Made by a program: the position numbers and the translations under genes. Of a DNA stretch of 64,000 nucleotides, positions 1 through 64,000 are shown in pieces (within the stretch, counting starts at the first letter, position 1; each line of letters begins with the position of its first letter). Origin of the DNA: Mycobacteriales bacterium (lineage in GTDB: Bacteria; Actinomycetota; Actinomycetes; JAFAQI01); contig DASSEX010000085.1 in assembly GCA_035695045.1 (NCBI GenBank), forward strand, positions 6,440-70,439, given 5' to 3'. Under the pieces are notes generated by a model, which saw only the letters and a program-made list of their open reading frames with translations, had not been told where the DNA came from and did not search any database.

Positions 1-1
1 G

Positions 2-301
2 GGTGCGTCCGGCTACCGGCCGTTCGCGGTCGCTCTCGGAACGGTCAGCCTCTACCTCGCCGTTCTCGTCGGCGGGTCGGCCGCCCTGGCCGGACGACTG
101 ACCGGCCGGGCATGGCGGCCGATACACGGCGTCGCGTCGTTCGTCTTCGCCCTCGGCTGGACGCACGGCCTGCTGGCCGGCAGCGACACCCCGCGGTTGC
201 GCTTCATGTACGCCGTCACCGGTGGGCTCGTCGCCCTCCTCGTCGTCACCCGGCGGTTGGTGCCGACGTCCGCCTATGTCACGGAAAGGCATGCGACATG
301 A
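2..301 (+). CDS. Ferric-reductase/YedZ-like heme-binding membrane protein, C-terminal fragment (5' end off-window)
   Basis: Frame 2 is open from the window edge. It translates to GASGYRPFAVALGTVSLYLAVLVGG..PIHGVASFVFALGWTHGLLAG..YAVTGGLVALLVVTRR: successive hydrophobic helices with conserved His. TGA 299-301 overlaps the next ATG (ATGA). Not in the ORF track because no start lies in the window. Confidence 0.45.
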   Translation, partial: GASGYRPFAVALGTVSLYLAVLVGGSAALAGRLTGRAWRPIHGVASFVFALGWTHGLLAGSDTPRLRFMYAVTGGLVALLVVTRRLVPTSAYVTERHAT

Positions 302-540
302 CGGATGAAGGGCATGAGTCGCTGGCCGTCGACATGGTGAAGTGCGACGGCCACGGCATCTGCGCATGGCTGTTTCCGGAGCGGGTCGGGCTCGACGACT
401 GGGGTTATGCGTGGGTCGACCCGACGGAGATCCGCACCTCGCGGCAACGACGGGCGGCGCGGGCGGCGGTGCGTGCGTGCCCGCGACGTGCGCTGTCTCT
501 CATACAGAGCGTCACTCCAACGCATAGCGTGGTCCGGTGA
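298..540 (+). CDS. Small ferredoxin
   Basis: Internal ATG of ORF 112..540. MTDEGHESLAVDMVKCDGHGICAWLFPE...AVRACPRRAL shows the C-x2-G-x-C ... CP single-cluster ferredoxin pattern. The upstream part of the track ORF is Arg-rich and overlaps the previous CDS. Confidence 0.75.
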   Translation: MTDEGHESLAVDMVKCDGHGICAWLFPERVGLDDWGYAWVDPTEIRTSRQRRAARAAVRACPRRALSLIQSVTPTHSVVR

Positions 541-890
541 GATCCGGCGGGACGGACGCGGCGTATGCCGCTCGCCTGTGGTGGACGGTGCCGCTCGGTC
601 TCGTCCTCCTGACGGCGGTCGTCTTCGTGGCCGTCGTACTGCCGGCCCTGGCCAGTGGACCGGGTGTGCCGTCGCAGCTGGTCGTGAACCCCGCGCCGTC
701 AGCGGCCGACACGACGACGCAGAGTCCGCGTGCGGCGTCGACGACTCGGCAGAAGAAGACGAAGCCGTCGCCGACGCCGACGTCCTCCGCGACCGTGGTC
801 GTACCGGCTGTCCAACCGGTCGTGCGTGAGAGCGGGGATCGCCACGACGACGGCAGCGGCAGTGCATCGGGGGAACCCAGGGATCGATGA
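537..890 (+). CDS. Membrane-anchored Pro/Thr/Ser-rich hypothetical protein
   Basis: GTGA overlap with the ferredoxin stop and ATGA overlap with the kinase start. One clear TM helix (WWTVPLGLVLLTAVVFVAVVLPAL) followed by a low-complexity tail. Confidence 0.5.
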   Translation: MRSGGTDAAYAARLWWTVPLGLVLLTAVVFVAVVLPALASGPGVPSQLVVNPAPSAADTTTQSPRAASTTRQKKTKPSPTPTSSATVVVPAVQPVVRESGDRHDDGSGSASGEPRDR

Positions 891-2347
891 CCGGGCCGAG
901 GGGGTTTCGTCGGCTGCGGTGGGGGACCGCCGCTCGGCTGGCAGCCTTCGTCGCGCTGATGCTGGCGGTCATCATCGGCCTGGCGCTCTTCGGCTTGCTG
1001 CGGACGTTCCGCGCACAGTCCGATGCCTCCACGACACGCTCGCTCGTCCTGGAGCTGCAGGCATTCCGCGACGCCGCCGGGGTGCGGCCCGCCGGGCAGA
1101 GACTGTCGGCGTTCAGCGAGAGCTATCTGAGCAGCCGCGTGCTTCCCAGCGGGGAGTCACTCGCGGTGCTGCTTCCCGATGGTGCGCTGATCGGGAGCGC
1201 AGGGTCGGGTCCGCTCCTGTCGTCGCCGGCACTGAGGACCTGGAGCAGGACACCTCCCGCGGCCGGACTCAGCAAGCAGCTGGTCGTCCGGAAACACACC
1301 TATCTCGCGACCGCGGTGCCGTTGGTCGTCGGCGGCGCGCCGGCAGCGACGCTCGTCGCCGCTGCCGACCTCGACAGTGCTCACGAGGACCTCGGGCGGG
1401 TCCGGGACCTCGCGATCGGCGAGGCGGCCATCGCCCTCGCCGCCGCGGTCGCCGGCAGCTATGTGATGCTGCGACGGCTGCTCGGGCGGGTGGGGCGGAT
1501 CACGGACACGGCGTCCGACATCGCAGCAGGTGCCCTGGACCGCAGGCTGCACGACCCGAACGACACCGACGAGGTCGGGCGGCTCGCCGCCACCTTCGAC
1601 GTGATGGCGGACAAGCTGTCGGCGGCGATGGCGGCGCAGCGGCGACTCCTCTCCGATGTGTCGCACCAGCTGCGCACGCCGCTCACGGTCGCCCGCGGCC
1701 ATCTCGAGGTGCTCGAGCGGACGGATGCCGAAGACCCCGCCGCGGTGCGCGCGACCGTCCACCTCGTGGTCGACGAGATCGATCACATGAAGGCACTCGT
1801 CGAGCAGCTACTGATGCTCGGTCACGCTCTGGAACCCGACTTCCTCTCGATCGAGCCCGTCGACCTCCGCAGCTTCTGCCGCGATCTCGTCGAGACCACC
1901 CGCGTCATCGCTCCTCGTCGCTGGGAGCTCTCCGAGGTGCCGGACGTGGTGCTCCGCGTCGATGCAGCGAAGCTTCGCGGCGCACTGCTCAACCTCATCG
2001 ACAACGCGGTCCGCGCGACCCGAGAGGGCGACATCATCGCGGTCGCCGCCCACCGCGACGAGTTCGGACGCACGACACTGTCGGTCGACGACAGCGGTCC
2101 GGGCATCCCGCCGCAGCGCCGCACGACGGTGCTCGGGCGGTTCGCCCGACCCGGCGCCGCCGACTCCGAGGGAAGCGGTCTCGGCCTGGCCATCGCCCAG
2201 GCGGTCGCACGCGCGCACGGCGGAGACCTCTTCATCGGTGACAGCCCGCAAGGTGGATGTCGGGTGTCGATCGTGCTGCCGCCGTCGTCGACCGTCGACG
2301 TGCACGCCGATGCACCCGACGAGCCGGAGCCGCAATGCGTGTCCTAG
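887..2347 (+). CDS. Sensor histidine kinase (2 TM, HAMP, HisKA, HATPase_c)
   Basis: H-box SHQLRTPL, N-box NLIDNAVRAT, G1 DDSGPGIP, G2 GSGLGLAIA. HAMP-like segment DEVGRLAATFDVMADKL. Confidence 0.9.
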   Translation: MTGPRGFRRLRWGTAARLAAFVALMLAVIIGLALFGLLRTFRAQSDASTTRSLVLELQAFRDAAGVRPAGQRLSAFSESYLSSRVLPSGESLAVLLPDGALIGSAGSGPLLSSPALRTWSRTPPAAGLSKQLVVRKHTYLATAVPLVVGGAPAATLVAAADLDSAHEDLGRVRDLAIGEAAIALAAAVAGSYVMLRRLLGRVGRITDTASDIAAGALDRRLHDPNDTDEVGRLAATFDVMADKLSAAMAAQRRLLSDVSHQLRTPLTVARGHLEVLERTDAEDPAAVRATVHLVVDEIDHMKALVEQLLMLGHALEPDFLSIEPVDLRSFCRDLVETTRVIAPRRWELSEVPDVVLRVDAAKLRGALLNLIDNAVRATREGDIIAVAAHRDEFGRTTLSVDDSGPGIPPQRRTTVLGRFARPGAADSEGSGLGLAIAQAVARAHGGDLFIGDSPQGGCRVSIVLPPSSTVDVHADAPDEPEPQCVS

Positions 2348-3012
2348 TCATCGAGGACGACGAGCGCATCGTGTCCTTCCTCGACAAGGGCCTCACGGCA
2401 GAGGGCCACTCGGTCACGTGCGCGACCACGGCGACCGAAGCCGAAGCCGCACTGGACCTGTACGGCGACACCGTCGATCTCGTGCTGCTCGACCTCGGGC
2501 TCCCGGCCGGTGACGGCGAGGACATCCTGCGCCGGCTGCGGCGGCGAGGCTCGGCGGTGCCGGTCATCGTGCTCACCGCGCGCGCCGAGGTCAGCGACCG
2601 CGTACGTGGGCTGGACGCGGGCGCCAACGACTACCTGACCAAGCCCTTCGCCTTCGAGGAGCTGCTCGCTCGGATGCGCGCGGTGCGTCGTACGGTCGAG
2701 GCACCCACGAGCAACGAGCTGATCGTGGGTGATCTCCGGCTGGACACGTCGACGAAGGTCGCCTGGCGGGCCGGGAGGCGCATCGACCTCGCACCGCGCG
2801 AGTGGGCGCTGCTCGAGCTGTTCATGCACGCGCCCACCAAGCTGTTCACTCGCGCGCACATCCTCAACAAGGTGTGGCAGTACGACCTCGACCCGGGCAC
2901 GAACGTCGTGGACGTCTACGTCGGGTATCTCCGCAAGAAGCTCAACCGGCCCGGCCTTGAGCCGTTGATCCACACCGTGCGGGGCGCGGGCTACCGGCTG
3001 ATCGACCCGTGA
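2335..3012 (+). CDS. OmpR/PhoB-family response regulator
   Basis: Internal ATG (MRVLVIEDDERIV). Receiver Asp in DLVLLDLGLPAGDG, KPF motif, winged-helix C-terminus (LAPREWALLELF...VRGAGYRL). 13-nt overlap with the kinase gene. Confidence 0.92.
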   Translation: MRVLVIEDDERIVSFLDKGLTAEGHSVTCATTATEAEAALDLYGDTVDLVLLDLGLPAGDGEDILRRLRRRGSAVPVIVLTARAEVSDRVRGLDAGANDYLTKPFAFEELLARMRAVRRTVEAPTSNELIVGDLRLDTSTKVAWRAGRRIDLAPREWALLELFMHAPTKLFTRAHILNKVWQYDLDPGTNVVDVYVGYLRKKLNRPGLEPLIHTVRGAGYRLIDP

Positions 3013-4294
3013 CGGGGATGGGCAGCACCGCAGGATGATCGCGCAACGGGCACTTCCCGCGTCGATGCGTGGCCAGATGTCCGGCGAACGTGACCTGGGC
3101 CGACCTGAGGAACCGCAGGCTGCCGTCCGGGTGGTGGCAGCCGCCGCGGCGCTCGAGCAGGTCCGGTAGCTCCGCCAGTCGTCGGCGGTGTCGCCCGCCG
3201 GGCCGGCGGCCCGTGACCTGGCGGTACGACGCCGCGAGGGCCGGAAGCCCGAAGACGCACGGTCCGCACTGGCCGGCCGACGAAGCGGCGAGGTAGTCGA
3301 GGACGCGCGCCACCTCGGCGGGACCGCACACGTCCGCCGGCAGCACGACGACGACGCCGGCACCGACCGACAGTCCGCACGGTCGGAGCGCCTCGTTGGA
3401 CATGCTCAGCATCCGCGCGGTCTCCCACGGTGCCCAGCTCCCGTGGTAGCCGCCGAGAAGGACCGCTTGCGGATGCGCGGACAGGCCGCCGGCCAGCTCG
3501 AGGAGCTCGACGAGCGGCGTGCCGACAGGAGCCTCGACGACACCTGGGTCGTGCACCGCGCCGGTGACGGTGAAGAGCATCGTGCCCGGCTGGGCGGGGG
3601 GTCCCAACCGACGAAACTCCGCGGCACCGGCGCGGGCGATATAGGCGACATGTGCAAGCGTCTCGACGTTCTGGACCAACGTCGGCCGTCCGAACGCGCC
3701 GCACTCGAAGACGCGTGGTGGCTTCGAGCGGGGCACCGCCGGGCCGCCACTGATGCGGGAGACGACGGACGACTCCTCGCCGGACACGAACGCCGGCGGC
3801 GCGGTCACGAGCTCGACCCGGCAGGGATCCGCGTGGCTCGTCTCGCGCTCGGCGAGTGCGCGGATGGCCGCGGCGATGAGGTCGGGCGCGTCGTGGACGT
3901 AGAGGAACGCGCGGTCGGCGGCGACGAGCTGGGCCGCGAGCTGCAGGCCGTCCAGCACGAGGTGCGGGTTGACGGCGAGCAACGTCTTGTCCTTGTTGCT
4001 CGCCGGCTCACCCTCTGCACCGTTTGCGACGACGATGCGAGGTCCCTGACCGGCGAGCACGCCGCGCATCTTGAGGTGGGTGGGGAACCCGGCGCCGCCG
4101 CGACCGGTGAGGCCCGCTGCCTCGAGCTCGTCGAGCAGATGCTCAGGTGCGGTCACCGGGTGAGAGCGCTCGTAGGGCCGGAGCAGTCGGAGCTGCTCGG
4201 CGTGACCGCCGAGGGTCTCCAGTCCTGCGCTCATGAGGTCAGCATCGGCAGCGGAGGTGAGCCACCACTGAGAGCCCAGTGAGAGTTCTCTCAT
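2942..4294 (-). CDS. NuoF-like NADH-binding flavoprotein with 4Fe-4S region (stand-alone)
   Basis: GLTGRGGAGFPTHLK glycine-rich motif, SAGQCGPCVFG ... RGGCHHPDG Fe-S cysteines. Start taken at MRELSLG (4294); 4234 is an alternative. The 3' end overlaps the response-regulator gene convergently. Confidence 0.8.
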   Translation of the reverse strand: MRELSLGSQWWLTSAADADLMSAGLETLGGHAEQLRLLRPYERSHPVTAPEHLLDELEAAGLTGRGGAGFPTHLKMRGVLAGQGPRIVVANGAEGEPASNKDKTLLAVNPHLVLDGLQLAAQLVAADRAFLYVHDAPDLIAAAIRALAERETSHADPCRVELVTAPPAFVSGEESSVVSRISGGPAVPRSKPPRVFECGAFGRPTLVQNVETLAHVAYIARAGAAEFRRLGPPAQPGTMLFTVTGAVHDPGVVEAPVGTPLVELLELAGGLSAHPQAVLLGGYHGSWAPWETARMLSMSNEALRPCGLSVGAGVVVVLPADVCGPAEVARVLDYLAASSAGQCGPCVFGLPALAASYRQVTGRRPGGRHRRRLAELPDLLERRGGCHHPDGSLRFLRSAQVTFAGHLATHRRGKCPLRDHPAVLPIPVTGRSAGSPRPARCGSTAQGRAG

Positions 4295-4359
4295 GGGGGT
4301 CTCGATCAGTGACCATCGGCCCTGTTGCTCGCCGCCTGCCGCAGCCGAGCATTTCTCGC

Positions 4360-5028
4360 ATGACGACGATCGCGCCGGTGGACGCCGCCACGCTCTACCG
4401 CGCACGGGCCGGACGGGTGGACTTCGTCGACGTGGGGACGGCGACGTTCCTCGTCGTCGACGGCTCGGGAGACCCGGGCGGCACGGAGTTCGCGGCTGCA
4501 CTCTCGGCGCTCTTCCCGGTGGCCTATGCCCTCCGGTTCGCGTTGCGGGAGCGCGGCGTGGACGAGAAGGTCTCGCCCCTCGAGGCGCTGTGGTGGAGCC
4601 CGAGCCCCGTCTCCGACTTCGCGGCCGCGTCGGCCGCCGGGGGCTTCACCGCCCGGCAGAAGCAGGCGTGGCGGTGGCAGGCGATGATCCGGGTGCCACA
4701 GGCCGCTGACGAGGCGTTCGTCGTGCAGACGGCGCGCGCGACCGAGCGCCGGCGACCGGAGCTCGCCGGAGCGATCGACCGGGTTCGCTACCTCACGTGG
4801 ACCGAGGGCCGGGCGGCGCAGACGCTGCATGTGGGTCCCTACTCGGAGGAGCTGCGGACCGTCCAGGCGTTGCACGCGGCCATCGCCGCGGCGGGTTGCC
4901 GCCCGCGGGGCCGTCACCACGAGATCTACCTGTCGGATCCGCGCCGTTGCGCGCCGGAGCGCCTGCGGACGATCTTGCGTCAGCCGGTCGAGCAGTCGTC
5001 CACAGGAGTTTTCCCGGGCCAGGCGTAA
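4360..5028 (+). CDS. GyrI-like small-molecule-binding domain protein
   Basis: Internal ATG (MTTIAPVD). FLVVDGSGDPGG..., LEALWW, HVGPYSEE..., HHEIYLSDPRR are typical of the GyrI-like/SOUL fold family. Confidence 0.75.
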   Translation: MTTIAPVDAATLYRARAGRVDFVDVGTATFLVVDGSGDPGGTEFAAALSALFPVAYALRFALRERGVDEKVSPLEALWWSPSPVSDFAAASAAGGFTARQKQAWRWQAMIRVPQAADEAFVVQTARATERRRPELAGAIDRVRYLTWTEGRAAQTLHVGPYSEELRTVQALHAAIAAAGCRPRGRHHEIYLSDPRRCAPERLRTILRQPVEQSSTGVFPGQA

Positions 5029-5046
5029 CGGGACCAAGGTCCCGTC
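5027..5046. promoter_or_regulatory. DosR/DevR-type operator-like palindrome (perfect)
   Basis: AACGGGACCAAGGTCCCGTC. The GGGACC/GGTCCC arms are perfect. It overlaps the TAA of the GyrI-like gene, and its centre is 44.5 nt upstream of ATG 5081. Confidence 0.6.
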
Positions 5047-5080
5047 CGCTTTGCGATCAGCGGAGAGGAAGTGGTGCGAA

Positions 5081-6550
5081 ATGTCCGCGCCGCTGGTGGA
5101 CGGGTGGGCAGCCGCCGTCGAGACACACACGGCAGCGCTGTACTTCGCCGGTGACCACGTCCTGAAGGTCAAGAAGCCGGTGTCCCTGGGCTTCCTCGAC
5201 TTCAGCTCGATCGAGGCACGCCGGGCGGCCTGCGCCGACGAGGTCAGGCTCAACCGTCGTCTCGCGCCGGACGTCTACCTGGGCGTCTCCGACATCGTGG
5301 TCGACGGCGCTGCCGTCGAGCACGGCGTGCTCATGCGCCGGCTTCCGCTGGACCGGTCGCTCTCCGCGCTCGTCGCCCGTGGCGTCCCATCGCTGGCGGA
5401 CGACGTCATCCGCCTCGCGCGCCTCTTCGCCGCCTTCCACGAGCATGCTCCGGTGGTGGGACGCGACGTCGCCGTCGACATCTGGACCCACCCGGGGCAG
5501 CTGTGGCGCGACAACGTCGCACAGGCGAGTGCGCTGTCTCCCGACGAGCTCCCGACCGAGGACCTCGACGCCGCCGAGTGGCTGGCCCAGCGCTACGTGG
5601 AGGGCCGGTCGGCGCTCTTCCGTGACCGCCTGAGTGCTGGGCTGGTGCGAGAAGGACACGGCGACCTGCTCGCGGACGACGTCTTCCTGCTCGCCGACGA
5701 ACCGCGGGTCCTCGACTGCCTCGAGTTCGACCAGCGGCTGCGCGTCGCCGACGTGCTTCTCGATGTCGCCTCTCTGGTGATGGATCTGGAGCGGCTGGGA
5801 CGGCCCGACCTCGGTCGGCTCTTCATGGACAAGTACGCCGCCGAAGCGGGTGAGAACCATCCGACGACGCTGGAGCACTTCTACATCGCGCATCGCGCAC
5901 TCGTCCGGGCCAAGGTCGCGGCGATCCGCGCCCAGCAGCTGAACGTGACGACGCGGGTGCCGCGCGACCTCCTCGCGATGTGCATCCGGCACCTTCAGTC
6001 GGCGCAGGTGCGGCTCGTGGTCGTCGGCGGTCTTCCGGGAGCAGGCAAGTCGACGATGTCGGCGCTTCTCGCGGGCCGGCTACCGGCCACCGTGGTGAGC
6101 TCGGACGCCGTGCGCTGGGAGCTGGCGCCGACCGGCGGCCCGGCGGCGTACGGCGCCGGTCGCTACTCGCCGGCCGTGACCAACCGCGTGTACGACGAGA
6201 TGATGCGTCGCGCTGCGGACCGGTTGGCGCACGGTGAGCACGTCGTCCTCGACGCCACTTTCGCCACGGACGCGCATCGCGCTGCGGCCCGTGAGGTCGC
6301 CCGGCGGCACGCCGCCGACCTGACGGAGATGTGCGTGGTCGTGGACGACGCGACGGCCGCACAACGCATCGCCGAGCGCGCCCGCGGTCTGGGCAGGTCG
6401 GAGGCCGACGTCGACGTCAGGAATCGGCTGCGTGCGCAGTTCGCGCCGTGGCCCGAGGCCTCGGTCGTCGACACCGACGCGGATGGTGCCGCCGGTGTCG
6501 TGGGCGCCGTTGCCGCCGCGTGCGGCGCGCCGCGCTCGTGGCCTGAGTGA
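5081..6550 (+). CDS. Bifunctional aminoglycoside-phosphotransferase-like / P-loop ATP-binding protein (Rv2004c-like)
   Basis: RBS GGAGAGGAA lies 10 nt upstream of ATG 5081. Kinase-like HGDLLADDVF in the N-terminal half, P-loop GGLPGAGKST in the C-terminal half. Confidence 0.8.
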   Translation: MSAPLVDGWAAAVETHTAALYFAGDHVLKVKKPVSLGFLDFSSIEARRAACADEVRLNRRLAPDVYLGVSDIVVDGAAVEHGVLMRRLPLDRSLSALVARGVPSLADDVIRLARLFAAFHEHAPVVGRDVAVDIWTHPGQLWRDNVAQASALSPDELPTEDLDAAEWLAQRYVEGRSALFRDRLSAGLVREGHGDLLADDVFLLADEPRVLDCLEFDQRLRVADVLLDVASLVMDLERLGRPDLGRLFMDKYAAEAGENHPTTLEHFYIAHRALVRAKVAAIRAQQLNVTTRVPRDLLAMCIRHLQSAQVRLVVVGGLPGAGKSTMSALLAGRLPATVVSSDAVRWELAPTGGPAAYGAGRYSPAVTNRVYDEMMRRAADRLAHGEHVVLDATFATDAHRAAAREVARRHAADLTEMCVVVDDATAAQRIAERARGLGRSEADVDVRNRLRAQFAPWPEASVVDTDADGAAGVVGAVAAACGAPRSWPE

Positions 6551-6570
6551 ACCCTCGGCCGGGTCCGATC

Positions 6571-7608
6571 TCAGACGAACCGTCGGACGGCGACCAGTCC
6601 GGTCACCGCACCGACCGAGGTCGTCCCGACGAATGCGCCGGTGTGCGGTGCATGAAGCAGTAGGTCGCCGCCGGCGTAGAACCCGACGTGGTCGATCGTC
6701 GTACCGTGCCGGAAGAACATCAGGTCACTCGACCGCTGCGCTCCGATGGCGATCGCGCGTCCCCGCCTCGCCTGGTCGTCGGCGTCCCGCGGAAGCCGCA
6801 CACCGTGCACGCCGTACACGATGTTGGTGAAGCCCGAGCAGTCGACCGCCCAGCCCGAACGACCGCCCCAGAGATAAGGCGTGCCGACGAACAGCCGTGC
6901 CGAGGCCATGACGGACGCAGCGGTCAGCGGAAGCGCACGCGATGAGATCAGCCGGCGGACGATGTCGGTGTTCGCGATCGTCCGCCGCCCGCCGGTCGGT
7001 GTGTAGACGGTGGTCCGGGTGGTGCCGACGGACTGCACGGGCAGTCGGGTGCCGAAGCTCACCCGGATGGCGAGCGAACCGGTGGTCGTGCGCAGGTTCG
7101 CCAGGCGACGCACGACGGTGGCGACGTACGACGTCGAGACGGGTCGATGTGTCGTGACCTGACGCAGCGGGACCCAGCCGGGGTACCCACGGCTGTCGCG
7201 ATGTGTCGGTTGCGTCACTGCGACCACGTGCAGCCATCCGGTGCGCACGCCGGTGACGAGCAGCCGTTCTCCGTAGAGCGACTGCGTCTCGACCCGACCG
7301 ACGAGTCCCCGTCGTTGCGTCGTGGACATGGCGTTGAGCCAGCTCGCGATGTGCACCGGATTGCTCAGCGCGGGGGCATCGACCGGTCGCGGCGACGACG
7401 GCAGGACCCAGAGGGTCGCCACCGCGACGTTGACCCAGACCGACTGTCCGACCACTGCCGTGGTCGCCGCCGGCGCGAGCGCATCCGGTCGCGGCGTCGT
7501 CCGCGGCCCCTCGGATGTCGCGGTCGGCGCACAGGCACCCAAGAGCGCGAGGGAGACACCGGTTGCGACGAGGGTCGCGCGCCACGTGCGCGCAATGCGC
7601 CCCAACAT
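6571..7608 (-). CDS. NlpC/P60 cell-wall peptidase lipoprotein with SH3-like repeats
   Basis: Lipobox LALLGAC. Catalytic Cys in WAVDCSGFTNIVY and His in IDHVGFYAGG. Start trimmed to MLGRIARTW. Confidence 0.88.
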   Translation of the reverse strand: MLGRIARTWRATLVATGVSLALLGACAPTATSEGPRTTPRPDALAPAATTAVVGQSVWVNVAVATLWVLPSSPRPVDAPALSNPVHIASWLNAMSTTQRRGLVGRVETQSLYGERLLVTGVRTGWLHVVAVTQPTHRDSRGYPGWVPLRQVTTHRPVSTSYVATVVRRLANLRTTTGSLAIRVSFGTRLPVQSVGTTRTTVYTPTGGRRTIANTDIVRRLISSRALPLTAASVMASARLFVGTPYLWGGRSGWAVDCSGFTNIVYGVHGVRLPRDADDQARRGRAIAIGAQRSSDLMFFRHGTTIDHVGFYAGGDLLLHAPHTGAFVGTTSVGAVTGLVAVRRFV

Positions 7609-7799
7609 GCCACGATCCTGCGCCGCCGGCGTGCGCGCCGACACCCGGCGTTGGTCACGGACGCCGAGGCCGAAGGTCACGAGCTCTGCGGCGCAGGTCT
7701 TTCGACTCTGGACCGCTCTCGCGCCCGGCTCGACGCTTGCCGCGCCGACACGACATCGGTGTCCAGGCTGCGATGTCGTCGGCACGGAGGTGCATGGCC

Positions 7800-8222
7800 A
7801 TGGTCGGCCGGAAAGCCCTACGCCGTGACCTGCTCGCCATGCTGTGGGTGGCTGTCGCGCTCGGCTTCTACGTCGTCAGTCTCGCGGTGACGATTCCCGG
7901 GTTCGGCAGTCCGCGTGCCGTGGCGGCTCTGATGCTGCTGCTGGGCGTGTTCGGGTGCGTCTCGGGCGCGGACACAGCGGCCATGACCAGTCACGGGGTG
8001 GCGACGCCCGCCGCCGCCGCTCTTCGGGTCGGCGGTGTCCTCGTCCTGGTCGTCGGTGTCGCTGCTGTGCTCACCGGATCAGCCGCGGCACTTGCCGGTC
8101 TCGCAGCCGGCATCGGCGTCATGTGGCTGGCGACCACGACTCGGCACCTCTTCGGCGCAACTGCTCCACGAAGTAGTCATGAGGCGCAACGTGCACGTGT
8201 GCGCGTGGGCGCCGGTCGTTGA
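7800..8222 (+). CDS. Hypothetical integral membrane protein
   Basis: GGAGG lies 9 nt upstream of ATG 7800. About four hydrophobic helices (LLAMLWVAVALGFYVV..., AALMLLLGVFGCV..., VLVLVVGVAAVL..., LAGLAAGIGVMWL). No family recognised. Confidence 0.45.
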   Translation: MVGRKALRRDLLAMLWVAVALGFYVVSLAVTIPGFGSPRAVAALMLLLGVFGCVSGADTAAMTSHGVATPAAAALRVGGVLVLVVGVAAVLTGSAAALAGLAAGIGVMWLATTTRHLFGATAPRSSHEAQRARVRVGAGR

Positions 8223-8242
8223 GTGAACAGAGAGGACGGATC

Positions 8243-8674
8243 ATGAGAATCGCGCGCATCGCCACAGCCGCTGCTGTCGCTGCACTCGCTGTCACGGGGG
8301 TGTCGGCCGCGCCCGCCGCAGCGACTCCGGACCAGACCTTCCACGGGACCTTCACCCAGGTCGTCTACACGCCGGAGACAGGGCCGGCGACCACGTCACC
8401 CGCGAGTGGGACGTGGAACGTCGCGATCCATCACGGCACGCTCGCCACGGCGACGTTCAACATCTTCGTCGACGGTGTGCACCACCTCGCCTACGGCGTG
8501 CCCCGCCAAGCGGTCGACACGAGCACGTCCGGGTGGGCATTCAGCTTCCCGACGCTTGCCGGCACGCTGACGGTCTCGCTCGATGGCAGCACGCTGTCCT
8601 ATGACATCCCCGACTACTCCTACTACGGGAGTTCTTACGCGGACGTCACGTACTTCGGCACCCTGGGGCGCTGA
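8243..8674 (+). CDS. Secreted hypothetical protein
   Basis: RBS AGAGGACGG, signal peptide MRIARIATAAAVAALAVTGVSAAPAAA, then a beta-rich mature part. No family recognised. Confidence 0.55.
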   Translation: MRIARIATAAAVAALAVTGVSAAPAAATPDQTFHGTFTQVVYTPETGPATTSPASGTWNVAIHHGTLATATFNIFVDGVHHLAYGVPRQAVDTSTSGWAFSFPTLAGTLTVSLDGSTLSYDIPDYSYYGSSYADVTYFGTLGR

Positions 8675-8690
8675 TCTGCAGCGTCGTCCT

Positions 8691-8927
8691 TCAGGCCACG
8701 GAGTGACTCGGCACGCGAGCGGCAAGGCGCAAGCGAGCCGAGGCCTCCGTGGCAGGGACGAGACCACGCCGGACACCGCTCCGCAGGAGGTGTTCCCGGC
8801 TGAGGGACACGCAGTCGATGACGCGAGCGGCAGCGATCCTGCCGGCGTACTCAGCGATGAGCCTCTGGGTCATCGCCAGCATCTCGGCATGAGTGGCGTG
8901 CCGGTCGAAGGAGTTGTCCACGTGCAT
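8691..8927 (-). CDS. Small conserved hypothetical (three-helix-bundle dimerisation-domain-like)
   Basis: RBS GGGTGGAG precedes ATG 8927. MHVDNSFDRHATHAEMLAMTQRLIAEYAGRIAAARVIDCVSLSREHLLRSGVRRGL is helical and resembles small actinobacterial three-helix proteins. The assignment is tentative. Confidence 0.5.
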   Translation of the reverse strand: MHVDNSFDRHATHAEMLAMTQRLIAEYAGRIAAARVIDCVSLSREHLLRSGVRRGLVPATEASARLRLAARVPSHSVA

Positions 8928-8983
8928 CTCCACCCGCCTGCGTGAGGTCCGCCTGCAGCAAACCATCGGGGGCGCCTCGTCGC

Positions 8984-9003
8984 TTAGGGACTTTGGTCCC
9001 TGG
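8984..9003. promoter_or_regulatory. DosR/DevR-type operator-like palindrome
   Basis: TTAGGGACTTTGGTCCCTGG against the M. tuberculosis consensus TTSGGGACTWWAGTCCCSAA. Lies between divergent starts 8927 (-) and 9144 (+). Confidence 0.6.
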
Positions 9004-9143
9004 ACCCGGGCCCCGAGAACTAGCCCGTCCGGGCAACTCCGTAGAGACGTGCGCGAAGTGCGTGAGACCTCTGATCAGCGGACTTGTGGCCCTATCCGCG
9101 CGGTCAGTCGTGCGGGACGGTCAGAGCACGCGGGAGGTGCACG

Positions 9144-9950
9144 ATGAGCGGCTGGAGATCGGCGCTCTTCGTACCCGTCGTCGTGAGCACCGCCCTCGCC
9201 TGCGGGACCGGCAGCTCGGTCGACGGCACGTCGCAACCACGACCATCGGTGACCCAGCCAGGGGAGACGATCTCGCCGTCGGCTCCGGCCTCCCCGTCCG
9301 CCACGGTCTCGCCGGCGTCCCCCTCTGCTGCTCCGTCGGCCCCGCGGCAGACCGATCGGCTGCTGCGCTTCGGTGACCGTGGCCCGGCGGTGCTGCGGCT
9401 TCAGCAGAAGCTGGTAGGACTCGGCTACTGGCTCGGCAAGCCCGACGCGGTCTTCGGTGGCGAGACGGAGCAAGCCGTCTACGCCCTGCAGCACGCGGCC
9501 GGCATCAGCGTGGACGGAGTGGTCGGGCGCGCAACCCTCGCCGCGCTCGCACGGCGGACGCAACCGTCGGCCCGCACCAGCGCAGGTGACGCGTTGGAGA
9601 TCGACGTCCCGCACCAGCTCCTGCTCGTCGTCGTCGGCGGCCGGGTGCAGTGGGTCCTGCACGTGTCGACCGGCGGCGAGTACGTGTACGTCGACCGCGG
9701 CGGGACCTACCGGGCGACGACGCCACGCGGGCGCTTCCACATCGAGCGGATGGTCGACGGCTGGGACCACTCGACCCTCGGCTGGCTCTGGCGGCCCGCT
9801 TACTTCGTCGGCGGCTACGCCCTGCACGGATACCTCGAGGTGCCGCCCTATCCGGCATCGCACGGATGCGTCCGGGTCGGCATGGCCGCCATGAACTGGC
9901 TCTGGGACTCGGGAATCGCGAAGGTCGGACAACCGATGTGGGTGTACTGA
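9144..9950 (+). CDS. L,D-transpeptidase lipoprotein with peptidoglycan-binding domain
   Basis: RBS GGGAGG, lipobox STALAC, PG_binding_1 (GDRGPAVLRLQQKLVGLGYW), YkuD catalytic ASHGCVRV. Confidence 0.88.
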   Translation: MSGWRSALFVPVVVSTALACGTGSSVDGTSQPRPSVTQPGETISPSAPASPSATVSPASPSAAPSAPRQTDRLLRFGDRGPAVLRLQQKLVGLGYWLGKPDAVFGGETEQAVYALQHAAGISVDGVVGRATLAALARRTQPSARTSAGDALEIDVPHQLLLVVVGGRVQWVLHVSTGGEYVYVDRGGTYRATTPRGRFHIERMVDGWDHSTLGWLWRPAYFVGGYALHGYLEVPPYPASHGCVRVGMAAMNWLWDSGIAKVGQPMWVY

Positions 9951-10696
9951 TGATGCGCAGGCGGATCACTGCGGTGGCGGTGGCGACGTACCTGCTCGCG
10001 GGGTTGGCGGCGGTGCCCGCCGTTGCGGATGAGCTACGGCTCGGCGTGAGCCCCCCGCGTCTCGTGCTCAACAGCTGCCCGGACCCCGCCCTGGTCGTGC
10101 GATCGCGGGCGCCCGGCACCGGTCGGACGGTGGCACTGACCTTCGACGACGGCCCCGGCCGGAGCACGACGTCGATCCTGAACGTCCTCGAGCAACGAGG
10201 CGTGCGCGCGACGTTCTTCAATCTCGGCGTCAACCTGGCGAATCACCTGGCACCACTTCAGCGCGAGGTTCGTCTCGGGGAGACGATCGGCAACCACACC
10301 TGGGACCACCCGCAGATGGACCTGCTGACGGCGTATGCGCAAGCGCGCGAGATCGACCGCACCTCGGCCGCTCTCGAGCGACTCGTCGGTGTGCGGCCGT
10401 GCCTCTTCCGGCCGCCTTACGGCGAGTACAACGCGACGACACTTCGCCTTGCCACGGCACGCGACCTGGGGTTCTGGACGTGGTCCGTCGATCCCGAGGA
10501 CTGGAAGGCGCAGGGTTCATCCTCCACCTACTGGGTTCGCCGCATCGTCTCGCGGGCGAGGGCAGGGCTCACCCAGCTGCATCCGGTCATCCTTCTGCAC
10601 AACTCGACCGCCGGAAACCCTGCGACCGTCGCCGCGCTGCCGCAGATCATCACTGCGTATCAGAGTGCCGGTTATCGCTTCGTGCGGTTGCGTTGA
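9950..10696 (+). CDS. Polysaccharide deacetylase (NodB family), secreted
   Basis: The ATG overlaps the ldt TGA by 1 nt. Signal peptide, TFDDGP, HTWDHP and LHNS motifs. Confidence 0.88.
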   Translation: MMRRRITAVAVATYLLAGLAAVPAVADELRLGVSPPRLVLNSCPDPALVVRSRAPGTGRTVALTFDDGPGRSTTSILNVLEQRGVRATFFNLGVNLANHLAPLQREVRLGETIGNHTWDHPQMDLLTAYAQAREIDRTSAALERLVGVRPCLFRPPYGEYNATTLRLATARDLGFWTWSVDPEDWKAQGSSSTYWVRRIVSRARAGLTQLHPVILLHNSTAGNPATVAALPQIITAYQSAGYRFVRLR

Positions 10697-10727
10697 CCAT
10701 GTGCGCGTACGTGGACCGGAGGACAGA

Positions 10728-12116
10728 ATGAGCCCCGTGCCCGCCGGCCTGGATTTCCTCGGGGGCGCCGGCACGGTCACCGGCAGCAAGTTCCTCGTGA
10801 CCGCCGGCGGCACTCAGGTGCTCGTCGACTGCGGGCTGTTCCAAGGTCTGCGCGAGCTACGGCGACGCAACTGGGACCCGTTCCCGCGGCCGCCGGGCGA
10901 CATCGACGCCGCGGTCATCAGTCACGCGCACCTCGACCACAGTGGGTACCTCCCGGCCCTCGTCCGCGACGGCTTCAGCGGTCCGATCTACCTGAGCTCC
11001 GGGACCGCTGCACTGGCCGACATCGTGCTGACCGACAGCGCGCATCTGCTTGCCGAGGACGCGGAGCATGCGCGGGTTCACGGCTACTCGAAGCACGACC
11101 CGCCGCTGCCTCTCTACACGGACGCGGACGTAGATGCCGCTGTCGCGTTGTTCCGGCCGGTTGCCTTCGGTGCATCGGTCACCGTCGGACCGGACCTGGC
11201 CGCGGAGCTGCAGCCGGCGGGTCACATCCTCGGATCGGCGTCGGTGCTGCTCACGCCGGCTGACGGTCCACGCGTGCTGTTCTCCGGCGACCTCGGCCGT
11301 AACCGGCATCCACTGCTGCGTCCCCCGCCGCCGCCACCCGAGGCGGACACGATCGTCGTCGAGTCGACGTACGGAAACCGGCAGCATGATCGCGACGAGG
11401 ACCATGACCGGCTCGCCGACGCGATCCGGCGCACCGTGGCGCGGGGCGGCTCTGTCGTCATCCCCGCCTTCGCGGTGGACCGCACCGAGGTCATCCTCAT
11501 GAGCCTGCGCGAGCTCCGCCGTGCCGATGCGATCCCGGACATCCCCATCTACGTCGACAGCCCGATGGCGCTGGCCGCTCTGCGGGTGTATCGCGAGGCC
11601 ATTCGCCGGCACGATCCGGAGCTGCGCGATGACCTTCCGGCCGTAGACCCGTTCGACCCGGGCAACGTGCACGAGCTGCGGACCGCGGCGGAGTCCAAGA
11701 CGATCAACAACCCGCGCTGGCCGTGCCTGATCATCTCTGCGTCGGGCATGGCGACGGGAGGGCGGGTGCTGCAACATCTCGAGTCGCTCATGCCGGAAGC
11801 ACGCAACACCGTCGTCCTCGCCGGCTACCAGGCCGTGGGCACCCGCGGGCGTGACCTGCTCGACGGCGCACGCTCGGTCAAGCTGCACGGCCGGAACGTG
11901 CCGGTGCGTGCCGAGATCGTCAACGTGCCGTTCTTCTCGGTGCACGCCGACGCCGGCGAGATCGTCGACTGGCTGCGTAGGGCCCCGCGGCCGCCGTCGA
12001 GCTGCTACGTCGTGCACGGCGAGCCGGAAGCGGCGGATGCGATGGCGGGCCGTATCCGTGGCGAGCTCGGCTGGTCGGTCACCGTGGCGTCCCTCGGCCA
12101 GCACGTCCGGCTCTGA
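10728..12116 (+). CDS. MBL-fold beta-CASP hydrolase (RNA-metabolising type)
   Basis: RBS GGAGGA. HAHLDHSGYLP (HxHxDH), ESTYG, and a C-terminal HGE motif typical of beta-CASP nucleases. Confidence 0.88.
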   Translation: MSPVPAGLDFLGGAGTVTGSKFLVTAGGTQVLVDCGLFQGLRELRRRNWDPFPRPPGDIDAAVISHAHLDHSGYLPALVRDGFSGPIYLSSGTAALADIVLTDSAHLLAEDAEHARVHGYSKHDPPLPLYTDADVDAAVALFRPVAFGASVTVGPDLAAELQPAGHILGSASVLLTPADGPRVLFSGDLGRNRHPLLRPPPPPPEADTIVVESTYGNRQHDRDEDHDRLADAIRRTVARGGSVVIPAFAVDRTEVILMSLRELRRADAIPDIPIYVDSPMALAALRVYREAIRRHDPELRDDLPAVDPFDPGNVHELRTAAESKTINNPRWPCLIISASGMATGGRVLQHLESLMPEARNTVVLAGYQAVGTRGRDLLDGARSVKLHGRNVPVRAEIVNVPFFSVHADAGEIVDWLRRAPRPPSSCYVVHGEPEAADAMAGRIRGELGWSVTVASLGQHVRL

Positions 12117-12124
12117 ACCGAGCC

Positions 12125-12141
12125 GCACGTAACTGAGGCCC
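12125..12141. promoter_or_regulatory. DosR-like box, CCTAAGCCTCT subclass
   Basis: GAGGCCCTAAGCCTCTG, about 70 nt upstream of the USP start. Shares GG(A/C)CCTA(A/C)GCCTCT with the sites at 20661 and 29471. Confidence 0.4.
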
Positions 12142-12209
12142 TAAGCCTCTGTCCGCGGGATGGCCTCACCTCGGACGCTGGTGTTGTACGAAGCGACAGA
12201 GAAGACGAG

Positions 12210-12677
12210 GTGGGACAGATGAGCGGGATCGTCGTCGGGCTCGAGGACGCGCCGGACGCGATGAGCGCGCTGGACTGGGCCCTCACCGAGGCTGCCGAGC
12301 GTCACGAGCCGTTGACCGTGGTCAGTGTCGTGAACGACCTGCCTGTCGCAACGCCGGGTTTCTACGCCAGCGACGCGGCGGGTCACGTGCACGACGTACG
12401 CCGTTCCACCCGAAGCTGGGCCGATCGCGTCGTGAAGTCGACGGTCGCCCGGCACCGGGACGTGGCGGGCGTCTCCGTGAAGGTGAAGGTCGTCGGAGGT
12501 AGCCCCGCGAAGGTGCTGACCGACATGTCACGGGACGCGTCGATGGTCGTCGTCGGAAGGCGGGGATCCAACCCCGTCAGCCGCTTGCTGCTGGGATCGG
12601 TGAGCAGCACTGTCGTGCACCACGCAGAGTGCCCGGTGGTCGTCGTACCGGAGGAGGGGTCAGGTCATGAAGGCTGA
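12210..12677 (+). CDS. Universal stress protein (single domain)
   Basis: IVVGLEDAP..., VVGRRGSNPVSRLLLGSVSSTVVHHAECPVVVV. Start is GTG 12210 or ATG 12219. Confidence 0.88.
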   Translation: MGQMSGIVVGLEDAPDAMSALDWALTEAAERHEPLTVVSVVNDLPVATPGFYASDAAGHVHDVRRSTRSWADRVVKSTVARHRDVAGVSVKVKVVGGSPAKVLTDMSRDASMVVVGRRGSNPVSRLLLGSVSSTVVHHAECPVVVVPEEGSGHEG

Positions 12678-12870
12678 GGCAGGCGACCGCATCATCGTCC
12701 GCTCCACACACGTCGGCGAGCCGGACCGCGACGGGGAGATCCTCGAGGTGCACGGACCCGACGGTGGGCCGCCGTATCTCGTCCGGTGGTCGGAGGACGG
12801 GCATGAAGGCCTGCTCTTCCCGGGGCCGGACACCCTGATCCACCACCACGGCGAGGTGCAGCGCGCCTGA
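12667..12870 (+). CDS. DUF1918-like small protein
   Basis: RBS GGAGGAGGGG. GDRIIVRS..GEPDRDGEILEVHGPDGGPPYLVRWSEDGHEGLLFPG matches the DUF1918 pattern. 11-nt overlap with the USP gene. Confidence 0.75.
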   Translation: MKAEAGDRIIVRSTHVGEPDRDGEILEVHGPDGGPPYLVRWSEDGHEGLLFPGPDTLIHHHGEVQRA

Positions 12871-12901
12871 GCGCACAGCCGCCGCCGATCGACGCGCCGG
12901 G

Positions 12902-13078
12902 TCAGCGGCGCATCAGCTGGAAGCTCTCGAAGAACTCGCAGCGACCGCGGTGCTTCGCGCGCCGGTAGCAGCGCCGCCGTCCGCTGACGTCGCAGCGACC
13001 GCAGTAGCCGAGGGCGCGCAGCGCCGCGTCGATCTCGACACGCCGCGGACGTGACATGGCGGGTCGTCGCCGCTTCAT
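12902..13078 (-). CDS. Candidate 58-aa Arg/Cys-rich small protein
   Basis: ATG 13078 forms an ATGA overlap with the stop of the upstream binding-protein gene. Codon third positions are mostly G/C from codon 13 onward. [58 protein letters not shown] carries a CxxC-x7-C-x9-C pattern. No family recognised. Confidence 0.35.
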   Translation of the reverse strand: MKRRRPAMSRPRRVEIDAALRALGYCGRCDVSGRRRCYRRAKHRGRCEFFESFQLMRR

Positions 13079-14418
13079 GGCCGGTAGCCGATGTCCGGGA
13101 CGACGAAGCAGTTGCGCTTCATGTCCGCCACCTGTTCGGCCCAACCGCCCCTTCCGCCGTTCATCGTGTCCTCCCAGCGCGCGACGTTCACGCAGGCGAG
13201 GTGCCGTGTGAGCTGGGCAGGGCCGACCGTGAAGGTGCGGGGGAGGAGCAGGCCGCGCGCGTCGTACGGCACGGCCCGGCCCATGTAGCGCTCGACACAC
13301 GCGCGCGTGAGGTTCTTTCCGCAGGAGGCGGCCGCGTCGGCGAACCACTGAGCCCCCGCCCATCCCTCGAGGGCCCACGCCGACATCGTCCCCGGCTCGT
13401 CCCATCCGAGCCGCGCCATCGCCTGCCGGAACCGTTGCACCTCCGGCACGCCGGCGGCGTCGAAGCTGCGGACGCCCCCGGTGACGTAGAGCGAGTTGCG
13501 GCAGCGCGGGCTGTCCCGGTAGTCACTGAGGACGTCGGCGTTCCAGGCCTGGGTGGTGCTGACCTTCGCCCTGACGAACAGGCGGTTCTCATCCATCGCC
13601 TTGCACAACCGCTCGTTGCCCAGCCGGTCGATCGCGTCGTAGACGTACCGGACGCCGGCCTGCCGGAACTTGATGGCCACCGAGTCGTAGTCCGGCAGTG
13701 CGAAGTTGACCTGCGCTCGTACGACGGTGTAGCCCTCGGTCCGCAAGCCGCGCGTGAGCGAGTCCGCATAAGCCTTCGACGACAACTCGTTGAAGTAGAC
13801 GACGCCGGCGCGCAGCGGGTCCCCGGGGAACCGGTCCTTGAAGAAGCGGTACGTCTCTGTGCCGCCACGGAGCTGTCCGTGCCATCCGATCTCGCCGTTG
13901 CGTGGGTAGCTCTCACCCGTGACGTCCCAAAGGTGCGGGTACTTCGTGTAGGCCAGATCGATCGGCTGTGCACCGATGTCGGGCACTGCCGCGTCGTTGA
14001 CCGTCTTCGCGCCCGCGTAGTCGAGGATGGCCGACGACACCAGAGCGAACACCCTGTCCTGCTCGATGAGTCGGTGCACACAGCTGACGTTCTCGGCGCC
14101 GTTGCCCTTGTCGTCGCAGACCTTGAGCACGAGTCGCCGCCCGTTGATGCCGCCACTGCGGTTGACGTCGTCGATGAATGCGCGAAGACCGTAGCTCGGG
14201 CCGGCAAACGCGGCCGGGTCGAACAAGTTCGTCAGGCTGGCGATCGTCCCGATGGTGATCGAGGTCGACGTCACGCCGTTCACGGACGCGCCCGGCGACG
14301 CAGTCGGCGATGCCGGGAGAGACCCGGACGAGGTGAACGCGGAGTCGGGCAGTCGCGTCCCGCACGCGGCACCGGCCACGAGCATCGCGGCTGCGGCCAC
14401 GGCGATCCTCGTCCTCAT
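13075..14418 (-). CDS. ABC transporter substrate-binding lipoprotein (type-1 PBP, Leu/Ile/Val-binding-like)
   Basis: RBS GGAAAGG, lipobox [23 protein letters not shown]..., [11 protein letters not shown]... are typical of the LivJ-like family. Confidence 0.85.
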
Positions 14419-14471
14419 CCTTTCCGTGTACCTGTGGCGTCGCGGCGACGGTAGGGGCGAATGGCCCATCC

Positions 14472-14488
14472 GGGACCATCGACCCTGG
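14472..14488. promoter_or_regulatory. DosR-like box
   Basis: GGGACCATCGACCCTGG between the divergent binding-protein gene (14418) and the P-type ATPase. Its centre is 43.5 nt from GTG 14522. Confidence 0.45.
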
Positions 14489-14521
14489 CAGCGTCGGCGC
14501 CGGGCTGCCCATGGTGGGGCA

Positions 14522-17260
14522 GTGGTCGAGCTGTGGGACGGCGCACGCGACGCGGAAGCACGCTCCGCGGAGCCGCCCGGGCTCGACATCGAGGTCCAGG
14601 TCGCCGATGCCGGCGAACCCCTTCCCGCCTTCCTGCGTCGACTGCGGACCTCCGCGAACGGGCTGTCGGACAGGGAGGCTCACCGCCGGCTCCTGCAGGT
14701 CGGTCCGAACATGCTGCCTCCGCCTGCGGGGTCCCGTTGGCTGAGGGATCTCTCCGACCAGCTGGTCCACCCGCTCGCCCTGGTTCTCTGGGCCGCAGCA
14801 GCGCTGGCGTGGTTGTCGGGCACCCACGGCATCGCTGCGGCGATCGTCGCCGTCATCGTGGTCAACGCCCTCTTCGCGTTCGTGCAGGAACAGCAGGCGG
14901 AGCGCGCTGCCGAGGCGCTCAACTCGCTGCTGCCTGCGTCGTCCGTCGTCATTCGTGACGGTGTCTCCTGCTCGGTCGCTGCCGCCGAGCTCGTGCCGGG
15001 CGACCTCCTCGTCATCGAGGAAGGCGACCGGATCAGTGCCGACGCGCGCCTGGTCTCCGGCGACCTCGAAGTGGACATGTCGGCCGTCACCGGTGAGTCG
15101 ATGCCGGTCGACCGCTCGGCCGGGCCTTCGGCGGGCGGCACAGGCAGATGGATGAGCCAGACCAACCTCGTGCTGTCCGGGACGCTGTGCACAGCGGGGG
15201 AAGCCCGGGCACTCGTCTTCGCGACGGGCAGCCACACCGAGCTCGGCCGGATCGCCGCACTGTCCCAACGGGTGACGCGCGACCGCAGCCCGCTGGAGCG
15301 CCAGGTGCGCACGGTCGCCTGGCTCATCGCCGCCGTGGGGACCGTCGTCGGCGCCCTCTTCATGCCGCTCGGCCTGCTGGCCGGGCTGTCGGCGCACGAC
15401 TCGTTCCTCTTTGCCGTCGGGCTTCTCGTGGCCAACGTGCCGGAGGGACTGCTGCCGACGATCACCCTGGCCCTGGCCGTCGGCGTGCGCAGCCTGGCCG
15501 GGCGAGGTGCGGTGGTGAAGCGGCTCAGCGCCGTCGAGACGCTCGGTGCGACGACGGTGATCTGCACCGACAAGACCGGCACGTTGACGCTGAACCGGAT
15601 GGCCGTCGTGCGGATGTGGACGCCGGCCACCGGCCCCGTCGCCCCGGGCGCCCCGGGTGCCGAGCCGCTCGTCGCCGCGATCGCCGCGTGTTCCACCGTC
15701 GTGGAGACCGCCGAAGGACCGACGAGTGCGGATGCGACCGAGCTGGCTCTCTTCGAGCTGACGGCTCCGGGCGATCGCCGCCGCCTCGTCGAAGAGCGGG
15801 ACGCAGCGCGGGTGGCCCTTTTCCGCTTCAGCTCGGAGCGCCGGAGGATGTCCGTCGTCCAGCGCGAGGACGCCGCCTTCGCGATCTACGCGAAGGGTGC
15901 GGTCGAGGCGGTCTTGCCGAGATGCGCCGATGTCGTCGGCACGGATGTCGCAGCGCTGCCCACCGACGGCGCCGCAGCGGCGCGCGACGTCGCGGATGAC
16001 ATGGCGCGGGACGGTCTACGTGTGCTCGCGATCGCGTCGCGCCGCGAGCTGACGGTCGTCGCCGATGCGGATGCAGCGGAGCGCGATCTCGTTCTGCTCG
16101 GCGTCGTCGGGCTGCTGGACCCACCTCGGCCCGAGGTGCCCGCTGCGATCGCGGCATGTCACGACGCCGGCATCAGGATTCACGTCGTCACGGGCGACAA
16201 CGGCGCGACCGCCGCCCACATTGCGCGCGACGTGGGTATCGGACGCGACGGGCTGGTGGTCATCTCCGGTGACGAGCTGGATGCCATGACCGAGCCCGAG
16301 CTCGACGAAGTGCTCGCCCGGGACGCCGAGATCGTCTTCGCGCGTAGCTCTCCGGAGGCGAAGCTTCGCATCGCGGACGCGCTGCGCGCGCTCGGTCACG
16401 TCGTTGCCATGACGGGTGACGGCGTGAACGACGCGCCCGCACTGCACCGGGCGGACATCGGTGTCGCCATGGGGTTGAGCGGCACCGACGTGGCCCGCGA
16501 GTCGGCGACGATGGTGCTGACCGACGACAACTTCGCGACGATCGCGGCAGCTGTCGAGGAGGGCCGTCGGGTCTACGCCAACGTACGGAAGTTCATCCTC
16601 TACATCTTCGCCCACGCGACTCCGGAGATCGTCCCGTTCCTCGTCTTCGCGTTGGCCGGGGGGCTGGTCCCGCTGCCGTTGACGGTCGTCCAGATCCTCG
16701 CGATCGACCTCGGCACGGAGACGTTGCCGGCGCTCGCTTTGGGACGCGAGGGCGCCGAGCCGGGGACGATGTCCGCGCCGCCGCGGCCGCGCTCGGAGAA
16801 CGTCGTCACCCGTCCGCTTCTCACCCGCGCGTGGCTGCTCCTCGGTGGTGTCTCCGCCGCACTGGTGTGCGGGGCGTTCTTCCTCACCCTCCAACACGTC
16901 GGCTGGCATCCGGGCGCAGCGACCGGCCGCTCCTCGCCCCTGCACCACGGCTATCAGGAGGCGACGACGGCGACCTTCGTCGGGATCGTCGCCTGCCAGC
17001 TCGGGACCGCATGGGCTGCCCGCCGCGACCGAGCCCGCATCCGGGACATGGGCATCTGGAGCAACCGCCTGCTTCTCGCCGGTGTCGCGTTCGAGGTCGG
17101 GTTCACGGCGGCGGTCGTGACGCTGCCCGGACTGAGCGGTCTCCTCGGCATGGCGGTGCCGCCTCCGCTGACCCTCGCCGTCATCGCGACGTTCCCTTTC
17201 ATCGTCTGGGCTGCGGACGAGCTGCGGCGCCGGCTGGCAACGCGGGACCTCCGGCCCTAG
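14522..17260 (+). CDS. Cation-translocating P-type ATPase (type II, PEGL)
   Basis: TGES (VTGESMPV), [31 protein letters not shown]. No in-frame ATG lies after the divergent gene, so GTG 14522 is the chosen start and it is uncertain. Confidence 0.9.
17244..17260. promoter_or_regulatory. DosR-like box
   Basis: GGGACCTCCGGCCCTAG covers the last codons and stop of the ATPase, 51 nt upstream of the tandem USP ATG 17311. Confidence 0.4.
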
Positions 17261-17310
17261 CACTCGTCGCCACACCGGTCCAGCGTGGAAGTCGTTCGGG
17301 GAGGTGTGCG

Positions 17311-18180
17311 ATGACTCTGCAGCGACCTTCGATTCTCGTCGGGTGCGACGGGTCACCCGAGTCCGAAACGGCGCTTGGTTGGGCCGCCGAACACGCACGC
17401 GTCACGGGGGGAAGCCTCCGTCTCCTGACCACGTGGGAATGGCCGACGTTCCAGGGTGCGCCGATCACGTATGGCCGGTGGGACCCCGAGGCCGACTGCC
17501 GGGCACGACTCGCGCGGCTGCGGGAGGAGTCGGAGCTTCCGGCCGAGCGGGTGATGACCGAGGTGCTGCGCGGCCACCCCGCGCACCATCTGGTCGAGCG
17601 CGCGAAGGACGCCGACCTGCTCGTCGTCGGCACCCACGGGATGGGGGCCGTCTCCCGGCTGCTGCTGGGATCGGTGTCGACGTACTGCGCCAGTCACTCC
17701 ACCGTGCCGGTCGCGATGGTGCGGCCCCGCCGCCCGCGGGCCCGGGGCGTGCTGGTCGGTGTCGACGATTCCGAGAACGCCCGCAGTGCCCTGCGCTGGG
17801 CGATGGACTATGCCGATCAGACCGGCCAGCGGTTGACGGTGCTCACCGTCGTGGAGCCGCTGGCCCTTCCCGTCGGGCCGGGGTTCCCCGCTGCGCTGAC
17901 GTATCCGTCGGCGACGATCCACCGGGAGGCGCGCCACGCGCTGCGCGAGCTCCTCGCCAAGGAGGTGGCCGACCGTGGGCGCGAGGTCGCGGCGGGTGTC
18001 ACGATCCGGGTGCTCGACGGGCATCCGGCGCACGTGCTGGCGTGGGAGTCGAAGCGCGCCAACGTGACGGTCGCGGGGCGGCGCGGCGCCGGTGGCCTGC
18101 ACCGGCTCGTCGTCGGGTCGGTCGCGACTGCTCTCGCTCACCACGGCGAGTCGACCGTCGTGCTCACGCCGAGCATCTAG
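17311..18180 (+). CDS. Tandem universal stress protein
   Basis: RBS GGGGAGG. Two USP repeats, each ending G(T/R)HG..../GSV(S/A)T....H....PV. Confidence 0.88.
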   Translation: MTLQRPSILVGCDGSPESETALGWAAEHARVTGGSLRLLTTWEWPTFQGAPITYGRWDPEADCRARLARLREESELPAERVMTEVLRGHPAHHLVERAKDADLLVVGTHGMGAVSRLLLGSVSTYCASHSTVPVAMVRPRRPRARGVLVGVDDSENARSALRWAMDYADQTGQRLTVLTVVEPLALPVGPGFPAALTYPSATIHREARHALRELLAKEVADRGREVAAGVTIRVLDGHPAHVLAWESKRANVTVAGRRGAGGLHRLVVGSVATALAHHGESTVVLTPSI

Positions 18181-18197
18181 AGCCGGCGGAGCTCCCG

Positions 18198-19073
18198 ATG
18201 ACCGGTCGAGGCGCCCTCGCCGCGATCGGGTGCGTGGCCCTGCTGGCGGCATGCGGCAACGGCTCCGGGCCGGCGACACGGCCCGAGCCGTCGGGCACTC
18301 CGACGTCGACGGCCTCGCCCACGCAGACGCCATCGACGAGCACGCCCGGTACGACGACCTCGACCCGGCCGACGGTGCGACCCACGACCACCCGGCCGGT
18401 GCCGAGCACGCCCCCGGCGACGACATCGCCGCCCGTCGCACTGCCCGCGTGGTTACGCGGTTCGCCCGTCACCCGGATCCCGACGACGCGTCGCGTCGTG
18501 GCCCTCACGTTCGACGGTGGATCCGGTGCGCAAGGTGCCGCGGCGATCCTCTCCACGCTGCGTGCCGCCGGCGTGCCGGCGACCTTCTTCCTGACCGGCG
18601 ACTTCGTCCGCACCCACCCAGGCACGGCCGCGGCGATCGCCGGCGGTCATTACCTCATCGGCAACCACACGATGACGCATCCACACCTGACCCGGCTGAC
18701 ATCGGCTGCGATCAAGGACCAGATCACCCGGGCCGAACAGCAGCTGAAGCCGGTTGTGGGTCACAGCCCCCGACCGTGGTTCCGCTTCCCGTTCGGTGAG
18801 TACGACGCGCGCACCCTGCAGATCGTGCACGCGATGGGGTACGGCGCCATCGGCTGGACCGTCGACAGCCGCGGTTGGCAAGGCCGCGCCGCCGGTACTG
18901 CTGCCGACGTCGTGACGCGCGTGCGGGCCGCATTGCAGCCCGGTGCGATCGTGCTGATGCATCTGGGCGCGAACCCCGACGACGGGACCACGTTCGACGC
19001 CGATGCACTTCCGCGAATCATTGCGGCCGTCCGAGCGGCCGGCTACTCCTTCGTGGCCCTCAACGGCTGGTGA
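18198..19073 (+). CDS. Polysaccharide deacetylase lipoprotein with Thr/Pro-rich linker
   Basis: Lipobox LLAAC, TFDGGS, HTMTHP, LMHLG motifs. Start trimmed to MTGRGAL. Confidence 0.88.
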   Translation: MTGRGALAAIGCVALLAACGNGSGPATRPEPSGTPTSTASPTQTPSTSTPGTTTSTRPTVRPTTTRPVPSTPPATTSPPVALPAWLRGSPVTRIPTTRRVVALTFDGGSGAQGAAAILSTLRAAGVPATFFLTGDFVRTHPGTAAAIAGGHYLIGNHTMTHPHLTRLTSAAIKDQITRAEQQLKPVVGHSPRPWFRFPFGEYDARTLQIVHAMGYGAIGWTVDSRGWQGRAAGTAADVVTRVRAALQPGAIVLMHLGANPDDGTTFDADALPRIIAAVRAAGYSFVALNGW

Positions 19074-19116
19074 CCGCGATGCAGCACTCGCAACGAACAC
19101 TGTCAAGGAGGTCGTG

Positions 19117-19416
19117 ATGCCCACGTCGACCGTTGTCGAAGAATCGGGGACACCTGCCGAGGTGACAGCGCGTGATCGGGCCGTCCGGCAGCTCAAGAAG
19201 AAGAGAGACTTCCACGCGCACCTGCTCGTCTATGCCCTCGTCAACAGCTGCTTGGTGCTCGTGTGGTTCACGACCGGCCGGCACGGCTTCTTCTGGCCGG
19301 TCTTCTTCATCGCCTTCTGGGGAATCGGCGTCGTGATGAACGCCTGGGACGTCTATCACGGCGAGGAGTTCTCGGAAGAGCAGATCGAACGCGAGATGCG
19401 ACGCCTGTCGTCGTGA
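19117..19416 (+). CDS. 2TM-domain small membrane protein
   Basis: RBS AAGGAGG. KKKRDFHAHLLVYALVNSCLVLVWFTTGRHGFFWPVFFIAFWGIGVVMNAW matches the 2TM domain pattern. Confidence 0.7.
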   Translation: MPTSTVVEESGTPAEVTARDRAVRQLKKKRDFHAHLLVYALVNSCLVLVWFTTGRHGFFWPVFFIAFWGIGVVMNAWDVYHGEEFSEEQIEREMRRLSS

Positions 19417-19428
19417 CAGGCTCCTCGC

Positions 19429-20649
19429 ATGGAGCGCGTCACTCCCGAGGAGCTGCAGTCACGGCTCGAGGCCGTGCCCTACGACGAACCGCGAGTGGTC
19501 GTCAGCGGCAACCACGCCATCCCGTGGGAGGCGCTGGCAGCCGTCGACCGCGCCATCGAGCGCTATCGGCTGTTCGCCCTCAATGCGCCGCCCGGCATCC
19601 CCGAGCGTCCCGGTGTCACCTTCGAGACGCCCTTCGTCGGGGCCGGGATGCGCGGCCGTCCCTCCCTCGCGTACTTCCCCTGCCGGCTCAGTCTCGTCCC
19701 GACGCTGCTCAAGCGGCGGCTTCCGCCGGACATCGTCATGGTGCACACCGCGCCGCCGCGTGACGGGATGCTGTCCCTCGGAGTCGAGGTCAACATCCTT
19801 CCGGCCGCCATCGAGCTGGCCCGCTCCCGCGGCGCTCTCGTCGTCGCACAGGTCAACCCGCAGATGCCCTACCTGCTCGGCGATGCGTTGTTGCCCGTTG
19901 ACGACGTCGACCTCGCGATCGAGGTGGACAAGCCGCTCGGCGAGCTGCCCCGACCGGTCATCGGCGACCTCCAGCGCGTCATCGGAGAGAACGTCGCTTC
20001 GCTCGTGCCCGACGGTGCGACGTTGCAGCTCGGCATCGGCGCCGTACCGGATGCCGCACTCGCAGCTCTGCACGCTCGCCGTGGCCTGAAGGTCTGGAGC
20101 GAGATGATCAGCGACGGCGTCATGCACCTGTCGCAGGCAGGTGCGCTCGAAGACACCCACATCACGACGTCGTTCGCCGCGGGCAGCAGCACCTTCTACG
20201 AGTGGCTGACCGGTGAGGCGAAGGTCGTGATGTGCCGCACGGAACGCGCGAACGACCCGGCCGTCATCGCCCAGCAGACGGTGATGACGTCGATCAACGC
20301 CGCGTTGCAGGTCGACCTGTTCGCACAGGCGAACGCGTCCTACGTGCACGATCGGATCTACTCGGGATTCGGCGGCCAGACCGACTTCATCGTCGGGGCG
20401 GTGCACTCGATCGGCGGCCACGCGATCATCGCGCTTCCGTCCTGGCACGACCGGTCCCGGACGTCGACGATCGTCGACCGGCTCGCCTCGCCGGCGACGT
20501 CCTTCCAGCATTCGTACGTCGTCACGGAGCAGGGCATCGCCACGATCTGGGGCCGTCCGCAGAAGGAGCAGGCGCAGGAGCTGATTGAGCACGCGGCCGC
20601 GCCGGACGCCCGCGAGCAGCTCCGGGCAGCGGCGCGAGAGATGTTCTGA
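19429..20649 (+). CDS. Acetyl-CoA hydrolase/CoA-transferase family protein
   Basis: SGFGGQTDF (GxGGxxDF) and overall family-like layout. Confidence 0.85.
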   Translation: MERVTPEELQSRLEAVPYDEPRVVVSGNHAIPWEALAAVDRAIERYRLFALNAPPGIPERPGVTFETPFVGAGMRGRPSLAYFPCRLSLVPTLLKRRLPPDIVMVHTAPPRDGMLSLGVEVNILPAAIELARSRGALVVAQVNPQMPYLLGDALLPVDDVDLAIEVDKPLGELPRPVIGDLQRVIGENVASLVPDGATLQLGIGAVPDAALAALHARRGLKVWSEMISDGVMHLSQAGALEDTHITTSFAAGSSTFYEWLTGEAKVVMCRTERANDPAVIAQQTVMTSINAALQVDLFAQANASYVHDRIYSGFGGQTDFIVGAVHSIGGHAIIALPSWHDRSRTSTIVDRLASPATSFQHSYVVTEQGIATIWGRPQKEQAQELIEHAAAPDAREQLRAAAREMF

Positions 20650-20660
20650 CCAGGGGCGGC

Positions 20661-20677
20661 AGGACCTACGCCTCTAT
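20661..20677. promoter_or_regulatory. DosR-like box, CCTAAGCCTCT subclass
   Basis: GGCAGGACCTACGCCTCTAT matches GGCAGGACCTAAGCCTCTGG at 29468 in 17 of 20 positions. Lies upstream of the Zn-ADH. Confidence 0.4.
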
Positions 20678-20765
20678 CCGCCCGGCGACGCCTTCGCGCA
20701 GCGTGGGACCCGTCAGTTGAGCTCGTTTCGAGCTCCGGATGAAGACGGCCCAGAAGGAGCCCAGC

Positions 20766-21809
20766 ATGCGCGCACTCGTCTACGGCGGACCGGGCAAGAG
20801 GCAGTGGCAGGACGTCCCCGACCCTGTCATCGTCGACGCAACCGACGCCATCATCGGCGTCGACACCACCACGATCTGCGGCACTGACCTGCACATCCTC
20901 AAGGGTGATGTGCCCGAGGTCACGCCGGGTCGCATCCTCGGTCACGAGGCCGTCGGCACCGTCGAGGCAGTCGGTGACGCCGTCACCAACTTCCGCCCCG
21001 GCGATCGGGTCCTGGTCTCCTGCATCAGCTCCTGCGGGCGCTGCCGGTTCTGCCGCGAGGGTCGCTACGGCCAGTGCCGGGGTGGCGGCGGATGGGTCCT
21101 CGGTCACCTGATCGACGGCACGCAGGCGGAGTACGTCCGCATTCCGTTCGCGGACACCTCGCTCTACAAGCTTCCGGCATCGGTCAGTGACGAGGAAGCG
21201 GTGATGTTGTCCGACATCCTCCCGACGTCGTACGAGGTGGGCATCCTCAACGGCACCGTGCAGCCGGCTGACGTGGTGGTCGTCGTCGGAGCCGGCCCGA
21301 TCGGCCTCGCCGCGACCTTGACGGCGCGGCTGTTCAGCCCGCGGCACATCGTCGCGGTCGACCTTGCCGACAGCCGGCTGGAGATGGCGAAGCAGTTCGG
21401 CGCGGACGAGACCGTCAACTCCGGCCGCGAAGACGCCGTCGCCCGCATCAATGCCCTCACCGACGACCTCGGTGCAGATGTCGTGATCGAGGCAGTCGGG
21501 ATCCCGGAGACGTTCGAGCTCTGCACGCGTCTCGTCCGGCCGGGCGGCCACGTGGCCAACATCGGTGTGCACGGCAAGCCGGCGTCCCTCGCCCTCGACG
21601 CGCTGTGGGCGAAGGATGTGACGATCACCACCGGGCTGGTGGACACCTACAGCACGCCGACCCTCCTGCGCATGGTCGCGTCCGGTCAGCTGTCGGCCAA
21701 GCCGTTCGCCACTCACCACTTCACGCTGGCGGACATCGAGCACGCCTACGAGACATTCGCCAACGCGGGCACCGAGCACGCGCTCAAGGTCGTCATCACG
21801 AAGACGTGA
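20766..21809 (+). CDS. Zinc-dependent alcohol dehydrogenase
   Basis: RBS GAAGGAG. GHEAVGTVEAVG, structural-Zn CGRCRFCREGRYGQC, Rossmann VVVVGAGPIGL. Confidence 0.92.
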   Translation: MRALVYGGPGKRQWQDVPDPVIVDATDAIIGVDTTTICGTDLHILKGDVPEVTPGRILGHEAVGTVEAVGDAVTNFRPGDRVLVSCISSCGRCRFCREGRYGQCRGGGGWVLGHLIDGTQAEYVRIPFADTSLYKLPASVSDEEAVMLSDILPTSYEVGILNGTVQPADVVVVVGAGPIGLAATLTARLFSPRHIVAVDLADSRLEMAKQFGADETVNSGREDAVARINALTDDLGADVVIEAVGIPETFELCTRLVRPGGHVANIGVHGKPASLALDALWAKDVTITTGLVDTYSTPTLLRMVASGQLSAKPFATHHFTLADIEHAYETFANAGTEHALKVVITKT

Positions 21810-21836
21810 AGCGGGGGACGGGGGCCCGCGTGAGGA

Positions 21837-24179
21837 TCACTTCACGCGGGCCTTCGCCCATCCGGCGAGCCGCCAGCCGGACTCCATCGCGAACCCCGCC
21901 AGGGCGACCGCACCGGTTGCCGCGAGCAGCAGCAACGGGCCCGGGAGCGTCAACGCGAAGAACTCCCGGAACCCGGGCACAGCGAGCACGACCACGAACC
22001 CCGCCGCCATCGTGGGGACCAGCCAGGCGGAGCGTTCCTTCCCCTGCCGGGCGATGATCGCGAGCACCCACAACGCGATCGCCAGCAACGCAATGGTGCA
22101 CGTGGTCCTCGCCTCTTGAAGAGACGTCCCCGGCTGGTCCCTGGCAGCGAGGTAGGTCAGGTACGTCGCCGCCGCCGCGACCAGGCCCGCCGGGATTGCG
22201 AAGCGGGCGACCCGCACGACGAAGTGCGGACGCGCACGTCGCGAGTTGCGGGCCAGCGCGAGCACGAACGCCGGGATCCCGATGCTGAGGGTGCTGACGA
22301 GCGTGAGATGACGCGGGAGGAACGGGAACGGCAGGCGCGCGATGCCGACGGCGATGGCGAGCAGTGTCGCGTAGACGGTCTTCGTCAGGAAGAGGTTGGC
22401 GACGCGCTCCATGTTCGCGATGACGCGGCGGCCCTCACTGATGATCGCCGGGACCGCGGTGAACGCGCTGTCGAGCAGCACGAGCTGCGCGACTGCGCGG
22501 GTGGCCGCCGAACCTGCGCCCATCGCGATGCCGACATCGGCAACCTTCAGCGCGAGGACGTCATTGACGCCGTCGCCGGTCATCGCCACGACGTGGCCGC
22601 GCGACTGAAGCGACCGCACGATGCCCTGCTTCTGCTCCGGCGTCACCCGTCCGAAGACCGTCGTGCGGTCGATCACTGTCGCCGAGGCGGGGTCATCGAG
22701 GTCGAGCGTGCGCGCATCGACGGGGGAGCCGGCGTCGAGCCCGACCTCCCCGGCTATGCGCCCGACCGTCTGCGGATGGTCGCCGGAGATGACCCGGACG
22801 GTCACGCCCTGGCTGCGCAGGTAGGTGAGCGTCTTCGCGGCGTCGGGGCGGATCTCGTCGCGCAACGCCACCAGGGCAACCGGCCGCCGTTGCGTCGCGC
22901 CGCCGCCGGAGTGGGGCGTCGCCCTGGCGACGAGCAGCACGCGCGCTCCGTCCGCGGCGAGCTCCGAGGTCAGGCGGCGTACCTCCTCCTCGGAGCTGAG
23001 CACGTCCGGTGCGCCGAGCAGCCAGCGACCATGGCCGGCGAAGTCCGCACCGCTCCACTTCTCGGCGGAGGTGAAGGGGAAGGTCTGCTCTGCGACCCAG
23101 TCGCTCTTCGGATAGGCGTCGGCGAGCGCCGCTGCCGTCGCGTTCGGATGGGGCTCCAGCCGGGCGAGCGCTCCCAGCGCGGTCGCGACGTCCGGGTCAT
23201 CCGCAAGCGGGATTACGCGGGTCACCTGCAACCGTCCGCTCGTCAGCGTGCCGGTCTTGTCGATGCACAGAGTGTCCACGCGCGCGAGACCCTCGATCGA
23301 CGGGAGCTCGCGGGCGAGGACCCTCCGCCGGGCCAACCGCAGCGCCCCGACGGCGAACGCGATGCTGGTCAGCAGGATGAGCCCCTCGGGCACCATGGTC
23401 ACGGTGCCCGCGACCGACGCCCGCAGGGCGTCGCCGAGGTTGTTCGCGCGGCTCAGCTGGCTCCAGAACAGCAGGACCGCCGTCGGCACCAGGACCCACG
23501 TGATGACCTGGAGGATGCGGTTGATGCCGTCGCGGAGCTCACTCGTGGCGAGCGAGAACTCGCGCGCGCTCTCCGACAGGCCGGCTGCATAGGAGCGCGC
23601 ACCCACCGCCGTGACGACGTAGCGTGCCCAGCCGGCCACGACGAAGCTGCCGGAGAGCACCTGCGTGCCCGGTGACTTGTCGACCGGGTCCGACTCACCG
23701 GTGAGCAACGACTCGTCGACACGCAGGCCGTGTACGTCGACCACGTCGCCGTCGACCACGACCTGGTCGCCCGAGCTCAGCTCGACCAGATCCCCGACCA
23801 CCACGTCCTCAGCCGGAAGTGACACGGCAGCGTCGTCTCGGACCACCGTCGCACGCGCGGCCGTGACGACGGCGAGCCGGTCGAGGGCGCGCTTCGCCCG
23901 CAGCTCCTGGACGATGCCGACGAGCGTGTTGCACAGAAGGGCGAGACCGAACAGCGCGTCCTGAAGCGGCCCCACGATCAGGATCACGACCAGCAGCGAA
24001 CCGAGCAGCGCGTTGAACCGCGTGAAGATGTTCGTCCGGATGATCAGGCGCGTCGGGCGGCTGGTCGGGGGCGCGTAGTCGTTGCCCAGGCCCTCGCGCC
24101 GGCGTTCGGCCGCCTGCGCAGACGTCAGCCCTCGTGCCTGGGCCGGCGCAGGGGCTGACTGAGTCTGCGGAGCGGTCAT
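21837..24179 (-). CDS. Cation-translocating P-type ATPase (type II-like, PEGL)
   Basis: [39 protein letters not shown]. Start trimmed to MTAPQTQS; the 990-aa track ORF carries a junk N-terminal extension. Confidence 0.92.
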   Translation of the reverse strand: MTAPQTQSAPAPAQARGLTSAQAAERRREGLGNDYAPPTSRPTRLIIRTNIFTRFNALLGSLLVVILIVGPLQDALFGLALLCNTLVGIVQELRAKRALDRLAVVTAARATVVRDDAAVSLPAEDVVVGDLVELSSGDQVVVDGDVVDVHGLRVDESLLTGESDPVDKSPGTQVLSGSFVVAGWARYVVTAVGARSYAAGLSESAREFSLATSELRDGINRILQVITWVLVPTAVLLFWSQLSRANNLGDALRASVAGTVTMVPEGLILLTSIAFAVGALRLARRRVLARELPSIEGLARVDTLCIDKTGTLTSGRLQVTRVIPLADDPDVATALGALARLEPHPNATAAALADAYPKSDWVAEQTFPFTSAEKWSGADFAGHGRWLLGAPDVLSSEEEVRRLTSELAADGARVLLVARATPHSGGGATQRRPVALVALRDEIRPDAAKTLTYLRSQGVTVRVISGDHPQTVGRIAGEVGLDAGSPVDARTLDLDDPASATVIDRTTVFGRVTPEQKQGIVRSLQSRGHVVAMTGDGVNDVLALKVADVGIAMGAGSAATRAVAQLVLLDSAFTAVPAIISEGRRVIANMERVANLFLTKTVYATLLAIAVGIARLPFPFLPRHLTLVSTLSIGIPAFVLALARNSRRARPHFVVRVARFAIPAGLVAAAATYLTYLAARDQPGTSLQEARTTCTIALLAIALWVLAIIARQGKERSAWLVPTMAAGFVVVLAVPGFREFFALTLPGPLLLLAATGAVALAGFAMESGWRLAGWAKARVK

Positions 24180-24347
24180 CTCGCGTGCGGATGCTGGTGA
24201 CGGTTCATGTCGCTCCACCGCCGCCGACGAAGTCGCTGCCGCCCATGTCGAGCCGCAGCGGTGGGCGCATGCGCGGTCACCACGGATCACCCTCTTCACC
24301 GTCTGATCGGGTCGGCTTTCACGCTCGCCCGCGTGTGAGGTACGCGA

Positions 24348-24366
24348 CAGGGCCGAAAGACCCTGG
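24348..24366. promoter_or_regulatory. DosR-like box
   Basis: CAGGGCCGAAAGACCCTGG (CAGGG/CCCTG arms) between divergent ATPase start 24179 (-) and GNAT. Its centre is 43.5 nt from GTG 24400. Confidence 0.5.
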
Positions 24367-24399
24367 GCGGAAAGGGGTACGGACCGGTTCACTCGAGGC

Positions 24400-24912
24400 G
24401 TGATGAAGGTGACGGTGTTGAGGGACGGCCGCAGCGTGACGATGCGCCCGCTGGAGCGACGCGACGCGACGGCGCTGCTCGACGCCCTGCACCGTGCGGA
24501 CCCGATGGATCTGCGGCGGCGCTTCCTCGGCACTCCGCCACCCGACTCATACCTCGTCAACCAGCTCAGGCACGCGGACGGCGTGCACGACCTCGTGCTG
24601 GGAGCCTTCGACGACACCGGCAGGCTCGTCGGCGTCGCGCAGTTCGACCGGCCCGACGACAAGCCGACGGCCGAGGTCGCGATCGAGGTCGCCAAGGACT
24701 GGCAGCGCGACGGGCTGGGTCTCGCGCTCCTCACCCATCTCGTGGAGCTCGCTCGTAGCCGCGGGGTCCATGAGTTCACCGCGACGTACTTCGCCGACAA
24801 CATCCCCATCTGCCGGCTGCTCCGCGCGATCGGTCACGTCATCACCTGCACCTACGAGTGCGGTGAGGGCCGGATGCGGTTGAGTCTCGACGAGGTTCGC
24901 GAAGCGTCGTGA
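24400..24912 (+). CDS. Stand-alone Pat-type GNAT acetyltransferase
   Basis: VTMRPLERRDATALLDALHRADPMDLRRRFLG resembles the N-terminus of the GNAT domain of protein-lysine acetyltransferases (Pat). WQRDGLGLALLTHLVELAR is the acetyl-CoA-binding segment. Start is GTG 24400 or ATG 24403. Confidence 0.8.
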   Translation: MMKVTVLRDGRSVTMRPLERRDATALLDALHRADPMDLRRRFLGTPPPDSYLVNQLRHADGVHDLVLGAFDDTGRLVGVAQFDRPDDKPTAEVAIEVAKDWQRDGLGLALLTHLVELARSRGVHEFTATYFADNIPICRLLRAIGHVITCTYECGEGRMRLSLDEVREAS

Positions 24913-24918
24913 GCCGTC

Positions 24919-27375
24919 ATGTCCACGGCGACGCTCGTCCCGCCCGCCGCTGACGTCGGCCTTTGTTCGGCGGAGGCTGCTGCTCGCCTGCGTGACCGTG
25001 GGCCTAACCGGGTCGGACAGCCGCCGCGACCGCTGCTCTGGCGACGCGTCGCCGCACAGCTGACCGACCCGTTGATCCTCGTGCTGCTGACGGCGATCGT
25101 GCTGACGCTCGCGACCGGCGACGGGACCGACGCGGTGATCATCGCGCTCGTCGTGGTGGTGAACTCGACGGTCGGCGTCGTACAAGAAATCCGTGCGGAT
25201 CATGCGATCGAGGCGCTGGCGGCGCTGACCGGCCCGTCCGCTCACGTGCGACGCGACGGCGTCGTCGTCACGATCCCTGCGGAAGAGGTCGTGCCCGGGG
25301 ACGCCGTCGTTCTCGGTGAGGGTGACATCGTCCCTGCGGACGGTGACCTGGTGGACGCGGTTCGGGTGCTGGTCGACGAGTCCGCGCTCACCGGCGAGGC
25401 CGAACCCGTCGAGAAGTCGTTGCTGACGGCTCCGCTCTTGTCCGCGGGCACCGTGGTCGTGCGCGGCCGGGCGGTGATGCTCGTCACCACGACCGGGTCG
25501 GCCAGCGCTCTGGGTCGCATCGCCGCTCTCGTGAGGGAGCGCCCACCGGCGACGCCACTGCAGCGACGGCTGGTCCAGCTCGGCCGCTGGCTGGCCGTTG
25601 GCGCGGCCGCGCTGTCGATCGTCGTCTTCGCGACAGGGCTGGCCCGCGGGCAGACCGTCGAGCTGATGGCGGTGACAGCGGTCAGTCTCGTCGTCGCCGC
25701 CGTCCCCGAGTCACTGCCTGCGGTGGTCACCCTTGCGCTCGCACTCGGTGCCCGGCGGATGGCAGCGCATCACGCCATCGTGCGCCGGCTGCCGGCGGTC
25801 GAGACCCTGGGATCCGTCACCGTCGTCGCCACGGACAAGACCGGGACCCTGACCCACGGGCGGATGGCGGTCGCCTCCCTCTGGACACCGGCACGCGGTC
25901 GGGTCGATCTGGACGAGGAGTGGGAGGGACCCGAGTCACTTCTGCTGCGTGCCGCGGCTCTGTGCAACGACGCCCGGCTGACGCCGGCGCTGGCACCGAC
26001 GGACACCTGGACGGCGACCGGCGATCCCACCGAGGCGGCGTTGCTGCGGACGGCTGCGCGCGCCGGCTGGCATCGTGACCTGCTGGAAGAGGCAGCACCC
26101 CGCCTTGCCGAGTGGCCGTTCGAGAGCTCTCGCCGGTCGATGACCACGATCCATGCGCAGCCTGCGGGCCCCCTGGTCATCACCAAGGGTGCGCCCGACG
26201 TGCTGCTGTCCGAGACGCGGCTGACGAACGACGCGGCGACCGTCGACCGCGCGCGGCAGCAAGCGGCCGCGATGGCGAGCGACGGTTACCGGGTGCTCGC
26301 TGTCGCTGCCGCGACCGTCGACACCGACCCCCGCCAGATCGACGTCGACCACCTCCGGCTGCAACTCCTGGGAATGGTGGCCCTGGCCGACCCGGTGCGG
26401 GAGTCTGCGGCTGCGACGGTCGCGGGGTTCCGCGGCGCCGGGATCACTCCGGTCGTCATCACCGGCGACGACGCGCGGACCGCGATCTCGGTCGCTCGTC
26501 AGGCCGGGCTCGGCACCGAGCTCGGTGTCGAGCTCCATGCGAGGGCGACGCCCGAGGACAAGCTGCGCATCGTCGAGTCGCTGCAGCGCGCCGGCGACGT
26601 GGTCGCGATGACGGGCGACGGCGTCAACGACTCGCCGGCGCTCCGGCAGGCCGACATCGGCGTCGCGATGGGCCGGCGCGGCACCGAAGCCGCTCGACAG
26701 GCCGCGGATCTCGTCCTTGCGGACGACGAGCTCGGCACGCTCATCGTTGCCGTCGAGGAGGGTCGCCGTGCCTATGACAACGTCCGCCGCTTCCTGCTCT
26801 TCGGGCTCGCCGGCGGCGTCGCCGAGCTGCTCGTCATGGTCGTCGGCCCGTTCCTCGGCATGACGCTGCCGCTGCTCCCCGCGCAGATCCTGTGGATCAA
26901 CCTGCTGACGCACGGTCTGCCCGGCGTCGCGATGGGCGCCGAACCGGCTGATCCGTCTGTGTTGCGCCGGCCTCCGCGGCCGCCGCGGGAACCAGTGCTC
27001 GGTGCCGGTCTCTGGCAACGCATCGCTGTGTGCGCTGCCGTCACGACGGCGATCACGTTGTCCGTCGGTGCGGTCCTGCGTCCGGGTCAGGCCGAGTGGC
27101 GCAGCGCGACGTTCTTCGCTCTCGGCATGGCTCAGCTCGGCGTTGCCATGGGTGTCCGCGCCCGGGTTCTCACGAGGGACAACCTGCTGCTGCCGGTGGC
27201 AGTGGTCATGTCGGTCGGGCTGCTGCTGGCCGGCATCTACGTCGCGCCGCTGCAGGAGCTTCTCGGAACTCGACCGCTCGACGTGCCGGAGCTGCTCGGG
27301 ATCTCGATGCTCGCGGTGGCGTCGTACGTCGTGACCCGCGTCAGCGGTCGCGGAGTCGGACGGACAAGCAGGTGA
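24919..27375 (+). CDS. Cation-transporting P-type ATPase (CtpF-like, type II)
   Basis: [40 protein letters not shown]. Starts 6 nt after the GNAT stop. Confidence 0.92.
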   Translation: MSTATLVPPAADVGLCSAEAAARLRDRGPNRVGQPPRPLLWRRVAAQLTDPLILVLLTAIVLTLATGDGTDAVIIALVVVVNSTVGVVQEIRADHAIEALAALTGPSAHVRRDGVVVTIPAEEVVPGDAVVLGEGDIVPADGDLVDAVRVLVDESALTGEAEPVEKSLLTAPLLSAGTVVVRGRAVMLVTTTGSASALGRIAALVRERPPATPLQRRLVQLGRWLAVGAAALSIVVFATGLARGQTVELMAVTAVSLVVAAVPESLPAVVTLALALGARRMAAHHAIVRRLPAVETLGSVTVVATDKTGTLTHGRMAVASLWTPARGRVDLDEEWEGPESLLLRAAALCNDARLTPALAPTDTWTATGDPTEAALLRTAARAGWHRDLLEEAAPRLAEWPFESSRRSMTTIHAQPAGPLVITKGAPDVLLSETRLTNDAATVDRARQQAAAMASDGYRVLAVAAATVDTDPRQIDVDHLRLQLLGMVALADPVRESAAATVAGFRGAGITPVVITGDDARTAISVARQAGLGTELGVELHARATPEDKLRIVESLQRAGDVVAMTGDGVNDSPALRQADIGVAMGRRGTEAARQAADLVLADDELGTLIVAVEEGRRAYDNVRRFLLFGLAGGVAELLVMVVGPFLGMTLPLLPAQILWINLLTHGLPGVAMGAEPADPSVLRRPPRPPREPVLGAGLWQRIAVCAAVTTAITLSVGAVLRPGQAEWRSATFFALGMAQLGVAMGVRARVLTRDNLLLPVAVVMSVGLLLAGIYVAPLQELLGTRPLDVPELLGISMLAVASYVVTRVSGRGVGRTSR

Positions 27376-28105
27376 CGCAACCCTCCAGCTTCTGGAACTC
27401 ACCGATGCCGACCGGTACGACGTCATAGCCGAGGCTCGCCACGAGAGCAGCACTGCGCGGGCAGTCGGCTGCCATCAACACGCGGTCCTCGTCCAGGACG
27501 ACGACGTGCGCTCCCGACTCCTCGGGCATCGACCGGTAGCGCGGGAAGAGGCGAGTGTCGTCGACCAGTGGGTCGAAGCCGACGACCGTCCCGTCGGGCA
27601 GCGCGGTGACCGCGGACTTGAGATGCAGGACCTTGGTGACCGGCACCGCGACGACCGTCAAGCCGCGCGGCCGGACCAGCTGCCGCAGCTGGCGGATGCC
27701 ATCGGCGTTGGTGCGGCCGCCTTGACCGACATAGACATCCGTCCCGACCTTGAGCACGTCGCCGCCGTCCAGGGTTCCCGGCGCGTCGATGTACGCCGTC
27801 TCGATCTCCAGGCCGGCCAGCACGTCAGGCATGGCTTCGATCTCCGGCCGGCGGGACGGTGCGCCCGGCCGAGTGATCACCGCCAGGCTGCCGAACATGA
27901 CGACGGTGTCCTCCACGAAGACGCTGTCCGGGCAGTCGTCCGCCGGCGGGACGTCGATCGGTTTCCAGCCGGAGGCGGCCAGTGCCGACACGTAGCCGAG
28001 CCACTGCTGTTCGGCGAGCGCGTGGTCGACCGGCTGCCGTTCGATGTGCGTGACCAGCCCCTCGGCGAGCCGTGGCGACGGCCGCCGGACAAGAGCCTCA
28101 GGCAT
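27341..28105 (-). CDS. Dimethylarginine dimethylaminohydrolase (DDAH)/amidinotransferase-fold enzyme
   Basis: Pentein-fold pattern: DSVFVEDT, LDGGDVL, HLKSAVT, C-terminal catalytic Cys in EGCVTCLSVRL. ATG 28105 overlaps the upstream gene by 8 nt. Confidence 0.8.
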   Translation of the reverse strand: MPEALVRRPSPRLAEGLVTHIERQPVDHALAEQQWLGYVSALAASGWKPIDVPPADDCPDSVFVEDTVVMFGSLAVITRPGAPSRRPEIEAMPDVLAGLEIETAYIDAPGTLDGGDVLKVGTDVYVGQGGRTNADGIRQLRQLVRPRGLTVVAVPVTKVLHLKSAVTALPDGTVVGFDPLVDDTRLFPRYRSMPEESGAHVVVLDEDRVLMAADCPRSAALVASLGYDVVPVGIGEFQKLEGCVTCLSVRLRDR

Positions 28106-29390
28106 CCGGCCGGCTCGCCGAGGTGTGGAAGATGCTGTTGCGGATGGTCTTGATGATCTCGTCGAGGCGGGTCGTCTCATCCTGGAGCTGACCGCGCAGG
28201 TCCTGGTCCGACACCCGGCCGGCGATGCTCTGGAGTGACAAGCCGGCGGCGAACAGGCGCGAGACGACCTGGTCGTTCATCTCCGCCGCGATCGCGTCGC
28301 GTTGTTGCAGCAGCTCGACGAGCTGAGCGTTCCGGCGTGCGTTCAGCTGCGCCAGCGCAGCCGCAGCGTGCTCGGCGAGGATGTGCACCGCGTCCTGGTC
28401 AGTCGGCTCGAACGGACGCGCATCTCGGCCGCGACACAGCCACAGATGCACCAGGTCGCTGCCCGTGCCGAGCGTGGTGGCGAAGCAGTCGCTGACGTCG
28501 ACGCCGTGGGCACGCAGGTCGGCGAGCATGGCCTCCGGCGACGGATCGCGTACGACCATGCCCCGCACGGCACCTGCGTCGCCGCCGTCAGCCGCGACGA
28601 CGCGCCACGTCCCGCTCGCGGATCTCGCGACGACGACGCACAGGTCGGCAGCACCGACCCCGCGCATCTGGTCGGCGATGACGGCGAACGGGTTCGGCGC
28701 CCCCTCCACTCGTTGGCCGAGCTCGGCGGCGGCCGACAGTGCCTGGTGCCGGGCGCGGGCGTCGGCGTAGAGCTGCGCGTGGTCGATCGCGATGGCGGCG
28801 GCACCGGCCAGCGCGACGAGCAGCTCCTCGTCCTCGGCGGTGAACGGCCGGCCGCCGGCCTTCTCCGTCAGGTAGATGTTGCCGAACACGCGATCCCTGA
28901 CCCGCACCGGCACGCCGAGGAAGGAGTGCATCGCCGGATGTCCGGCGGGGAACCCGACGGCGTCGCGGTGTCCGCGCAGATCCTGGAGCCGCAGCGGCTT
29001 GGGCTCGGAGATGAGCAGCCCCAGGATCCCGTCACCGGTAGGCAGGTTTCCGATCTTCGCGGACATCTCGTCCGTCATCCCGACATGGATGAACTCTTCC
29101 AGCCCCCCGTCGGCACCGATGACACCGATGGCGCCGTACTGCGCGCCGACCAGCTGGCACGCCGACTCGACGATGCGCCGCAGCAGGTGCGGCAGGCTGA
29201 GGTCCTCGGACACGGCCTGGGTGGCCGAGAGAAGCGCGCGGAGTCGCCCTTGGGTCTCGAGCACGTCCTGCGCCCGTTCGATCAGCTGCGTGAGGAGCTC
29301 GTCGAGCTCCAGCCGGGCGATCTGCGGAAAGACCATCTGCGACCGCTGTTGCGGCGCCGCCTGTTCGGCCGTGAAGTCCGACTTGTCCAC
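28098..29390 (-). CDS. DosS/DosT-like GAF-GAF protein ending in a degenerate HisKA_3 helix hairpin (no HATPase domain)
   Basis: GAF-A with GFPAGHPAMHSFLGVPVRVRDRVFGNIYLTEK (DevS/DosT-like heme pocket), a second GAF, then RDAIAAEMNDQVVSRLFAAGLSLQS in place of RDRIARDLHDxVIQ. The stop comes right after IRNSIFHT. Start is GTG 29390 or ATG 29336. Confidence 0.85.
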   Translation of the reverse strand: MDKSDFTAEQAAPQQRSQMVFPQIARLELDELLTQLIERAQDVLETQGRLRALLSATQAVSEDLSLPHLLRRIVESACQLVGAQYGAIGVIGADGGLEEFIHVGMTDEMSAKIGNLPTGDGILGLLISEPKPLRLQDLRGHRDAVGFPAGHPAMHSFLGVPVRVRDRVFGNIYLTEKAGGRPFTAEDEELLVALAGAAAIAIDHAQLYADARARHQALSAAAELGQRVEGAPNPFAVIADQMRGVGAADLCVVVARSASGTWRVVAADGGDAGAVRGMVVRDPSPEAMLADLRAHGVDVSDCFATTLGTGSDLVHLWLCRGRDARPFEPTDQDAVHILAEHAAAALAQLNARRNAQLVELLQQRDAIAAEMNDQVVSRLFAAGLSLQSIAGRVSDQDLRGQLQDETTRLDEIIKTIRNSIFHTSASRPDA

Positions 29391-29470
29391 GTGCGCACCT
29401 GCCTTCTGAGGCGCTCGCTTCGATGATCCACCCGCCTCGCGCCGCGCGCGGTCGAACGGCTGAATTCGGC

Positions 29471-29487
29471 AGGACCTAAGCCTCTGG
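29471..29487. promoter_or_regulatory. DosR-like box, CCTAAGCCTCT subclass
   Basis: AGGACCTAAGCCTCTGG in the divergent region between the GAF-DDAH operon and the USP-arcA-ABC operon. Confidence 0.45.
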
Positions 29488-29530
29488 GCGCGGTCGCCGC
29501 CATACAGGAGCGTCAGGGTGGAGGTGCGCC

Positions 29531-30373
29531 GTGACCGTGTCGAGCATGACCAGGAGCAAGGTCGCAACGAGCTTCGCGCAGGTGGTTCTCCCGGTGGACT
29601 TCTCGCCGCGGAGCTGGCGGGTGCTCTCGCTCGCGACCCGGATGGCGCACGCCTTCGGCGTACCCAGGCACGTGCTGCACGTCGACACGTCCTCGCCGTG
29701 GCTGGACGAGGGGTCGCATGCCATGGTCGTCGGCAACGGCCCGGCGGGCGGACGCGTGAAGGTCGACGTCGTCGCCGCGCGAAGCGCTGCGGACGGCATC
29801 GTCAGCCTGCTCGACCAGGAGCAGTCGCTGCTGGTCATGTCGACACGAGGCCACAACGTCGCGACCGAGCTGGTGACCGGAAGCACGGCCGACGGCGTCC
29901 TCCACCGATGGCATGGCCCGATGCTCCTCGCCGGACCGCGCTACCAGATCTCACCGGTTCCGTTCCGGCGCGTAGTCCTGTGTCTCGACCCGGAGTTCTC
30001 GGGGATGCCCACGGCGCTGGCCGAGGACGTTCAGGCGCTTGCCACAGCCTTCGACCTTCCGATCGAGGTGCTGGCCATCATGGACCGCGGCCCTGAGGCG
30101 GACTACCACTCCATCCTTCGCCAGAACCTGCGCCTCGAGGAGGCCACGGAAGCGCTCTCCGCGGATGAGCGGGTCGTGCGGCTCGTGCGCCTGACCGGAA
30201 CGCATCCCGGCCGAGACATCACGCAGTACGTCGAGGCGAAGACCGGCACGCTGGTCGCCCTGACGACCCATGCTCGCCCGCCGCTCGCTCGTGTGCTTTT
30301 CGGCAGCACGGCCATGGCGGTGATCAGGCATGTGACGAGCCCGGTGCTCGTCCGTCGATTCCCCACGAGGTGA
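29531..30373 (+). CDS. Tandem universal stress protein (divergent sequence)
   Basis: GGAGG lies 7 nt upstream of GTG 29531. Two USP-like halves; the second ends LTTHARPPLARVLFGSTAMAVIRHVTSPVLV. Confidence 0.8.
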   Translation: MTVSSMTRSKVATSFAQVVLPVDFSPRSWRVLSLATRMAHAFGVPRHVLHVDTSSPWLDEGSHAMVVGNGPAGGRVKVDVVAARSAADGIVSLLDQEQSLLVMSTRGHNVATELVTGSTADGVLHRWHGPMLLAGPRYQISPVPFRRVVLCLDPEFSGMPTALAEDVQALATAFDLPIEVLAIMDRGPEADYHSILRQNLRLEEATEALSADERVVRLVRLTGTHPGRDITQYVEAKTGTLVALTTHARPPLARVLFGSTAMAVIRHVTSPVLVRRFPTR

Positions 30374-30403
30374 CGCCATGACAGTCGAGGCGGTCTCCGT
30401 CTG

Positions 30404-31639
30404 ATGCCGATGCCCGTGCCGACCGGATTCGGCGTTCACTCCGAGGTCGGGACGTTGCGCCGTGTCATGCTGCACCGCCCTGACCTCGAGCTGCAGCGAC
30501 TCACGCCGTCCAACGTCGACGATCTGCTGTTCGACGAGATCCTCTGGGTGAAGAGGGCCAGACAGGAACACGACGTTTTCGCCGACGCGCTGCGCGACCT
30601 CGGTGTCGACGTGGTGCTGCTCGGGGACCTGCTCGCCGAGGCACTCAAGACGGAAGCGGCCGTGGACTGGGTGCTGGACCGGGTGGCGACGCACCGCACC
30701 CTCGGCCCGACACTGGTGGCGCCGGTTCGGGACCATCTGCGGTCGCTCGATCCCGAGACGATGGCGCGCCACCTCATCGGGGGACTCACCCGGGCCGAGC
30801 TCGGTCGAGACGTGCCCAGCCTGCGACTCGCGACCCTGCGTCCCGCCGACTTCGTCCTGCCGCCGCTGCCCAACCACATGTTCACCCGTGATCCCTCTTG
30901 CTGGATCTACAGCGGGGTCTCCATCAACCCCATGGCGAAGCCGGCGCGGGCCCGCGAAACCGTTCACGTGCAGGCCATCTACCTCTTCCACCCGATGTTC
31001 GCCGAAGAGCGCTTCCCGGTCTGGTACGGCGCCGATCGCGGCGACAGCGCTCCGGCCACGATCGAGGGTGGCGACGTCCTCGTCCTCGGCAACGGCGCCG
31101 TGATCATCGGCATGGGCGAACGCACGGCGCCGCAGACCGTGGAGATCCTCGCGACCCGCCTCTTCGACGCCGGCTTCGCACGACGCGTTCTCGCGGTCGA
31201 GCTGCCGAAGTCGAGGGCCTTCATGCACCTCGACGCGGTCCTGACCATGGTCGACCGGGATGCCTTCATCGCGTATCCCGCCGTGGCGGAGTCGCTGCGG
31301 GTGTGGTCGCTGACGCCCGGCGTCGACGGCCGTCCGGTCGTCGCCGTGGAGCCGGGAGTCTTCCCCGCGGTCGCGGACGCGCTCGGCCTCCCGAACGTCC
31401 GCGTGCTCACGACCGGCGGCGACAGCGTCGAGGCCGAACGCGAGCAGTGGGACGACGGCAACAACGTGCTGGCCGTGCGCCCGGGAGTCGTCGTGGCCTA
31501 TGAGCGCAACGCCGACACCAACACCAAACTGCGCAGGGCAGGCATCGACGTCATCACGATCGCGGGCAGCGAGCTCGGTCGCGGTCGTGGTGGCCCGAGG
31601 TGCATGTCCTGCCCGCTCGTCCGGGATGTGGTGACGTGA
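30404..31639 (+). CDS. arcA: Arginine deiminase
   Basis: [27 protein letters not shown]-terminus, FTRDP, MHLD, and C-terminal catalytic [10 protein letters not shown]. Confidence 0.93.
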
Positions 31640-32364
31640 TGACGGACCAACCGATCCTCGTCGCGACCGACGTCGCGAAGATCTACCGCACCGGTGAAGT
31701 GGCGGTCCAGGCCCTCAAGAGTCTGACGCTGACCGTCGAGCCGGGCGAGCTCGTCGCTGTGATGGGGCCGAGCGGCTCCGGCAAGACGACGTTGCTCAAC
31801 TGCCTGTCCGGACTCGACGACATCGACTCCGGTCACGTCGTCGTCCAGGGAAGAGACCTGTTCGCGATGAGGGACGGGGACCGCACCGAGCACCGCGCGA
31901 AGACGATGGGTTTCATCTTTCAGGCGTTCAACCTGATCCCGGTCTTCAGTGCGGCCGAGAACGTGGAGCTACCACTGCTGCTCGTCGGCACGTCGCCGGC
32001 CGCGGCGCGCGAGCGGGCGGTCGCGATGCTCGAGCGGGTCGGTCTGGGTCATCGGGTCAACCACCGCCCCGCCGAGATGTCGGGCGGCGAACAGCAGCGC
32101 GTCACGATCGCGCGCGCTCTCGTCGGCCGTCCGGCGATCGTGTGGGCGGACGAACCGACCGGCAACCTGGACTCGACCATGGCCACCGAGATCATGGATC
32201 TCCTCTGTGAGCTGAACGCCCGTGACCGGCAGACGATCGTCCTCGTCACCCACGACTCCGCGATCGGCGAGCGAGCCGGTCGGATAATCCGGATGCGCGA
32301 CGGCATGTTGGTCGACGACAGCCCACGACACGCACCGCCTGCACCCGCGCTGCTCACGAGGTGA
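31639..32364 (+). CDS. ABC transporter ATP-binding protein (MacB/LolD type)
   Basis: The ATG shares 1 nt with the arcA TGA. Walker A GPSGSGKTT, signature MSGGEQQRVTIARAL, Walker B IVWADEPTGNLD. Confidence 0.93.
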   Translation: MTDQPILVATDVAKIYRTGEVAVQALKSLTLTVEPGELVAVMGPSGSGKTTLLNCLSGLDDIDSGHVVVQGRDLFAMRDGDRTEHRAKTMGFIFQAFNLIPVFSAAENVELPLLLVGTSPAAARERAVAMLERVGLGHRVNHRPAEMSGGEQQRVTIARALVGRPAIVWADEPTGNLDSTMATEIMDLLCELNARDRQTIVLVTHDSAIGERAGRIIRMRDGMLVDDSPRHAPPAPALLTR

Positions 32365-35286
32365 GTGATGTATCCCGAGCTGACCGCGCCGCTCGCCGGG
32401 ATTCTTCTGGTCGGGCTGGCGCTTCTTGCGTGGCCGGCGCTGCGCTGGCCGGTCGTGCGCCGCCTCGCCGTCCGTCAGGTCGCGCGGCGTCGTACCGAAG
32501 GCCTGCTGGTCATGGCCGGTGCGAGCCTCGGCGCGGCGATCATCGTCGGGTCGCTGGTCGTCGGTGACACGCTCGGTTTCTCGGTCCGCCAGGTGGCCTA
32601 CCGCACTCTCGGCAACGTCGACGAGCGAGTGGTCAGCACCGATGCGGATGCCGGAGGCATCGTCGCCGATCGCCTTCTGCAGCTGACGCGTTCACCCGAC
32701 GTCGACGGCGTGCTTTCCGCTCGGGTCCAGCAGGTCGCGGCGACGGGCGGCACCGGTGCGGGCGTCATCGCTGAACCACGCGTGCTGGCCTGGGACATGG
32801 ACTTCGCGGCCGGTCGTGCGTTCGGTGCGGCAGCCGCTCCATCAGGTCTGGTGGGGCCCGCTCCCGGACCGGACCAGGTGGTGGTGAACGCGCCGCTCGC
32901 CGATGCGCTGGCACTGCACGCGGGGTCGACGGTCACGGTCTACGTCTCCGGTGCACCGCATCAGTTCCGCGTGGTCCGCGTCCTTCCGGAACGTGGGCTG
33001 GCCGGCACCGGGTTCGGCGCGGCTCAGAACCGCAACCTCTTCCTGCCACCCGGGACGCTGGTGCCTGCGGAGGGCGTGAATGACGGGACCCGGTGGATCA
33101 CCTTCGTGAGCAACCGGGGCGGCGTGCAGTCCGGCGACGAGCTGACAGCTCGCGTGAGCCGGCAGATCCGCGCGGCGCTCGGCGTGGTCGGTTCACGCAC
33201 GCTGGTCGAGACGCCGAAGCACGAGGTGCTCCAGTCCGCCAAGAAGACGGGTGACAGCCTCGGCGCGCTGTTCCTCATGATCGGCAGCTTCAGCATCATC
33301 GCGGGCGCGCTGCTTTTGATGAACATCTTCGTGATGCTCGGTGAGGAGCGGAAGTCGCAGCTCGGAATGTTGCGCGCGGCCGGGCTCAAACGCAGCCATC
33401 TTGTCGCCGCATTCTCCCTGGAGGGCGCGGTCTACGCGATCGCCGCGGCTGTCGTCGGCATCGGTCTGGGCATCGCGCTCGGCAGAGGCGTCGCCTACAT
33501 CGCCGCGCGCATCTTCGGCACCTGGTCTGCGGACGGCTCCGGGCTCGCTGTCACGTTCTCCGTCTCCAGGACGAGCATCGTCAACGGTGCCGCGCTCGGG
33601 CTGGTCATCGCTCTGGTGACGATTGCTGCGACCAGTGTGCGCATCAGCCGCTTCAACATCATCGCCGCGATCCGCGACCTTCCGGCGGCGGGTGCGCCTC
33701 GCTCCAGCCGGCGGACGCTGGTGGCGAGCACAACCTTCGGCGTGTTCTTCGCCGTGCTGTCGGTGCCGGCCGTCGCGTCGAGCAACCCGATCGGCACGTT
33801 CCTGTTTCCTGCGCTTTCTGTCCTATGCGCCGCTCCGATGCTGTCGAGGTCGATCGGCCGTCGATGGGCCTACTCCGCTCTCTCCGTTGCGGTGCTCGCC
33901 TGGACCCTGCTGGTCAACGTCGTGCGCCCCGGCGTCTACGACACGCCGTCGATGGCCCTGTATGTGGTGATGGGCACGCTGCTCGCGCTGTCCGCGGTCC
34001 TCGTCGTCAGTGAGAACCAGACCGTCCTGCTCCGGCCGGTACGCCGGTTGCTCGGGCGTTCGACCGAGGGAGCACTGTCCGCCCGGCTGGCCGTTGCCTA
34101 TCCGATCGCGAAACGCTTCCGCACGGGCGCGACGCTCGTGATGTACACGCTGGTCTTCCTGGTCCTCGTCCTCATCACCCAGATCGGTGGCGTGCTGGCG
34201 CACAGCGTCGACTACCAGGTGGCGAGCTCGACGTCGGGCTACGACGTGCGCCTGGACTTCAGGCCGGGTGCGCAGATGCTCGCCTCGTTGCGCTCGGGCC
34301 CGCTCGCTGCTCAGATCACGCAGGTGACCGGCTTGACATCCGCGTCCGCGCAGGCGCTCGATCCCGGGCATCGGACCACGGACCCGGTCGAGACGCTGGC
34401 CGTCGGCGTACCTGCGGGCTCGGTGTCCCGCATGCAGTTCCAGGACCGGTTGGCAGGGTTGACGACGGACGCGCAGGTCTGGCGAGCGCTCGCCCGTGAT
34501 CCCGGGTACGTCGTCCTCGACGCCTTCTTCGGCGCGACGGGTGGGCCACCCGGCCAGTGGTACGCCCCGGGCGACAAGTTCGTCCTCGTCGACCCGCTCT
34601 CGGGGCGTCAGGAGACGAAGACGATCGTCGGCATCCTGCGCAACTCGACGGTCTTCTACTCACCTGTGACGCCGACGGCGTTCCCCGTCGTGATGAACGA
34701 TGCCGCGGTTCGAGCCTTCTTCCGCGGTCGAGCACTGGTGGACTCCGCCCTGGTGCGCGCCGCGCCGGGCGTCGCTCCTGCACAGCTGTCCGCGCGTCTC
34801 CAGGGCAGCTACCTGGCGGCGAGTCTCGTGGCCACCCCGGTGGCGGCCACGATCCGACGGATGTTCGACGGCAACGTCGCCTTCTTCCGGCTCATGGACG
34901 GGTTCCTCGCTCTCGGTCTGCTGATCGGCATCTGCGGGCTGGGTGTGGTGATGGTGCGGGCGGTGCGCGAGCGGCGACGGACGATCGGGGTCCTGCGTGC
35001 GCTGGGCTTCCGGGCGGGAACCGTGCAGCGGTCGTTCCTGATCGAGAGCGGTTTCGTCGCCTTCGAAGGCGTCGTCCTCGGTGGTGTGCTCGGCGTCGTG
35101 ACGACCTGGCTCATGTATCAGAAGAGCGCGATGTTCGCCGATCTCCAGACCGGCTTCCCGGTGTTGTGGGGGACGGTCAGCGTGCTGGCTCTCGTGACGG
35201 TCGTGATGTCACTGCTCGCGACGGCGGCGCCGGCTCGACGGGCGGCGCACATTCTTCCGGCGCTGGCCACCCGGGTGTCCGACTGA
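32365..35286 (+). CDS. Large FtsX-family ABC permease with two FtsX repeats
   Basis: Starts the nucleotide after the ATPase stop. Two blocks of FtsX-type helices (…LGMLRAAGLKRSHLV… and …IGVLRALGFRAGTVQ…), each preceded by a large extracytoplasmic region. Confidence 0.88.
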   Translation: MMYPELTAPLAGILLVGLALLAWPALRWPVVRRLAVRQVARRRTEGLLVMAGASLGAAIIVGSLVVGDTLGFSVRQVAYRTLGNVDERVVSTDADAGGIVADRLLQLTRSPDVDGVLSARVQQVAATGGTGAGVIAEPRVLAWDMDFAAGRAFGAAAAPSGLVGPAPGPDQVVVNAPLADALALHAGSTVTVYVSGAPHQFRVVRVLPERGLAGTGFGAAQNRNLFLPPGTLVPAEGVNDGTRWITFVSNRGGVQSGDELTARVSRQIRAALGVVGSRTLVETPKHEVLQSAKKTGDSLGALFLMIGSFSIIAGALLLMNIFVMLGEERKSQLGMLRAAGLKRSHLVAAFSLEGAVYAIAAAVVGIGLGIALGRGVAYIAARIFGTWSADGSGLAVTFSVSRTSIVNGAALGLVIALVTIAATSVRISRFNIIAAIRDLPAAGAPRSSRRTLVASTTFGVFFAVLSVPAVASSNPIGTFLFPALSVLCAAPMLSRSIGRRWAYSALSVAVLAWTLLVNVVRPGVYDTPSMALYVVMGTLLALSAVLVVSENQTVLLRPVRRLLGRSTEGALSARLAVAYPIAKRFRTGATLVMYTLVFLVLVLITQIGGVLAHSVDYQVASSTSGYDVRLDFRPGAQMLASLRSGPLAAQITQVTGLTSASAQALDPGHRTTDPVETLAVGVPAGSVSRMQFQDRLAGLTTDAQVWRALARDPGYVVLDAFFGATGGPPGQWYAPGDKFVLVDPLSGRQETKTIVGILRNSTVFYSPVTPTAFPVVMNDAAVRAFFRGRALVDSALVRAAPGVAPAQLSARLQGSYLAASLVATPVAATIRRMFDGNVAFFRLMDGFLALGLLIGICGLGVVMVRAVRERRRTIGVLRALGFRAGTVQRSFLIESGFVAFEGVVLGGVLGVVTTWLMYQKSAMFADLQTGFPVLWGTVSVLALVTVVMSLLATAAPARRAAHILPALATRVSD

Positions 35287-35293
35287 TCGACCG

Positions 35294-36097
35294 TCAGGCG
35301 AGGTCGCGGCGACCGACCCTGCGCGCAGCGAGTCCGAAGAGCAGTGTGCCGGCGGCGAGCAGCGCGGCCTCGTTGCCCCACTGCAGCCGTTGCGCCGCGT
35401 CGATCGGTGCGTAGTAGCCGAACGGGTTGATCCAGCGCACGAACGACAACGGCGACCACAGCAGCCCGACGAGGTTGACGACGTAGGAGCCGGCCGTCAC
35501 TCCGACGGTCGCGCCGAAAGCCGCACCCCGGCTGCGCGCGTGGGCCGACGCCGCGAAGGCGACGCCGGCGACGAAGAACGCCAGCGAGATGAACTGCACG
35601 GAGGCGCGAAGCGGCACGGCCGCCGAGACCTGCGACAGGTCCGAGGACAGCTGCATGCCGATCAGCGCACCGACCAGAGCCACTGTGATGACCCCGAGCT
35701 CTGCCAGGGCCCATTCGGCAATCCGCGCGCCGAGGACCTGGGTCGGCCGGACGGGCGCGGTGAAGATGAGCTCGGAACGGCCGGTCTCGACGTCGGTCGC
35801 GATCGCGGCGACACCGCTGGTGATCGCCACGCTCAGCGCGAGCACGAGGAAGAGCGGATGACCGAACCCGAACGCGAGGAAGTGCGGAGGCGTGAACACG
35901 TCGCCCGTCGACGAACCCGAGAAGGCCGAGAAGAGCTTCGGCGTCCTGCCTGCACCGAACGTGTTGGCGAACCCTGCCGCCCCGCCGTACGCGCTGTAGG
36001 TGCCGGACAGGGCGATCAACAGCACGAAACAGCCGCCGGCGAGCGCAGCAAGGCTTCGCCACCGGTTGCGGAGGTCGGCGCGGATCAGTGCCCTCAT
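35294..36097 (-). CDS. ABC-2 type exporter permease
   Basis: Six hydrophobic segments. 4-nt overlap with the upstream ATPase gene. Confidence 0.75.
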   Translation of the reverse strand: MRALIRADLRNRWRSLAALAGGCFVLLIALSGTYSAYGGAAGFANTFGAGRTPKLFSAFSGSSTGDVFTPPHFLAFGFGHPLFLVLALSVAITSGVAAIATDVETGRSELIFTAPVRPTQVLGARIAEWALAELGVITVALVGALIGMQLSSDLSQVSAAVPLRASVQFISLAFFVAGVAFAASAHARSRGAAFGATVGVTAGSYVVNLVGLLWSPLSFVRWINPFGYYAPIDAAQRLQWGNEAALLAAGTLLFGLAARRVGRRDLA

Positions 36098-37062
36098 GAC
36101 GACGGTGCTCCGCTGTAGAGCGCGAGTACGACGTCCTCGAGAGATGCGGGCACGACGGTGACGTCGACGACGTCTGGGTCTGTCAGCAGGTCGCGCAGCA
36201 CCCCGGCCCGGTCGGCGGCGAGCCGACCGATCACCGTCGTGCCCTCTGTCCGAACCTCGGACAGTCCGCTCGGCAGCCGCTCCGGCGGCGAGGCGTAGGT
36301 CAGTGTCACGACCCGGGGTGCGTCCTCGCGCAGCTCGTCGACGGTGGCCTCCTTCAGCAGCGCGCCGTCCCGGACGAGCAGGACGGAGTCACAGACTGCC
36401 TCGACCTCTGCCAGAACGTGCGAGGACAGCAGGACCGTGGCGCCCTCCGCTGCCATCTCCCGAACGAGGCGGCAGAACGAGCGGTGGGCGATCGGATCCA
36501 GCCGGTTGGCGGGCTCGTCGAGGACCACGAGCGCCGGGCTGTGCTGAACCGCCGCGACGATGGCCAGCTTCTGACGCATGCCGGAGCTGTAACCACCCAC
36601 GCGCCGGCCGAGATCCGACTCGTCGAGGTCGAGGGCCTGCAAGGCCCGCTGCCGCATGCCGGCAGCAGCGTCACCGCGCAGTCGCAGGAGCAGATCGAGG
36701 TTGTCCCGGCCGGACAGGTTCGGCAGGAAGGACGGATCCGCGGGCATGTAACCCAGCGGTCGTCGCGCCCGTGGATCCCGGGCGTCGACCCCGAACAGCC
36801 GTACGTCGCCGGTCGTCGGGCGGAGCAGACCGCCGACCATGCGCAGCGTCGTCGACTTGCCCGCGCCGTTCGGGCCCAGGAAGCCGGTGATCGTTCCGCG
36901 TCGCAGCGAGAACGTCAGGTCCGCAACCGCAGTCAGTTCGCCGAAGCGTTTGGTGACGTGCGCCACGTCGATCGGGGCATCCGCCCGGTCGGCCGTCGTG
37001 TCCACAAAGGAGAGGTTGCCATCGCTGTCGCCTGCTTCGAGGACTTTCGGCTCTGTCGGCAT
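36094..37062 (-). CDS. ABC transporter ATP-binding protein (ABC-2/DrrA type)
   Basis: Walker A GPNGAGKSTT, signature YSSGMRQKLAI, Walker B LVVLDEPANRLD. The start is uncertain (ATG 37062, or GTG 37005). Confidence 0.88.
   Translation of the reverse strand: MPTEPKVLEAGDSDGNLSFVDTTADRADAPIDVAHVTKRFGELTAVADLTFSLRRGTITGFLGPNGAGKSTTLRMVGGLLRPTTGDVRLFGVDARDPRARRPLGYMPADPSFLPNLSGRDNLDLLLRLRGDAAAGMRQRALQALDLDESDLGRRVGGYSSGMRQKLAIVAAVQHSPALVVLDEPANRLDPIAHRSFCRLVREMAAEGATVLLSSHVLAEVEAVCDSVLLVRDGALLKEATVDELREDAPRVVTLTYASPPERLPSGLSEVRTEGTTVIGRLAADRAGVLRDLLTDPDVVDVTVVPASLEDVVLALYSGAPSS
37039..37055. promoter_or_regulatory. Weak DosR-like box
   Basis: GAGGACTTTCGGCTCTG, 76 nt upstream of the acg-type gene. 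It lies inside the first codons of the divergent ABC ATPase if ATG 37062 is the true start. Confidence 0.3.
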
Positions 37063-37130
37063 GGCCGGACGGCGCGCACGCTTGAGACATGGCGGAGGTC
37101 GTTCTCGCCCGATCATGAGGAGGGACTGCC

Positions 37131-38123
37131 ATGACGCCCGGCAAGTTCGCCATCCCTCTGTCGACCCAGGACGCGAAGTGGGCGGTTGGTCAGGCCTGCT
37201 TGGCGCCGTCGGTGCACAACACTCAGCCGTGGCACTTCCGCTGGGACGGCTCGACGTACGAGCTCTATGCGGACACCTCACGCGGATTGACCGAGAGCGA
37301 CCCCGACGGTCGCGAGCTCGTCCTCAGCTGCGGCGCCGCGTTGTTCAACCTGCGCATCGCCCTGCGCAAGCTCGGCTACGACGCGAGCGTCGACGTGCTG
37401 CCGGACAGCAGCAACCCGAGGCTGCTCGCGCGGGTGTCCGTCGCGGAGTCGACACCGGCAGACCCGGCTGAGCGCCGAACCTTCGCGGCCATGTCTCGCC
37501 GGCACACCCACAGGGGAGCATTCGACGACACGGTGCTGACGCCGAAGATCGCGGTGTTCATGCAACGCGCCGCAGAGGACGAGGGCGCCGAGCTCATCTT
37601 CGTCGCGGACCCGGGGCAGCGACGTCGCGTGCTGTCGCTGGCGCGGGCGGCCGAACGCACGGTCGCCAACGACCCGGACGTGCAGGCGGAGCTCGCCGAG
37701 TGGACCCCGCCGCCGAACAGCCGCCGCAAGGACGGCGTGCCGGTGACGGCGTACGCAGCGGAACCGCTGGTCGGCGTCGACGACCTGGCGCCGCGCGACT
37801 TCGACGCAGGCCGTGGCTACGGCGTCGCCGAGACGACCGTGAACACCCCCGGACTCGTCGCCGTCCTGGTGACGGAGACCGACCTCATGCACGACTGGGT
37901 GACTGCCGGCCAGGCGCTCGAGCGCGTGCTCATCTGCGCAGCGGAGCATGACGTCTACGCCACCCTGCACTCGCAGATCACCGAAGTTCCCAACCTGAGA
38001 AGTGAGCTCCGGCGTGAGCTCTGCGTCTCGGGCCACCCGCAGATCCTGCTCCGGTTCGGCTACGCGGAAGACGGTCACCACACTCCGCGACGGCCGGTAG
38101 AGGACGTGCTGGAGCTTCCATGA
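37131..38123 (+). CDS. Acg-family FMN-binding nitroreductase-like protein
   Basis: APSVHNTQPWHFRWDG...ELYAD..R....DPDGRELVLSCGAALFNLRIALR is the signature N-terminus of the Acg (Rv2032-like) family. Confidence 0.85.
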   Translation: MTPGKFAIPLSTQDAKWAVGQACLAPSVHNTQPWHFRWDGSTYELYADTSRGLTESDPDGRELVLSCGAALFNLRIALRKLGYDASVDVLPDSSNPRLLARVSVAESTPADPAERRTFAAMSRRHTHRGAFDDTVLTPKIAVFMQRAAEDEGAELIFVADPGQRRRVLSLARAAERTVANDPDVQAELAEWTPPPNSRRKDGVPVTAYAAEPLVGVDDLAPRDFDAGRGYGVAETTVNTPGLVAVLVTETDLMHDWVTAGQALERVLICAAEHDVYATLHSQITEVPNLRSELRRELCVSGHPQILLRFGYAEDGHHTPRRPVEDVLELP

Positions 38124-38139
38124 CCCGGGGACGCGAGAC

Positions 38140-38155
38140 GGGACTTTCGCCCCTG
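38140..38155. promoter_or_regulatory. DosR-like box
   Basis: GGGACTTTCGCCCCTG, 49 nt upstream of the DUF5709-USP-CBS operon start 38204. Confidence 0.55.
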
Positions 38156-38203
38156 CCGCGGCGGAGAGGGCGACGAAAGGCTCGTGGTGGGAGGTGGCAA
38201 GCG

Positions 38204-38512
38204 ATGAGCACTGACAGCTGGGACGTCGATCAGGCAGTGACAGTCGGCCCGTGGGACGAGGTGCTCGAAGGGCGCAGTGCCTCCACTCGGTACGGCGTCA
38301 CCGAACGCGAAGAGGTCGCGGGCGAACCGCTCGACGTCGCCCTCGCGCAGGAAGAGCCCGACGTCGCTCCCTTCGTCGGCACCGACGACCAGTGGGTGTT
38401 GGTCGAAGAGGACGAGGGCGAGCGCACGTGGCACCCCGCGGATGACGGTCCGGAGACGGCTGCCCTCCACGTGGAGACGACCACGGGGTGGTCCGTCGAG
38501 GAGGAGTCATGA
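38204..38512 (+). CDS. Acidic DUF5709-like protein
   Basis: RBS GGGAGGTGG. GEPLDVALAQEEPD ... AALHVE matches the DUF5709 pattern. Very Asp/Glu-rich. Confidence 0.6.
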   Translation: MSTDSWDVDQAVTVGPWDEVLEGRSASTRYGVTEREEVAGEPLDVALAQEEPDVAPFVGTDDQWVLVEEDEGERTWHPADDGPETAALHVETTTGWSVEEES

Positions 38513-38925
38513 TCAGGTTCCAGCAGGAGATCGTCGTAGGGATCGATGGATCCGCGTCCAGCAAGGGCGCGTTGCGTTGGGCAGAGGAGTACGCGGATCA
38601 GACCGGCGGATCGCTGACACTGGTGACGGTGTGGCACTGGCCGACCTCCTACGGCGCTCCACTCGCCTACGAGGGATTCGACCCGCAGAAGGACGCGCGC
38701 ACCATGGTCGAGGCGGCCAAGGCCGAGCTCAGCATCAACTCGAGCCGTGTGCGCACGCTGGTGGCGGAGGGCCATCCCGGCAAGGTTCTGACCGAGGCTG
38801 CGAGGGACGCCGCCGCCCTGGTCGTCGGCACCCGCGGGCACGGCGGTCTCGTCAGCATGGGACTCGGCTCGACGAGCACCTACTGCGTGCACCACGCGCA
38901 CTGCCCGGTGGTCGTCGTGAGGTGA
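38509..38925 (+). CDS. Universal stress protein (single domain)
   Basis: ATGA overlap with the upstream gene. IVVGIDGSASS..., VVGTRGHGGLVSMGLGSTSTYCVHHAHCPVVVV. Confidence 0.9.
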   Translation: MIRFQQEIVVGIDGSASSKGALRWAEEYADQTGGSLTLVTVWHWPTSYGAPLAYEGFDPQKDARTMVEAAKAELSINSSRVRTLVAEGHPGKVLTEAARDAAALVVGTRGHGGLVSMGLGSTSTYCVHHAHCPVVVVR

Positions 38926-38935
38926 GGGTGGACAG

Positions 38936-39373
38936 ATGACAACGACCGCGCAGCCGACCGTCGGGCACGACGCCCTGGCGGACATCCGGGTGCGCGACGT
39001 GATGACGCGCGACTTCCGCCGGCTGACGACCGAGGCCTCGTTGCTGGAGGCGTTCGGAGCGATGGTGCGGTCCGGCGTTCATCACATGCCGGTGATCCGC
39101 CCGAATGGGCGCTGCCTTGCGTTGCTGGACATGACCACTGTGGTGCGGCGAATCCCGGAAGATCTGGTCGCGCAGGGCGCGGCGCCCCTCGTGCTGCCGG
39201 GAGAGTCCAGTCCACTCTCCGTGCTCGCCGGAGAGCGGCTGACCCGCGCCGCAGCAGCCATGGACGACACCGGCACCGACGCCTGTTGCGTCGTGGATGA
39301 TCACGGCCGGATGATCGGCCTGCTCACCGCGCGCGACGTCGTCGCAGCGGTCGGGCGGGCGGCAGCCGGTTGA
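38936..39373 (+). CDS. CBS-pair domain protein (Hrp1-like)
   Basis: Two CBS motifs (VRDVMTRDF...HHMPVI and ...CCVVDDHGRMIGLLTARDVV). Confidence 0.85.
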   Translation: MTTTAQPTVGHDALADIRVRDVMTRDFRRLTTEASLLEAFGAMVRSGVHHMPVIRPNGRCLALLDMTTVVRRIPEDLVAQGAAPLVLPGESSPLSVLAGERLTRAAAAMDDTGTDACCVVDDHGRMIGLLTARDVVAAVGRAAAG

Positions 39374-39457
39374 TCCGAAACGTCCGAAAGGGCGTGTTCA
39401 TCCGCGCAGAGCGGGAAGGCTCACCAGCGTTGATGCCGTCTCCCCACGGGGGCTTAC

Positions 39458-40354
39458 GTGAGCCAGACCAGCACGGATCTCCGCCCGCGCAGTGACCGGC
39501 GCTTCGCCGGCTCCTCCCAGGTGCCGGTGCGACCGATGGAGTTCGAGCGCTACGTCGCCGATCTGCCCAAGTACTTCGCCGCCGGCGGCGACATCGTGAT
39601 GAGTCATGTGCTGACCGTGCTGTCGTCGACGTTTCCGGAGGGGGAGAAGTTCTTCGTGCGGTCGGTCGCCGCGGTCCGTGACGAGATCACCGATCCGAAG
39701 CTGCGGCAGGACATCGAAGGCTTCATCGGCCAGGAGGAGATGCACGGTCGTGAGCACCAGGTGCTCAACGACCGGCTGGCGGAGCACGGCTACCCGACGC
39801 GCGGCATCGACAGCTACGTCCGCGGGCTCTACTGGGTGCGCGAACGGATCCAGACCAAGAAGGTCAACCTGGCGTTCACCGCCGCGCTCGAGCACTACAC
39901 AGCCACGCTGGCCGAGCTGCTGCTGACCGACGAGGAGGCGCGGCAGGCCGTGGGCAAGCCGGGCGCACGCGACATCCTCACCTGGCACGCGCTCGAGGAG
40001 TCCGAGCACAAGGCAGTCGCCTACGACGTCTTCAAGGCCGTCGGTGGCGGCGAGTTCATGCGCATCTTCGTCATGGTCCTCACCGACCTGCTGTTCATCG
40101 GCGAGACCGGCATCATGCTCGTCATCTCGCTGCTCAAGGACCGGTACGTCTGGCGACACCCGGTGCAGGCGCTGCGCAGCTTCGCGCGTCTGCCGAAGTC
40201 ACCGTTCATGTCGATGCGTGCACTCCGGATTCTGTCGGAGTACCACCGGCCGGGCTTCCACCCCAACGACCGTGACACGACCGAGCTCATCGCCGACTGG
40301 CGGCAGGCGCTGTTCGGTCGGGAGGGCCAGCTGAACGACGTCCTCGCGAGCTAG
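39458..40354 (+). CDS. Predicted metal-dependent hydrolase (PF10118-like)
   Basis: GQEEMHGREH ... WHALEESEHKAVAYDVF metal-ligand-like motifs. GTG start. Confidence 0.7.
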   Translation: MSQTSTDLRPRSDRRFAGSSQVPVRPMEFERYVADLPKYFAAGGDIVMSHVLTVLSSTFPEGEKFFVRSVAAVRDEITDPKLRQDIEGFIGQEEMHGREHQVLNDRLAEHGYPTRGIDSYVRGLYWVRERIQTKKVNLAFTAALEHYTATLAELLLTDEEARQAVGKPGARDILTWHALEESEHKAVAYDVFKAVGGGEFMRIFVMVLTDLLFIGETGIMLVISLLKDRYVWRHPVQALRSFARLPKSPFMSMRALRILSEYHRPGFHPNDRDTTELIADWRQALFGREGQLNDVLAS

Positions 40355-40356
40355 CT

Positions 40357-40761
40357 CTAGCCGGCAGTGTTGACGTCGACCGCCGCGCGGATCAACGCCT
40401 TGAACGCCTTCGGGTCGAGCTCTTCACCTTCGCGGATGTCGATCGCCCGTCGCGTGCTGCCCTCGAGGCTTGCGTTGAACAGCTGCGCCGGATCGGGAAG
40501 AGATGCGCCCTTGGCGAACGTCAGCTTGACGACCGCCTTGTAACACTCGCCGGTGCAGATGAGCCCGTCGTGCGACCACGTGGGCACTCCCGGGTTGGTG
40601 GGCTTGACCCACTTGATCTCCTCGACGACCTCGGGGTCGGCCTGCCTGATCAGGTCGCGCACCTTGCTCAACGTCTGTCCGCGCCAGTCGTCGAAGTCCG
40701 CGATGCGGCGGTCCACCGCTGCCGAGCCGTCCGCGGGGGCTGCTGTCTTCCTCGCCGGCAT
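40357..40761 (-). CDS. DUF1801 (YdhG-like) domain protein
   Basis: VRDLIRQADPEVVEEIKW...VKLTFAKGASLPDP pattern. Confidence 0.75.
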   Translation of the reverse strand: MPARKTAAPADGSAAVDRRIADFDDWRGQTLSKVRDLIRQADPEVVEEIKWVKPTNPGVPTWSHDGLICTGECYKAVVKLTFAKGASLPDPAQLFNASLEGSTRRAIDIREGEELDPKAFKALIRAAVDVNTAG

Positions 40762-40764
40762 CGC

Positions 40765-41163
40765 TCAGGCCTGCGCGATGCGGACGAGGTTGCCGGAGGG
40801 GTCGCGGAAGGCGCAGTCTCGCGCCCCCCACGGTTGCGACGTGGGCTCCTGCAGCACCTCCGCACCGGACGCGCGAACCTTCTCGAAGGTCGTGTCGAGG
40901 TCGTCCGTGCGGAAGATCGCCGCCTGAAGAGATCCTTGCGTCACCAGCGCCAGCAAGGCGTCACCCTCAGCCGGCGAACGGCCACCGTGCGGCTGGGACA
41001 GCACGATGTCGACGTTCTGACCTGGCGCGCCGACGGTGACCCAACGGAACCCGTGCGCCGACACGTCGTTGCGGACCTCGAGGCCGAGCGCGTCCCGGTA
41101 GAAGGTCAGGGCTTCGTCCGGGTCGTGCACCGAGATGAACATGGAGGAGACGCTGATACCCAT
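40765..41163 (-). CDS. VOC/glyoxalase-family protein
   Basis: ALTFYRDALGLEV ... ARDCAFRDPSGNLVRI paired beta-alpha-beta-beta-beta motif. Confidence 0.85.
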   Translation of the reverse strand: MGISVSSMFISVHDPDEALTFYRDALGLEVRNDVSAHGFRWVTVGAPGQNVDIVLSQPHGGRSPAEGDALLALVTQGSLQAAIFRTDDLDTTFEKVRASGAEVLQEPTSQPWGARDCAFRDPSGNLVRIAQA

Positions 41164-41223
41164 GCGACGACCTTAGGTCGGCCGGCACCTCCTGCGCTTC
41201 TCCGATCCTGCTCGCCGTCGCGG

Positions 41224-41634
41224 TCAGGCGGTAACCGGATTCCGTCGTGGCCGGGTGCCCACCATGCTGACGCAGGCCGGGACGACCTGGAGGTCGCTGT
41301 GGTCGTGTGCGCGGTACTGGGACGGGGTCTCGCCGACGATCTCGGTGAACCGGGAGCTGAACGACCCGAGCGACGTGCAGCCCACCGCGACGCAGGTGTC
41401 CGTGACCGACATGCCCTGCCGCAGCAGCGCCTTCGCCCGCTCGATCCGGCGGGTCATGAGATACGAGTACGGCGTCTCGCCGTAGGTCGCCCGGAACTTC
41501 CGCGAGAAGTGCGACGGCGACATCAAGGCGGCCCGCGCCATCGCGGGGACGTCGAGAGGCCGGGCATAGTCACGGTCCATGAGGTCCCGTGCGCGACGGA
41601 GGTGCGCGAGGTCGGCGAGCTCCTCCGGCGTCAT
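41224..41634 (-). CDS. AraC-family HTH transcriptional regulator (DNA-binding domain only)
   Basis: SPSHFSRKFRATYGETPYSYLMTRRIERAKALL ... GCTSLGSFSSRFTEIVGETPSQYR. Confidence 0.85.
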   Translation of the reverse strand: MTPEELADLAHLRRARDLMDRDYARPLDVPAMARAALMSPSHFSRKFRATYGETPYSYLMTRRIERAKALLRQGMSVTDTCVAVGCTSLGSFSSRFTEIVGETPSQYRAHDHSDLQVVPACVSMVGTRPRRNPVTA

Positions 41635-41691
41635 GCCGCTCAATCTACGCACGCAGCCCCAGTCCTGGCCGCGACCGGCCGGTGCAGGGGA

Positions 41692-41708
41692 ATACCGGGG
41701 AGGGGTAT
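41692..41708. promoter_or_regulatory. CsoR-operator-like G-tract pseudo-palindrome
   Basis: ATACCGGGGAGGGGTAT (ATACC/GGTAT arms around a G-rich core), 10 nt upstream of the csoR GTG. CsoR operators are GC-tract palindromes flanked by TAC/GTA. Confidence 0.45.
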
Positions 41709-41717
41709 AGTTCGCGC

Positions 41718-42005
41718 GTGGTCGAGCGGGGTTACAGCGGCGAGAAGGAACGCGTGCAGAAGCGCCTGCGCCGGATCGAGGGCCAGGTCCGTGGGCTGCA
41801 GCGCATGGTCGACGAGGACAAGTACTGCATCGACGTACTCACACAGATCTCTGCGGCGACGTCGGCGCTCAGAGCGGTGGCGCTCGAGCTCCTCGAGGGC
41901 CACCTGAACCACTGCGTCGCGCACGCGATCGAGACAGGTGGACCGGACGCGCAGGCAAAGGTGCGAGAGGCCGCCACGGCCGTCGAGCGCCTGGTGAAGT
42001 CGTGA
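41718..42005 (+). CDS. csoR: CsoR/RcnR-family metal-sensing repressor
   Basis: RLRRIEGQVRGLQRMVDEDKYCIDVLTQISA...GHLNHCV carries the C-H-C ligand pattern. GTG start. Confidence 0.85.
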   Translation: MVERGYSGEKERVQKRLRRIEGQVRGLQRMVDEDKYCIDVLTQISAATSALRAVALELLEGHLNHCVAHAIETGGPDAQAKVREAATAVERLVKS

Positions 42006-42018
42006 CGAGCGGAGAAAC

Positions 42019-43305
42019 GTGATGGACACGATCGGTCACAGCCTTGCCGACGGCTGGTGGATGTTCTGGGAGACGCTCTGGGCCCTGGTCCTCGGGTTCG
42101 GCCTCTCGGGCGCCGTGCAGGCGTTCGTCTCTCGCGCCGAGATGCAGCAGGCGCTCGGTGACAACCGACCGCGCACGATCGCCAAGGCCGGCTTCTTCGG
42201 CATGGTCTCGTCCTCGTGCAGCTATGCGGCGGCAGCGCTCGCGAAGACGCTGTTCGGCCGCGGCGCCGACTTCACCGCCGCCCAGGCCTTCATGTTCGCG
42301 TCGACCAACCTGGTCGTCGAGCTCGGCATCGTGCTGTGGCTGCTGATCGGCTGGCAGTTCGCCGTGGCCGAGTTCGTCGGCGGCGCACTCATGATCGCCT
42401 TGATTCGGCTCGTGCTGCCTCGTGTCGTGTCCGCGGGCGACGTCGAAGCAGCGCGCCGCCGGCTCGATGCGCAAGAACACGATCCGCACGAGCACGGGCA
42501 GCACGAGCATCACGACCACCACGCGCACGCGGAGTCCACGGTGCAGGTCGAGCCGTGGCGCGTCCGCCTGCGCTCGCTCGCCGGCTGGTCCGACGCCGCC
42601 GGCTACACCGTCAGTGACCTGACGATGTTGCGCAAGGAGCTGGTCATCGGCTTCGTCGTCGCCGGCTTCGCCGACTTCGCGGTCCCCACGTCGTTCTGGC
42701 GGTCGTTGTTCATCACCGGGCACGGCTTCTGGTCCTCGCTCGAGAACGTCGTGCTCGGGCCGTTCCTCGCCGTGATCAGCTTCGTCTGCTCGATCGGCAA
42801 CGTGCCGCTCGCGGCCGCGCTGTGGTCGAGCGGCATCAGCTTCGGTGGAGTGGTCTCGTTCGTCTTCGCCGACCTCATCACGCTGCCGTTGCTCCTCATC
42901 TACCGGAAGTACTACGGCACCAGGCTCACGGCGAAGCTGCTCGCCGTGTTCTGGGCGACGATGTCGCTGTCCGGGCTCGCGACGGAGTACCTCTTCAAGG
43001 CCGTGCACATCACCCCACCGCCGCTGCGTCACGGCATGGTCGGCCGCGACGTCTGGGGGCTCAACTACACGACCGTTCTCGACTTCGTCGCTCTTGCGGT
43101 CTTCGCCGGCATCTACTGGCTCTACCGCAACCGTGACCGGTTCGGAGGTGGCGCGGGTTACGCGAAGGATCCGATCTGCGGCATGCAGGTCGAAAAGGCG
43201 CACCCGGGCGCGACCAGTCGGCAGAGCGGCGTCACGGTCTACTTCTGCTCGGACCACTGCCGCGAGCGCTATGAAGGACAGCAGTCCGCCTCTACGATCC
43301 ACTGA
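42019..43305 (+). CDS. Permease (ArsP/DUF318-like) with His-rich loop and C-terminal YHS domain
   Basis: MVSSSCSYAA and FVCSIGNVPLAAALW permease motifs. The loop AQEHDPHEHGQHEHHDHHAHAE is His-rich. The C-terminus DPICGMQVEKAH...VYFCSDHCRERY is YHS/TRASH-like. Confidence 0.8.
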   Translation: MMDTIGHSLADGWWMFWETLWALVLGFGLSGAVQAFVSRAEMQQALGDNRPRTIAKAGFFGMVSSSCSYAAAALAKTLFGRGADFTAAQAFMFASTNLVVELGIVLWLLIGWQFAVAEFVGGALMIALIRLVLPRVVSAGDVEAARRRLDAQEHDPHEHGQHEHHDHHAHAESTVQVEPWRVRLRSLAGWSDAAGYTVSDLTMLRKELVIGFVVAGFADFAVPTSFWRSLFITGHGFWSSLENVVLGPFLAVISFVCSIGNVPLAAALWSSGISFGGVVSFVFADLITLPLLLIYRKYYGTRLTAKLLAVFWATMSLSGLATEYLFKAVHITPPPLRHGMVGRDVWGLNYTTVLDFVALAVFAGIYWLYRNRDRFGGGAGYAKDPICGMQVEKAHPGATSRQSGVTVYFCSDHCRERYEGQQSASTIH

Positions 43306-43325
43306 TTCCAGCTGTGGGGGTCGGC

Positions 43326-44294
43326 ATGAGCGTGCCAGCGCGGTATCGATCAGTAGTGGCGGACAGCGCCCGCTGGGACGGCTTCGTGTTCCGCGACGGC
43401 GACATCGTCATCAGTACGCCGCCGAAGTGCGGCACCACGTGGATGCAGCGGCTCGTGTCGTTGCTGGTGTTCGACGGTCCGGACCTGCCGGCGCCGATCT
43501 CGAAGGTGTCGCCCTGGCTCGACATGCAGCTCGCGCCGCTCGATGACGTGCTCGCGCTGTTGGAGAGTCAGTCGCATCGCCGGTTCATCAAGACGCACAC
43601 GCCGCTGGACGGCATTCCGTACGACGAGCGTGTTCGCTACGTCTGCGTCGGCCGCGACCCGCGCGACGTCGCGGTGTCGACGGGACATCACATGCGCAAC
43701 ATGAACGTCGAGCAGTTCCTCGCGTCCCGGCAGGCCGCCGTCGGCCTCGAGGACCTCGCGGAGTTCGGGATCGACAAGCCCGGCCCGCGAGACCCGGGAC
43801 CCGGGGCGGATCCGGTGCTCGAGTGGATCGACAGCGACGACGACCGGACGCCGATGTCGTTGCGTTCGCTGCTCCAGCACACCTCGACGTTCTGGGGAGC
43901 TCGCAAGGCGCCGAACATCGCGCTGTTCCACTACAGCGACCTGATGAGCAACCTGCCCGGCGAGGTGCTGCGGCTGGCGACGTTCCTCGGCTACGACATC
44001 TCGCCCGCGCGCGCCGCCGAGCTGGCGCAGTGGGCAACCTTCGACGCGATGAAGAGCAGCGCTGACAAGGTCGCGCCCAACGCCGACATCGGGCTCTGGC
44101 ATGACACCAACGCGTTCTTCCACCGCGGCGAGAGCGGCCAGTGGCGCGGCGTGTTCAGCGACGTGCACCTTGCCCACTACGACGAACGGCTCGCGGCGCT
44201 GGCGTCCACGGACCTCGCGGACTGGCTGCATGCCGGGTCTGCTGCGACCAGCTCCGCCGGCAGTGCGTCGCCGGCAGCCGTCACGCCGCGGTAG
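43326..44294 (+). CDS. Sulfotransferase family protein
   Basis: 5'-PSB motif PPKCGTTW, IKTHTPLD, RDPRDVAVS (3'-PB). Alternative GTG start at 43314. Confidence 0.8.
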   Translation: MSVPARYRSVVADSARWDGFVFRDGDIVISTPPKCGTTWMQRLVSLLVFDGPDLPAPISKVSPWLDMQLAPLDDVLALLESQSHRRFIKTHTPLDGIPYDERVRYVCVGRDPRDVAVSTGHHMRNMNVEQFLASRQAAVGLEDLAEFGIDKPGPRDPGPGADPVLEWIDSDDDRTPMSLRSLLQHTSTFWGARKAPNIALFHYSDLMSNLPGEVLRLATFLGYDISPARAAELAQWATFDAMKSSADKVAPNADIGLWHDTNAFFHRGESGQWRGVFSDVHLAHYDERLAALASTDLADWLHAGSAATSSAGSASPAAVTPR

Positions 44295-45255
44295 CGACCG
44301 CCCTGCGCCGTCGCGCCAGCCAGACCATCGCGATCACGCCGCCGAGCGGGATCTCGACGAGGTAGCTGAACACGCGGAAGAGGATGACGCCCGCCGCGGC
44401 CGCCGCCGGATCCGCGCCGAAGGCGACGAGTGTCGCCGTCGCCGCGGTCTCGACGAAGCCGAGACCGCCCGGCGTCAGCGGGACGAGCGTCATCAGACGC
44501 TCGACGGCATAAGTCACCAGTGCGGCGACCGGCGTCACCCGGGCGTCGACCGACGTCAGGCACAGCCACAGCAGCAACGCCTGCAGCGCCGGGTAGCCGA
44601 CGCCGCCGACCGTGATCTGCCGCCAGCCGCGCCGCAGCGCCTCGGCCCCCATCGCCACCGTCTGCCGCAGCGCGGCCGTCGCCGTGGTCAGTCGTCCGCG
44701 TCCCCAGCGGCTGCGCCCGGCAAGCAGCGTCGCGGCCACCAGCACGATCACGGCCGAGAGCACGATGAGGCCCATCCGGCGCGGAGGGAGCGCCACGCCG
44801 GCGGCGACGGACGGCATGAGTGCGAGCGTCACCAGCCCGGCGAGTGCGATGGCGGTCTTCACGACTGCGACCACCAGGTTGCTCAGCGCGGTGAACGACG
44901 AGATCTGCGTACGGCTGTAGCCCCAGGAGCGGAGCATGGCGTAGTTGAGGCCGACGCCGGCCGCACCGCCGAGCGGGAGGACGTTGGAGACGCTGCTCCC
45001 GCCCAGGTTGAGCGCGAGTGCCTGTCGGGTGCGAAGCCCGGGCAGTGAGGCGCGCAGCACGAAGGTGTGCAGCCACAGCCCGCCGGCCCAGACGGCGGTC
45101 AGCTGCCAGATCTGCGGGAGCGGCACCCCTGCGACCCGGTCGGTCATGTCGTCCCAGGCGGTGCCGGTCATCTTCGGAAGGACGACCGCGAGCACGCCGA
45201 CCGCCGCGGGCAGGGCGAGCGCAGCAATGACCCAGCGCGGGCCCCGTCGCGTCAC
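44281..45255 (-). CDS. Lysyl-phosphatidylglycerol-synthase TM-region-like (flippase-like) membrane protein
   Basis: Eight or so TM helices. LTPGGLGFVE and the terminal F..FRV.SY..E..LG pattern are typical of this family. GTGA overlap with the upstream gene. Confidence 0.75.
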   Translation of the reverse strand: MTRRGPRWVIAALALPAAVGVLAVVLPKMTGTAWDDMTDRVAGVPLPQIWQLTAVWAGGLWLHTFVLRASLPGLRTRQALALNLGGSSVSNVLPLGGAAGVGLNYAMLRSWGYSRTQISSFTALSNLVVAVVKTAIALAGLVTLALMPSVAAGVALPPRRMGLIVLSAVIVLVAATLLAGRSRWGRGRLTTATAALRQTVAMGAEALRRGWRQITVGGVGYPALQALLLWLCLTSVDARVTPVAALVTYAVERLMTLVPLTPGGLGFVETAATATLVAFGADPAAAAAGVILFRVFSYLVEIPLGGVIAMVWLARRRRAVATAA

Positions 45256-46070
45256 GCCTCAGAGCCTACCGACTCGCCCAGCGTCGCGAACGGGTCCGTC
45301 GCCCGCCGCGCCGGAACGACCGCTCCGACCTGCACGAACCACTCGCGGCCCAGCGCGACGGAGGAGAGCGGCCAAGGGAGCCGCGACAGCAGCCGGACCG
45401 TCCGCACGTCGTCACCGCCCGACGCCTGCGACGCATGCGCGCGGAGCGCCTGCTGCTTGGCCCGGACCCACCGTCGTACGTCGACCTCGTGCGTGATCGC
45501 CTCGGCCGGCGCGAAGGCCTCGCCGAGCAGCGACGGGGTCATGCCACCCGGCCGGATGCCGAGGCGCCGCAGCAGCCGCATGCCGCGCAGCAACGCTGCC
45601 CGGTCGACGGTGGCGGCCAGGACGACGGGCGTGCCCGCCTGTCGCGCCGCGGCAAGGCCGACCTCGCGGACGCGCAGATGGTCACGGTGGCCGTAACCGC
45701 CGTTGTCGTCGTACACGGTCAGGACGTCGGCCGACTCCTCCGCGAGCACCGCGGCGAGCCGGTCGGCGACCTCGGCGACGGGAGCGGCGCAGAGCGAGCC
45801 GCTCGGCGGCTCGGCGGGCTCGCGGAAGCCGGAGTCGCCGTACCCGAGCAGCACGATCCGGGCGACTCCGAGCAGCTCGGCCGCGCGCTCGAGCTCCGCG
45901 ACACGCCGAGAGCCCAGGGACTGCCGTTCGCGGGCCAGGCCGAGCTCGCCGGAAGTGGCCACCACGAGCACGACACGGTGGCCCTCGGCAGCGCAGCGGG
46001 CCAGCGTCCCGCCGGTCAGCAGCGACTCATCATCGGGATGAGCGTGAAAAGCCACTAACGTATAGGGCAC
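45252..46070 (-). CDS. PIG-L/LmbE-family de-N-acetylase
   Basis: AHPDDE motif at the N-terminus (VAFHAHPDDESLL), HRDH motif. GTG start at 46070. Confidence 0.88.
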   Translation of the reverse strand: MPYTLVAFHAHPDDESLLTGGTLARCAAEGHRVVLVVATSGELGLARERQSLGSRRVAELERAAELLGVARIVLLGYGDSGFREPAEPPSGSLCAAPVAEVADRLAAVLAEESADVLTVYDDNGGYGHRDHLRVREVGLAAARQAGTPVVLAATVDRAALLRGMRLLRRLGIRPGGMTPSLLGEAFAPAEAITHEVDVRRWVRAKQQALRAHASQASGGDDVRTVRLLSRLPWPLSSVALGREWFVQVGAVVPARRATDPFATLGESVGSEA

Positions 46071-46148
46071 GGCCGCACCCGTTCGCGGAGGTCCGGCCGA
46101 CGATCACAGCCGTCCCGCCGGGACGGCGGGCGACGACGGTGGGTGTTC

Positions 46149-47279
46149 ATGCGGGTCCTCCATGTGACGGACACCTACCTTCCCAGACGTGGCGGCATCG
46201 AGCTGCACGTCCACGACCTCGCGCAGGCGCAGCGGCGCGCGGGCGACGAGGTAGACGTCCTGACCCTGACCCGGGCCCGCGCGGTCGAGCCGGCGGAGTC
46301 CGCCGGTTCGCTGCTGCGGCCGGCCGACCACGCCGACCTCGTCGACAAGCTGCGTTTCGTGCTGGCGCACCGCCGGCGGGGGAGGACGGCGGGCTACGAC
46401 GTCGTCCACGCCCACTGCTCGACGTTCTCGCCGCTGGTGTTCGCGACGCTCGCGGCGGCCGACGGGCTCCCGACCGCCGTGACGGCGCACTCGCTGTGGC
46501 GGCGCTACACACCTCTATATAGAGCGGGCGACTACGCGGGGCGGTGGAGCACCTGGCCGATCGCGTGGTCGGCGGTGAGCGAGGCAGCGGCCGAGGCCGT
46601 CCGCCGCGCCGCCGCGCGGCCGCTGCAGGTCGACGTGGTGCCCAACGGCATCGACCCGACGGCGTGGCCGCACGTCGAGCGCTCGCCGCAGCCGGGACGG
46701 CTGCGGGTCATCAGCGTGATGCGGCTCGCGCCGCGCAAGCGGCCGCTCGCTCTGCTGCGCATCCTGCACCGGGCCGCGCTCGCGATGCCTCCGGGGACCA
46801 AACTGGAGGCCGTGGTTGTCGGTGACGGCCCGCAGGCCGGCGCGATGCGGCGTTATCTGCGCCGACATGACCTCGAGGACCTCGTCACCCTCGCCGGCCA
46901 CCAGCCGCGCCCGGAGATCGCCCGCCGGCTCGCCGACGCCGACGTGTTCCTCGCCCCCGCGACGCTCGAGTCGTTCGGCATCGCCGCGCTGGAGGCAGCG
47001 GCGACCGGGGTGCCCGTCCTCGGCCGCCGCCGGACCGGGCTCGCCGAGTTCGTCGTCGATGGCGCAGGCGGCCTGCTCGTCGACAGTGACGCCGGCATCG
47101 CGGAGGCCCTCGTCGACGTCGCGGCCGGTCGTCGGCAGCTGGGGCCGGTGCCGCGAGCCGCTGTCGAGCAGATGAGCTGGCCGGCGGTCGTCGAGCGCAC
47201 GCGCGCGCTCTACGAGCGTGCCGGGCTGGGGGAAGTCGCTCCGGTGACCGGCTCGACGCGCAAACGGCGGGCGTCGTGA
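46149..47279 (+). CDS. Family-4 glycosyltransferase
   Basis: MRVLHVTDTYLPRRGGIE N-terminus. ESFGIAALEAAATGVPV matches the EX7E region. Confidence 0.88.
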   Translation: MRVLHVTDTYLPRRGGIELHVHDLAQAQRRAGDEVDVLTLTRARAVEPAESAGSLLRPADHADLVDKLRFVLAHRRRGRTAGYDVVHAHCSTFSPLVFATLAAADGLPTAVTAHSLWRRYTPLYRAGDYAGRWSTWPIAWSAVSEAAAEAVRRAAARPLQVDVVPNGIDPTAWPHVERSPQPGRLRVISVMRLAPRKRPLALLRILHRAALAMPPGTKLEAVVVGDGPQAGAMRRYLRRHDLEDLVTLAGHQPRPEIARRLADADVFLAPATLESFGIAALEAAATGVPVLGRRRTGLAEFVVDGAGGLLVDSDAGIAEALVDVAAGRRQLGPVPRAAVEQMSWPAVVERTRALYERAGLGEVAPVTGSTRKRRAS

Positions 47280-48022
47280 CCGCGGTCGTCGAGCGGCCGG
47301 CACCGGCGGAGGTCAGGCGCCGCCGGGTCATCAGCCGTCGCCTTCCGTGGTGGGCCGAGGCACTGCTCGCCGTCGCCGGCTACGAGATCTACGGCCTGAT
47401 CCAAGGCGACACCGACGGCGCGCGCGCCGAAGCGGTGCAGCACGGCTGGGGGATCATCCATCTCGAGCAGCACCTGCACCTGTGGGTCGAGCCCAGGATC
47501 AACGCCTGGCTTACGCCTCACCATCTGCTGTCCCTCGTGTCGGACTACTACTACGAGCTGTCGCACGCATTCGTGACCGCGGCCGTGCTGGTCTGGCTGT
47601 GGAGGCGGCACGCGGAGCTCTACGCGCGGTGGCGCAACACGCTGCTCGGACTGAGTCTTGCGGCGCTCGCCGTCTTCTGGGCCTACCCGGTCGCACCGCC
47701 GCGGCTGACCGCACCCGGCCTCACCGACGTACTCGTGAAGTACGACGCCCTTGGCGCGGCACACGCGCCGAGCGGCCTCATCGACCTCTACGCGGCGCTG
47801 CCGAGCCTGCACGTCGCCTGGGCCCTGTGGTGTGGGATGGCGGTCGTGGCCGCCGGCCGGACCAGGCGTCGCTGGCTGGCGCTGGCCTACCCCGCGCTGA
47901 CCACGCTCGTCGTCCTGACGACGGCTAACCATTACGTCGTCGACGCGCTCGCTGGCGCCGCCCTGACCATGGGCGCGGTCGCCCTCGCCGGGCTCGTGCG
48001 CCGGCGCCACGCCACACTCTGA
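47276..48022 (+). CDS. PAP2-superfamily membrane protein (PAP2_C / inositolphosphotransferase-like)
   Basis: GTGA overlap with GT4. PSLHVAWALW ... TANHYVVDALAG matches the SxH/HxxxD motifs of PAP2_C. Confidence 0.75.
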   Translation: MTAVVERPAPAEVRRRRVISRRLPWWAEALLAVAGYEIYGLIQGDTDGARAEAVQHGWGIIHLEQHLHLWVEPRINAWLTPHHLLSLVSDYYYELSHAFVTAAVLVWLWRRHAELYARWRNTLLGLSLAALAVFWAYPVAPPRLTAPGLTDVLVKYDALGAAHAPSGLIDLYAALPSLHVAWALWCGMAVVAAGRTRRRWLALAYPALTTLVVLTTANHYVVDALAGAALTMGAVALAGLVRRRHATL

Positions 48023-48110
48023 CTGACCGCTCGGTCACAGACGCCCGGCGGCCCGTAGCGGCTTTCGGGATTTACTGCCTGTAACCGCGCAGGTGGGGGA
48101 GGATCGCGTC

Positions 48111-49772
48111 ATGGCCGCGGGCGGTGGGGGAGCGCGGGCGCGCCGGCTACGCCCAGCAACCGTCATTGCCCTGGTGGTCGCGCTGCTGGCGAGCGCGGGC
48201 GCGGCGTGGGCGGTGCACTCGGCCGTGCGCACGCAGGAGCGCCAGCTGCTGAAGGAGCGCGCCAACGAGCTCAACCTCGTGCTGACCAGCGCGGTCGGCC
48301 CGATCACTGCCGGCCTCGCGTCGCAAGGGGCGCTGCTGTCGGCGACACACGGGTCGCGGACGGCGTACGAGGAGTCGGCCGCGCAGGCGGTTGCCCAGAG
48401 CGCGAAGACGAGCGCGCAGCCGGTGAGCTTCGGATGGCTGCGGCCGCAGCCAGGCGGAGCTGGCTGGGTCGTGGTGGCGGCGAGTGGCACCGAGCTGCAC
48501 CGCGGTCAGGTGATCACCGACAACCGCACGCAGACCTTCCGGCGCGCGTTGCAGACGCCGCTGATGGTCAGCACGCCGGTGACGAAGACCGACCGCCGGC
48601 TGGGCTTCGCGCTCGGACCGCCGTCGTCGCCGCCCGGCACCGTCCTCTATCGGGAGTCGCAGCTCGGCCCGCTGCGGGCCCCGCCGGCCGCCAGCTCCGC
48701 CCCGTTCGCCGAGCTCGATCTCGTCATCTACGCGTCGTCGAAGCCCAACCCCGACACTGCACTCGCCGCGACGACGACACAGATCCCGATGCACGGCGAC
48801 GTGGTGAGGCTGCCGCTCAAGGTCGGAGCCGAGAACTGGCTCGTCGCCAGCAGGGCGAAGCGGCCGCTCGTCGGCGGCTTCGCCCACGCGGCGTGGTGGG
48901 TCGTGTTGCTCATCGCGCTGCTGGCGTCGCTGGCGGTCGCGGCGACGATCGAAGCGGCCGCCCGTCGGCGTGACTACGCGCTGGCGCTCTATGCCAGCGA
49001 GCACGAGGTCGCCGAGACGCTCCAGCGCAGCCTGCTGCCGGCACTGCCCCGGTTGCGCGGCCTGCAGGTCGCGGCCCGCTACATCGCGGGTGGCTTGGGG
49101 CAGGAGGTCGGCGGCGACTGGTACGACGCCTTTCCCGTCGATGGCGGCCGGGTCGGCATCGCCGTCGGCGACGTCATCGGCCACGACCTTGCCGCCGCCA
49201 GCGCGATGGCGCAGATCCGCGCGGTGCTGCGGGCCTATGCCGTGGACGGCGAGGCTCCCGCCGCGGTCATCAACCGGCTGGACCATCTCATCGATGCGCT
49301 CGGCCTGACCCAGCTCGTCACCGTCATCTACGGGCTGCTCGAGCCGCCGGCCGCCGATGGCAGCCGGCGCTTCACCTACGCCAACGCCGGCCATCTGGCG
49401 CCGCTCGTTCGTGAGCCCGATGGCACCGTCCACGCCCTCGCCGGCGGTGAGTCCGTGGTCATCGGGGCTCCGATCGACGTCGAACACGCGCAGGTCGAGC
49501 AGACGCTCGCGGCGGGCGCGACTCTCGTGCTCTTCACCGACGGGCTGGTGGAGGTGCCGGGCCGGCCACTGGACGACACGATCCAGGAGCTCGTCGAGAT
49601 CGTCGCAGGCGCCGGCGTCGACGAGTCGCTCGACGAGGTGTGTGATCGCATCCTGGCGACGACGGACGAGCGCGCGCTGCGCGACGACATCGCCCTGCTC
49701 ACGATCAGATTGGCGCCCAACGAAGCCGCCGTCGTCGAGCCGTCACGAGCCAGTGTGATCGACGTCAGCTGA
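48111..49772 (+). CDS. Membrane sensor PP2C (SpoIIE-type) phosphatase
   Basis: TM, periplasmic domain, TM, then LQRSLLP...GGDWYDAF...GDVIGHD...FTDGLVE. RBS GGGGGAGGA precedes ATG 48111. Confidence 0.85.
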   Translation: MAAGGGGARARRLRPATVIALVVALLASAGAAWAVHSAVRTQERQLLKERANELNLVLTSAVGPITAGLASQGALLSATHGSRTAYEESAAQAVAQSAKTSAQPVSFGWLRPQPGGAGWVVVAASGTELHRGQVITDNRTQTFRRALQTPLMVSTPVTKTDRRLGFALGPPSSPPGTVLYRESQLGPLRAPPAASSAPFAELDLVIYASSKPNPDTALAATTTQIPMHGDVVRLPLKVGAENWLVASRAKRPLVGGFAHAAWWVVLLIALLASLAVAATIEAAARRRDYALALYASEHEVAETLQRSLLPALPRLRGLQVAARYIAGGLGQEVGGDWYDAFPVDGGRVGIAVGDVIGHDLAAASAMAQIRAVLRAYAVDGEAPAAVINRLDHLIDALGLTQLVTVIYGLLEPPAADGSRRFTYANAGHLAPLVREPDGTVHALAGGESVVIGAPIDVEHAQVEQTLAAGATLVLFTDGLVEVPGRPLDDTIQELVEIVAGAGVDESLDEVCDRILATTDERALRDDIALLTIRLAPNEAAVVEPSRASVIDVS

Positions 49773-49789
49773 AATGGGACGATGAGCGG

Positions 49790-52009
49790 GTGAGCGGCGG
49801 AGCAACCCGCACGCCCAACGGTAACGGGCATGCGTCGACGACAAACGGCGCACGTGCCTGTCTCGATCTGGGTGACCGGCCCGATGCGGCGCGCGCGGGC
49901 AGGCACTTCGTGGAGGAGCAGGTTCGTCAGCGGCTCGCCGACCACCTGCTCGACGACGCTGCCCTCGTGGCTGCCGAGCTGCTTGCCAATGCCCGGCAGC
50001 ACGGCGCGTCGCCGGTCGTCGTCTGTGTCAGCGGCGCCGGCACCCGGCTGCGGATCGAGGTGCGCGATGCAAGCCCGCGCAGCCCGGTCCGCCCGTCGCC
50101 CAGCCTGACCAACATGACCGGCCGAGGTCTCAGCCTCGTCGAGGCGGTGACGTCGCGATGGGGCGTGGAGCGCGACCCGTCGGGCGGCAAGGTCGTCTGG
50201 GCGGAGTTCGATGCCGGCCTCGAGTCGGGCGAGGCAACGGCCGACGACGACCTCGATGCCATCCTCGCCGCCTGGGGCGACGACGAGCCCGACGCCGGCG
50301 AGCAGCGGTTCGAGGTCGTCCTCGGCGACGTACCGACCGATCTGCTGCTCGAGGCGAAGGCACACATCGACAACCTCGTCCGTGAGTTCAGCCTGGCCGG
50401 AGCCGCCGGCGATGGGCCGGCGGCGGAGCTGCCTGACCACCTCGTTCGGCTGATCACGACAGTCGTGCACGGCTTCAGCGACGCGCGCGACGCGATCAAG
50501 CGGCAGGCGCTTGCGGCCGCTCGTGACGGCGCCGTCCGGACCCGGCTCGTGCTCAGCCTGCCGCTGTCGGCAGCGGACGCAGGCGAGGCCTACCTCGCGG
50601 CGCTCGACGACGCCGATGAGTACTCACGAGCCGCGCGGTTGCTGACGCTGGAGACGCCGCCGGACCACCGGCTGTTCCGACGGTGGTACGTGAACGCGGT
50701 CGTGCAGCAGCTGCGTCAGGTGGCGGCCGGCCACCGGCCGCAGCCGGTCACGCCTTTCGAGGACCACCTGGTCGGCGAGATACGTCGGCTGTCGGTGCTC
50801 CAGCGGGTGAGCGAACGAGCAGCGCGGCTGCAGCGCGTCACCGCGGCGCTGGCCCGCGCGCGCACCCCCGAAGACGTGGCTGCCGTCGTCGTCTCCGAAG
50901 GCGTCGAGGCGATGGGCGCCTCCGGCGGTGGCCTCCTCGTGCCGGCAGGTGACGGCGAGCACGTGGCCGTTCCCGGTGTCGTCGGCTATGACAGAGAGCT
51001 CGTCGAATCGCTGCGCGAAGAGCGGCTGGACGCGCCGTTGCCGGCCGCCACGGCGCTGCGCACCGGCGCATCGGTCTGGCTGGAGTCGCAGGAGGACCGC
51101 GACCGTCAGTTCCCCGCGCTGCGCGGCTTCGAGTCGGCGACGGTGTCGATGTGCGCGGTTCCGTTGCTCGCGGCCGGCCGCACCATCGGTGCGCTGCGCT
51201 TCAGCTTCACCGGCCGCAAGCTGTTCGACCAGAACGAGCGCGAGTTCGTCGAGGCGCTCGCCGCCTTGACAGCCCAGACGCTTCAACGGACCGAGACCTA
51301 CCAGGCCGAGCGTGAGGACTCCCTGGCGCTGCAGCGGGCGCTGCTCCCCAGTGAGGGCATCGCGATCAACGGCTGGGACATCGCGACCTACTACAGCCCC
51401 GCCGGCGATGAGGAGGCCGGCGGTGACTTCTACGACGTCCTGCCGGTCGGACGTGGTCGGATCGCCGCGGTCGTCGGTGACGTGATGGGCCGGGGCGTCG
51501 AGGCGGCGGCGGCGATGGCGCAGATCCGGTCCACGATCCGCGCCTACGCCGTGGACGATGCGGACCCCGTCAGCATCTTCACCCGCGTCGACCACTTCTT
51601 CGATGTCCTCAACCTCTCGCAGCTCGTCACCGCGCTCTACTTCCTCGCCGACGAGAGCAGCGACCTCGTTCACGTCGCGAGCGCCGGGCATCTCCGTCCG
51701 CTGCTCATCGACGAGCGCGGCAGCCGCCTGGTCGAGACGGCCGGCGGGACACCCTTCGGTGTCGGCGGCTTCCCGCGGGAGCTCGTGACCTTCGAGCTGC
51801 CCCGCGGCTCGGCTCTGGTTGCCGTCACCGACGGTCTCGTCGAGCGACGTGGCGAGGACATCGATGAGGGCGTGCAGCGGCTCATCGACGCGACGGCGGG
51901 TGCGGCCACCTGGTCGGCGCAGCAGATCCTCGACCACGTCGTCGCCAGGGCCGCCGCCGAGCGCACCCACGACGACGATGTGACCGTGCTGGTTCTCCGG
52001 CGCCACTGA
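49790..52009 (+). CDS. RsbW-like HATPase + GAF + PP2C (SpoIIE) phosphatase fusion
   Basis: N-terminal ELLANARQHG...GRGLSLVEAV (anti-sigma-kinase-like ATPase), a central GAF, and a C-terminal LQRALLP...GGDFYDV...GDVMGRG...VTDGLVE. Confidence 0.85.
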   Translation: MSGGATRTPNGNGHASTTNGARACLDLGDRPDAARAGRHFVEEQVRQRLADHLLDDAALVAAELLANARQHGASPVVVCVSGAGTRLRIEVRDASPRSPVRPSPSLTNMTGRGLSLVEAVTSRWGVERDPSGGKVVWAEFDAGLESGEATADDDLDAILAAWGDDEPDAGEQRFEVVLGDVPTDLLLEAKAHIDNLVREFSLAGAAGDGPAAELPDHLVRLITTVVHGFSDARDAIKRQALAAARDGAVRTRLVLSLPLSAADAGEAYLAALDDADEYSRAARLLTLETPPDHRLFRRWYVNAVVQQLRQVAAGHRPQPVTPFEDHLVGEIRRLSVLQRVSERAARLQRVTAALARARTPEDVAAVVVSEGVEAMGASGGGLLVPAGDGEHVAVPGVVGYDRELVESLREERLDAPLPAATALRTGASVWLESQEDRDRQFPALRGFESATVSMCAVPLLAAGRTIGALRFSFTGRKLFDQNEREFVEALAALTAQTLQRTETYQAEREDSLALQRALLPSEGIAINGWDIATYYSPAGDEEAGGDFYDVLPVGRGRIAAVVGDVMGRGVEAAAAMAQIRSTIRAYAVDDADPVSIFTRVDHFFDVLNLSQLVTALYFLADESSDLVHVASAGHLRPLLIDERGSRLVETAGGTPFGVGGFPRELVTFELPRGSALVAVTDGLVERRGEDIDEGVQRLIDATAGAATWSAQQILDHVVARAAAERTHDDDVTVLVLRRH

Positions 52010-52027
52010 CATCCGGGCGCAGGCGGT

Positions 52028-53989
52028 CTAGAGCTCGATCTGCGTGCCCATCACGACCGTGCGTTCGGCCGGCAGGGCGAAGTAGTCAGCGGGGTTCGCC
52101 GCGTTCTGCGCCAGGGTGATGAACAGCATCTTCCGCCACCGGGACATCTCCTTGCCGGACCCGCGCTGGATGGTGGCGCGGGAGAGGAAGTACGACGCAT
52201 TGCTCGTGTCGACGTCGACCTCGCCGCCTTCGGCGCTCGCGTCGCGCAGCGCCCGCGGGATGTTCGGGGTGTCCGAGAACCCATAGCTGAGCGTGAGGTG
52301 AGCGATCCCGTCGTCGTCGTAGCCGAGGTTGTCGACGGTGAGCCGCCGCCCCGCGGGCACGTGGGGGATGTTCTCGGCGACGGCGGAGACGATCACGACG
52401 TGCTCGTGCAGGATCTTGTTGTGCTCGACGTTGGCGCGCAGCGCGAGCGGCGTCGTCTCCTTGCCGGCATGAGGGAAGATCGCCGTGCCGGAGACGCGGT
52501 GCACGGGATGCTTGCGCAGCTCCTCGACGAAGTCGCGCAGCCGGCCCTCCTGCTCCCTGCGTCGCTCGGTGGCGACGATCCGGCCGCGTTGCCACGTCGA
52601 CATCGTCGTGAAGACGAGCGTCGCGATGACCAGCGGCAGCCAGCCGCCGCGGACGACCTTCGTCAGGTTGGCGGTGAAGAAGGTCAGCTCGACGGCCCCG
52701 AACGCGATCGCGACCAGCGCCAGGCGCCACGCCCGCCAGTGCCACAGCGAGCGGGCCACAACCATGAGCAGGATCGTGTCGACGAGCAAGGCGCCCGTGA
52801 CGGCCACGCCGTAGGCGGTGGCCAGCCGTTCGGACGACCGGAAGCCCAGAGCCAGGGCGAGCACGCCGAGGAACAACGCGGCGTTGACCAGTGGCAGGTA
52901 GATCTGGCCGGCCTCCTCCTCCGACGTCTGCCGGACCCGAAGCGGGGGAAGCAGCCCGAGCTGCCCGGCTTGGCGCGAGACCGAGAACGCGCCGGAGATC
53001 ACAGCCTGTGACGCGATGACCGTCGCCGCCGTCGCGAGCACGACCATCGGCACCCGCGCCCAGTGCGGGAGCAGGAGGAAGAACGGGTTGGCCCGCGCGT
53101 CAGGGTGCCGGAGGAGCAGCGCGCCCTGGCCGAGGTAGTTGATGATCAGCGCCGGGAACACGACCGCGAACCAGGCGCGACGGATCGGCGGTCGGCCGAA
53201 GTGCCCCATGTCGGCGTACAGCGCCTCTGCGCCGGTGATGGCGAGGACGATCGCGCCCATCGCGATGAAGGTCAGGCCGGGGTGCGCGAAGACGAACGCC
53301 ACGGCGTAGGTCGGTGACAAGGCGCGCAGTGTCGACGGCTGCTTCACGATCTCCTGGCCGCCGGCGACGGCGAGCGTGGCGAACCACGCGAACATCACCG
53401 GCCCGAAGAGCGCACCGACGCGGCGCGTCCCGTAGCGCTGTACGGCAAACAGCAAGGTGAGGATGACGACGGCAATCGGCAGCACGAGGTGCGAGAGCCC
53501 CGGCGTCGCGACCTTCAGGCCCTCGACCGCCGAGAGGACCGAGATGGCCGGCGTGATGACGGAGTCGCCGTAGAACAGAGACGCACCGACGATGCCGAGC
53601 ACCAGCGCAATCCGTACGCCGTGCTTGCGGTCGCGAAGCAGCCGTCCGGCCAGCGCGGTCAGCGCCATCACGCCGCCCTCACCGTCGTTGTCGGCGCGCA
53701 TGATGACGACGACGTACTTCAACGTGACGATCAGCGTCACCGACCAGAAAAGCAGCGAGATGACGCCGTAGACGTCGTCCGGCGCCGCCTGGATGCTTCC
53801 GCGGTCGAGGGCGAAGACCGTCTTCAGCGCATAGAGCGGGCTGGTGCCGATGTCGCCGAAGACGATGCCCAGCGCGGCGAGTGTGGTCGCGACCCTGCCG
53901 ACGTCCTTGGCCGTCGCCGAGCGCCGCGGCCGCGCTCGCTCGGCGGCCGCGTTGGCGCCGGGGTCGCCGACGACGTGGTAGGTGGGCAC
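52028..53989 (-). CDS. kup: KUP-family potassium uptake transporter
   Basis: GIVFGDIGTSPLYAL signature and 12 TM-like segments. GTG 53989 is preceded by GGGAGAAGGAAGAG. The track ORF (760 aa) has a junk extension. Confidence 0.92.
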   Translation of the reverse strand: MPTYHVVGDPGANAAAERARPRRSATAKDVGRVATTLAALGIVFGDIGTSPLYALKTVFALDRGSIQAAPDDVYGVISLLFWSVTLIVTLKYVVVIMRADNDGEGGVMALTALAGRLLRDRKHGVRIALVLGIVGASLFYGDSVITPAISVLSAVEGLKVATPGLSHLVLPIAVVILTLLFAVQRYGTRRVGALFGPVMFAWFATLAVAGGQEIVKQPSTLRALSPTYAVAFVFAHPGLTFIAMGAIVLAITGAEALYADMGHFGRPPIRRAWFAVVFPALIINYLGQGALLLRHPDARANPFFLLLPHWARVPMVVLATAATVIASQAVISGAFSVSRQAGQLGLLPPLRVRQTSEEEAGQIYLPLVNAALFLGVLALALGFRSSERLATAYGVAVTGALLVDTILLMVVARSLWHWRAWRLALVAIAFGAVELTFFTANLTKVVRGGWLPLVIATLVFTTMSTWQRGRIVATERRREQEGRLRDFVEELRKHPVHRVSGTAIFPHAGKETTPLALRANVEHNKILHEHVVIVSAVAENIPHVPAGRRLTVDNLGYDDDGIAHLTLSYGFSDTPNIPRALRDASAEGGEVDVDTSNASYFLSRATIQRGSGKEMSRWRKMLFITLAQNAANPADYFALPAERTVVMGTQIEL

Positions 53990-54012
53990 GCAGCTCTTCC
54001 TTCTCCCGCGGC

Positions 54013-55788
54013 CTACTGGCCGGCAGCGTCGGCGGCAAGGCGGCCGGCGGCTTCGAGCATCACAGCGTGGACGAACGCCTGCGGCAGGTTGCCGCGCAGC
54101 TGTCGCTGCCGCACGTCGTACTCCTCGCTGAACAGCCCCGGCGGCCCGCAGGCCGCGCGGTTGCGCTCGAAGAACCGCGCAGCCGAGATGTGGTCGCCGG
54201 CAGCATGGTCGGCCATGGCCATCAGGAACCCGCACAGCACGAACGCCCCCTCGGCGTCCTCGAGCGGTCCTGGTCCCTGCCGGAAGCGGTAGACGAAGTG
54301 GTCGCGGCACAGGTCGCGACGGATCGCTTCACGGGTTGCAGCCGTCCGCGGGTCGTCCGGAGCGACAGCCCCGCGGATGCCGGCGAGCAGCAACGCCGCG
54401 TCCACGTTCTCGTCCTCGGGTGAGCGCTGCCATCGTCCGGACGGGTGCAGGCTGTCCGACGCCACCTGCGCGAGGATCGTGTCGGCGAGCGAGGTCCACT
54501 CTGCGGCCTGCTTGCCGGGAGCATGTCGGCTGACGTCGCGGAGCCCGGCGACGCACATCAGTCGGGAGTGCGTCCAGCGCTGCGCGTCGATCTCCCAGAT
54601 GCCGTTGTCCGGCTCCTTCCACCGGCGCGCGATGGCGTCGGCGGCAGCCTCGACCGCATGCCAGTTCGTGGTCTCGATGCGGTCGCAGTCGGCAGCCGCG
54701 GCGAACAGCTGCAGGGCTTCACCGAAGGAGTCGAGCTGGAACTGCACGTTGGCACGGTTGCCCGCGATGTCGCTGCCGCCGGGATAGCCGTCCAGCCCCC
54801 GGAGCTTCCGCTCGTCGGGCACCTCGTCACCCAGGATCGTGTAGGCCGGCTTGAGCTCCGGTCCGTGCGCCAGCAGCTGCTCGCTGACGAACCGCACGGC
54901 GTCGTCGACGATGATGTCCGCGCCTGCTGCGGCAGCCGCCTGGCCGGCGTAACACTGGTCGCGGATCCAGACGTAGCGGTAGTCGTAGTTGCGGCCCTGC
55001 TCGGCGCGTTCAGGCAACGCCATGGTGGCGGCGGCGACCATGCCGCCGCTCGCAGCCGTCAGGCCGCGCAGGACGGTGAACGCGGTCATGGCGTCGACCG
55101 GCGCGATCGTGCCACCGAGATCCGGCTTCGCCGAGGACCACGCGTTCGCCGTCACCTCCCACTGCTCTCGTGCCTCGGGTGGTTCGTCGTCGAACGGACG
55201 GTCGGAGATCTCGAGGACGAGGTCCCACTGCTCACCGGGCCGGACGACCCGTTGCGTGACGTAACCCAGCGCGGTCCGTCGTACGTCGTCCAGACCCGAC
55301 CATCGCAGGTTCAGACGCCCCGTGCGGGCGGTCCAGACTCCTCCGCGTCGGCGAACGTCGTCGAGAGCCGCGGCGCCGAACCGGTCGTGGGCCGCGAGGA
55401 CCGCGCGCATCGGCGTCGCACTGTCCTGTGCGCAGACCGAACGCAGGATCACCGCGCGGTGCGGGTCGCCGGGGAAGGCGAGCGCGTCGCGGGACTCGAC
55501 GATTCCCTCGCTCGTCGCCCAGCGGCTGCGCCAGATCAGCGACCCCGGCTCGTAGTAGCCGCCCCAGACGTGCCGGTCGACGTCGGGCGTGACGGCGTAG
55601 AGGCCCTTGCCGCCGATGAGAGTCGAGAAGACGGCGTCGTCGTGCCAGCGGGGCGCACACATCCACGCGATGTCACCGCGGGAGCCGATCAGGGCGCCGC
55701 GCTCACCGTCGGCGATCAGCGAGTACTCACGCAGGACCTGCGGCGGGTACTGCGCCGAGACGTCCACCACGCGGTGCATCCTGCCCAA
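54013..55788 (-). CDS. Glycoside hydrolase family 15 (glucoamylase/trehalase-like)
   Basis: NYDYRYVWIRDQCY, FQLDSFGE, LFSEEYD motifs. Start is TTG 55788 or ATG 55779. Confidence 0.88.
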   Translation of the reverse strand: MGRMHRVVDVSAQYPPQVLREYSLIADGERGALIGSRGDIAWMCAPRWHDDAVFSTLIGGKGLYAVTPDVDRHVWGGYYEPGSLIWRSRWATSEGIVESRDALAFPGDPHRAVILRSVCAQDSATPMRAVLAAHDRFGAAALDDVRRRGGVWTARTGRLNLRWSGLDDVRRTALGYVTQRVVRPGEQWDLVLEISDRPFDDEPPEAREQWEVTANAWSSAKPDLGGTIAPVDAMTAFTVLRGLTAASGGMVAAATMALPERAEQGRNYDYRYVWIRDQCYAGQAAAAAGADIIVDDAVRFVSEQLLAHGPELKPAYTILGDEVPDERKLRGLDGYPGGSDIAGNRANVQFQLDSFGEALQLFAAAADCDRIETTNWHAVEAAADAIARRWKEPDNGIWEIDAQRWTHSRLMCVAGLRDVSRHAPGKQAAEWTSLADTILAQVASDSLHPSGRWQRSPEDENVDAALLLAGIRGAVAPDDPRTAATREAIRRDLCRDHFVYRFRQGPGPLEDAEGAFVLCGFLMAMADHAAGDHISAARFFERNRAACGPPGLFSEEYDVRQRQLRGNLPQAFVHAVMLEAAGRLAADAAGQ

Positions 55789-55791
55789 CCT

Positions 55792-55855
55792 GGTCGAGTG
55801 TGACGCAATCCACCTCGACCGAGCGCGCGCAGGGTGGATTTCGTCACACTCGACC
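55792..55855. repeat. Palindromic repeat element copy 1 (23-nt arms, 22/23 paired, 18-nt loop)
   Basis: GGTCGAGTGTGACGCAATCCACC ...18 nt... GGTGGATTTCGTCACACTCGACC, between the divergent GH15 and monooxygenase starts. Confidence 0.85.
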
Positions 55856-55894
55856 GGGGGTGCGGCCCGAACGCGATTCGGTCATACTTCCCGG

Positions 55895-57406
55895 ATGGCA
55901 GACACAGCGATGGAGCACGTCGACGTCCTCGTGATCGGCGCCGGGCTGTCCGGCGTCGGCGCCGGCTGTCACCTGACGATGAGCTGCCCGAACAAGTCGT
56001 TCGTGATCCTCGAGTCGCGCGACACCATCGGTGGCACCTGGGACCTGTTCCGCTACCCCGGCATCCGCTCCGACTCCGACATGTACACCCTCGGCTACCC
56101 CTTCCGGCCGTGGAAGGAGGCGAAGGCGATCGCGGACGGGCCGTCGATCCTTCGTTACGTGCGCGAGACCGCGCAGGAGTTCGGCGTGGACAAGAAGGTG
56201 CGCTTCCGGCACAAGGTCGTCAGCGCGTCGTGGTCGACCGAGGACGTCCGCTGGACCGTCGACATCGAGCGCACAGACACCGGCGAGCGCCTGCAGATGA
56301 CGGCGGACTTCCTGCTGACCTGCACCGGCTACTACCGCTACGACGAGGGCTACACGCCGGACTTCCCGGGGACGGACCGCTTCCGCGGGACGATCGTGCA
56401 CCCGCAGCACTGGCCGGAGGATCTCGACTACACCGGCAAGCGGGTCGTTGTCATCGGCAGCGGCGCGACAGCGGTGACGTTGGTGCCGTCGATGGCGCCG
56501 ACCGCCGCTCACGTGACGATGCTGCAGCGGTCGCCGTCGTACGTCTTGTCACTGCCGGAACAGGACCCGCTCGCGAAGCTGTTGCGCAAGTTCCTGTCAC
56601 CGAGCGCGGCGTTCCCGGTCATCCGCTGGAAGAACGTGCTCACGGCGACGCTGTTCTACCAGCTCAGCAAGCGCCGGCCGAAGCTCGTCAAGAGGCTGCT
56701 GCGCAAGGGGCTCGAGGCGGCACTGCCGTCGGGCTACGCGATCGACACGCACTTCAAGCCGAAGTACGACCCGTGGGACCAGCGTCTGTGCTTCGTTCCG
56801 GACGGCGACCTGTTCAAGGTGCTGAGCGACGGGTCTGCCTCGGTCGAGACCGACACCATCGACACGTTCACCGAGTCCGGAATCCGGCTGGCGTCGGGCA
56901 AGGAGCTCGAGGCGGACATCATCGTCACGGCGACCGGGCTCAACATGCTCGCGGTCGGCGGCATGAAGTTCGTCGTCGACGGGCGGCCGATGAAGCTGTC
57001 GGAGACGGTCGGCTACAAGGGGATGATGTTCAGCGGCATCCCCAACCTGGCGACCGCGGTCGGCTACACCAACGCGTCGTGGACGCTGAAGTGCGACCTG
57101 ACCTGCGAGTACGTCTGCCGGCTGCTCAACTACATGGACGAGGAGGGCTACCGGCAGGTCGTGCCGAGCCGGCCGGACCCGTCGGAGCCGACGCTCCCGT
57201 TCATCGACCTCAAGTCCGGCTACGTGCAGCGGTCGATCGACGACTTCCCGCGGCAGGGGACGAAGGCGCCGTGGCGGCTCTACCAGAACTACATCCGCGA
57301 CGTCATGCTGCTGCGGCACGGGAAGCTCGCCGACGAGGCCCTGCAGTTCACCCGCGGCGGTCGTCGTGCCTCGGCTCGTGACGAGGACCGCGCCCCCGCC
57401 GCCTGA
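55895..57406 (+). CDS. Flavin-dependent (EthA/Baeyer-Villiger-type) monooxygenase
   Basis: FAD GxGxxG (VLVIGAGLSGVGAG), FRGTIVHPQHW fingerprint, second GxGxxA (VVVIGSGATAV). Alternative ATG at 55910. Confidence 0.88.
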   Translation: MADTAMEHVDVLVIGAGLSGVGAGCHLTMSCPNKSFVILESRDTIGGTWDLFRYPGIRSDSDMYTLGYPFRPWKEAKAIADGPSILRYVRETAQEFGVDKKVRFRHKVVSASWSTEDVRWTVDIERTDTGERLQMTADFLLTCTGYYRYDEGYTPDFPGTDRFRGTIVHPQHWPEDLDYTGKRVVVIGSGATAVTLVPSMAPTAAHVTMLQRSPSYVLSLPEQDPLAKLLRKFLSPSAAFPVIRWKNVLTATLFYQLSKRRPKLVKRLLRKGLEAALPSGYAIDTHFKPKYDPWDQRLCFVPDGDLFKVLSDGSASVETDTIDTFTESGIRLASGKELEADIIVTATGLNMLAVGGMKFVVDGRPMKLSETVGYKGMMFSGIPNLATAVGYTNASWTLKCDLTCEYVCRLLNYMDEEGYRQVVPSRPDPSEPTLPFIDLKSGYVQRSIDDFPRQGTKAPWRLYQNYIRDVMLLRHGKLADEALQFTRGGRRASARDEDRAPAA

Positions 57407-57413
57407 CGGCGAT

Positions 57414-57475
57414 GTTGAGTGCGACGTAATCCCCCTTGCAGCACCTGCAGTTAGGGGGATTACGTCGCACTCAAC
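57414..57475. repeat. Palindromic repeat element copy 2 (23-nt perfect arms, 16-nt loop)
   Basis: GTTGAGTGCGACGTAATCCCCCT TGCAGCACCTGCAGTT AGGGGGATTACGTCGCACTCAAC, between the convergent monooxygenase and glycosidase-like gene ends. The arm is 18/22 identical to copy 1. It could double as a bidirectional terminator hairpin, but there is no U-tract. Confidence 0.85.
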
Positions 57476-57487
57476 AAAGTGGTGGGG

Positions 57488-58384
57488 TCAGGTCCTGCCG
57501 GCGGTGAACATCCCGACGACGTCCGGGATCGCGTTGTTGCAGAGCACGTCGACATCGATGAGCTTGCCCTGGGCGCTGGCGACGTACTGCGCCATCTCGG
57601 CCGGTCGCCCGCCGAGGCCTGCCTTGCACAACGGCTGCACATCGCGGTAGTCGATGACCGACGTCGCGAGCCAGACCGGCATCGTCAACCTCGCGCCGCC
57701 GGTGATCTGCTGCCACATCGGCACCGACGAGTAGACGCCGACAGTCAGTCCACGCGCCTGCAAGGCGTGGGCGGCTCCGTTGATGACGGCAACGTTGGTC
57801 GCCGCGTCGTTCGACCAGTGGTTGAGCACCTCGACGTCGAGCCAGATCGTCTGCACCGCCAGGCCGGCGTGACGGGCGCGAGCCAGGCCGTCGATGGCTG
57901 CCCGGGCACCGTAGCTCGTCGCGTCCTCACCGCGCGGAGCGTCGAGGTTGAGGTAGGCGGCGTAACCGCTGCGCTGTTTCGCGTAGGCGACCTGCTCGGC
58001 GAGGCACGGGTTGTCGGTGAAAGGCCGACCGCCGTTGACCCCGACGGTCGCGAAGCCTGCGGGGAGCGACGGGATGCCGTCGCACTGCGGCCACGACACG
58101 TCGACGCCCCAGAACGTCGCGAGCCTCGTCGCTTGCGTGCCGGAAGAAGTGTGCGCGTCGCGCGGTGCGACCTGCGGGGCCGCGGTCGGCGGCGCCGCAG
58201 GCTCGTTGAACGGCGCCTGGACGGTCGATGCGCCCGGCTGCGTCAGCTGGGTCCCGGGAGGTGCCGCCTCCGAGCCCGGAGCGTTCGCGACCAGGACGCC
58301 GGCACCGACCGCGAGCGCAGCGACGATCCCCGCGCCGAGCAGGCGGGTCGTCGTACGGCGTCCAGGCGGGGCGGCGGACGACAT
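57488..58384 (-). CDS. Secreted glycoside-hydrolase-like protein (GH25/DUF1906-type TIM barrel), tentative
   Basis: N-terminal RR-containing signal (GRRTTTRLLGAGIVAALAV), a Pro/Ala linker, then GVDVSWPQC...GGRPFTDNPCLAEQV. The family call is uncertain. Confidence 0.6.
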   Translation of the reverse strand: MSSAAPPGRRTTTRLLGAGIVAALAVGAGVLVANAPGSEAAPPGTQLTQPGASTVQAPFNEPAAPPTAAPQVAPRDAHTSSGTQATRLATFWGVDVSWPQCDGIPSLPAGFATVGVNGGRPFTDNPCLAEQVAYAKQRSGYAAYLNLDAPRGEDATSYGARAAIDGLARARHAGLAVQTIWLDVEVLNHWSNDAATNVAVINGAAHALQARGLTVGVYSSVPMWQQITGGARLTMPVWLATSVIDYRDVQPLCKAGLGGRPAEMAQYVASAQGKLIDVDVLCNNAIPDVVGMFTAGRT

Positions 58385-58606
58385 GAGCGAGGAGGCTCCC
58401 GGGGAAGCGGGCAAATGGGGCGGTAGGCCCATGGTAAACGGGAACAAAACTCCTCGCTGCTACCGTTGGACGTGCAGACGGCGCCATGCCGTCCCTCCCG
58501 CGGGCGAGTTGCCCGCGCGGTCGCAGTTTGTGAGTGCTCCCACCGCCTCGTCGGTCACCGGGCCTGCTTGCGAAAGTCCGCGGCCCTCGTGACACCTGGA
58601 GCACCA

Positions 58607-60046
58607 ATGACTCGCCCCACCTCGGGTGGCGCCACCGCGCGCCGCCGACCACGCCCGTCGCACCACCGTCGGACCCCGACCACCCACGCCCGTACGGCGC
58701 CACCGCGCACCTCCGCCCTGGAGGCGATGCTCGACGCCGCGGCTGCTCAGCCTGCGCCCGCGCCGCGCGACTTCGCCCAGCTCGGTCTGCCCGCGCCTCT
58801 CGTCACGACGCTCGCGCGGCGTGGCTTCACCGGACCGTTCGCGATCCAGTCCCGCGCTCTGCCGGACGCGCTTGCCGGACGCGACGTGCTCGGTCGGGCC
58901 CAGACCGGCTCGGGCAAGACGCTCGCGTTCGGCCTCGCGGTGATCGCACGGCTGCACGCCGGCGACCGCCCGACGCCGGCCACCGCGCCGCGTGCGCTCA
59001 TCCTCGCGCCGACCCGTGAGCTCGCCAACCAGGTCGCCGACGAGCTGGCCCCGCTCGCGCACTCGCTCAACCTGCGGGTCGCGCCGGTCTACGGCGGCGC
59101 GCCGATGGGGCGGCAGATCGACCGGCTCCGCCGCGGCGTCGACATCCTCGTCGCGACGCCGGGTCGCCTGCAGGACCTGATCGAGCAGAAGGTCGCCACC
59201 CTCGCGCACATCGAGATCACCGTGCTCGACGAGGCGGACCACATGGCCGATCTCGGGTTCATGCCCGCGGTCACGAAGCTGCTCGACATGACGCCGACCG
59301 GCGGTCAGCGCCTGCTGTTCTCCGCCACTCTCGACCGCGGCGTCGACCGGCTCGCGCAGCGCTATCTCACCGACCCGGCTGCGCACGCCGTCGCGTCGTC
59401 CCGCGCGGCGGTCGACACGATGGAACATCGCGTCTTCACCGTGAAGGCCGAGGACAAGGTCGCGGTCGCCACCGCGATCGCCGCGCGTCCGGCCCGCTCG
59501 CTGTTCTTCGTGCGGACCAAGCACGGTGCCGACCGGCTCGCGAAGCAGCTGACGCGTTCCGGCGCCGATGCCGTGGCGATCCACGGAAACCTCAACCAGA
59601 ACCAGCGCGAGCGCGCCCTCCGCGCCTTCACGGCGGGCCACAGCCGCGTGCTCGTCGCGACCGACGTCGCCGCCCGCGGCATCCACGTCGACGACGTCGA
59701 CCTGGTCGTGCACTTCGACCCGCCGAACGACCACAAGGACTACCTGCACCGCTCCGGCCGCACCGCGCGCGCGGGGGCCACCGGCACCGTGCTGTCGCTC
59801 GTCGAGCCGGCCCAGTTGCGGAGTGTCGAGAAGCTGCACGCGGACGCGTCGGTCACGACCACCACCTCGCGGGTCGACGCCTCGCATGCCGATGTCGTCG
59901 CGATCGCCACGTCGGGTGAGCCGATCGTCGTCTCCGGCCCGCCGCCTGCCGCGCCCGGGCCCCAGCCGGTACGCCGGCCGCGCCCGGCAACGCCTCGGCG
60001 CGGCGGCGTTCACTCCGGCCGAGGGCGGGAACGCCGGAAAGCGTGA
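58607..60046 (+). CDS. DEAD-box RNA helicase
   Basis: AQTGSGKT, PTRELA, LDEADHM, SAT, HRSGRTARAG. Basic N- and C-terminal tails. Confidence 0.93.
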   Translation: MTRPTSGGATARRRPRPSHHRRTPTTHARTAPPRTSALEAMLDAAAAQPAPAPRDFAQLGLPAPLVTTLARRGFTGPFAIQSRALPDALAGRDVLGRAQTGSGKTLAFGLAVIARLHAGDRPTPATAPRALILAPTRELANQVADELAPLAHSLNLRVAPVYGGAPMGRQIDRLRRGVDILVATPGRLQDLIEQKVATLAHIEITVLDEADHMADLGFMPAVTKLLDMTPTGGQRLLFSATLDRGVDRLAQRYLTDPAAHAVASSRAAVDTMEHRVFTVKAEDKVAVATAIAARPARSLFFVRTKHGADRLAKQLTRSGADAVAIHGNLNQNQRERALRAFTAGHSRVLVATDVAARGIHVDDVDLVVHFDPPNDHKDYLHRSGRTARAGATGTVLSLVEPAQLRSVEKLHADASVTTTTSRVDASHADVVAIATSGEPIVVSGPPPAAPGPQPVRRPRPATPRRGGVHSGRGRERRKA

Positions 60047-60420
60047 GCAAGCAGTACTACTGGGACCTGCGTAACCCCGACGGCGCGATGCTCGGCCTCG
60101 AGTTCGCCCGCGGCGTCTCCGCCCCGACTGACGTGATGCTCGCGCACGCGTTGCCGGAGCGGGTCGACGTCGTCGTCCGTGACGAGAACGGCAACGTCGT
60201 CGCCAGCGGGGACGGGCTCGAGCATCCCGAGACCTCGCCGATCGCGCGGCTGCGCGTCGACGGCGACACGGTCACGCGGGAGAACATCTGGCCCGGCGAG
60301 GGTGAGATCGGCCAGCTGGTGATCCTCCCGGGCGGCGAGGTCGGCACCGTCTGCGAGTGGACCCATGCCGACGACCACAGCAGCTGGCGCTGGAAGGTCG
60401 AGTTCCTCGGCGGCAACTGA
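60043..60420 (+). CDS. Hypothetical protein translationally coupled to the helicase
   Basis: GTGA overlap. Non-repetitive, balanced composition (MSKQYYWDLRNPDG...WRWKVEFLGGN). No family recognised. Confidence 0.5.
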   Translation: MSKQYYWDLRNPDGAMLGLEFARGVSAPTDVMLAHALPERVDVVVRDENGNVVASGDGLEHPETSPIARLRVDGDTVTRENIWPGEGEIGQLVILPGGEVGTVCEWTHADDHSSWRWKVEFLGGN

Positions 60421-60497
60421 CGCGTTGTCCGCGAGCGGCAACTTGCGTGTTGCGGTGACGTAAGACTCCCGACACATGGATCGGTCACGGTTGACGC

Positions 60498-61238
60498 ATG
60501 ACCGACCTACTGACGTCAACCACGGACGATCTCGATCTCGATCTCGCGTTCGGTTTTGCGCGCCTGCGGATCGAGCTTCCTGACCACCCGGGTGCGCTGG
60601 CTGCCATCAGCAGAGTGCTGGCTGCCCGCCGGCTCAATGTCGTCGAGCTGGCGATCCACGAGGTCGACGGCGAGCGAGCGGTCGACGAGATCGTCGTCCA
60701 CGGCCCCGTCCCTGACCACAGCGAGCTCGCGCCGGCGCTGGCCGGCGCGGGAGCAGATCTGCTGTCGATCGCGCGGTGCGAGATGCGGGGCGATCCGGTC
60801 GTGAGCGCCCTCACGTGGGTCACGGCCACGCTCAAGGCGCCGAGTCGTCGCAGCGCGCTCGCGACCGGTCTGCGCACGCTGACCGGGCTCGACAACCTCT
60901 ACGTCGCCGCTGTCGAGGAGGCCGTGCTCTGGCCGATCGGAGCGGCCGCCGTGCGAGCGGGCCGCCTTGTCCTGCAGCGGCTCGCGCAGTCGCCCGAACC
61001 GTTGCGCACGGTGTCCGACGGAACCGGCTCCGGCGTGTGGGTGCTCGCGGCGCCCGACTCCGGTGACCCGTCCCTCGTGGTCCTTGCCGCACGGCCGTAC
61101 TCGATGCGGTTCACCGCCACGGAGCTCAACCGGCTGTCAGCCGTGCTCGACTGCCGTCGCGGTCTTGTCGACGCCCGGACGCATCCGGCCGACACCACGT
61201 TGATGCGCTGGTCGCGCGGGCTGGCCGGCAACGCCTGA
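60498..61238 (+). CDS. ACT-domain-containing protein
   Basis: LRIELPDHPGALAAISRVLAARRLNVVELAIHE is a typical ACT beta-alpha-beta start. The C-terminal part is unassigned. Confidence 0.6.
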   Translation: MTDLLTSTTDDLDLDLAFGFARLRIELPDHPGALAAISRVLAARRLNVVELAIHEVDGERAVDEIVVHGPVPDHSELAPALAGAGADLLSIARCEMRGDPVVSALTWVTATLKAPSRRSALATGLRTLTGLDNLYVAAVEEAVLWPIGAAAVRAGRLVLQRLAQSPEPLRTVSDGTGSGVWVLAAPDSGDPSLVVLAARPYSMRFTATELNRLSAVLDCRRGLVDARTHPADTTLMRWSRGLAGNA

Positions 61239-61320
61239 ACCTCCCTGGAAGAAAGGCGCGCAAAACCGCAGAATTCGGTTCGGATACCCGTCGTCCGTCC
61301 CAGCCGGAGGTCTGCTCTCC

Positions 61321-63192
61321 ATGTCGCGCCGCTTCGCGCCGCGCCGGCTCGTCATCGCCGGCACCGCACTCGCCCTTGCCGTTCCCGCCACGGTCGCGGC
61401 CGTCCAGGCCTCCGCCGACTCCACGTCGGGCCCGCTCGGCCTGACCTGCGCTTCCCAGTCGAGCGACGGGGTCAGCTACTCGTTGTGCTCGGGCGAGATC
61501 CCGAGTTTCGACGGCATCGGGCTGGACGTCGACCTCACGCTGCCGGCCGGCGCCACGGCGCCGTACCCGACGATCCTGATGATGCACGGCTGGGGCAACA
61601 ACAAGCACGAGTGGGAGTCGTCGACGAAGGACGGCGACGGCGCCGACAAGTACCACTGGAACAACGTCTGGTTCGCCTCCCGCGGCATCGCGACGCTCAC
61701 CTACACGGCGCGCGGCTTCGGTGAGTCGTGCGGCATCACCGACACCGACGCCAACTGCCCGAAGACGGGTGTGCACCTCGCCGACCGTCGATGGGAGACG
61801 AAGGACAGCCAGACGCTGCTCGGCGACCTCGTCGACGCGGGTGTCGCGGACCCGAGCCGGCTCGCGGCGTCGGGCGGCTCCTACGGCGGCGGCCAGTCGT
61901 GGCTGCTCGCGACGTCGATGCCATGGCAGTCGGCGAAGGGCACGACGCTGCAGCTGTCCGCGGCGGTGCCGAAGTACCCGTGGACCGACCTCGCCTACTC
62001 GCTCGCGCCGAACGGCCGCGAGAACGACGACCCGTACGTCCTCGCGGACGACACCGACCACACGACGCCGTACGGCGTGGAGAAGCTGTCGTACGACGGC
62101 GGTCTGTACGCCACCGGCCGGTCGAGCGGTCACGGTCGCTACAACCCGCCGGACGGCCTGCCCGACGACCCGGCCTCGCAGCTCGACGCGCTGTTCGCGT
62201 GGACCAACAAGGGCGAGCCCTACGACGAGCCGGTGTCGCAGACGTTCATCCAGGACTTCCGCAACAAGTCGGCCTACTACGCGGACCCGTACTTCGCCGG
62301 CGTGAAGCAGTACTACGACACCGACGGCGCCAGCGGCGTGAAGCCGGTGCCCGTCTTCTCGATCCAGGGCTTCACCGACCCGCTGTTCCCGGCGGTCGAG
62401 ACGCTGCAGATGTACCGCAAGCTCAAGGCGTTCGACCCGGACTACCCCGTCTACATCGCGTTCGGCGATGTCGGCCACTCCAACGCGCAGAACGTTCCGG
62501 CGCAGTGGAAGTGGCTCAACACCGCGGCCAACCAGTTCCTCGGTCAGCAGCTCCTGGCTCAGGGCAACGGCACGCCGACCACGTCCGTGACTGCATTCGT
62601 CACGCACTGCCCGGCGGCTGACACTGACCAGCACTACTCCGGCACGTCATGGGACGCGATTCGCAGTGGCGTCATCACGGCGACGTCGGCCTCGAGCCGT
62701 ACGACGACCAACCCGGCCACCGACACGACCGGTCTCGCCGACGACCCGATCACCAACAGTGGCTGCCTCACGACCTCGTCGTCGTCGAACGACGCGGCCA
62801 GCTCCTGGTCGTGGACGGTGCCGGCATCCGGGTTCACGCAGCTCGGCCTCCCGCGCCTCACCTTCGGCACCTGGTCGATGGCCGGGACGGACGCGACGCT
62901 CGCGGTCCGGCTGTGGGACGTCGGCCCGGACGGCAGCAAGACCCTTGCCGACCGCGGCATCTACCGCATCACCAGCGCGACCGATGACCAGGCGAAGCCG
63001 CTGTCGTTCGAGCTCTACGGCAACTGCTGGGACTGGCAGGCCGGCCACACCATGCAGCTGCAGGTGACGCAGGTGGACACGCCCTACTTCCGCCCGGACA
63101 ACGAGTCGAGCACGCTCACGCTGAGCGCGCCGAAGCTCGATGTCCCGACCGCGGAGACGCACGCCGGCACGCCACCACTCGTCGCGCCGTAG
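61321..63192 (+). CDS. Secreted alpha/beta hydrolase (CocE/NonD or S15 X-Pro dipeptidyl-peptidase-like)
   Basis: Signal peptide, MMHGWG, and the nucleophile elbow SGGSYGGGQSW. The C-terminal region is beta-rich, as in CocE/NonD. Confidence 0.75.
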   Translation: MSRRFAPRRLVIAGTALALAVPATVAAVQASADSTSGPLGLTCASQSSDGVSYSLCSGEIPSFDGIGLDVDLTLPAGATAPYPTILMMHGWGNNKHEWESSTKDGDGADKYHWNNVWFASRGIATLTYTARGFGESCGITDTDANCPKTGVHLADRRWETKDSQTLLGDLVDAGVADPSRLAASGGSYGGGQSWLLATSMPWQSAKGTTLQLSAAVPKYPWTDLAYSLAPNGRENDDPYVLADDTDHTTPYGVEKLSYDGGLYATGRSSGHGRYNPPDGLPDDPASQLDALFAWTNKGEPYDEPVSQTFIQDFRNKSAYYADPYFAGVKQYYDTDGASGVKPVPVFSIQGFTDPLFPAVETLQMYRKLKAFDPDYPVYIAFGDVGHSNAQNVPAQWKWLNTAANQFLGQQLLAQGNGTPTTSVTAFVTHCPAADTDQHYSGTSWDAIRSGVITATSASSRTTTNPATDTTGLADDPITNSGCLTTSSSSNDAASSWSWTVPASGFTQLGLPRLTFGTWSMAGTDATLAVRLWDVGPDGSKTLADRGIYRITSATDDQAKPLSFELYGNCWDWQAGHTMQLQVTQVDTPYFRPDNESSTLTLSAPKLDVPTAETHAGTPPLVAP

Positions 63193-63195
63193 GGC

Positions 63196-64000
63196 TCACG
63201 CGACTGGATGACGCCGCTGCGGTTCGCGGCCCGCGGGTTGCTGCGGCCGCGGCTGCGGCGGCGTCGCCGGGATCGGCAGCGTCACCGCTTCGTGCTCGGT
63301 CAGCTCGAAGGCCTCCCCGTGGTGCGTGAGGTGCAGCCTGGTGCCGCCGTCGGTCAGCGCGTACGTCGCCTTGTCCGGGCGGATGTCCACGCGCAGCCGC
63401 GCGCCGCGGTAGAGGAGGTTGAACCGCAGCCGGCTCAGCCCGCCGGGCAGTCGCGGCGCGAACGTCAGCCGGCCGGAGTGGTCTCGCGTCCCGCCGAACC
63501 CGCACACCAACGCCGACCAGGCGCCCGCCAGTGACGCCATGTGCAGGCCGTCGCGGGTGTTGTGCTTGAGGTCGCGTAGGTCGACGAGCGCGGCTTCCGC
63601 GGCGTAGTCCAGCGCAAGGTCGAGGTGACCGACCTCGGCCGCGATGACCGCCTGTGTCGAGGCCGACAGCGACGAGTCGCGCACGGTCAGCGCCTCGTAG
63701 TAGTCGAAGTTGCGACGCTTCTGTTCGGGGGTGAACGCGTCGCCGCACAGCTGCATCGCCAGCACGAGGTCGGCCTGCTTGACGACCTGCTTCCGATAGA
63801 GGTCGAAGTAGGGGTAGTGCAGGAGCAGCGGGTAGTGATCCGCGGGGGTTGCTTGGAAGTCCCAGGTCGCATGCTCGGTGAACGACTCGTCCTGCGGGTG
63901 GACCTGCAGATGCTCGTCGTACGGGATGACCATGTCGTTGGCGGCATCGCGCCAGCTCGCGGTCTCCTCGACGTCCACGCCGAGCTCGCGCGCGTCCTCC
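63196..64000 (-). CDS. Glycoside hydrolase family 65 (disaccharide phosphorylase-like), C-terminal part; 5' end off-window
   Basis: HYPLLLHYPYFDLYRKQVVKQADLVLAM ... RDSSLS ... HMASLAGAW are GH65 catalytic-domain motifs. The frame stays open to the window end. Confidence 0.85.
   Translation of the reverse strand, partial: EDARELGVDVEETASWRDAANDMVIPYDEHLQVHPQDESFTEHATWDFQATPADHYPLLLHYPYFDLYRKQVVKQADLVLAMQLCGDAFTPEQKRRNFDYYEALTVRDSSLSASTQAVIAAEVGHLDLALDYAAEAALVDLRDLKHNTRDGLHMASLAGAWSALVCGFGGTRDHSGRLTFAPRLPGGLSRLRFNLLYRGARLRVDIRPDKATYALTDGGTRLHLTHHGEAFELTEHEAVTLPIPATPPQPRPQQPAGREPQRRHPVA

Follow-up and report, generated by a model that had tools for sequence, protein, structure and literature searches.

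Based on our analysis of the window, by which we mean the whole stretch of 64,000 nucleotides, we conclude that a recurrent palindromic box most probably represents the predicted sites of a dimeric response regulator of the DosR/DevR/OsdR type (NarL/GerE family) encoded outside the window. The analysis shows the motif and its enrichment, a constant spacing to both -10-like hexamers and start codons, conservation among relatives and which genes are present; we infer the identity of the regulator, activation as the direction of control and the inducing signal.

The box and its distribution

A sequence-only reading of this DNA had listed ten 14-mers, each of which occurs once, on the + strand, in the whole window. 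Nine lie where they had been placed, and the third is at 12136-12149 rather than 12126. All ten are 5' of a + strand gene, as had been proposed for a gene downstream of each site. The reported invariance of G2, G3, G10, C12 and C14 holds across the ten cores, C5 is likewise invariant, and a T directly follows the core in nine of the ten sites. The consensus written for them, RGGACYWWVGNCYC, matches only seven of the ten sites; the box consensus is 5'-RGGAC-YTWM-GNCYC-T-3'.

In split-half cross-validation, position weight matrices (PWMs) built from five sites gave the remaining five 10-18.5 bits; a shuffled window is expected to contain 0.03-0.4 matches scoring 14 bits or more. The all-site PWM gave 15 strand-specific matches of at least 13 bits in the window against 0.57 in dinucleotide shuffles. 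All of these matches fall within 4.3-38.2 kb, and none occurs in 39-64 kb. The pattern RGGNCNWWNGNCYCT, derived post hoc, occurs 12 times where 0.25 would be expected. By count there is no enrichment of the bare DevR core GGGAC-N4-GTCCC, whether up to one mismatch is allowed (8 matches versus 6.9 expected) or up to two (64 versus 86); in this 70% G+C DNA it is the A/T-rich centre, together with the T next to the core, that provides specificity. Beyond the earlier ten, four further boxes were found, at 4309, 7695, 14454 (- strand) and, a weak one, 12100. After refinement of start codons the matches are almost exclusively intergenic, although non-coding DNA makes up only about 6% of the window; the exceptions are the weak 12100 box and the 17244 box, which overlap the 3' ends of upstream genes.

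Promoter geometry and the genes behind the boxes

The distance from core end to refined start codon is 36 to about 143 nt. A -10-like hexamer containing ANNNT, a computational prediction as a -10 element, starts 24-25 nt after the core in nine of 12 window sites (p=7e-11). Over nine loci, the window and eight related ones, 44 of 63 matches have it, against a background of 4.1%. This spacing places the box centre near -42.5. The palindromic sites at 5030, 8987 and 24350 (+ orientation) have no clear ANNNT at offset 24 or 25. At four genes the core is separated from the start codon by 35-37 nt, a spacing consistent with leaderless transcripts.

The leftmost box is one of the additional ones, GTGACCATCGGCCC (+T; 4309..4322, +; 13.9 bits; ANNNT offset 25), and precedes a GyrI-like gene in leaderless geometry, with 37 nt from the core to the ATG at 4360. 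The perfect palindrome GGGACCAAGGTCCC (5030..5043, +) precedes the gene for an Rv2004c-like AAA_33 protein (5081-6550), with the ATG at 5081 again 37 nt after the core. Another added box, AGGTCTTTCGACTC (7695..7708, +; 16.9 bits; ANNNT offset 24), is flanked by an NlpC/P60 gene (6571-7680, -) and a small membrane-protein gene (about 7773-8222, +), the latter followed by a secreted-protein gene (8219-8674); these genes were called from a frame plot and open reading frames. A second perfect palindrome, A-GGGACTTTGGTCCC-T (8987..9000, unstranded), scores 19.1 bits in either orientation and lacks ANNNT at offset 24/25 in both. To its left is a small open reading frame (8691-8927, -), and to its right an operon (9084/9144-12116) for an L,D-transpeptidase (YkuD), a polysaccharide deacetylase and a beta-CASP hydrolase. 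The weak, possibly secondary box AGCACGTCCGGCTC (12100..12113, +; 12.0 bits) is within the end of the beta-CASP gene, 36 bp 5' of the box AGGCCCTAAGCCTC (12136..12149, +; ANNNT offset 25), which precedes a universal stress protein (USP) gene (12219-12677) and a DUF1918 gene (12667-12870).

Two boxes stand back to back, 18 bp centre to centre. The added box GGGCCATTCGCCCC (+T; 14454..14467, -), which scores 10.2 bits and matches the strict pattern, faces a Peripla_BP_6 lipoprotein gene (13075-14418, -) whose ATG at 14418 is 35 nt away; its partner GGGACCATCGACCC (14472..14485, +; ANNNT as CATGGT, offset 25) precedes P-type ATPase A, with a GTG at 14522, 36 nt after the core, in leaderless geometry, and its gene end at 17260. 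The box GGGACCTCCGGCCC (17244..17257, +; CAGCGT, offset 24) heads an operon for a tandem USP (17311-18180), a deacetylase (18198-19073), a 2TM protein (19162-19416) and, last, an acetyl-CoA hydrolase/transferase (19429-20649), and AGGACCTACGCCTC (20661..20674, +; CAGCGT, offset 25) precedes a Zn-dependent alcohol dehydrogenase (ADH) gene (20739/20766-21809). The near-palindrome A-GGGCCGAAAGACCC-T (24350..24363, unstranded) has GAGCGT at offset 24 in - orientation, toward P-type ATPase B (21837-24290, -). On its + side are a GNAT gene (24400-24912), whose GTG at 24400 is 36 nt after the core in + orientation, and P-type ATPase C (24919-27375).

The remaining three boxes are on the + strand. AGGACCTAAGCCTC (29471..29484; GAGCGT, offset 24) precedes an operon for a USP (29531-30373), an arginine deiminase (30404-31639), an ABC ATPase (31636-32364) and an FtsX permease (32365-35286). 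AGGACTTTCGGCTC (37040..37053; CACGCT, offset 24) precedes an Acg-family FMN oxidoreductase gene (37131-38123; NF047509, 312 bits). GGGACTTTCGCCCC (38140..38153; AAGGCT, offset 24) precedes a small open reading frame (38204-38512), a USP gene (38509-38925) and a CBS-pair protein gene (38936-39373). The 29471 and 37040 boxes belong to divergent pairs. In orientation and -10 element both fit the + strand gene only, so that their control of the GAF-DDAH and ABC-2 operons is putative at most and was overstated.

Most of the gene identities first proposed were upheld by Pfam and NCBIfam, with the Rv2004c-like label coming from architecture and synteny only. The exception is 'DUF5709' for 38204-38512, which has no Pfam match even at E<=1. 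Genes typical of DosR regulons do stand behind the boxes, as had been claimed: an Acg-family nitroreductase, five USP genes, a CBS protein, P-type ATPases and the Rv2004c-like P-loop (AAA_33) protein. An Rv2004c orthologue, a nitroreductase and a USP form the triad common to the DosR regulons of M. tuberculosis and M. abscessus (PMC10034137).

Relatives, sensor and regulator

The source of this DNA is a soil actinobacterium known only from metagenomes, with a stress/dormancy gene cluster of about 35 kb in which a DosR-type box stands before genes. Its closest comparison here, L001, is a MAG of about 81-84% DNA identity in which three boxes are identical (29471, 37040 and the core of 38140). 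Footprints in L001 keep the box, the -10 block and the ribosome-binding site in three alignable promoters, and the spacers have diverged. Orthologues of the 29471 box also occur in L008, L012 and L013. Among the related loci, L005, L006, L008 and L010-L015 have this box in front of genes of the same families and of HSP20 and WS/DGAT genes, and some of the boxed genes in relatives adjoin full-length DevS-like kinases. In a -10-selected set pooled over nine loci, G3, C5, G10 and C12 are each kept in 43-44 of 44 sites.

As the sequence-only reading had stated, neither a NarL-type regulator nor an intact DosS/T kinase is encoded in the window. No GerE/NarL-type response regulator was found in the window or any of 15 related loci, and tblastn with M. 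tuberculosis DevR gave only receiver domains at E<=1e-3 in the same material. The sole sensor in the window is encoded in the operon divergent from the 29471 box (27341..29390, -): a DosS/DosT-like haem GAF-A/GAF-B/DHp protein (28098-29390) without the phospho-His, as judged from alignment of the H-box, or an ATPase domain. Its GAF-A matches DosT (2VZW) at E=7e-48 and DevS at 1e-42, and HisKA_3 reaches 19 bits, below the cut-off of 24. The partner gene encodes a dimethylargininase (DDAH; 27341-28105; NF045660 at 407 bits), and the pair is kept in L008, L012 and L013.

We hypothesize a class II type of activation. The box centre would lie about 42.5-43.5 bp 5' of the transcription start, and the box would abut or overlap a weak -35 region (C-T-G-n-C), with a weak -10 ([C/G]A-N3-T, without the usual first T) 24-25 nt after the core. 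With both elements weak, these promoters would be poor alone and would depend on bound phosphorylated regulator, firing only once it binds and recruits RNA polymerase. About 13 promoters would jointly switch on some 28 genes lying from 4.3 to 39.4 kb, for the USPs, the Acg-type nitroreductase, the CBS protein, the Rv2004c-like P-loop protein, three P-type ATPases and the Zn-ADH, and also for the acetyl-CoA hydrolase/transferase, the arginine deiminase with its ABC exporter-like system and peptidoglycan-remodelling enzymes. Presumably the signal is hypoxia, NO or CO and the sensor a haem-GAF kinase encoded in another part of the genome.

Alternative readings and known systems

A GGGAC-N4-GTCCC-like site might also have been reached by convergence, either by a regulator from a different family, for example a CRP/FNR-type protein that acts from about -41.5, or by a NarL/LuxR paralogue with no relation to DosR; it would then control a stress regulon that is not a DosR regulon. 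The boxes also match the arrangement classical for FNR at class II promoters, a 5-N4-5 inverted repeat with its centre near -42. FNR/CRP class II activators likewise act as dimers on such repeats about 41.5-42.5 bp upstream, overlap the -35 and compensate for a weak promoter. Furthermore, no DosR-like gene occurs in about 300 kb (the window and related loci), L011, L014 and L015 have full-length DevS-like kinases as orphans, and that of L014 is directly followed by an OmpR-type regulator. However, the box equals the DevR/OsdR box in sequence as well as geometry, including the positions essential in M. tuberculosis, and the gene content is the conserved DosR core. The FNR/CRP half-site is TTGAT rather than GGGAC, the protein family differs, and no CRP/FNR gene is present in the window. 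OmpR-type regulators usually bind direct repeats, which disfavours them as binders, and the one in the window shares only about 42% identity with those of L010 and L014, indicating no conserved linkage. We therefore regard convergence as unlikely. It is quite unlikely, too, that two related regulators share the island, one for GGG...CCC boxes and the other for AGG...CTC boxes. A1 and T13 do co-occur perfectly in the window (5 versus 8 sites, Fisher p=0.0008), and the AGG...CTC sites score only -3.7 to 6.6 bits with the Streptomyces OsdR matrix, which is also a counterpoint to a DosR-type regulator. Nevertheless, orthologous promoters switch class in relatives, so the suggestion that 12136, 20661 and 29471 form a subclass of second specificity is unsupported. 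The USP operon has AGGACCTAAGCCTC as its box in the window and L001 but GGGACCTAAGCCTC in L008 and L013, and this box is A1/T13 in the window, L001 and L012 and G1/T13 in L008 and L013; the ADH box ends in CTC (T13) in the window and CCC (C13) in L012 and L013. Mixed G1/T13 boxes are common in relatives, and both classes share the spacing to the -10 and the four DevR-essential positions.

The motif could also be a promoter element of an alternative sigma factor, with GGGAC as an ECF-type -35, since GGGAC is similar to the ECF -35 element GGAAC and the boxes have a fixed orientation and distance to the -10-like element. This is very improbable: the 5' half-site ends 32-33 nt before that hexamer, far beyond any -35/-10 spacer, the perfect or near-perfect palindromes at 5030, 8987 and 24350 are as expected for a dimer, and divergent promoters in relatives are served by back-to-back and overlapping boxes. 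Chance matches of a G+C-rich pattern in G+C-rich DNA would agree with the lack of enrichment of the bare DevR core; this explanation, to which we assign next to no probability, is refuted by the cross-validation and shuffles, the intergenic placement, the fixed -10 spacing and the identity of boxes in L001.

A DosR/DevR/OsdR-type regulator remains our preferred reading, and comparison with M. tuberculosis shows the same palindromic core and the same four critical G/C positions. There the half-site is G4G5G6A7C8T9, with G5 and C7 of the 18-bp box essential (PMC3177182), and the critical positions correspond to the invariant G3, C5, G10 and C12 of the window boxes. The proximal box is centred near -42.5 there and is predicted to be so in the window, the M. 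tuberculosis tgs1 and Rv3131 boxes having centres at -42.5 and -63.5 (PMC3177182). Common target families are Acg/Rv3131-type nitroreductases, USPs, the CBS protein Hrp1, a ctpF-like P-type ATPase and an Rv2004c-like protein, to which relatives add an HspX-like HSP20 and a Tgs1-like WS/DGAT. In contrast, M. tuberculosis promoters always have at least two tandem boxes, two to four (PMC3177182), whereas most window promoters have one recognisable box, with a second only at 14454/14472 and perhaps 12100/12136. The window boxes have a T after the core and no TTS...SAA flanks. Its additions are an L,D-transpeptidase, two polysaccharide deacetylases, the beta-CASP hydrolase, arginine deiminase with ABC/FtsX, acetyl-CoA hydrolase, three ATPases and a kinase-dead DosS/T paralogue paired with DDAH. 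As a further counterpoint, the window cluster has neither the regulator nor an intact kinase, whereas the regulator gene is inside the cluster in M. tuberculosis and S. coelicolor.

Since each gene of the cluster is preceded by the DNA box used by DosR, the island represents one more instance of a regulatory system already known, not a new one. The proposal of a DosR-family dormancy regulon stands as to box architecture, activator positions, gene content and conservation, and is unsupported as to second specificity. It also overstated the novelty of a contiguous island, as a DosR-type island, SCO0167-SCO0219, was already described in Streptomyces coelicolor with OsdR/OsdK (SCO0204/SCO0203) (Urem et al. 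2016, PMC5069765). OsdR boxes follow the consensus AGGGCCGATCGGCCCT (PMC5069765), and a 16-nt palindrome, AGGGnC-N4-GnCCCT, is common to both systems. A PWM from the OsdR sites of Table 1, a subset of them EMSA-tested (PMC5069765), placed five of the originally listed GGG...CCC sites among its top 16 window matches. Both systems concentrate their boxes in one contiguous, USP-rich region with a Zn-ADH and a nitroreductase, mostly about 50-100 nt 5' of start codons. The box centre is G+C-rich in Streptomyces (CCGNNCGG) and A/T-rich in the window (CYTWMG), as in M. tuberculosis; osdRK lies within the Streptomyces island, whereas the window has no such pair and no nitrate reductase or transporter genes. 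Similarly, M. abscessus DosRS shares the core of Rv2004c orthologue, nitroreductase and USPs (PMC10034137). There dosRS adjoins the core genes and the species-specific additions differ from those of the window, illustrating how a small core is kept alongside many species-specific additions (PMC10034137).

Sequence and distribution of the box

Our results favour a DosR/OsdR-type regulon for the island, and this is the best-supported reading of the cis-element, promoter geometry, conservation and gene content that were computed here. In the proposed mechanism a NarL-family dimer, encoded elsewhere, would occupy a single box, centred at about -42.5, in each of about 13 weak promoters, and the bound dimer would activate these promoters and so the roughly 28 genes that they serve. 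Which protein is the regulator, that it activates, and that it would respond to hypoxia, NO or CO are inferences. M. tuberculosis is not the only bacterium known to have a DosR-type regulon: an island-like one is described in Streptomyces (PMC5069765), and a further DosR regulon has a small conserved core and species-specific additions (PMC10034137). The picture of how DosR-type regulons work is unchanged; the present case widens the range of DosR/OsdR-type hypoxia-dormancy regulons to take in an uncultured Mycobacteriales lineage from soil, and it provides a clean, self-consistent promoter model in which a box centred at about -42.5 is combined with a weak -10 and, frequently, with a predicted leaderless transcript.

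The sequence-only reading had listed ten 14-nt cores, and each was recovered exactly once, all on the + strand of the window. Boxes are named here by the window coordinate at which they start; nine of the coordinates in that reading were exact, while the third site begins at 12136 rather than 12126. Column counts agree with the reported invariance of G2, G3, G10, C12 and C14, and C5 is also invariant, with a T following the core in nine of ten sites. The consensus as it had been written fits 7 of the 10 sites. Genes were called from third-position G+C and their start codons then refined, and with the refined starts all ten sites lie 5′ of a + strand gene, in line with the upstream placement originally proposed.

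The window has a G+C content of 70%. A 17-nt matrix built from five sites gave scores of 10-18.5 bits to the five held-out sites, and 0.03-0.4 matches of at least 14 bits are expected with this matrix per dinucleotide-shuffled window. The comparison of a weight matrix with shuffled sequence yielded 15 strand-specific matches of at least 13 bits for the all-site matrix against 0.57 expected. All 15 fall within 4.3-38.2 kb, with none in the 25 kb to the right, and the scan also picked up new boxes at 4309, 7695 and 14454 (- strand), along with a weak one at 12100. In the window the bare DevR core GGGAC-N4-GTCCC showed no enrichment, with 8 occurrences against 6.9 expected when one mismatch is allowed and 64 against 86 when two are, so the motif is specific only by virtue of its A/T-rich centre and flanking T. 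The pattern RGGNCNWWNGNCYCT, which was derived post hoc, has 12 matches in the window against 0.25 expected.

In M. tuberculosis the half-site is GGGACT, and G5 and C7 of the 18-bp box are essential (PMC3177182). The four essential positions of that Dev box correspond exactly to G3, C5, G10 and C12 of the 14-mer, which are invariant in the ten sites and kept in 43-44 of 44 sites pooled from nine loci, a set pre-selected by the window matrix and by -10 spacing. The centre of the window box is A/T-rich, as in the M. tuberculosis box, and its flank is A...T, as in the Streptomyces box. The OsdR consensus of S. coelicolor is a 16-nt palindrome, AGGGCCGATCGGCCCT, and OsdR sites are concentrated in SCO0167-SCO0219, a USP-rich island that also contains a Zn-ADH and a nitroreductase (PMC5069765). 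With an OsdR matrix built from the sites in Table 1 of PMC5069765, five of the GGG...CCC sites were among the top 16 window matches. Five of the six sites of this class scored 8.4-12.7 bits and box 5030 scored 5.8, values from a matrix that is barely above chance in this G+C-rich DNA, and the AGG...CTC sites scored from -3.7 to 6.6 bits. The best OsdR-matrix match in the window (15.9 bits), AGGGCCGGTCGGCGCT at 5601-5616, falls within the gene for the Rv2004c-like protein and scores -15.8 bits when the matrix of the window sites is used; most likely it matches by chance, being G+C-rich.

Two features stand against full membership in this family of regulons, namely a regulator that is missing from the cluster and the scarcity of recognisable tandem boxes. 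M. tuberculosis promoters carry two to four tandem boxes each, with those of tgs1/Rv3131 centred at -42.5 and -63.5 (PMC3177182). Tandem Dev boxes are spaced about 21 bp centre to centre and bound cooperatively. In the window, a second recognisable box was found only at 14454/14472 (18 bp, back to back) and 12100/12136 (36 bp), and the matrix scan detected no tandem secondary boxes at a spacing of about 21 bp. Because the secondary boxes of M. tuberculosis are poorly conserved (PMC3177182), missing second boxes in such a scan are not decisive.

Promoter geometry and conservation in related loci

When sites are read in the orientation 5′-RGGAC...GNCYC-T-3′, 9 of the 12 sites in the window have an ANNNT hexamer that begins 24 or 25 nt past the core (background 0.041, p=7e-11) and has the consensus [C/G]A[C/G]N[C/G]T. 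At the near-palindromic box 24350 the hexamer is found in the - orientation, facing the - strand ATPase gene. Across the window and eight related loci it is present at 44 of 63 matches of at least 12 bits, against a background of 4.1%. If the hexamer is taken as the -10 element, the box is centred by computation at about -42.5 or -43.5, and the conserved C-T-G-n-C after the core becomes a weak -35. The proximal box is thus predicted to abut or overlap the -35 region, with its centre at about -42.5, as in Dev box promoters. The T that usually opens a -10 is missing from almost all of these hexamers, as would be expected of activator-dependent promoters.

Start codons lie 35-37 nt past the core at 4360, 5081, 14522 and 24400/24403 on the + strand and at 14418 on the - strand. 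These starts coincide with the predicted transcription start, which lends independent support to the geometry from four + strand genes, and several island genes would be expressed as leaderless mRNAs. Leaderless mRNAs are common in actinobacteria. Divergent promoters often contain either a back-to-back pair of boxes, spaced 18-20 bp, or overlapping boxes of three half-sites, and each box faces its own -10-like hexamer. Such arrangements are found at 14454-14485 in the window and, among the more distant related loci, at 14501-14534 and 15942-15962 in L012, 15342-15374 in L013 and 13456-13476 in L008. The sequence-only reading had assigned box 29471 to the divergent - strand genes for the GAF protein and dimethylargininase as well; the geometry does not support control of this operon by box 29471, nor of the - strand ABC-2 operon by box 37040.

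Only one of the GTDB species representatives is closely related, L001, another Mycobacteriales MAG with ~81-84% DNA identity. It was reached by a genome-contig search with the Acg-like protein (85% amino acid identity), which gave one other, irrelevant match; a metagenome-contig search with the same protein gave only a 27%-identical match without boxes. L001 has boxes identical in core to 29471, 37040 and 38140, and pairwise alignments with the window show a classical footprint in which the box, -10 block and RBS are kept while the spacers diverge. More distant relatives were reached via homologues of the beta-CASP protein and the GAF protein. These loci contain shuffled sets of the same gene families, together with HSP20, WS/DGAT, flavodoxin and pyridoxamine oxidase, and the families are fronted by the same box at the same spacing.

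The relatives also bear on the proposal that the sites at 12136, 20661 and 29471 form a subclass with a second specificity. In its favour, the window sites with A at position 1 are exactly those with T at position 13 (5 versus 8 sites, Fisher p=0.0008). Even so, the class is not constant between orthologous promoters: the box of the USP operon reads AGGACCTAAGCCTC in L001 as in the window, GGGACCTAAGCCTC in L008 and L013 and AGGACCAAAGCCTC in L012, and the ADH box ends in CTC in the window and in CCC in L012 and L013. Furthermore, the GGG...CCC and AGG...CTC classes share the same -10 spacing. Together these observations argue that positions 1 (R) and 13 (Y) are degenerate within one specificity, and the proposal of a second one is not upheld.

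Gene content and the regulator

Most of the gene labels assigned from sequence were borne out by Pfam and NCBIfam; 'DUF5709' for 38204-38512 was not confirmed. From the left, the island encodes a GyrI-like protein (4360-5028), a 489-aa protein with a C-terminal AAA_33 domain (5081-6550), an NlpC/P60 protein (6571-7680, - strand), a YkuD L,D-transpeptidase with a polysaccharide deacetylase and a beta-CASP hydrolase (9084/9144-12116), a USP with DUF1918 (12219-12870) and a solute-binding lipoprotein (13075-14418, - strand). These are followed by a P-type ATPase (14522-17260), a tandem USP with a deacetylase, a 2TM protein and an acetyl-CoA hydrolase/transferase (17311-20649), a Zn-ADH (to 21809), a P-type ATPase on the - strand (21837-24290) and a GNAT protein with a P-type ATPase (24400-27375). 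Beyond the - strand genes for dimethylargininase (27341-28105; NF045660, 407 bits) and the GAF protein (28098-29390) lie a USP, arginine deiminase, ABC and FtsX operon (29531-35286), an ABC-2 system (35294-37005, - strand), an Acg-family FMN oxidoreductase (37131-38123; NF047509, 312 bits against a cut-off of 199) and a small ORF with a USP and a CBS protein (38204-39373). The island has five USP genes.

The DosR-regulon core is represented among the targets by the Acg/Rv3131-type nitroreductase, the Rv2004c-like protein and USPs. We infer that 5081-6550 is orthologous to Rv2004c from its domain layout and from the nitroreductase and USP genes that are syntenic with it in three of the distant relatives (L011, L013 and L014). 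To this conserved core are attached genes for peptidoglycan remodelling, for arginine deiminase with ABC/FtsX and for three ATPases (cation pumps), an unusual cargo. A small ORF at 8691-8927 on the - strand, divergent from the Ldt operon, adjoins the perfect palindrome 8987; it has only a sub-threshold NCBIfam match, to a three-helix bundle dimerisation domain (E=0.0098), and no -10-like hexamer occurs at the expected offset on its side of the palindrome. The G+C profile showed nothing in base composition to suggest that the island was recently acquired by horizontal transfer, and Rfam and tRNA scans of the window found nothing. Outside the island and without boxes, 48093-52009 contains two adjacent SpoIIE/PP2C-type phosphatase genes, the second of which also encodes HATPase_c_2 (anti-sigma-kinase-like) and GAF domains. 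At 41682-43305, a gene for a CsoR-type metal-sensing repressor precedes one for a predicted ArsP_1 permease that has a YHS domain at its C terminus, likely a copper or metal efflux unit unrelated to the boxes.

A NarL-type regulator and an intact DosS/T kinase had been reported absent from the window, and Pfam searches of all called genes and tblastn with DevR agree. No GerE/NarL-type regulator was detected in the window by either method or in 15 fetched loci by DevR tblastn. When the protein database was searched with M. tuberculosis DevR, whose sequence was checked against PDB 3C3W, all of the matches listed (at least 120) were M. tuberculosis variants. The lack of a GerE-type regulator gene in the window differs from the Streptomyces OsdR island, which embeds its autoregulated regulator-kinase operon. 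Full-length DevS-like kinases are encoded in three distant relatives (L011, 10001-11770; L014, 10001-11857; L015, 10001-11860), within USP/Acg/Rv2004c-like clusters that have boxes, and no GerE-type regulator adjoins them. In L014 an OmpR-type regulator and kinase directly follow the DevS-like kinase.

The left edge of the window's island is occupied by an OmpR-type two-component system (887-3012), comprising a HAMP-HisKA kinase and a regulator. This system was considered as the source of the box regulator and rejected, since its linkage with the island is not conserved and the box forms an inverted repeat. Its regulator is only ~42% identical to the OmpR-type regulators in L010, another related locus, and L014.

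The DosS/DosT-like protein and dimethylargininase

The GAF protein (28098-29390, - strand; 430 aa) matches GAF-A of DosT (2VZW) with E=7e-48 and GAF-A of DevS with E=1e-42, and full-length DevS-like kinases align with it over 94-99% of its length at 43-49% identity. The motifs GHPxM..FLGVP and FGN[IL]YLTEK are conserved in the alignment, and we take them to surround the haem-ligating (proximal) His and the distal Tyr. The protein is thus predicted to have a haem-binding GAF-A domain with both residues. Its H-box is AIAAEMNDQVVSRLF, where the kinases have RIARDLHDxVIQRLF, and the phospho-acceptor His is replaced by Asn (EMND in place of DLHD). The chain stops beyond the second DHp helix, its HisKA_3 score is 19 bits against a cut-off of 24, and no HATPase_c match was found in it. 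The EMND H-box together with the missing ATPase domain indicates that the GAF protein is not a kinase. The kinase-less short form was found in about eleven protein clusters, and a literature search for kinase-less DosS/T paralogues returned nothing relevant.

The GAF gene overlaps the dimethylargininase gene, which is of Streptomyces type, by 8 nt. The pair (27341-29390, - strand, in the window) recurs divergent from the USP operon in L008 (14152-16237), L012 (10001-12065) and L013 (8515-10573). A conserved kinase-dead paralogue with GAF-A, GAF-B and dimerisation helices therefore lies in or abuts the regulon, and its gene is predicted to be translationally coupled to that for dimethylargininase.

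Within the island, only this kinase-dead haem sensor with its dimethylargininase might open up something new, and it is potentially a new component. The regulator is absent from the island in every relative examined, and this, together with the kinase-dead paralogue, suggests that the lineage may wire its DosR-type regulon unlike Mycobacterium or Streptomyces. That the pair constitutes a new gas-sensing module and that the wiring of the lineage does differ is, in our estimation, rather unlikely. The paralogue might serve as a decoy that heterodimerises with a true kinase or sequesters DosR, tuning the response. It might also, from its place beside the arginine deiminase operon, be an O2/NO-controlled regulator of methylarginine/arginine catabolism.

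Follow-up and report, generated by a model that had tools for sequence, protein, structure and literature searches.

Family P, a dispersed palindrome at gene ends of uncultured soil actinobacteria, and a candidate nuclease partner

Two long palindromes bracketing a monooxygenase gene in a 64,000-nucleotide stretch of Mycobacteriales DNA (the window) belong to an undescribed dispersed palindromic family of 60-62 bp, here called P, from uncultured soil actinobacteria of the Mycobacteriales/Frankiales type. At least 120 P elements were collected from MAGs and soil metagenomes of such organisms. With about 120 further copies beyond the locus, the pair is not the local duplication curiosity that the original prediction had held out as its alternative. 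The reading that we favour, and consider likely, is that P is a selfish family of the REP/REPIN or TRIT (Tuberculosis Rho-independent terminator motif) type, that an AbiEi-DUF559 protein is the predicted reader of its arms, and that the two window copies are solo elements whose position around one gene is incidental.

The two palindromes of the window

Re-measurement confirmed both palindromes, with the arms and positions originally described (Table 1). The copies are 62-64 nt long each, with homologous arms and unrelated loops. The arms of copy 1 (55792-55814 and 55833-55855) are complementary at 22 of 23 positions around an 18-nt loop, and pairing reaches 26 nt at 92%. Those of copy 2 pair perfectly over 23 nt (23/23), and pairing reaches 31 nt at 90% (57413-57443 with 57446-57476). 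Folded as RNA, the two copies reach -51 and -55 kcal/mol, respectively (z = -7.1 and -10.0 versus shuffles). The reported arm homology of 18/22 was reproduced, the copies differing at four of 22 positions (3, 9, 14 and 20). The accompanying claim that every difference is mirrored in the partner arm holds exactly at positions 3, 9 and 20 and fails at position 14, where copy 1 departs from copy 2 in both arms and its two bases are unpaired, forming the single stem mismatch. Maintenance of arm complementarity through two-sided changes, also proposed at the outset, is seen both in the family and among the orthologues of copy 1.

Table 1. Features of the monooxygenase locus, in window positions
Feature	Position	Strand	Remarks
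GH15 glycoside hydrolase gene	54013..55779	-	Pfam Glyco_hydro_15, TREH_N; start abuts copy 1
Copy 1	55792..55855	.	Solo palindromic element, core 55793-55854, between divergent starts
Monooxygenase leader	55856..55894	+	Dyad CCGAACGCGATTCGG 55867-55881; -10-like CATACT 55883-55888; outside the repeat
Flavin-containing (FMO/BVMO-like) monooxygenase gene	55895..57406	+	Pfam FMO-like, Pyr_redox_3, NAD_binding_8
Copy 2	57413..57476	.	Solo palindromic element, core 57414-57475, between convergent stops
Rv2525c-like gene (weak glycoside-hydrolase-like match)	57488..58447	-	Convergent; stop 12 nt from copy 2

A search of the window with the 19-nt family arm, allowing up to three mismatches, gave four matches against 0.05 expected, all of them the arms described above. 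Covariance model R1 scored copy 1 at 67 bits and copy 2 at 75 bits, and neither the arm pattern nor the model scan found another family copy in the 64 kb. A model match at 46284-46343 (18.7 bits) is a GC-rich hairpin lacking the arm motif and was rejected as a member. The two copies represent different subfamilies, GACGCAATCCACC for copy 1 and GACGTAATCCCCC..AGTTAGGGGG for copy 2, with 47 of 62 positions in common. Copy 2 is a canonical member, and its nearest relatives include both elements flanking a DUF559 gene (locus L085). Copy 1 is an old member retained just upstream of the putative monooxygenase promoter. Copy 2 is spanned by independently assembled contigs of four soil runs and is thus no assembly artefact; in one soil-run variant it is replaced by 18 nt. 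All sequencing runs that hold the monooxygenase locus are DNA runs.

Copy 1 lies 4 nt from a TTG start of the GH15 gene (55788), 13 nt from its in-frame ATG (55779) and 40 nt from the monooxygenase ATG, and copy 2 lies 7 nt and 12 nt from the convergent stops. The -10-like hexamer of the monooxygenase leader ends 6 nt ahead of the ATG. The leader is kept in all seven orthologous loci (7/7), with or without copy 1, and a sigma-70 consensus scan of it found nothing. The leader is probably an operator combined with a leaderless promoter.

Family P and its placement at gene ends

A contig scan of 185,579 species genomes for the P core pattern yielded 25 members with the palindrome, of which one fragmentary MAG accounts for at least 19, each on its own contig, and among the matches listed in a metagenome scan there were at least about 75 paired elements. 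No viral contig matched. An Rfam search with P returned only sub-threshold matches to generic miRNA-precursor hairpins, and a literature text search for the arm sequence found nothing. The outer arm, GTTGAGTGCGACGAA(ATCC), is near-invariant, and the interior changes fast yet stays self-complementary. Of the 62 alignment columns, 29 do not vary. Covariation (GC/AU/CG) is seen at inner-stem pairs 20/43 and 21/42, where 0-2 cells are unpaired, and pairing holds in 90% of cells, a share that drops to 31-43% once the partner columns are shifted. The element ends GTTGAG..CTCAAC are paired to the last base (G1-C62), with GACG/CGTC inside the stem. Each P holds two conserved, inverted half-sites of 15-19 bp, whose AATCC and GGATT blocks stand at a fixed distance of 24 nt. 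What keeps the arms complementary could be template-switch repair in quasi-palindromes and not selection.

Among 101 junctions no target-site duplication was found; 78 had no direct repeat, and the others shared 1-4 nt, which fits chance. A clean pair of empty and filled sites with exact boundaries was not found for solo P. Solo elements occur as one copy per 8-kb locus, amid housekeeping genes. Solitary arms in 180 loci proved to be chance matches, contig ends or decayed copies.

Placement is narrow. Fifty-seven of 65 classifiable copies (88%) sit at gene 3' ends, the contexts being 36 convergent, 21 co-directional and 8 divergent. Stop codons lie within 30 nt of P in 101 of 112 cases, with modes at -5 and +7, and the 20 stop codons at -5 are a TGA inside the element's own GTTGAG. 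Five independent copies lie between divergent starts, and copy 1 belongs to this minority class (12% of classifiable copies). These proportions weaken the earlier argument that a terminator-type role could not suit both window sites: most P elements are at 3' ends, as copy 2 is, and copy 1 is the less usual case.

P folds on both strands (mean about -41 kcal/mol). Its 3' flanks are rich in G and contain about 20% T; the GC-rich hairpin of a canonical intrinsic terminator is present and the U-tract is absent, and a terminator scan called neither window copy. On the transcribed strand of co-directional elements, G-U and C-A pairs numbered 34 and 30, with no strand bias, so nothing here points specifically to a function at the RNA level. 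In transcripts entering from either side, P would fold into a hairpin (about -40 to -55 kcal/mol) that no U-tract follows. Its role is therefore probably to set or protect RNA 3' ends on both sides, and not that of a classical intrinsic terminator.

A nuclease gene between two copies, and the alternatives

A search for a cognate protein, originally proposed with a RAYT-like or other transposase in mind, produced a candidate of another kind, an AbiEi-DUF559 nuclease encoded between P copies; it is not a RAYT. Every homologue examined (L085, L072=L182-184, L181, L185 and L186-187) has P on both sides, in five different neighbourhoods. The two copies of a unit are like-oriented and 1002-1016 nt apart (about 1010), score 36-67 bits with the covariance model and are the only P in those loci. 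They share 49-62 of 62 positions within a unit and 38-51 between units. P is enriched at DUF559 gene ends over other gene ends not common to the unit (Fisher p about 1e-9, from counts tallied by hand); since two of the six DUF559 loci are contigs found through P itself and four are look-ups, the ascertainment is not fully independent. At the orthologous PDE-AKR site, L182 carries the full unit and L053 a solo P. The N-terminal part of the protein matches AbiEi and the C-terminal part PDB 3hrl, and the motifs ESPME, DLAYP and EYDG..H are invariant.

No DUF559 unit lies in the 64-kb window, and its genome may be without any. Soil-run contigs compared with the L085 unit matched it at P copies and at the conserved nuclease motif only, so that unit is absent there at 90% identity or above. 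The unit's leader motif TGTGGA(C/T), sought beside solo P as a trace of decayed units, occurred in one of 200 flanks; that match, in a glycosyltransferase gene end (L044), was put down to chance.

The protein may be a reader or spreader of P, and both the function and the mobility of the family are inferred. Under the favoured reading, P would lodge at or on stop codons without target duplication, mostly between convergent genes, often providing the stop codon, and would be long-lived, mutated arms regaining their pairing. A unit of about 1.07 kb with a single gene would be bounded by two like-oriented copies; the product of that gene, combining an AbiEi-type winged-helix DNA-binding domain with a DUF559 (Vsr-like PD-(D/E)XK) nuclease, is predicted to recognise the conserved arm. 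Solo elements may have arisen through P x P recombination or else be non-autonomous copies. More tentatively, and with rather less confidence than we place in the general reading, P and the AbiEi-DUF559 gene may amount to a 'REPtron' of a new type, in which a selfish unit (about 1.07 kb) encodes a nuclease that reads and cuts GTTGAGTGCGACGAA arms and so homes or mobilises P. The arms would be recognised as duplex, cruciform or hairpin and then cut; the gene would enter existing P sites by repair-mediated homing, or mobilise P itself, and solo P would arise by P x P recombination, like solo LTRs.

An unlikely, though the strongest, alternative is that P is a purely host-selected, immobile RNA 3'-end element of the TRIT kind, a two-way hairpin read by a sequence-specific double-stranded-RNA factor or RNase III, and that the DUF559 gene merely carries the usual gene-end signal of its genome on each side. 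The 88% placement at 3' ends, the tightly clustered stop distances and the very stable hairpins on both strands would all suit it, as would the conserved primary sequence of the outer stem, also seen in TRIT (PMC3152330), whose ends look RNase III-processed (PMC13714241). However, such a signal makes no sense for the five independent copies between divergent starts, the U-tract is missing from the G-rich flanks, and the same gene ends occur in relatives without P. In addition, at four DUF559 loci none of the 46 other gene ends not common to the unit (tallied by hand) carries P, and the two copies of one unit resemble each other more than other copies and have the same polarity.

Less probable again is a chromosomal dyad for a dimeric protein, with solo copies as dispersed operators or decoys rather than mobile DNA and the AbiEi-DUF559 protein as the binder, in the role of regulator, nucleoid or defence factor. 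AbiEi-type proteins, of the AbiE system, bind inverted repeats, P offers two conserved inverted half-sites at the fixed 24-nt spacing, and P1 of the unit precedes the DUF559 start by about 60 nt, a place fit for an autoregulatory operator. Against this, the interior of P stays self-complementary through many sequences, which a simple dyad does not need, most copies stand behind stop codons and far from promoters, and many reach into coding ends and provide the stop codon.

The history of the window copies comes from orthologous loci, in which the monooxygenase orthologues share 78-91% identity and the Rv2525c-like downstream gene is syntenic in all relatives. In L060 and L112 copy 1 stands intact ahead of the monooxygenase; in L054, L058 and L059 it is reduced to arm remnants. 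Remnants of copy 2 are CACTCAAC in L054 and ATGTTGAG in L057. L056 has the monooxygenase in place with neither copy nor remnant. On the window lineage, position 3 of copy 1 changed on both arms (T-A to C-G), and an ancestral C/T mismatch at arm position 9 was resolved. Since relatives hold the gene without either copy, a gene-specific role is not supported. The suggestion that the hairpins insulate or stabilise the monooxygenase transcript finds no support, given L056, the remnants elsewhere and the two subfamilies, and the bracketing of the gene is incidental. Inversion of the monooxygenase by recombination between copies 1 and 2, which would make both of them 3'-end elements, was rejected because L056 and L054, which have no intact copies, show the gene in the same orientation with respect to its SpoIIE-GAF and Rv2525c-like neighbours. 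The last alternative, a pair local to the monooxygenase as duplicated regulatory or insulating hairpins or as ends of a mobile or invertible cassette, is very improbable and already contradicted by these loci: two copies do bracket exactly one gene in a window without another, but the family is spread over many genomes, the two copies are of different subfamilies, the gene keeps its place and orientation between SpoIIE-GAF and Rv2525c-like in L056 without the element and its place in L054, L058 and L059 with mere remnants, and no integrase, array or attC box order was found.

Known systems and significance

A close counterpart by description is TRIT of Mycobacterium (Gardner et al., 2011; PMC3152330), since re-read as a probable RNase III substrate (PMC13714241). 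It has 147 copies in M. tuberculosis and is reported only from that genus (PMC3152330). Both are conserved-sequence palindromic hairpins repeated genome-wide, mostly bidirectional and without a canonical U-tract, and confined very narrowly to positions at or across the stop codon; both fall within the broad GTDB order Mycobacteriales. TRIT has no known protein partner or spreading mechanism, whereas P has a candidate partner gene between two copies, of a kind not described for TRIT (PMC3152330; PMC13714241). P occurs in uncultured Frankiales-like and other Mycobacteriales MAGs, and no Mycobacterium genome among the 185,579 species genomes matched its core pattern, which argues against P being TRIT.

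REP/REPIN sequences of Proteobacteria with RAYT transposases ('REPtrons'; PMC3733652; PMC3116915) are likewise extragenic palindromes, over-represented behind genes and in convergent intergenic spaces, with many copies and subfamilies per genome, no target duplication and a single-copy-type gene flanked by two repeats. REPs are 20-40 bp, imperfect and end in an unpaired GTAG or CGTC tag (PMC3733652), whereas P is 62 bp and untagged. The enzyme of REP-RAYT systems is an HUH Y1 transposase, that of P an AbiEi-wHTH plus DUF559 PD-(D/E)XK nuclease, and the copies flanking the DUF559 gene, unlike those of REP-RAYT, are complete palindromes of the same polarity. Thus, of the 'REP/MITE-like' label in the original prediction, a dispersed REP-like family stands, REP in the strict sense does not, for want of the GTAG/CGTC tag, and MITE does not, for want of a target-site duplication.

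Correia elements of Neisseria and other MITEs are small and have inverted ends; transcribed together with neighbouring genes, they fold into hairpins that undergo processing as RNA, and their presence varies between close relatives through gain and loss. MITEs are flanked by target-site duplications (TA in Correia), and their ends are akin to those of IS elements with DDE transposases. P differs in lacking such duplications (101 junctions), and none of 180 loci contained a pair of single arms enclosing a transposase; DUF559 was the sole enclosed gene, and it lies between complete palindromes. MITE identity was rejected on the missing duplication and the missing IS with single-arm ends. Integron attC sites are imperfect palindromes of 57-141 bp directly 3' of cassette ORFs; their boxes follow the order R''(RYYYAAC)...R'(GTTRRRY), they have extrahelical bases, and they stand in cassette arrays beside intI. 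GTTRRRY and RYYYAAC also describe the outer heptamers of P; however, the box order is reversed, with GTT outermost, pairing is perfect without extrahelical bases, and P is dispersed singly, with no arrays and no integrase gene seen. The box order, the perfect pairing and the dispersal as single copies led us to reject identity with attC or an integron cassette.

High-GC actinobacteria commonly carry conserved-sequence palindromes at the ends of genes, of which TRIT is the described example, and to our knowledge neither a spreader nor a sequence reader of them is known. Should the 'REPtron' proposal be true, the AbiEi-DUF559 protein would be the first candidate reader or spreader for stop-codon-hugging actinobacterial palindromes (TRIT-like families); CGTC-type REPs, too, have no dedicated enzyme known (PMC3733652). 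P has a concrete candidate partner open to test, a small gene for a predicted DNA-binding nuclease between two of its copies. Where P supplies the stop codon, odd gene ends in annotation are explained. P is also a marker of places where contigs break, deletions occur and synteny changes; at the monooxygenase locus, synteny breaks adjoin copy 1, and deletions and rearrangements recur in the stretch there. In L057, the GH15 gene and the monooxygenase are separated by a PadR-ABC-FtsX operon.

A dispersed palindromic family placed at stop codons

Two palindromes bracket the monooxygenase gene at the predicted coordinates. In copy 1, arms of 23 nt pair at 22 of 23 positions around an 18-nt loop; in copy 2, the 23-nt arms pair perfectly, and pairing extends inward to 31 nt at 90%. 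In both, the AATCC/GGATT blocks are spaced by 24 nt and the core is 62 nt long; RNA folding gave -51 kcal/mol (z = -7) for copy 1 and -55 kcal/mol (z = -10) for copy 2. The arms of the two copies differ at 4 of 22 positions. The original prediction held every difference to be mirrored in the partner arm, which is exact for three of the four; position 14 is copy 1's single mismatch. A 19-nt family arm (up to three mismatches) matched the window four times against 0.05 expected, always in these arms, and a covariance-model search across all 64 kb found only these two copies. Copy 2 is spanned by contigs of four independent soil runs. The soil runs bearing the window also contain additional copies whose flanks and loops differ, as shown by increased depth, loop indels and, at 57413 and 57476, loose ends.

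The family, here called P, was predicted to be a REP-like dispersed repeat, to be checked by counting further copies, and many were indeed found in other genomes and metagenomes. A core-pattern scan of 185,579 species (one genome each, the window's own genome being outside the collection) gave 25 genuine palindromic members. A single MAG, Mycobacteriales SMAG_U5813, accounts for at least 19 of them, each on a contig of its own; a Frankiaceae MAG has three, and SMAG_U1144, a Frankiales MAG and a Cellulomonas assembly have one each. Other matches were chance or an unrelated Streptomyces hairpin. Among the matches listed in a single-arm metagenome scan, at least about 75 were paired elements, from soil and rhizosphere samples; the others were chance matches on low-GC contigs, elements truncated at contig ends, or decayed elements. 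At least 120 elements were collected overall. Rfam holds no family matching P, and a literature text search did not find the arm sequence.

Across genomes, the arms are nearly invariant in their outermost 15-19 nt, GTTGAGTGCGACGAA(ATCC); further in, the following 3-9 pairs and the centre vary by copy with self-complementarity kept. In the 25-member alignment, 90% of cells are paired versus 31-43% with partner columns slid, and pairs 20/43 and 21/42 alternate between GC, AU and CG with unpaired cells nearly absent; the proposed covariation test thus supports compensatory evolution. TGA occupies positions 3-5 of every arm and T14 variants add TAA at 14-16, so that an ORF entering from either side can terminate within P. 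Flanks are C-rich 5' and G-rich 3', with a weak preference for CAT^GTTGAG. The 'REP/MITE-like' label survives in its REP-like half; as a MITE, P failed the tests, no target-site duplication being found at its junctions. It also failed as a canonical terminator, no U-tract being found after it, and as attC.

Flanking coding strand and frame were read from GC3 phase, a heuristic that also underlies gene calls in fetched loci. On this basis, 65 classifiable elements comprise 36 convergent, 21 co-directional and 8 divergent-start cases. Of 112 inward-pointing stop codons, 101 are no more than 30 nt from P, with modes at +7 and -5, and in the 20 cases at -5 the stop is P's own TGA. Copy 2, between convergent stops at 7 and 12 nt, is thus a canonical member. 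Copy 1 falls in the divergent minority, three of whose eight members (window, L060 and L112) are mutually orthologous; a further four or five count as independent (L083, L108 = L138, L152 and L161), the starts in L161 being only ~4 and ~17 nt from P.

Two further palindromes were noted. A 64-nt palindrome in Dyella (Gammaproteobacteria), GTCGACGGGGACGAAATCCCAGC..GCTGGGATTTCGTCCCAGCCTAC, has GACGAAATCC in common with P and no outer arm, and is probably unrelated. A separate hairpin, GGAGACGTAATCCGGTCGCAAAGGAAACAAAATCTGACCGGATTACGTCTCAC, with conserved flank ..TCGTACAACC, occurs once per locus in 13 Streptomyces loci (~13 species). It was picked up solely because it has GACGTAATCC in common with P, and is possibly a structured RNA or operator.

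Features and loci discussed (window coordinates unless a fetched locus, L, is named)
Feature	Position	Content
GH15 gene	54013..55779 (-)	beside copy 1
Copy 1	55792-55855	P element
Monooxygenase leader	55856-55894	dyad CCGAACGSGATTCGG and CATACT, 6 nt before ATG; same stretch in L054, L056-L060, L112
Monooxygenase gene	55895..57406 (+)	between copies 1 and 2
Copy 2	57413-57476	P element
Upstream neighbour, window	52028-55788	GH15-Kup
Upstream neighbour, L057-L060 and L112	L057 1-4573 (compared)	PadR-ABC-FtsX, GH15 beyond
Upstream neighbour, L054	9705-9896	63-aa Kup C-terminal remnant
Upstream neighbour, L056		SpoIIE-GAF; GH15-Kup block missing
P pair, L096	129-190 and 813-874	around a 191-aa ORF
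Gene end downstream of unit, L085	1111-1250	..KYAKLRQIKGKWDPENVFHHNQNIP..
Dyella palindrome	L043 493-556	64 nt
Streptomyces hairpin	L001, L002, L013, L016, L017, L020, L027, L029, L038, L047, L048, L051, L052	one per locus

Pairing with an AbiEi-DUF559 gene

Three short metagenome contigs each carry two P elements ~1 kb or less apart. In L085 and L072 (the latter equivalent to L182-184), the enclosed genes encode homologous 291-aa proteins (69% mutual identity) with a DUF559 endonuclease domain. In the reverse test, homologues of this protein were fetched with their flanks (L181, from a MAG of L056's group; L182-184; L185; L186-187); two DUF559 loci were thus found via P itself and the rest via four homologue look-ups. 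P lies on both sides of the gene in all homologues fetched, 1002-1016 nt start to start, and these loci contain no P other than the flanking pair. The upstream element (P1) sits at the upstream neighbour's stop, and the downstream one (P2) overlaps or adjoins the stop of the DUF559 gene and the end of the gene beyond it. The five neighbourhoods of these units are all different. Within a unit, P1 and P2 have the same polarity and agree at 49-62 of 62 positions (fully in L085), versus 38-51 between units; L185 and L186 have only the outer GTTGAGTG(C/T)GACGAA in common with other units. A TGTGGA(C/T) leader follows P1 in every unit; its occurrence at 1 of 200 solo P flanks was set aside as a chance match. 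Between phosphodiesterase and aldo-keto-reductase genes, L182 carries a full unit and the orthologous L053 a single P. The pairing of P with this gene, including the full-versus-solo orthologous site, is non-random.

The proteins are 64-85% identical, with ESPME, DLAYP and EYDG..H invariant. Matches were to AbiEi (winged helix) in the N-terminal region and to Pfam DUF559 and, weakly, PDB 3hrl, an 'endonuclease-like protein', in the C-terminal region. The proposed search for a cognate enzyme thus produced a candidate. The 64-kb window has no AbiEi-DUF559 gene; copy 2 belongs to the subfamily of the L085 unit's elements.

Most of the 120 closest listed homologues lie on 1-2 kb contigs, as expected if repeats on both sides break short-read assemblies. 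Downstream of the L085 unit lies a gene with a C-terminus typical of BBE/FAD-linked oxidases, so this neighbourhood differs from that of L181. In the third contig, L096, the two elements belong to different subfamilies, 684 nt apart, and the bracketed ORF has no Pfam match and is not DUF559.

Possible mechanism and known systems

In organisation, the closest analogue of the P unit is the REPtron, a RAYT gene with REPs on either side (PMC3733652, PMC3116915), although P is longer and untagged and its enzyme is of a different class. The AbiEi-DUF559 protein may recognise the conserved P arms and could spread P, or spread itself into P sites. Solo copies would then be products of P x P recombination from units, or non-autonomous copies. 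Once transcribed, P may act as a two-way RNA 3'-end hairpin. The strand test of G-U against C-A pairs did not support an RNA-specific constraint.

In behaviour, P most resembles, by description only, the TRIT of Mycobacterium, which is palindromic, sequence-conserved, bidirectional and located on stop codons, and whose mechanism is disputed (PMC3152330, PMC13714241, bioRxiv 10.1101/2022.06.01.494293). A pure TRIT-like RNA signal and a DNA dyad regulon are less probable alternatives to the enzyme-linked reading.

The two copies at the monooxygenase locus

Monooxygenase orthologues (78-91% identity) were compared with their flanks. Copy 1 is intact in L060 and L112, directly upstream of the conserved monooxygenase leader; L054, L058 and L059 retain only a right-arm remnant, CGTCACA(C/G)TC(G/A)AC, and in L056 it is absent, the SpoIIE-GAF stop adjoining the leader. 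Copy 2 persists only as CACTCAAC in L054 and ATGTTGAG in L057, and is gone entirely from L056, L058 and L059, where the stops either overlap or are separated by 7 nt. In one soil-run variant, 57405-57495 is swapped for 18 nt. Asymmetric deletion is a known decay route of long palindromes, and the intact orthologues and remnants together indicate that both copies are old here and decaying in this way. P is thus a dispersed, stop-codon-placed palindromic family, old and decaying at this locus and compensated in place.

At position 9 of copy 1, L060 and L112 have distal C and proximal T, and both window arms have T; at position 3 both arms have changed, from T-A to C-G. Compensation within one orthologous copy is therefore real, and would be compatible with selection for pairing or with inter-arm template-switch repair.

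The monooxygenase is kept in relatives without the copies and so does not need them; these loci contradict a monooxygenase-specific feature, including the predicted insulating or stabilizing hairpins. Inversion of the gene between the copies was rejected, as relatives lacking intact copies share its orientation. The leader, kept whether or not copy 1 is present, looks like a putative operator and leaderless-mRNA promoter.

The upstream neighbour differs even among close relatives (see table), which indicates several deletions with endpoints at copy 1 or no more than a few tens of nt away. In the window, GH15 no longer has its GGAGGA ribosome-binding region, and its new N-terminus adjoins copy 1.
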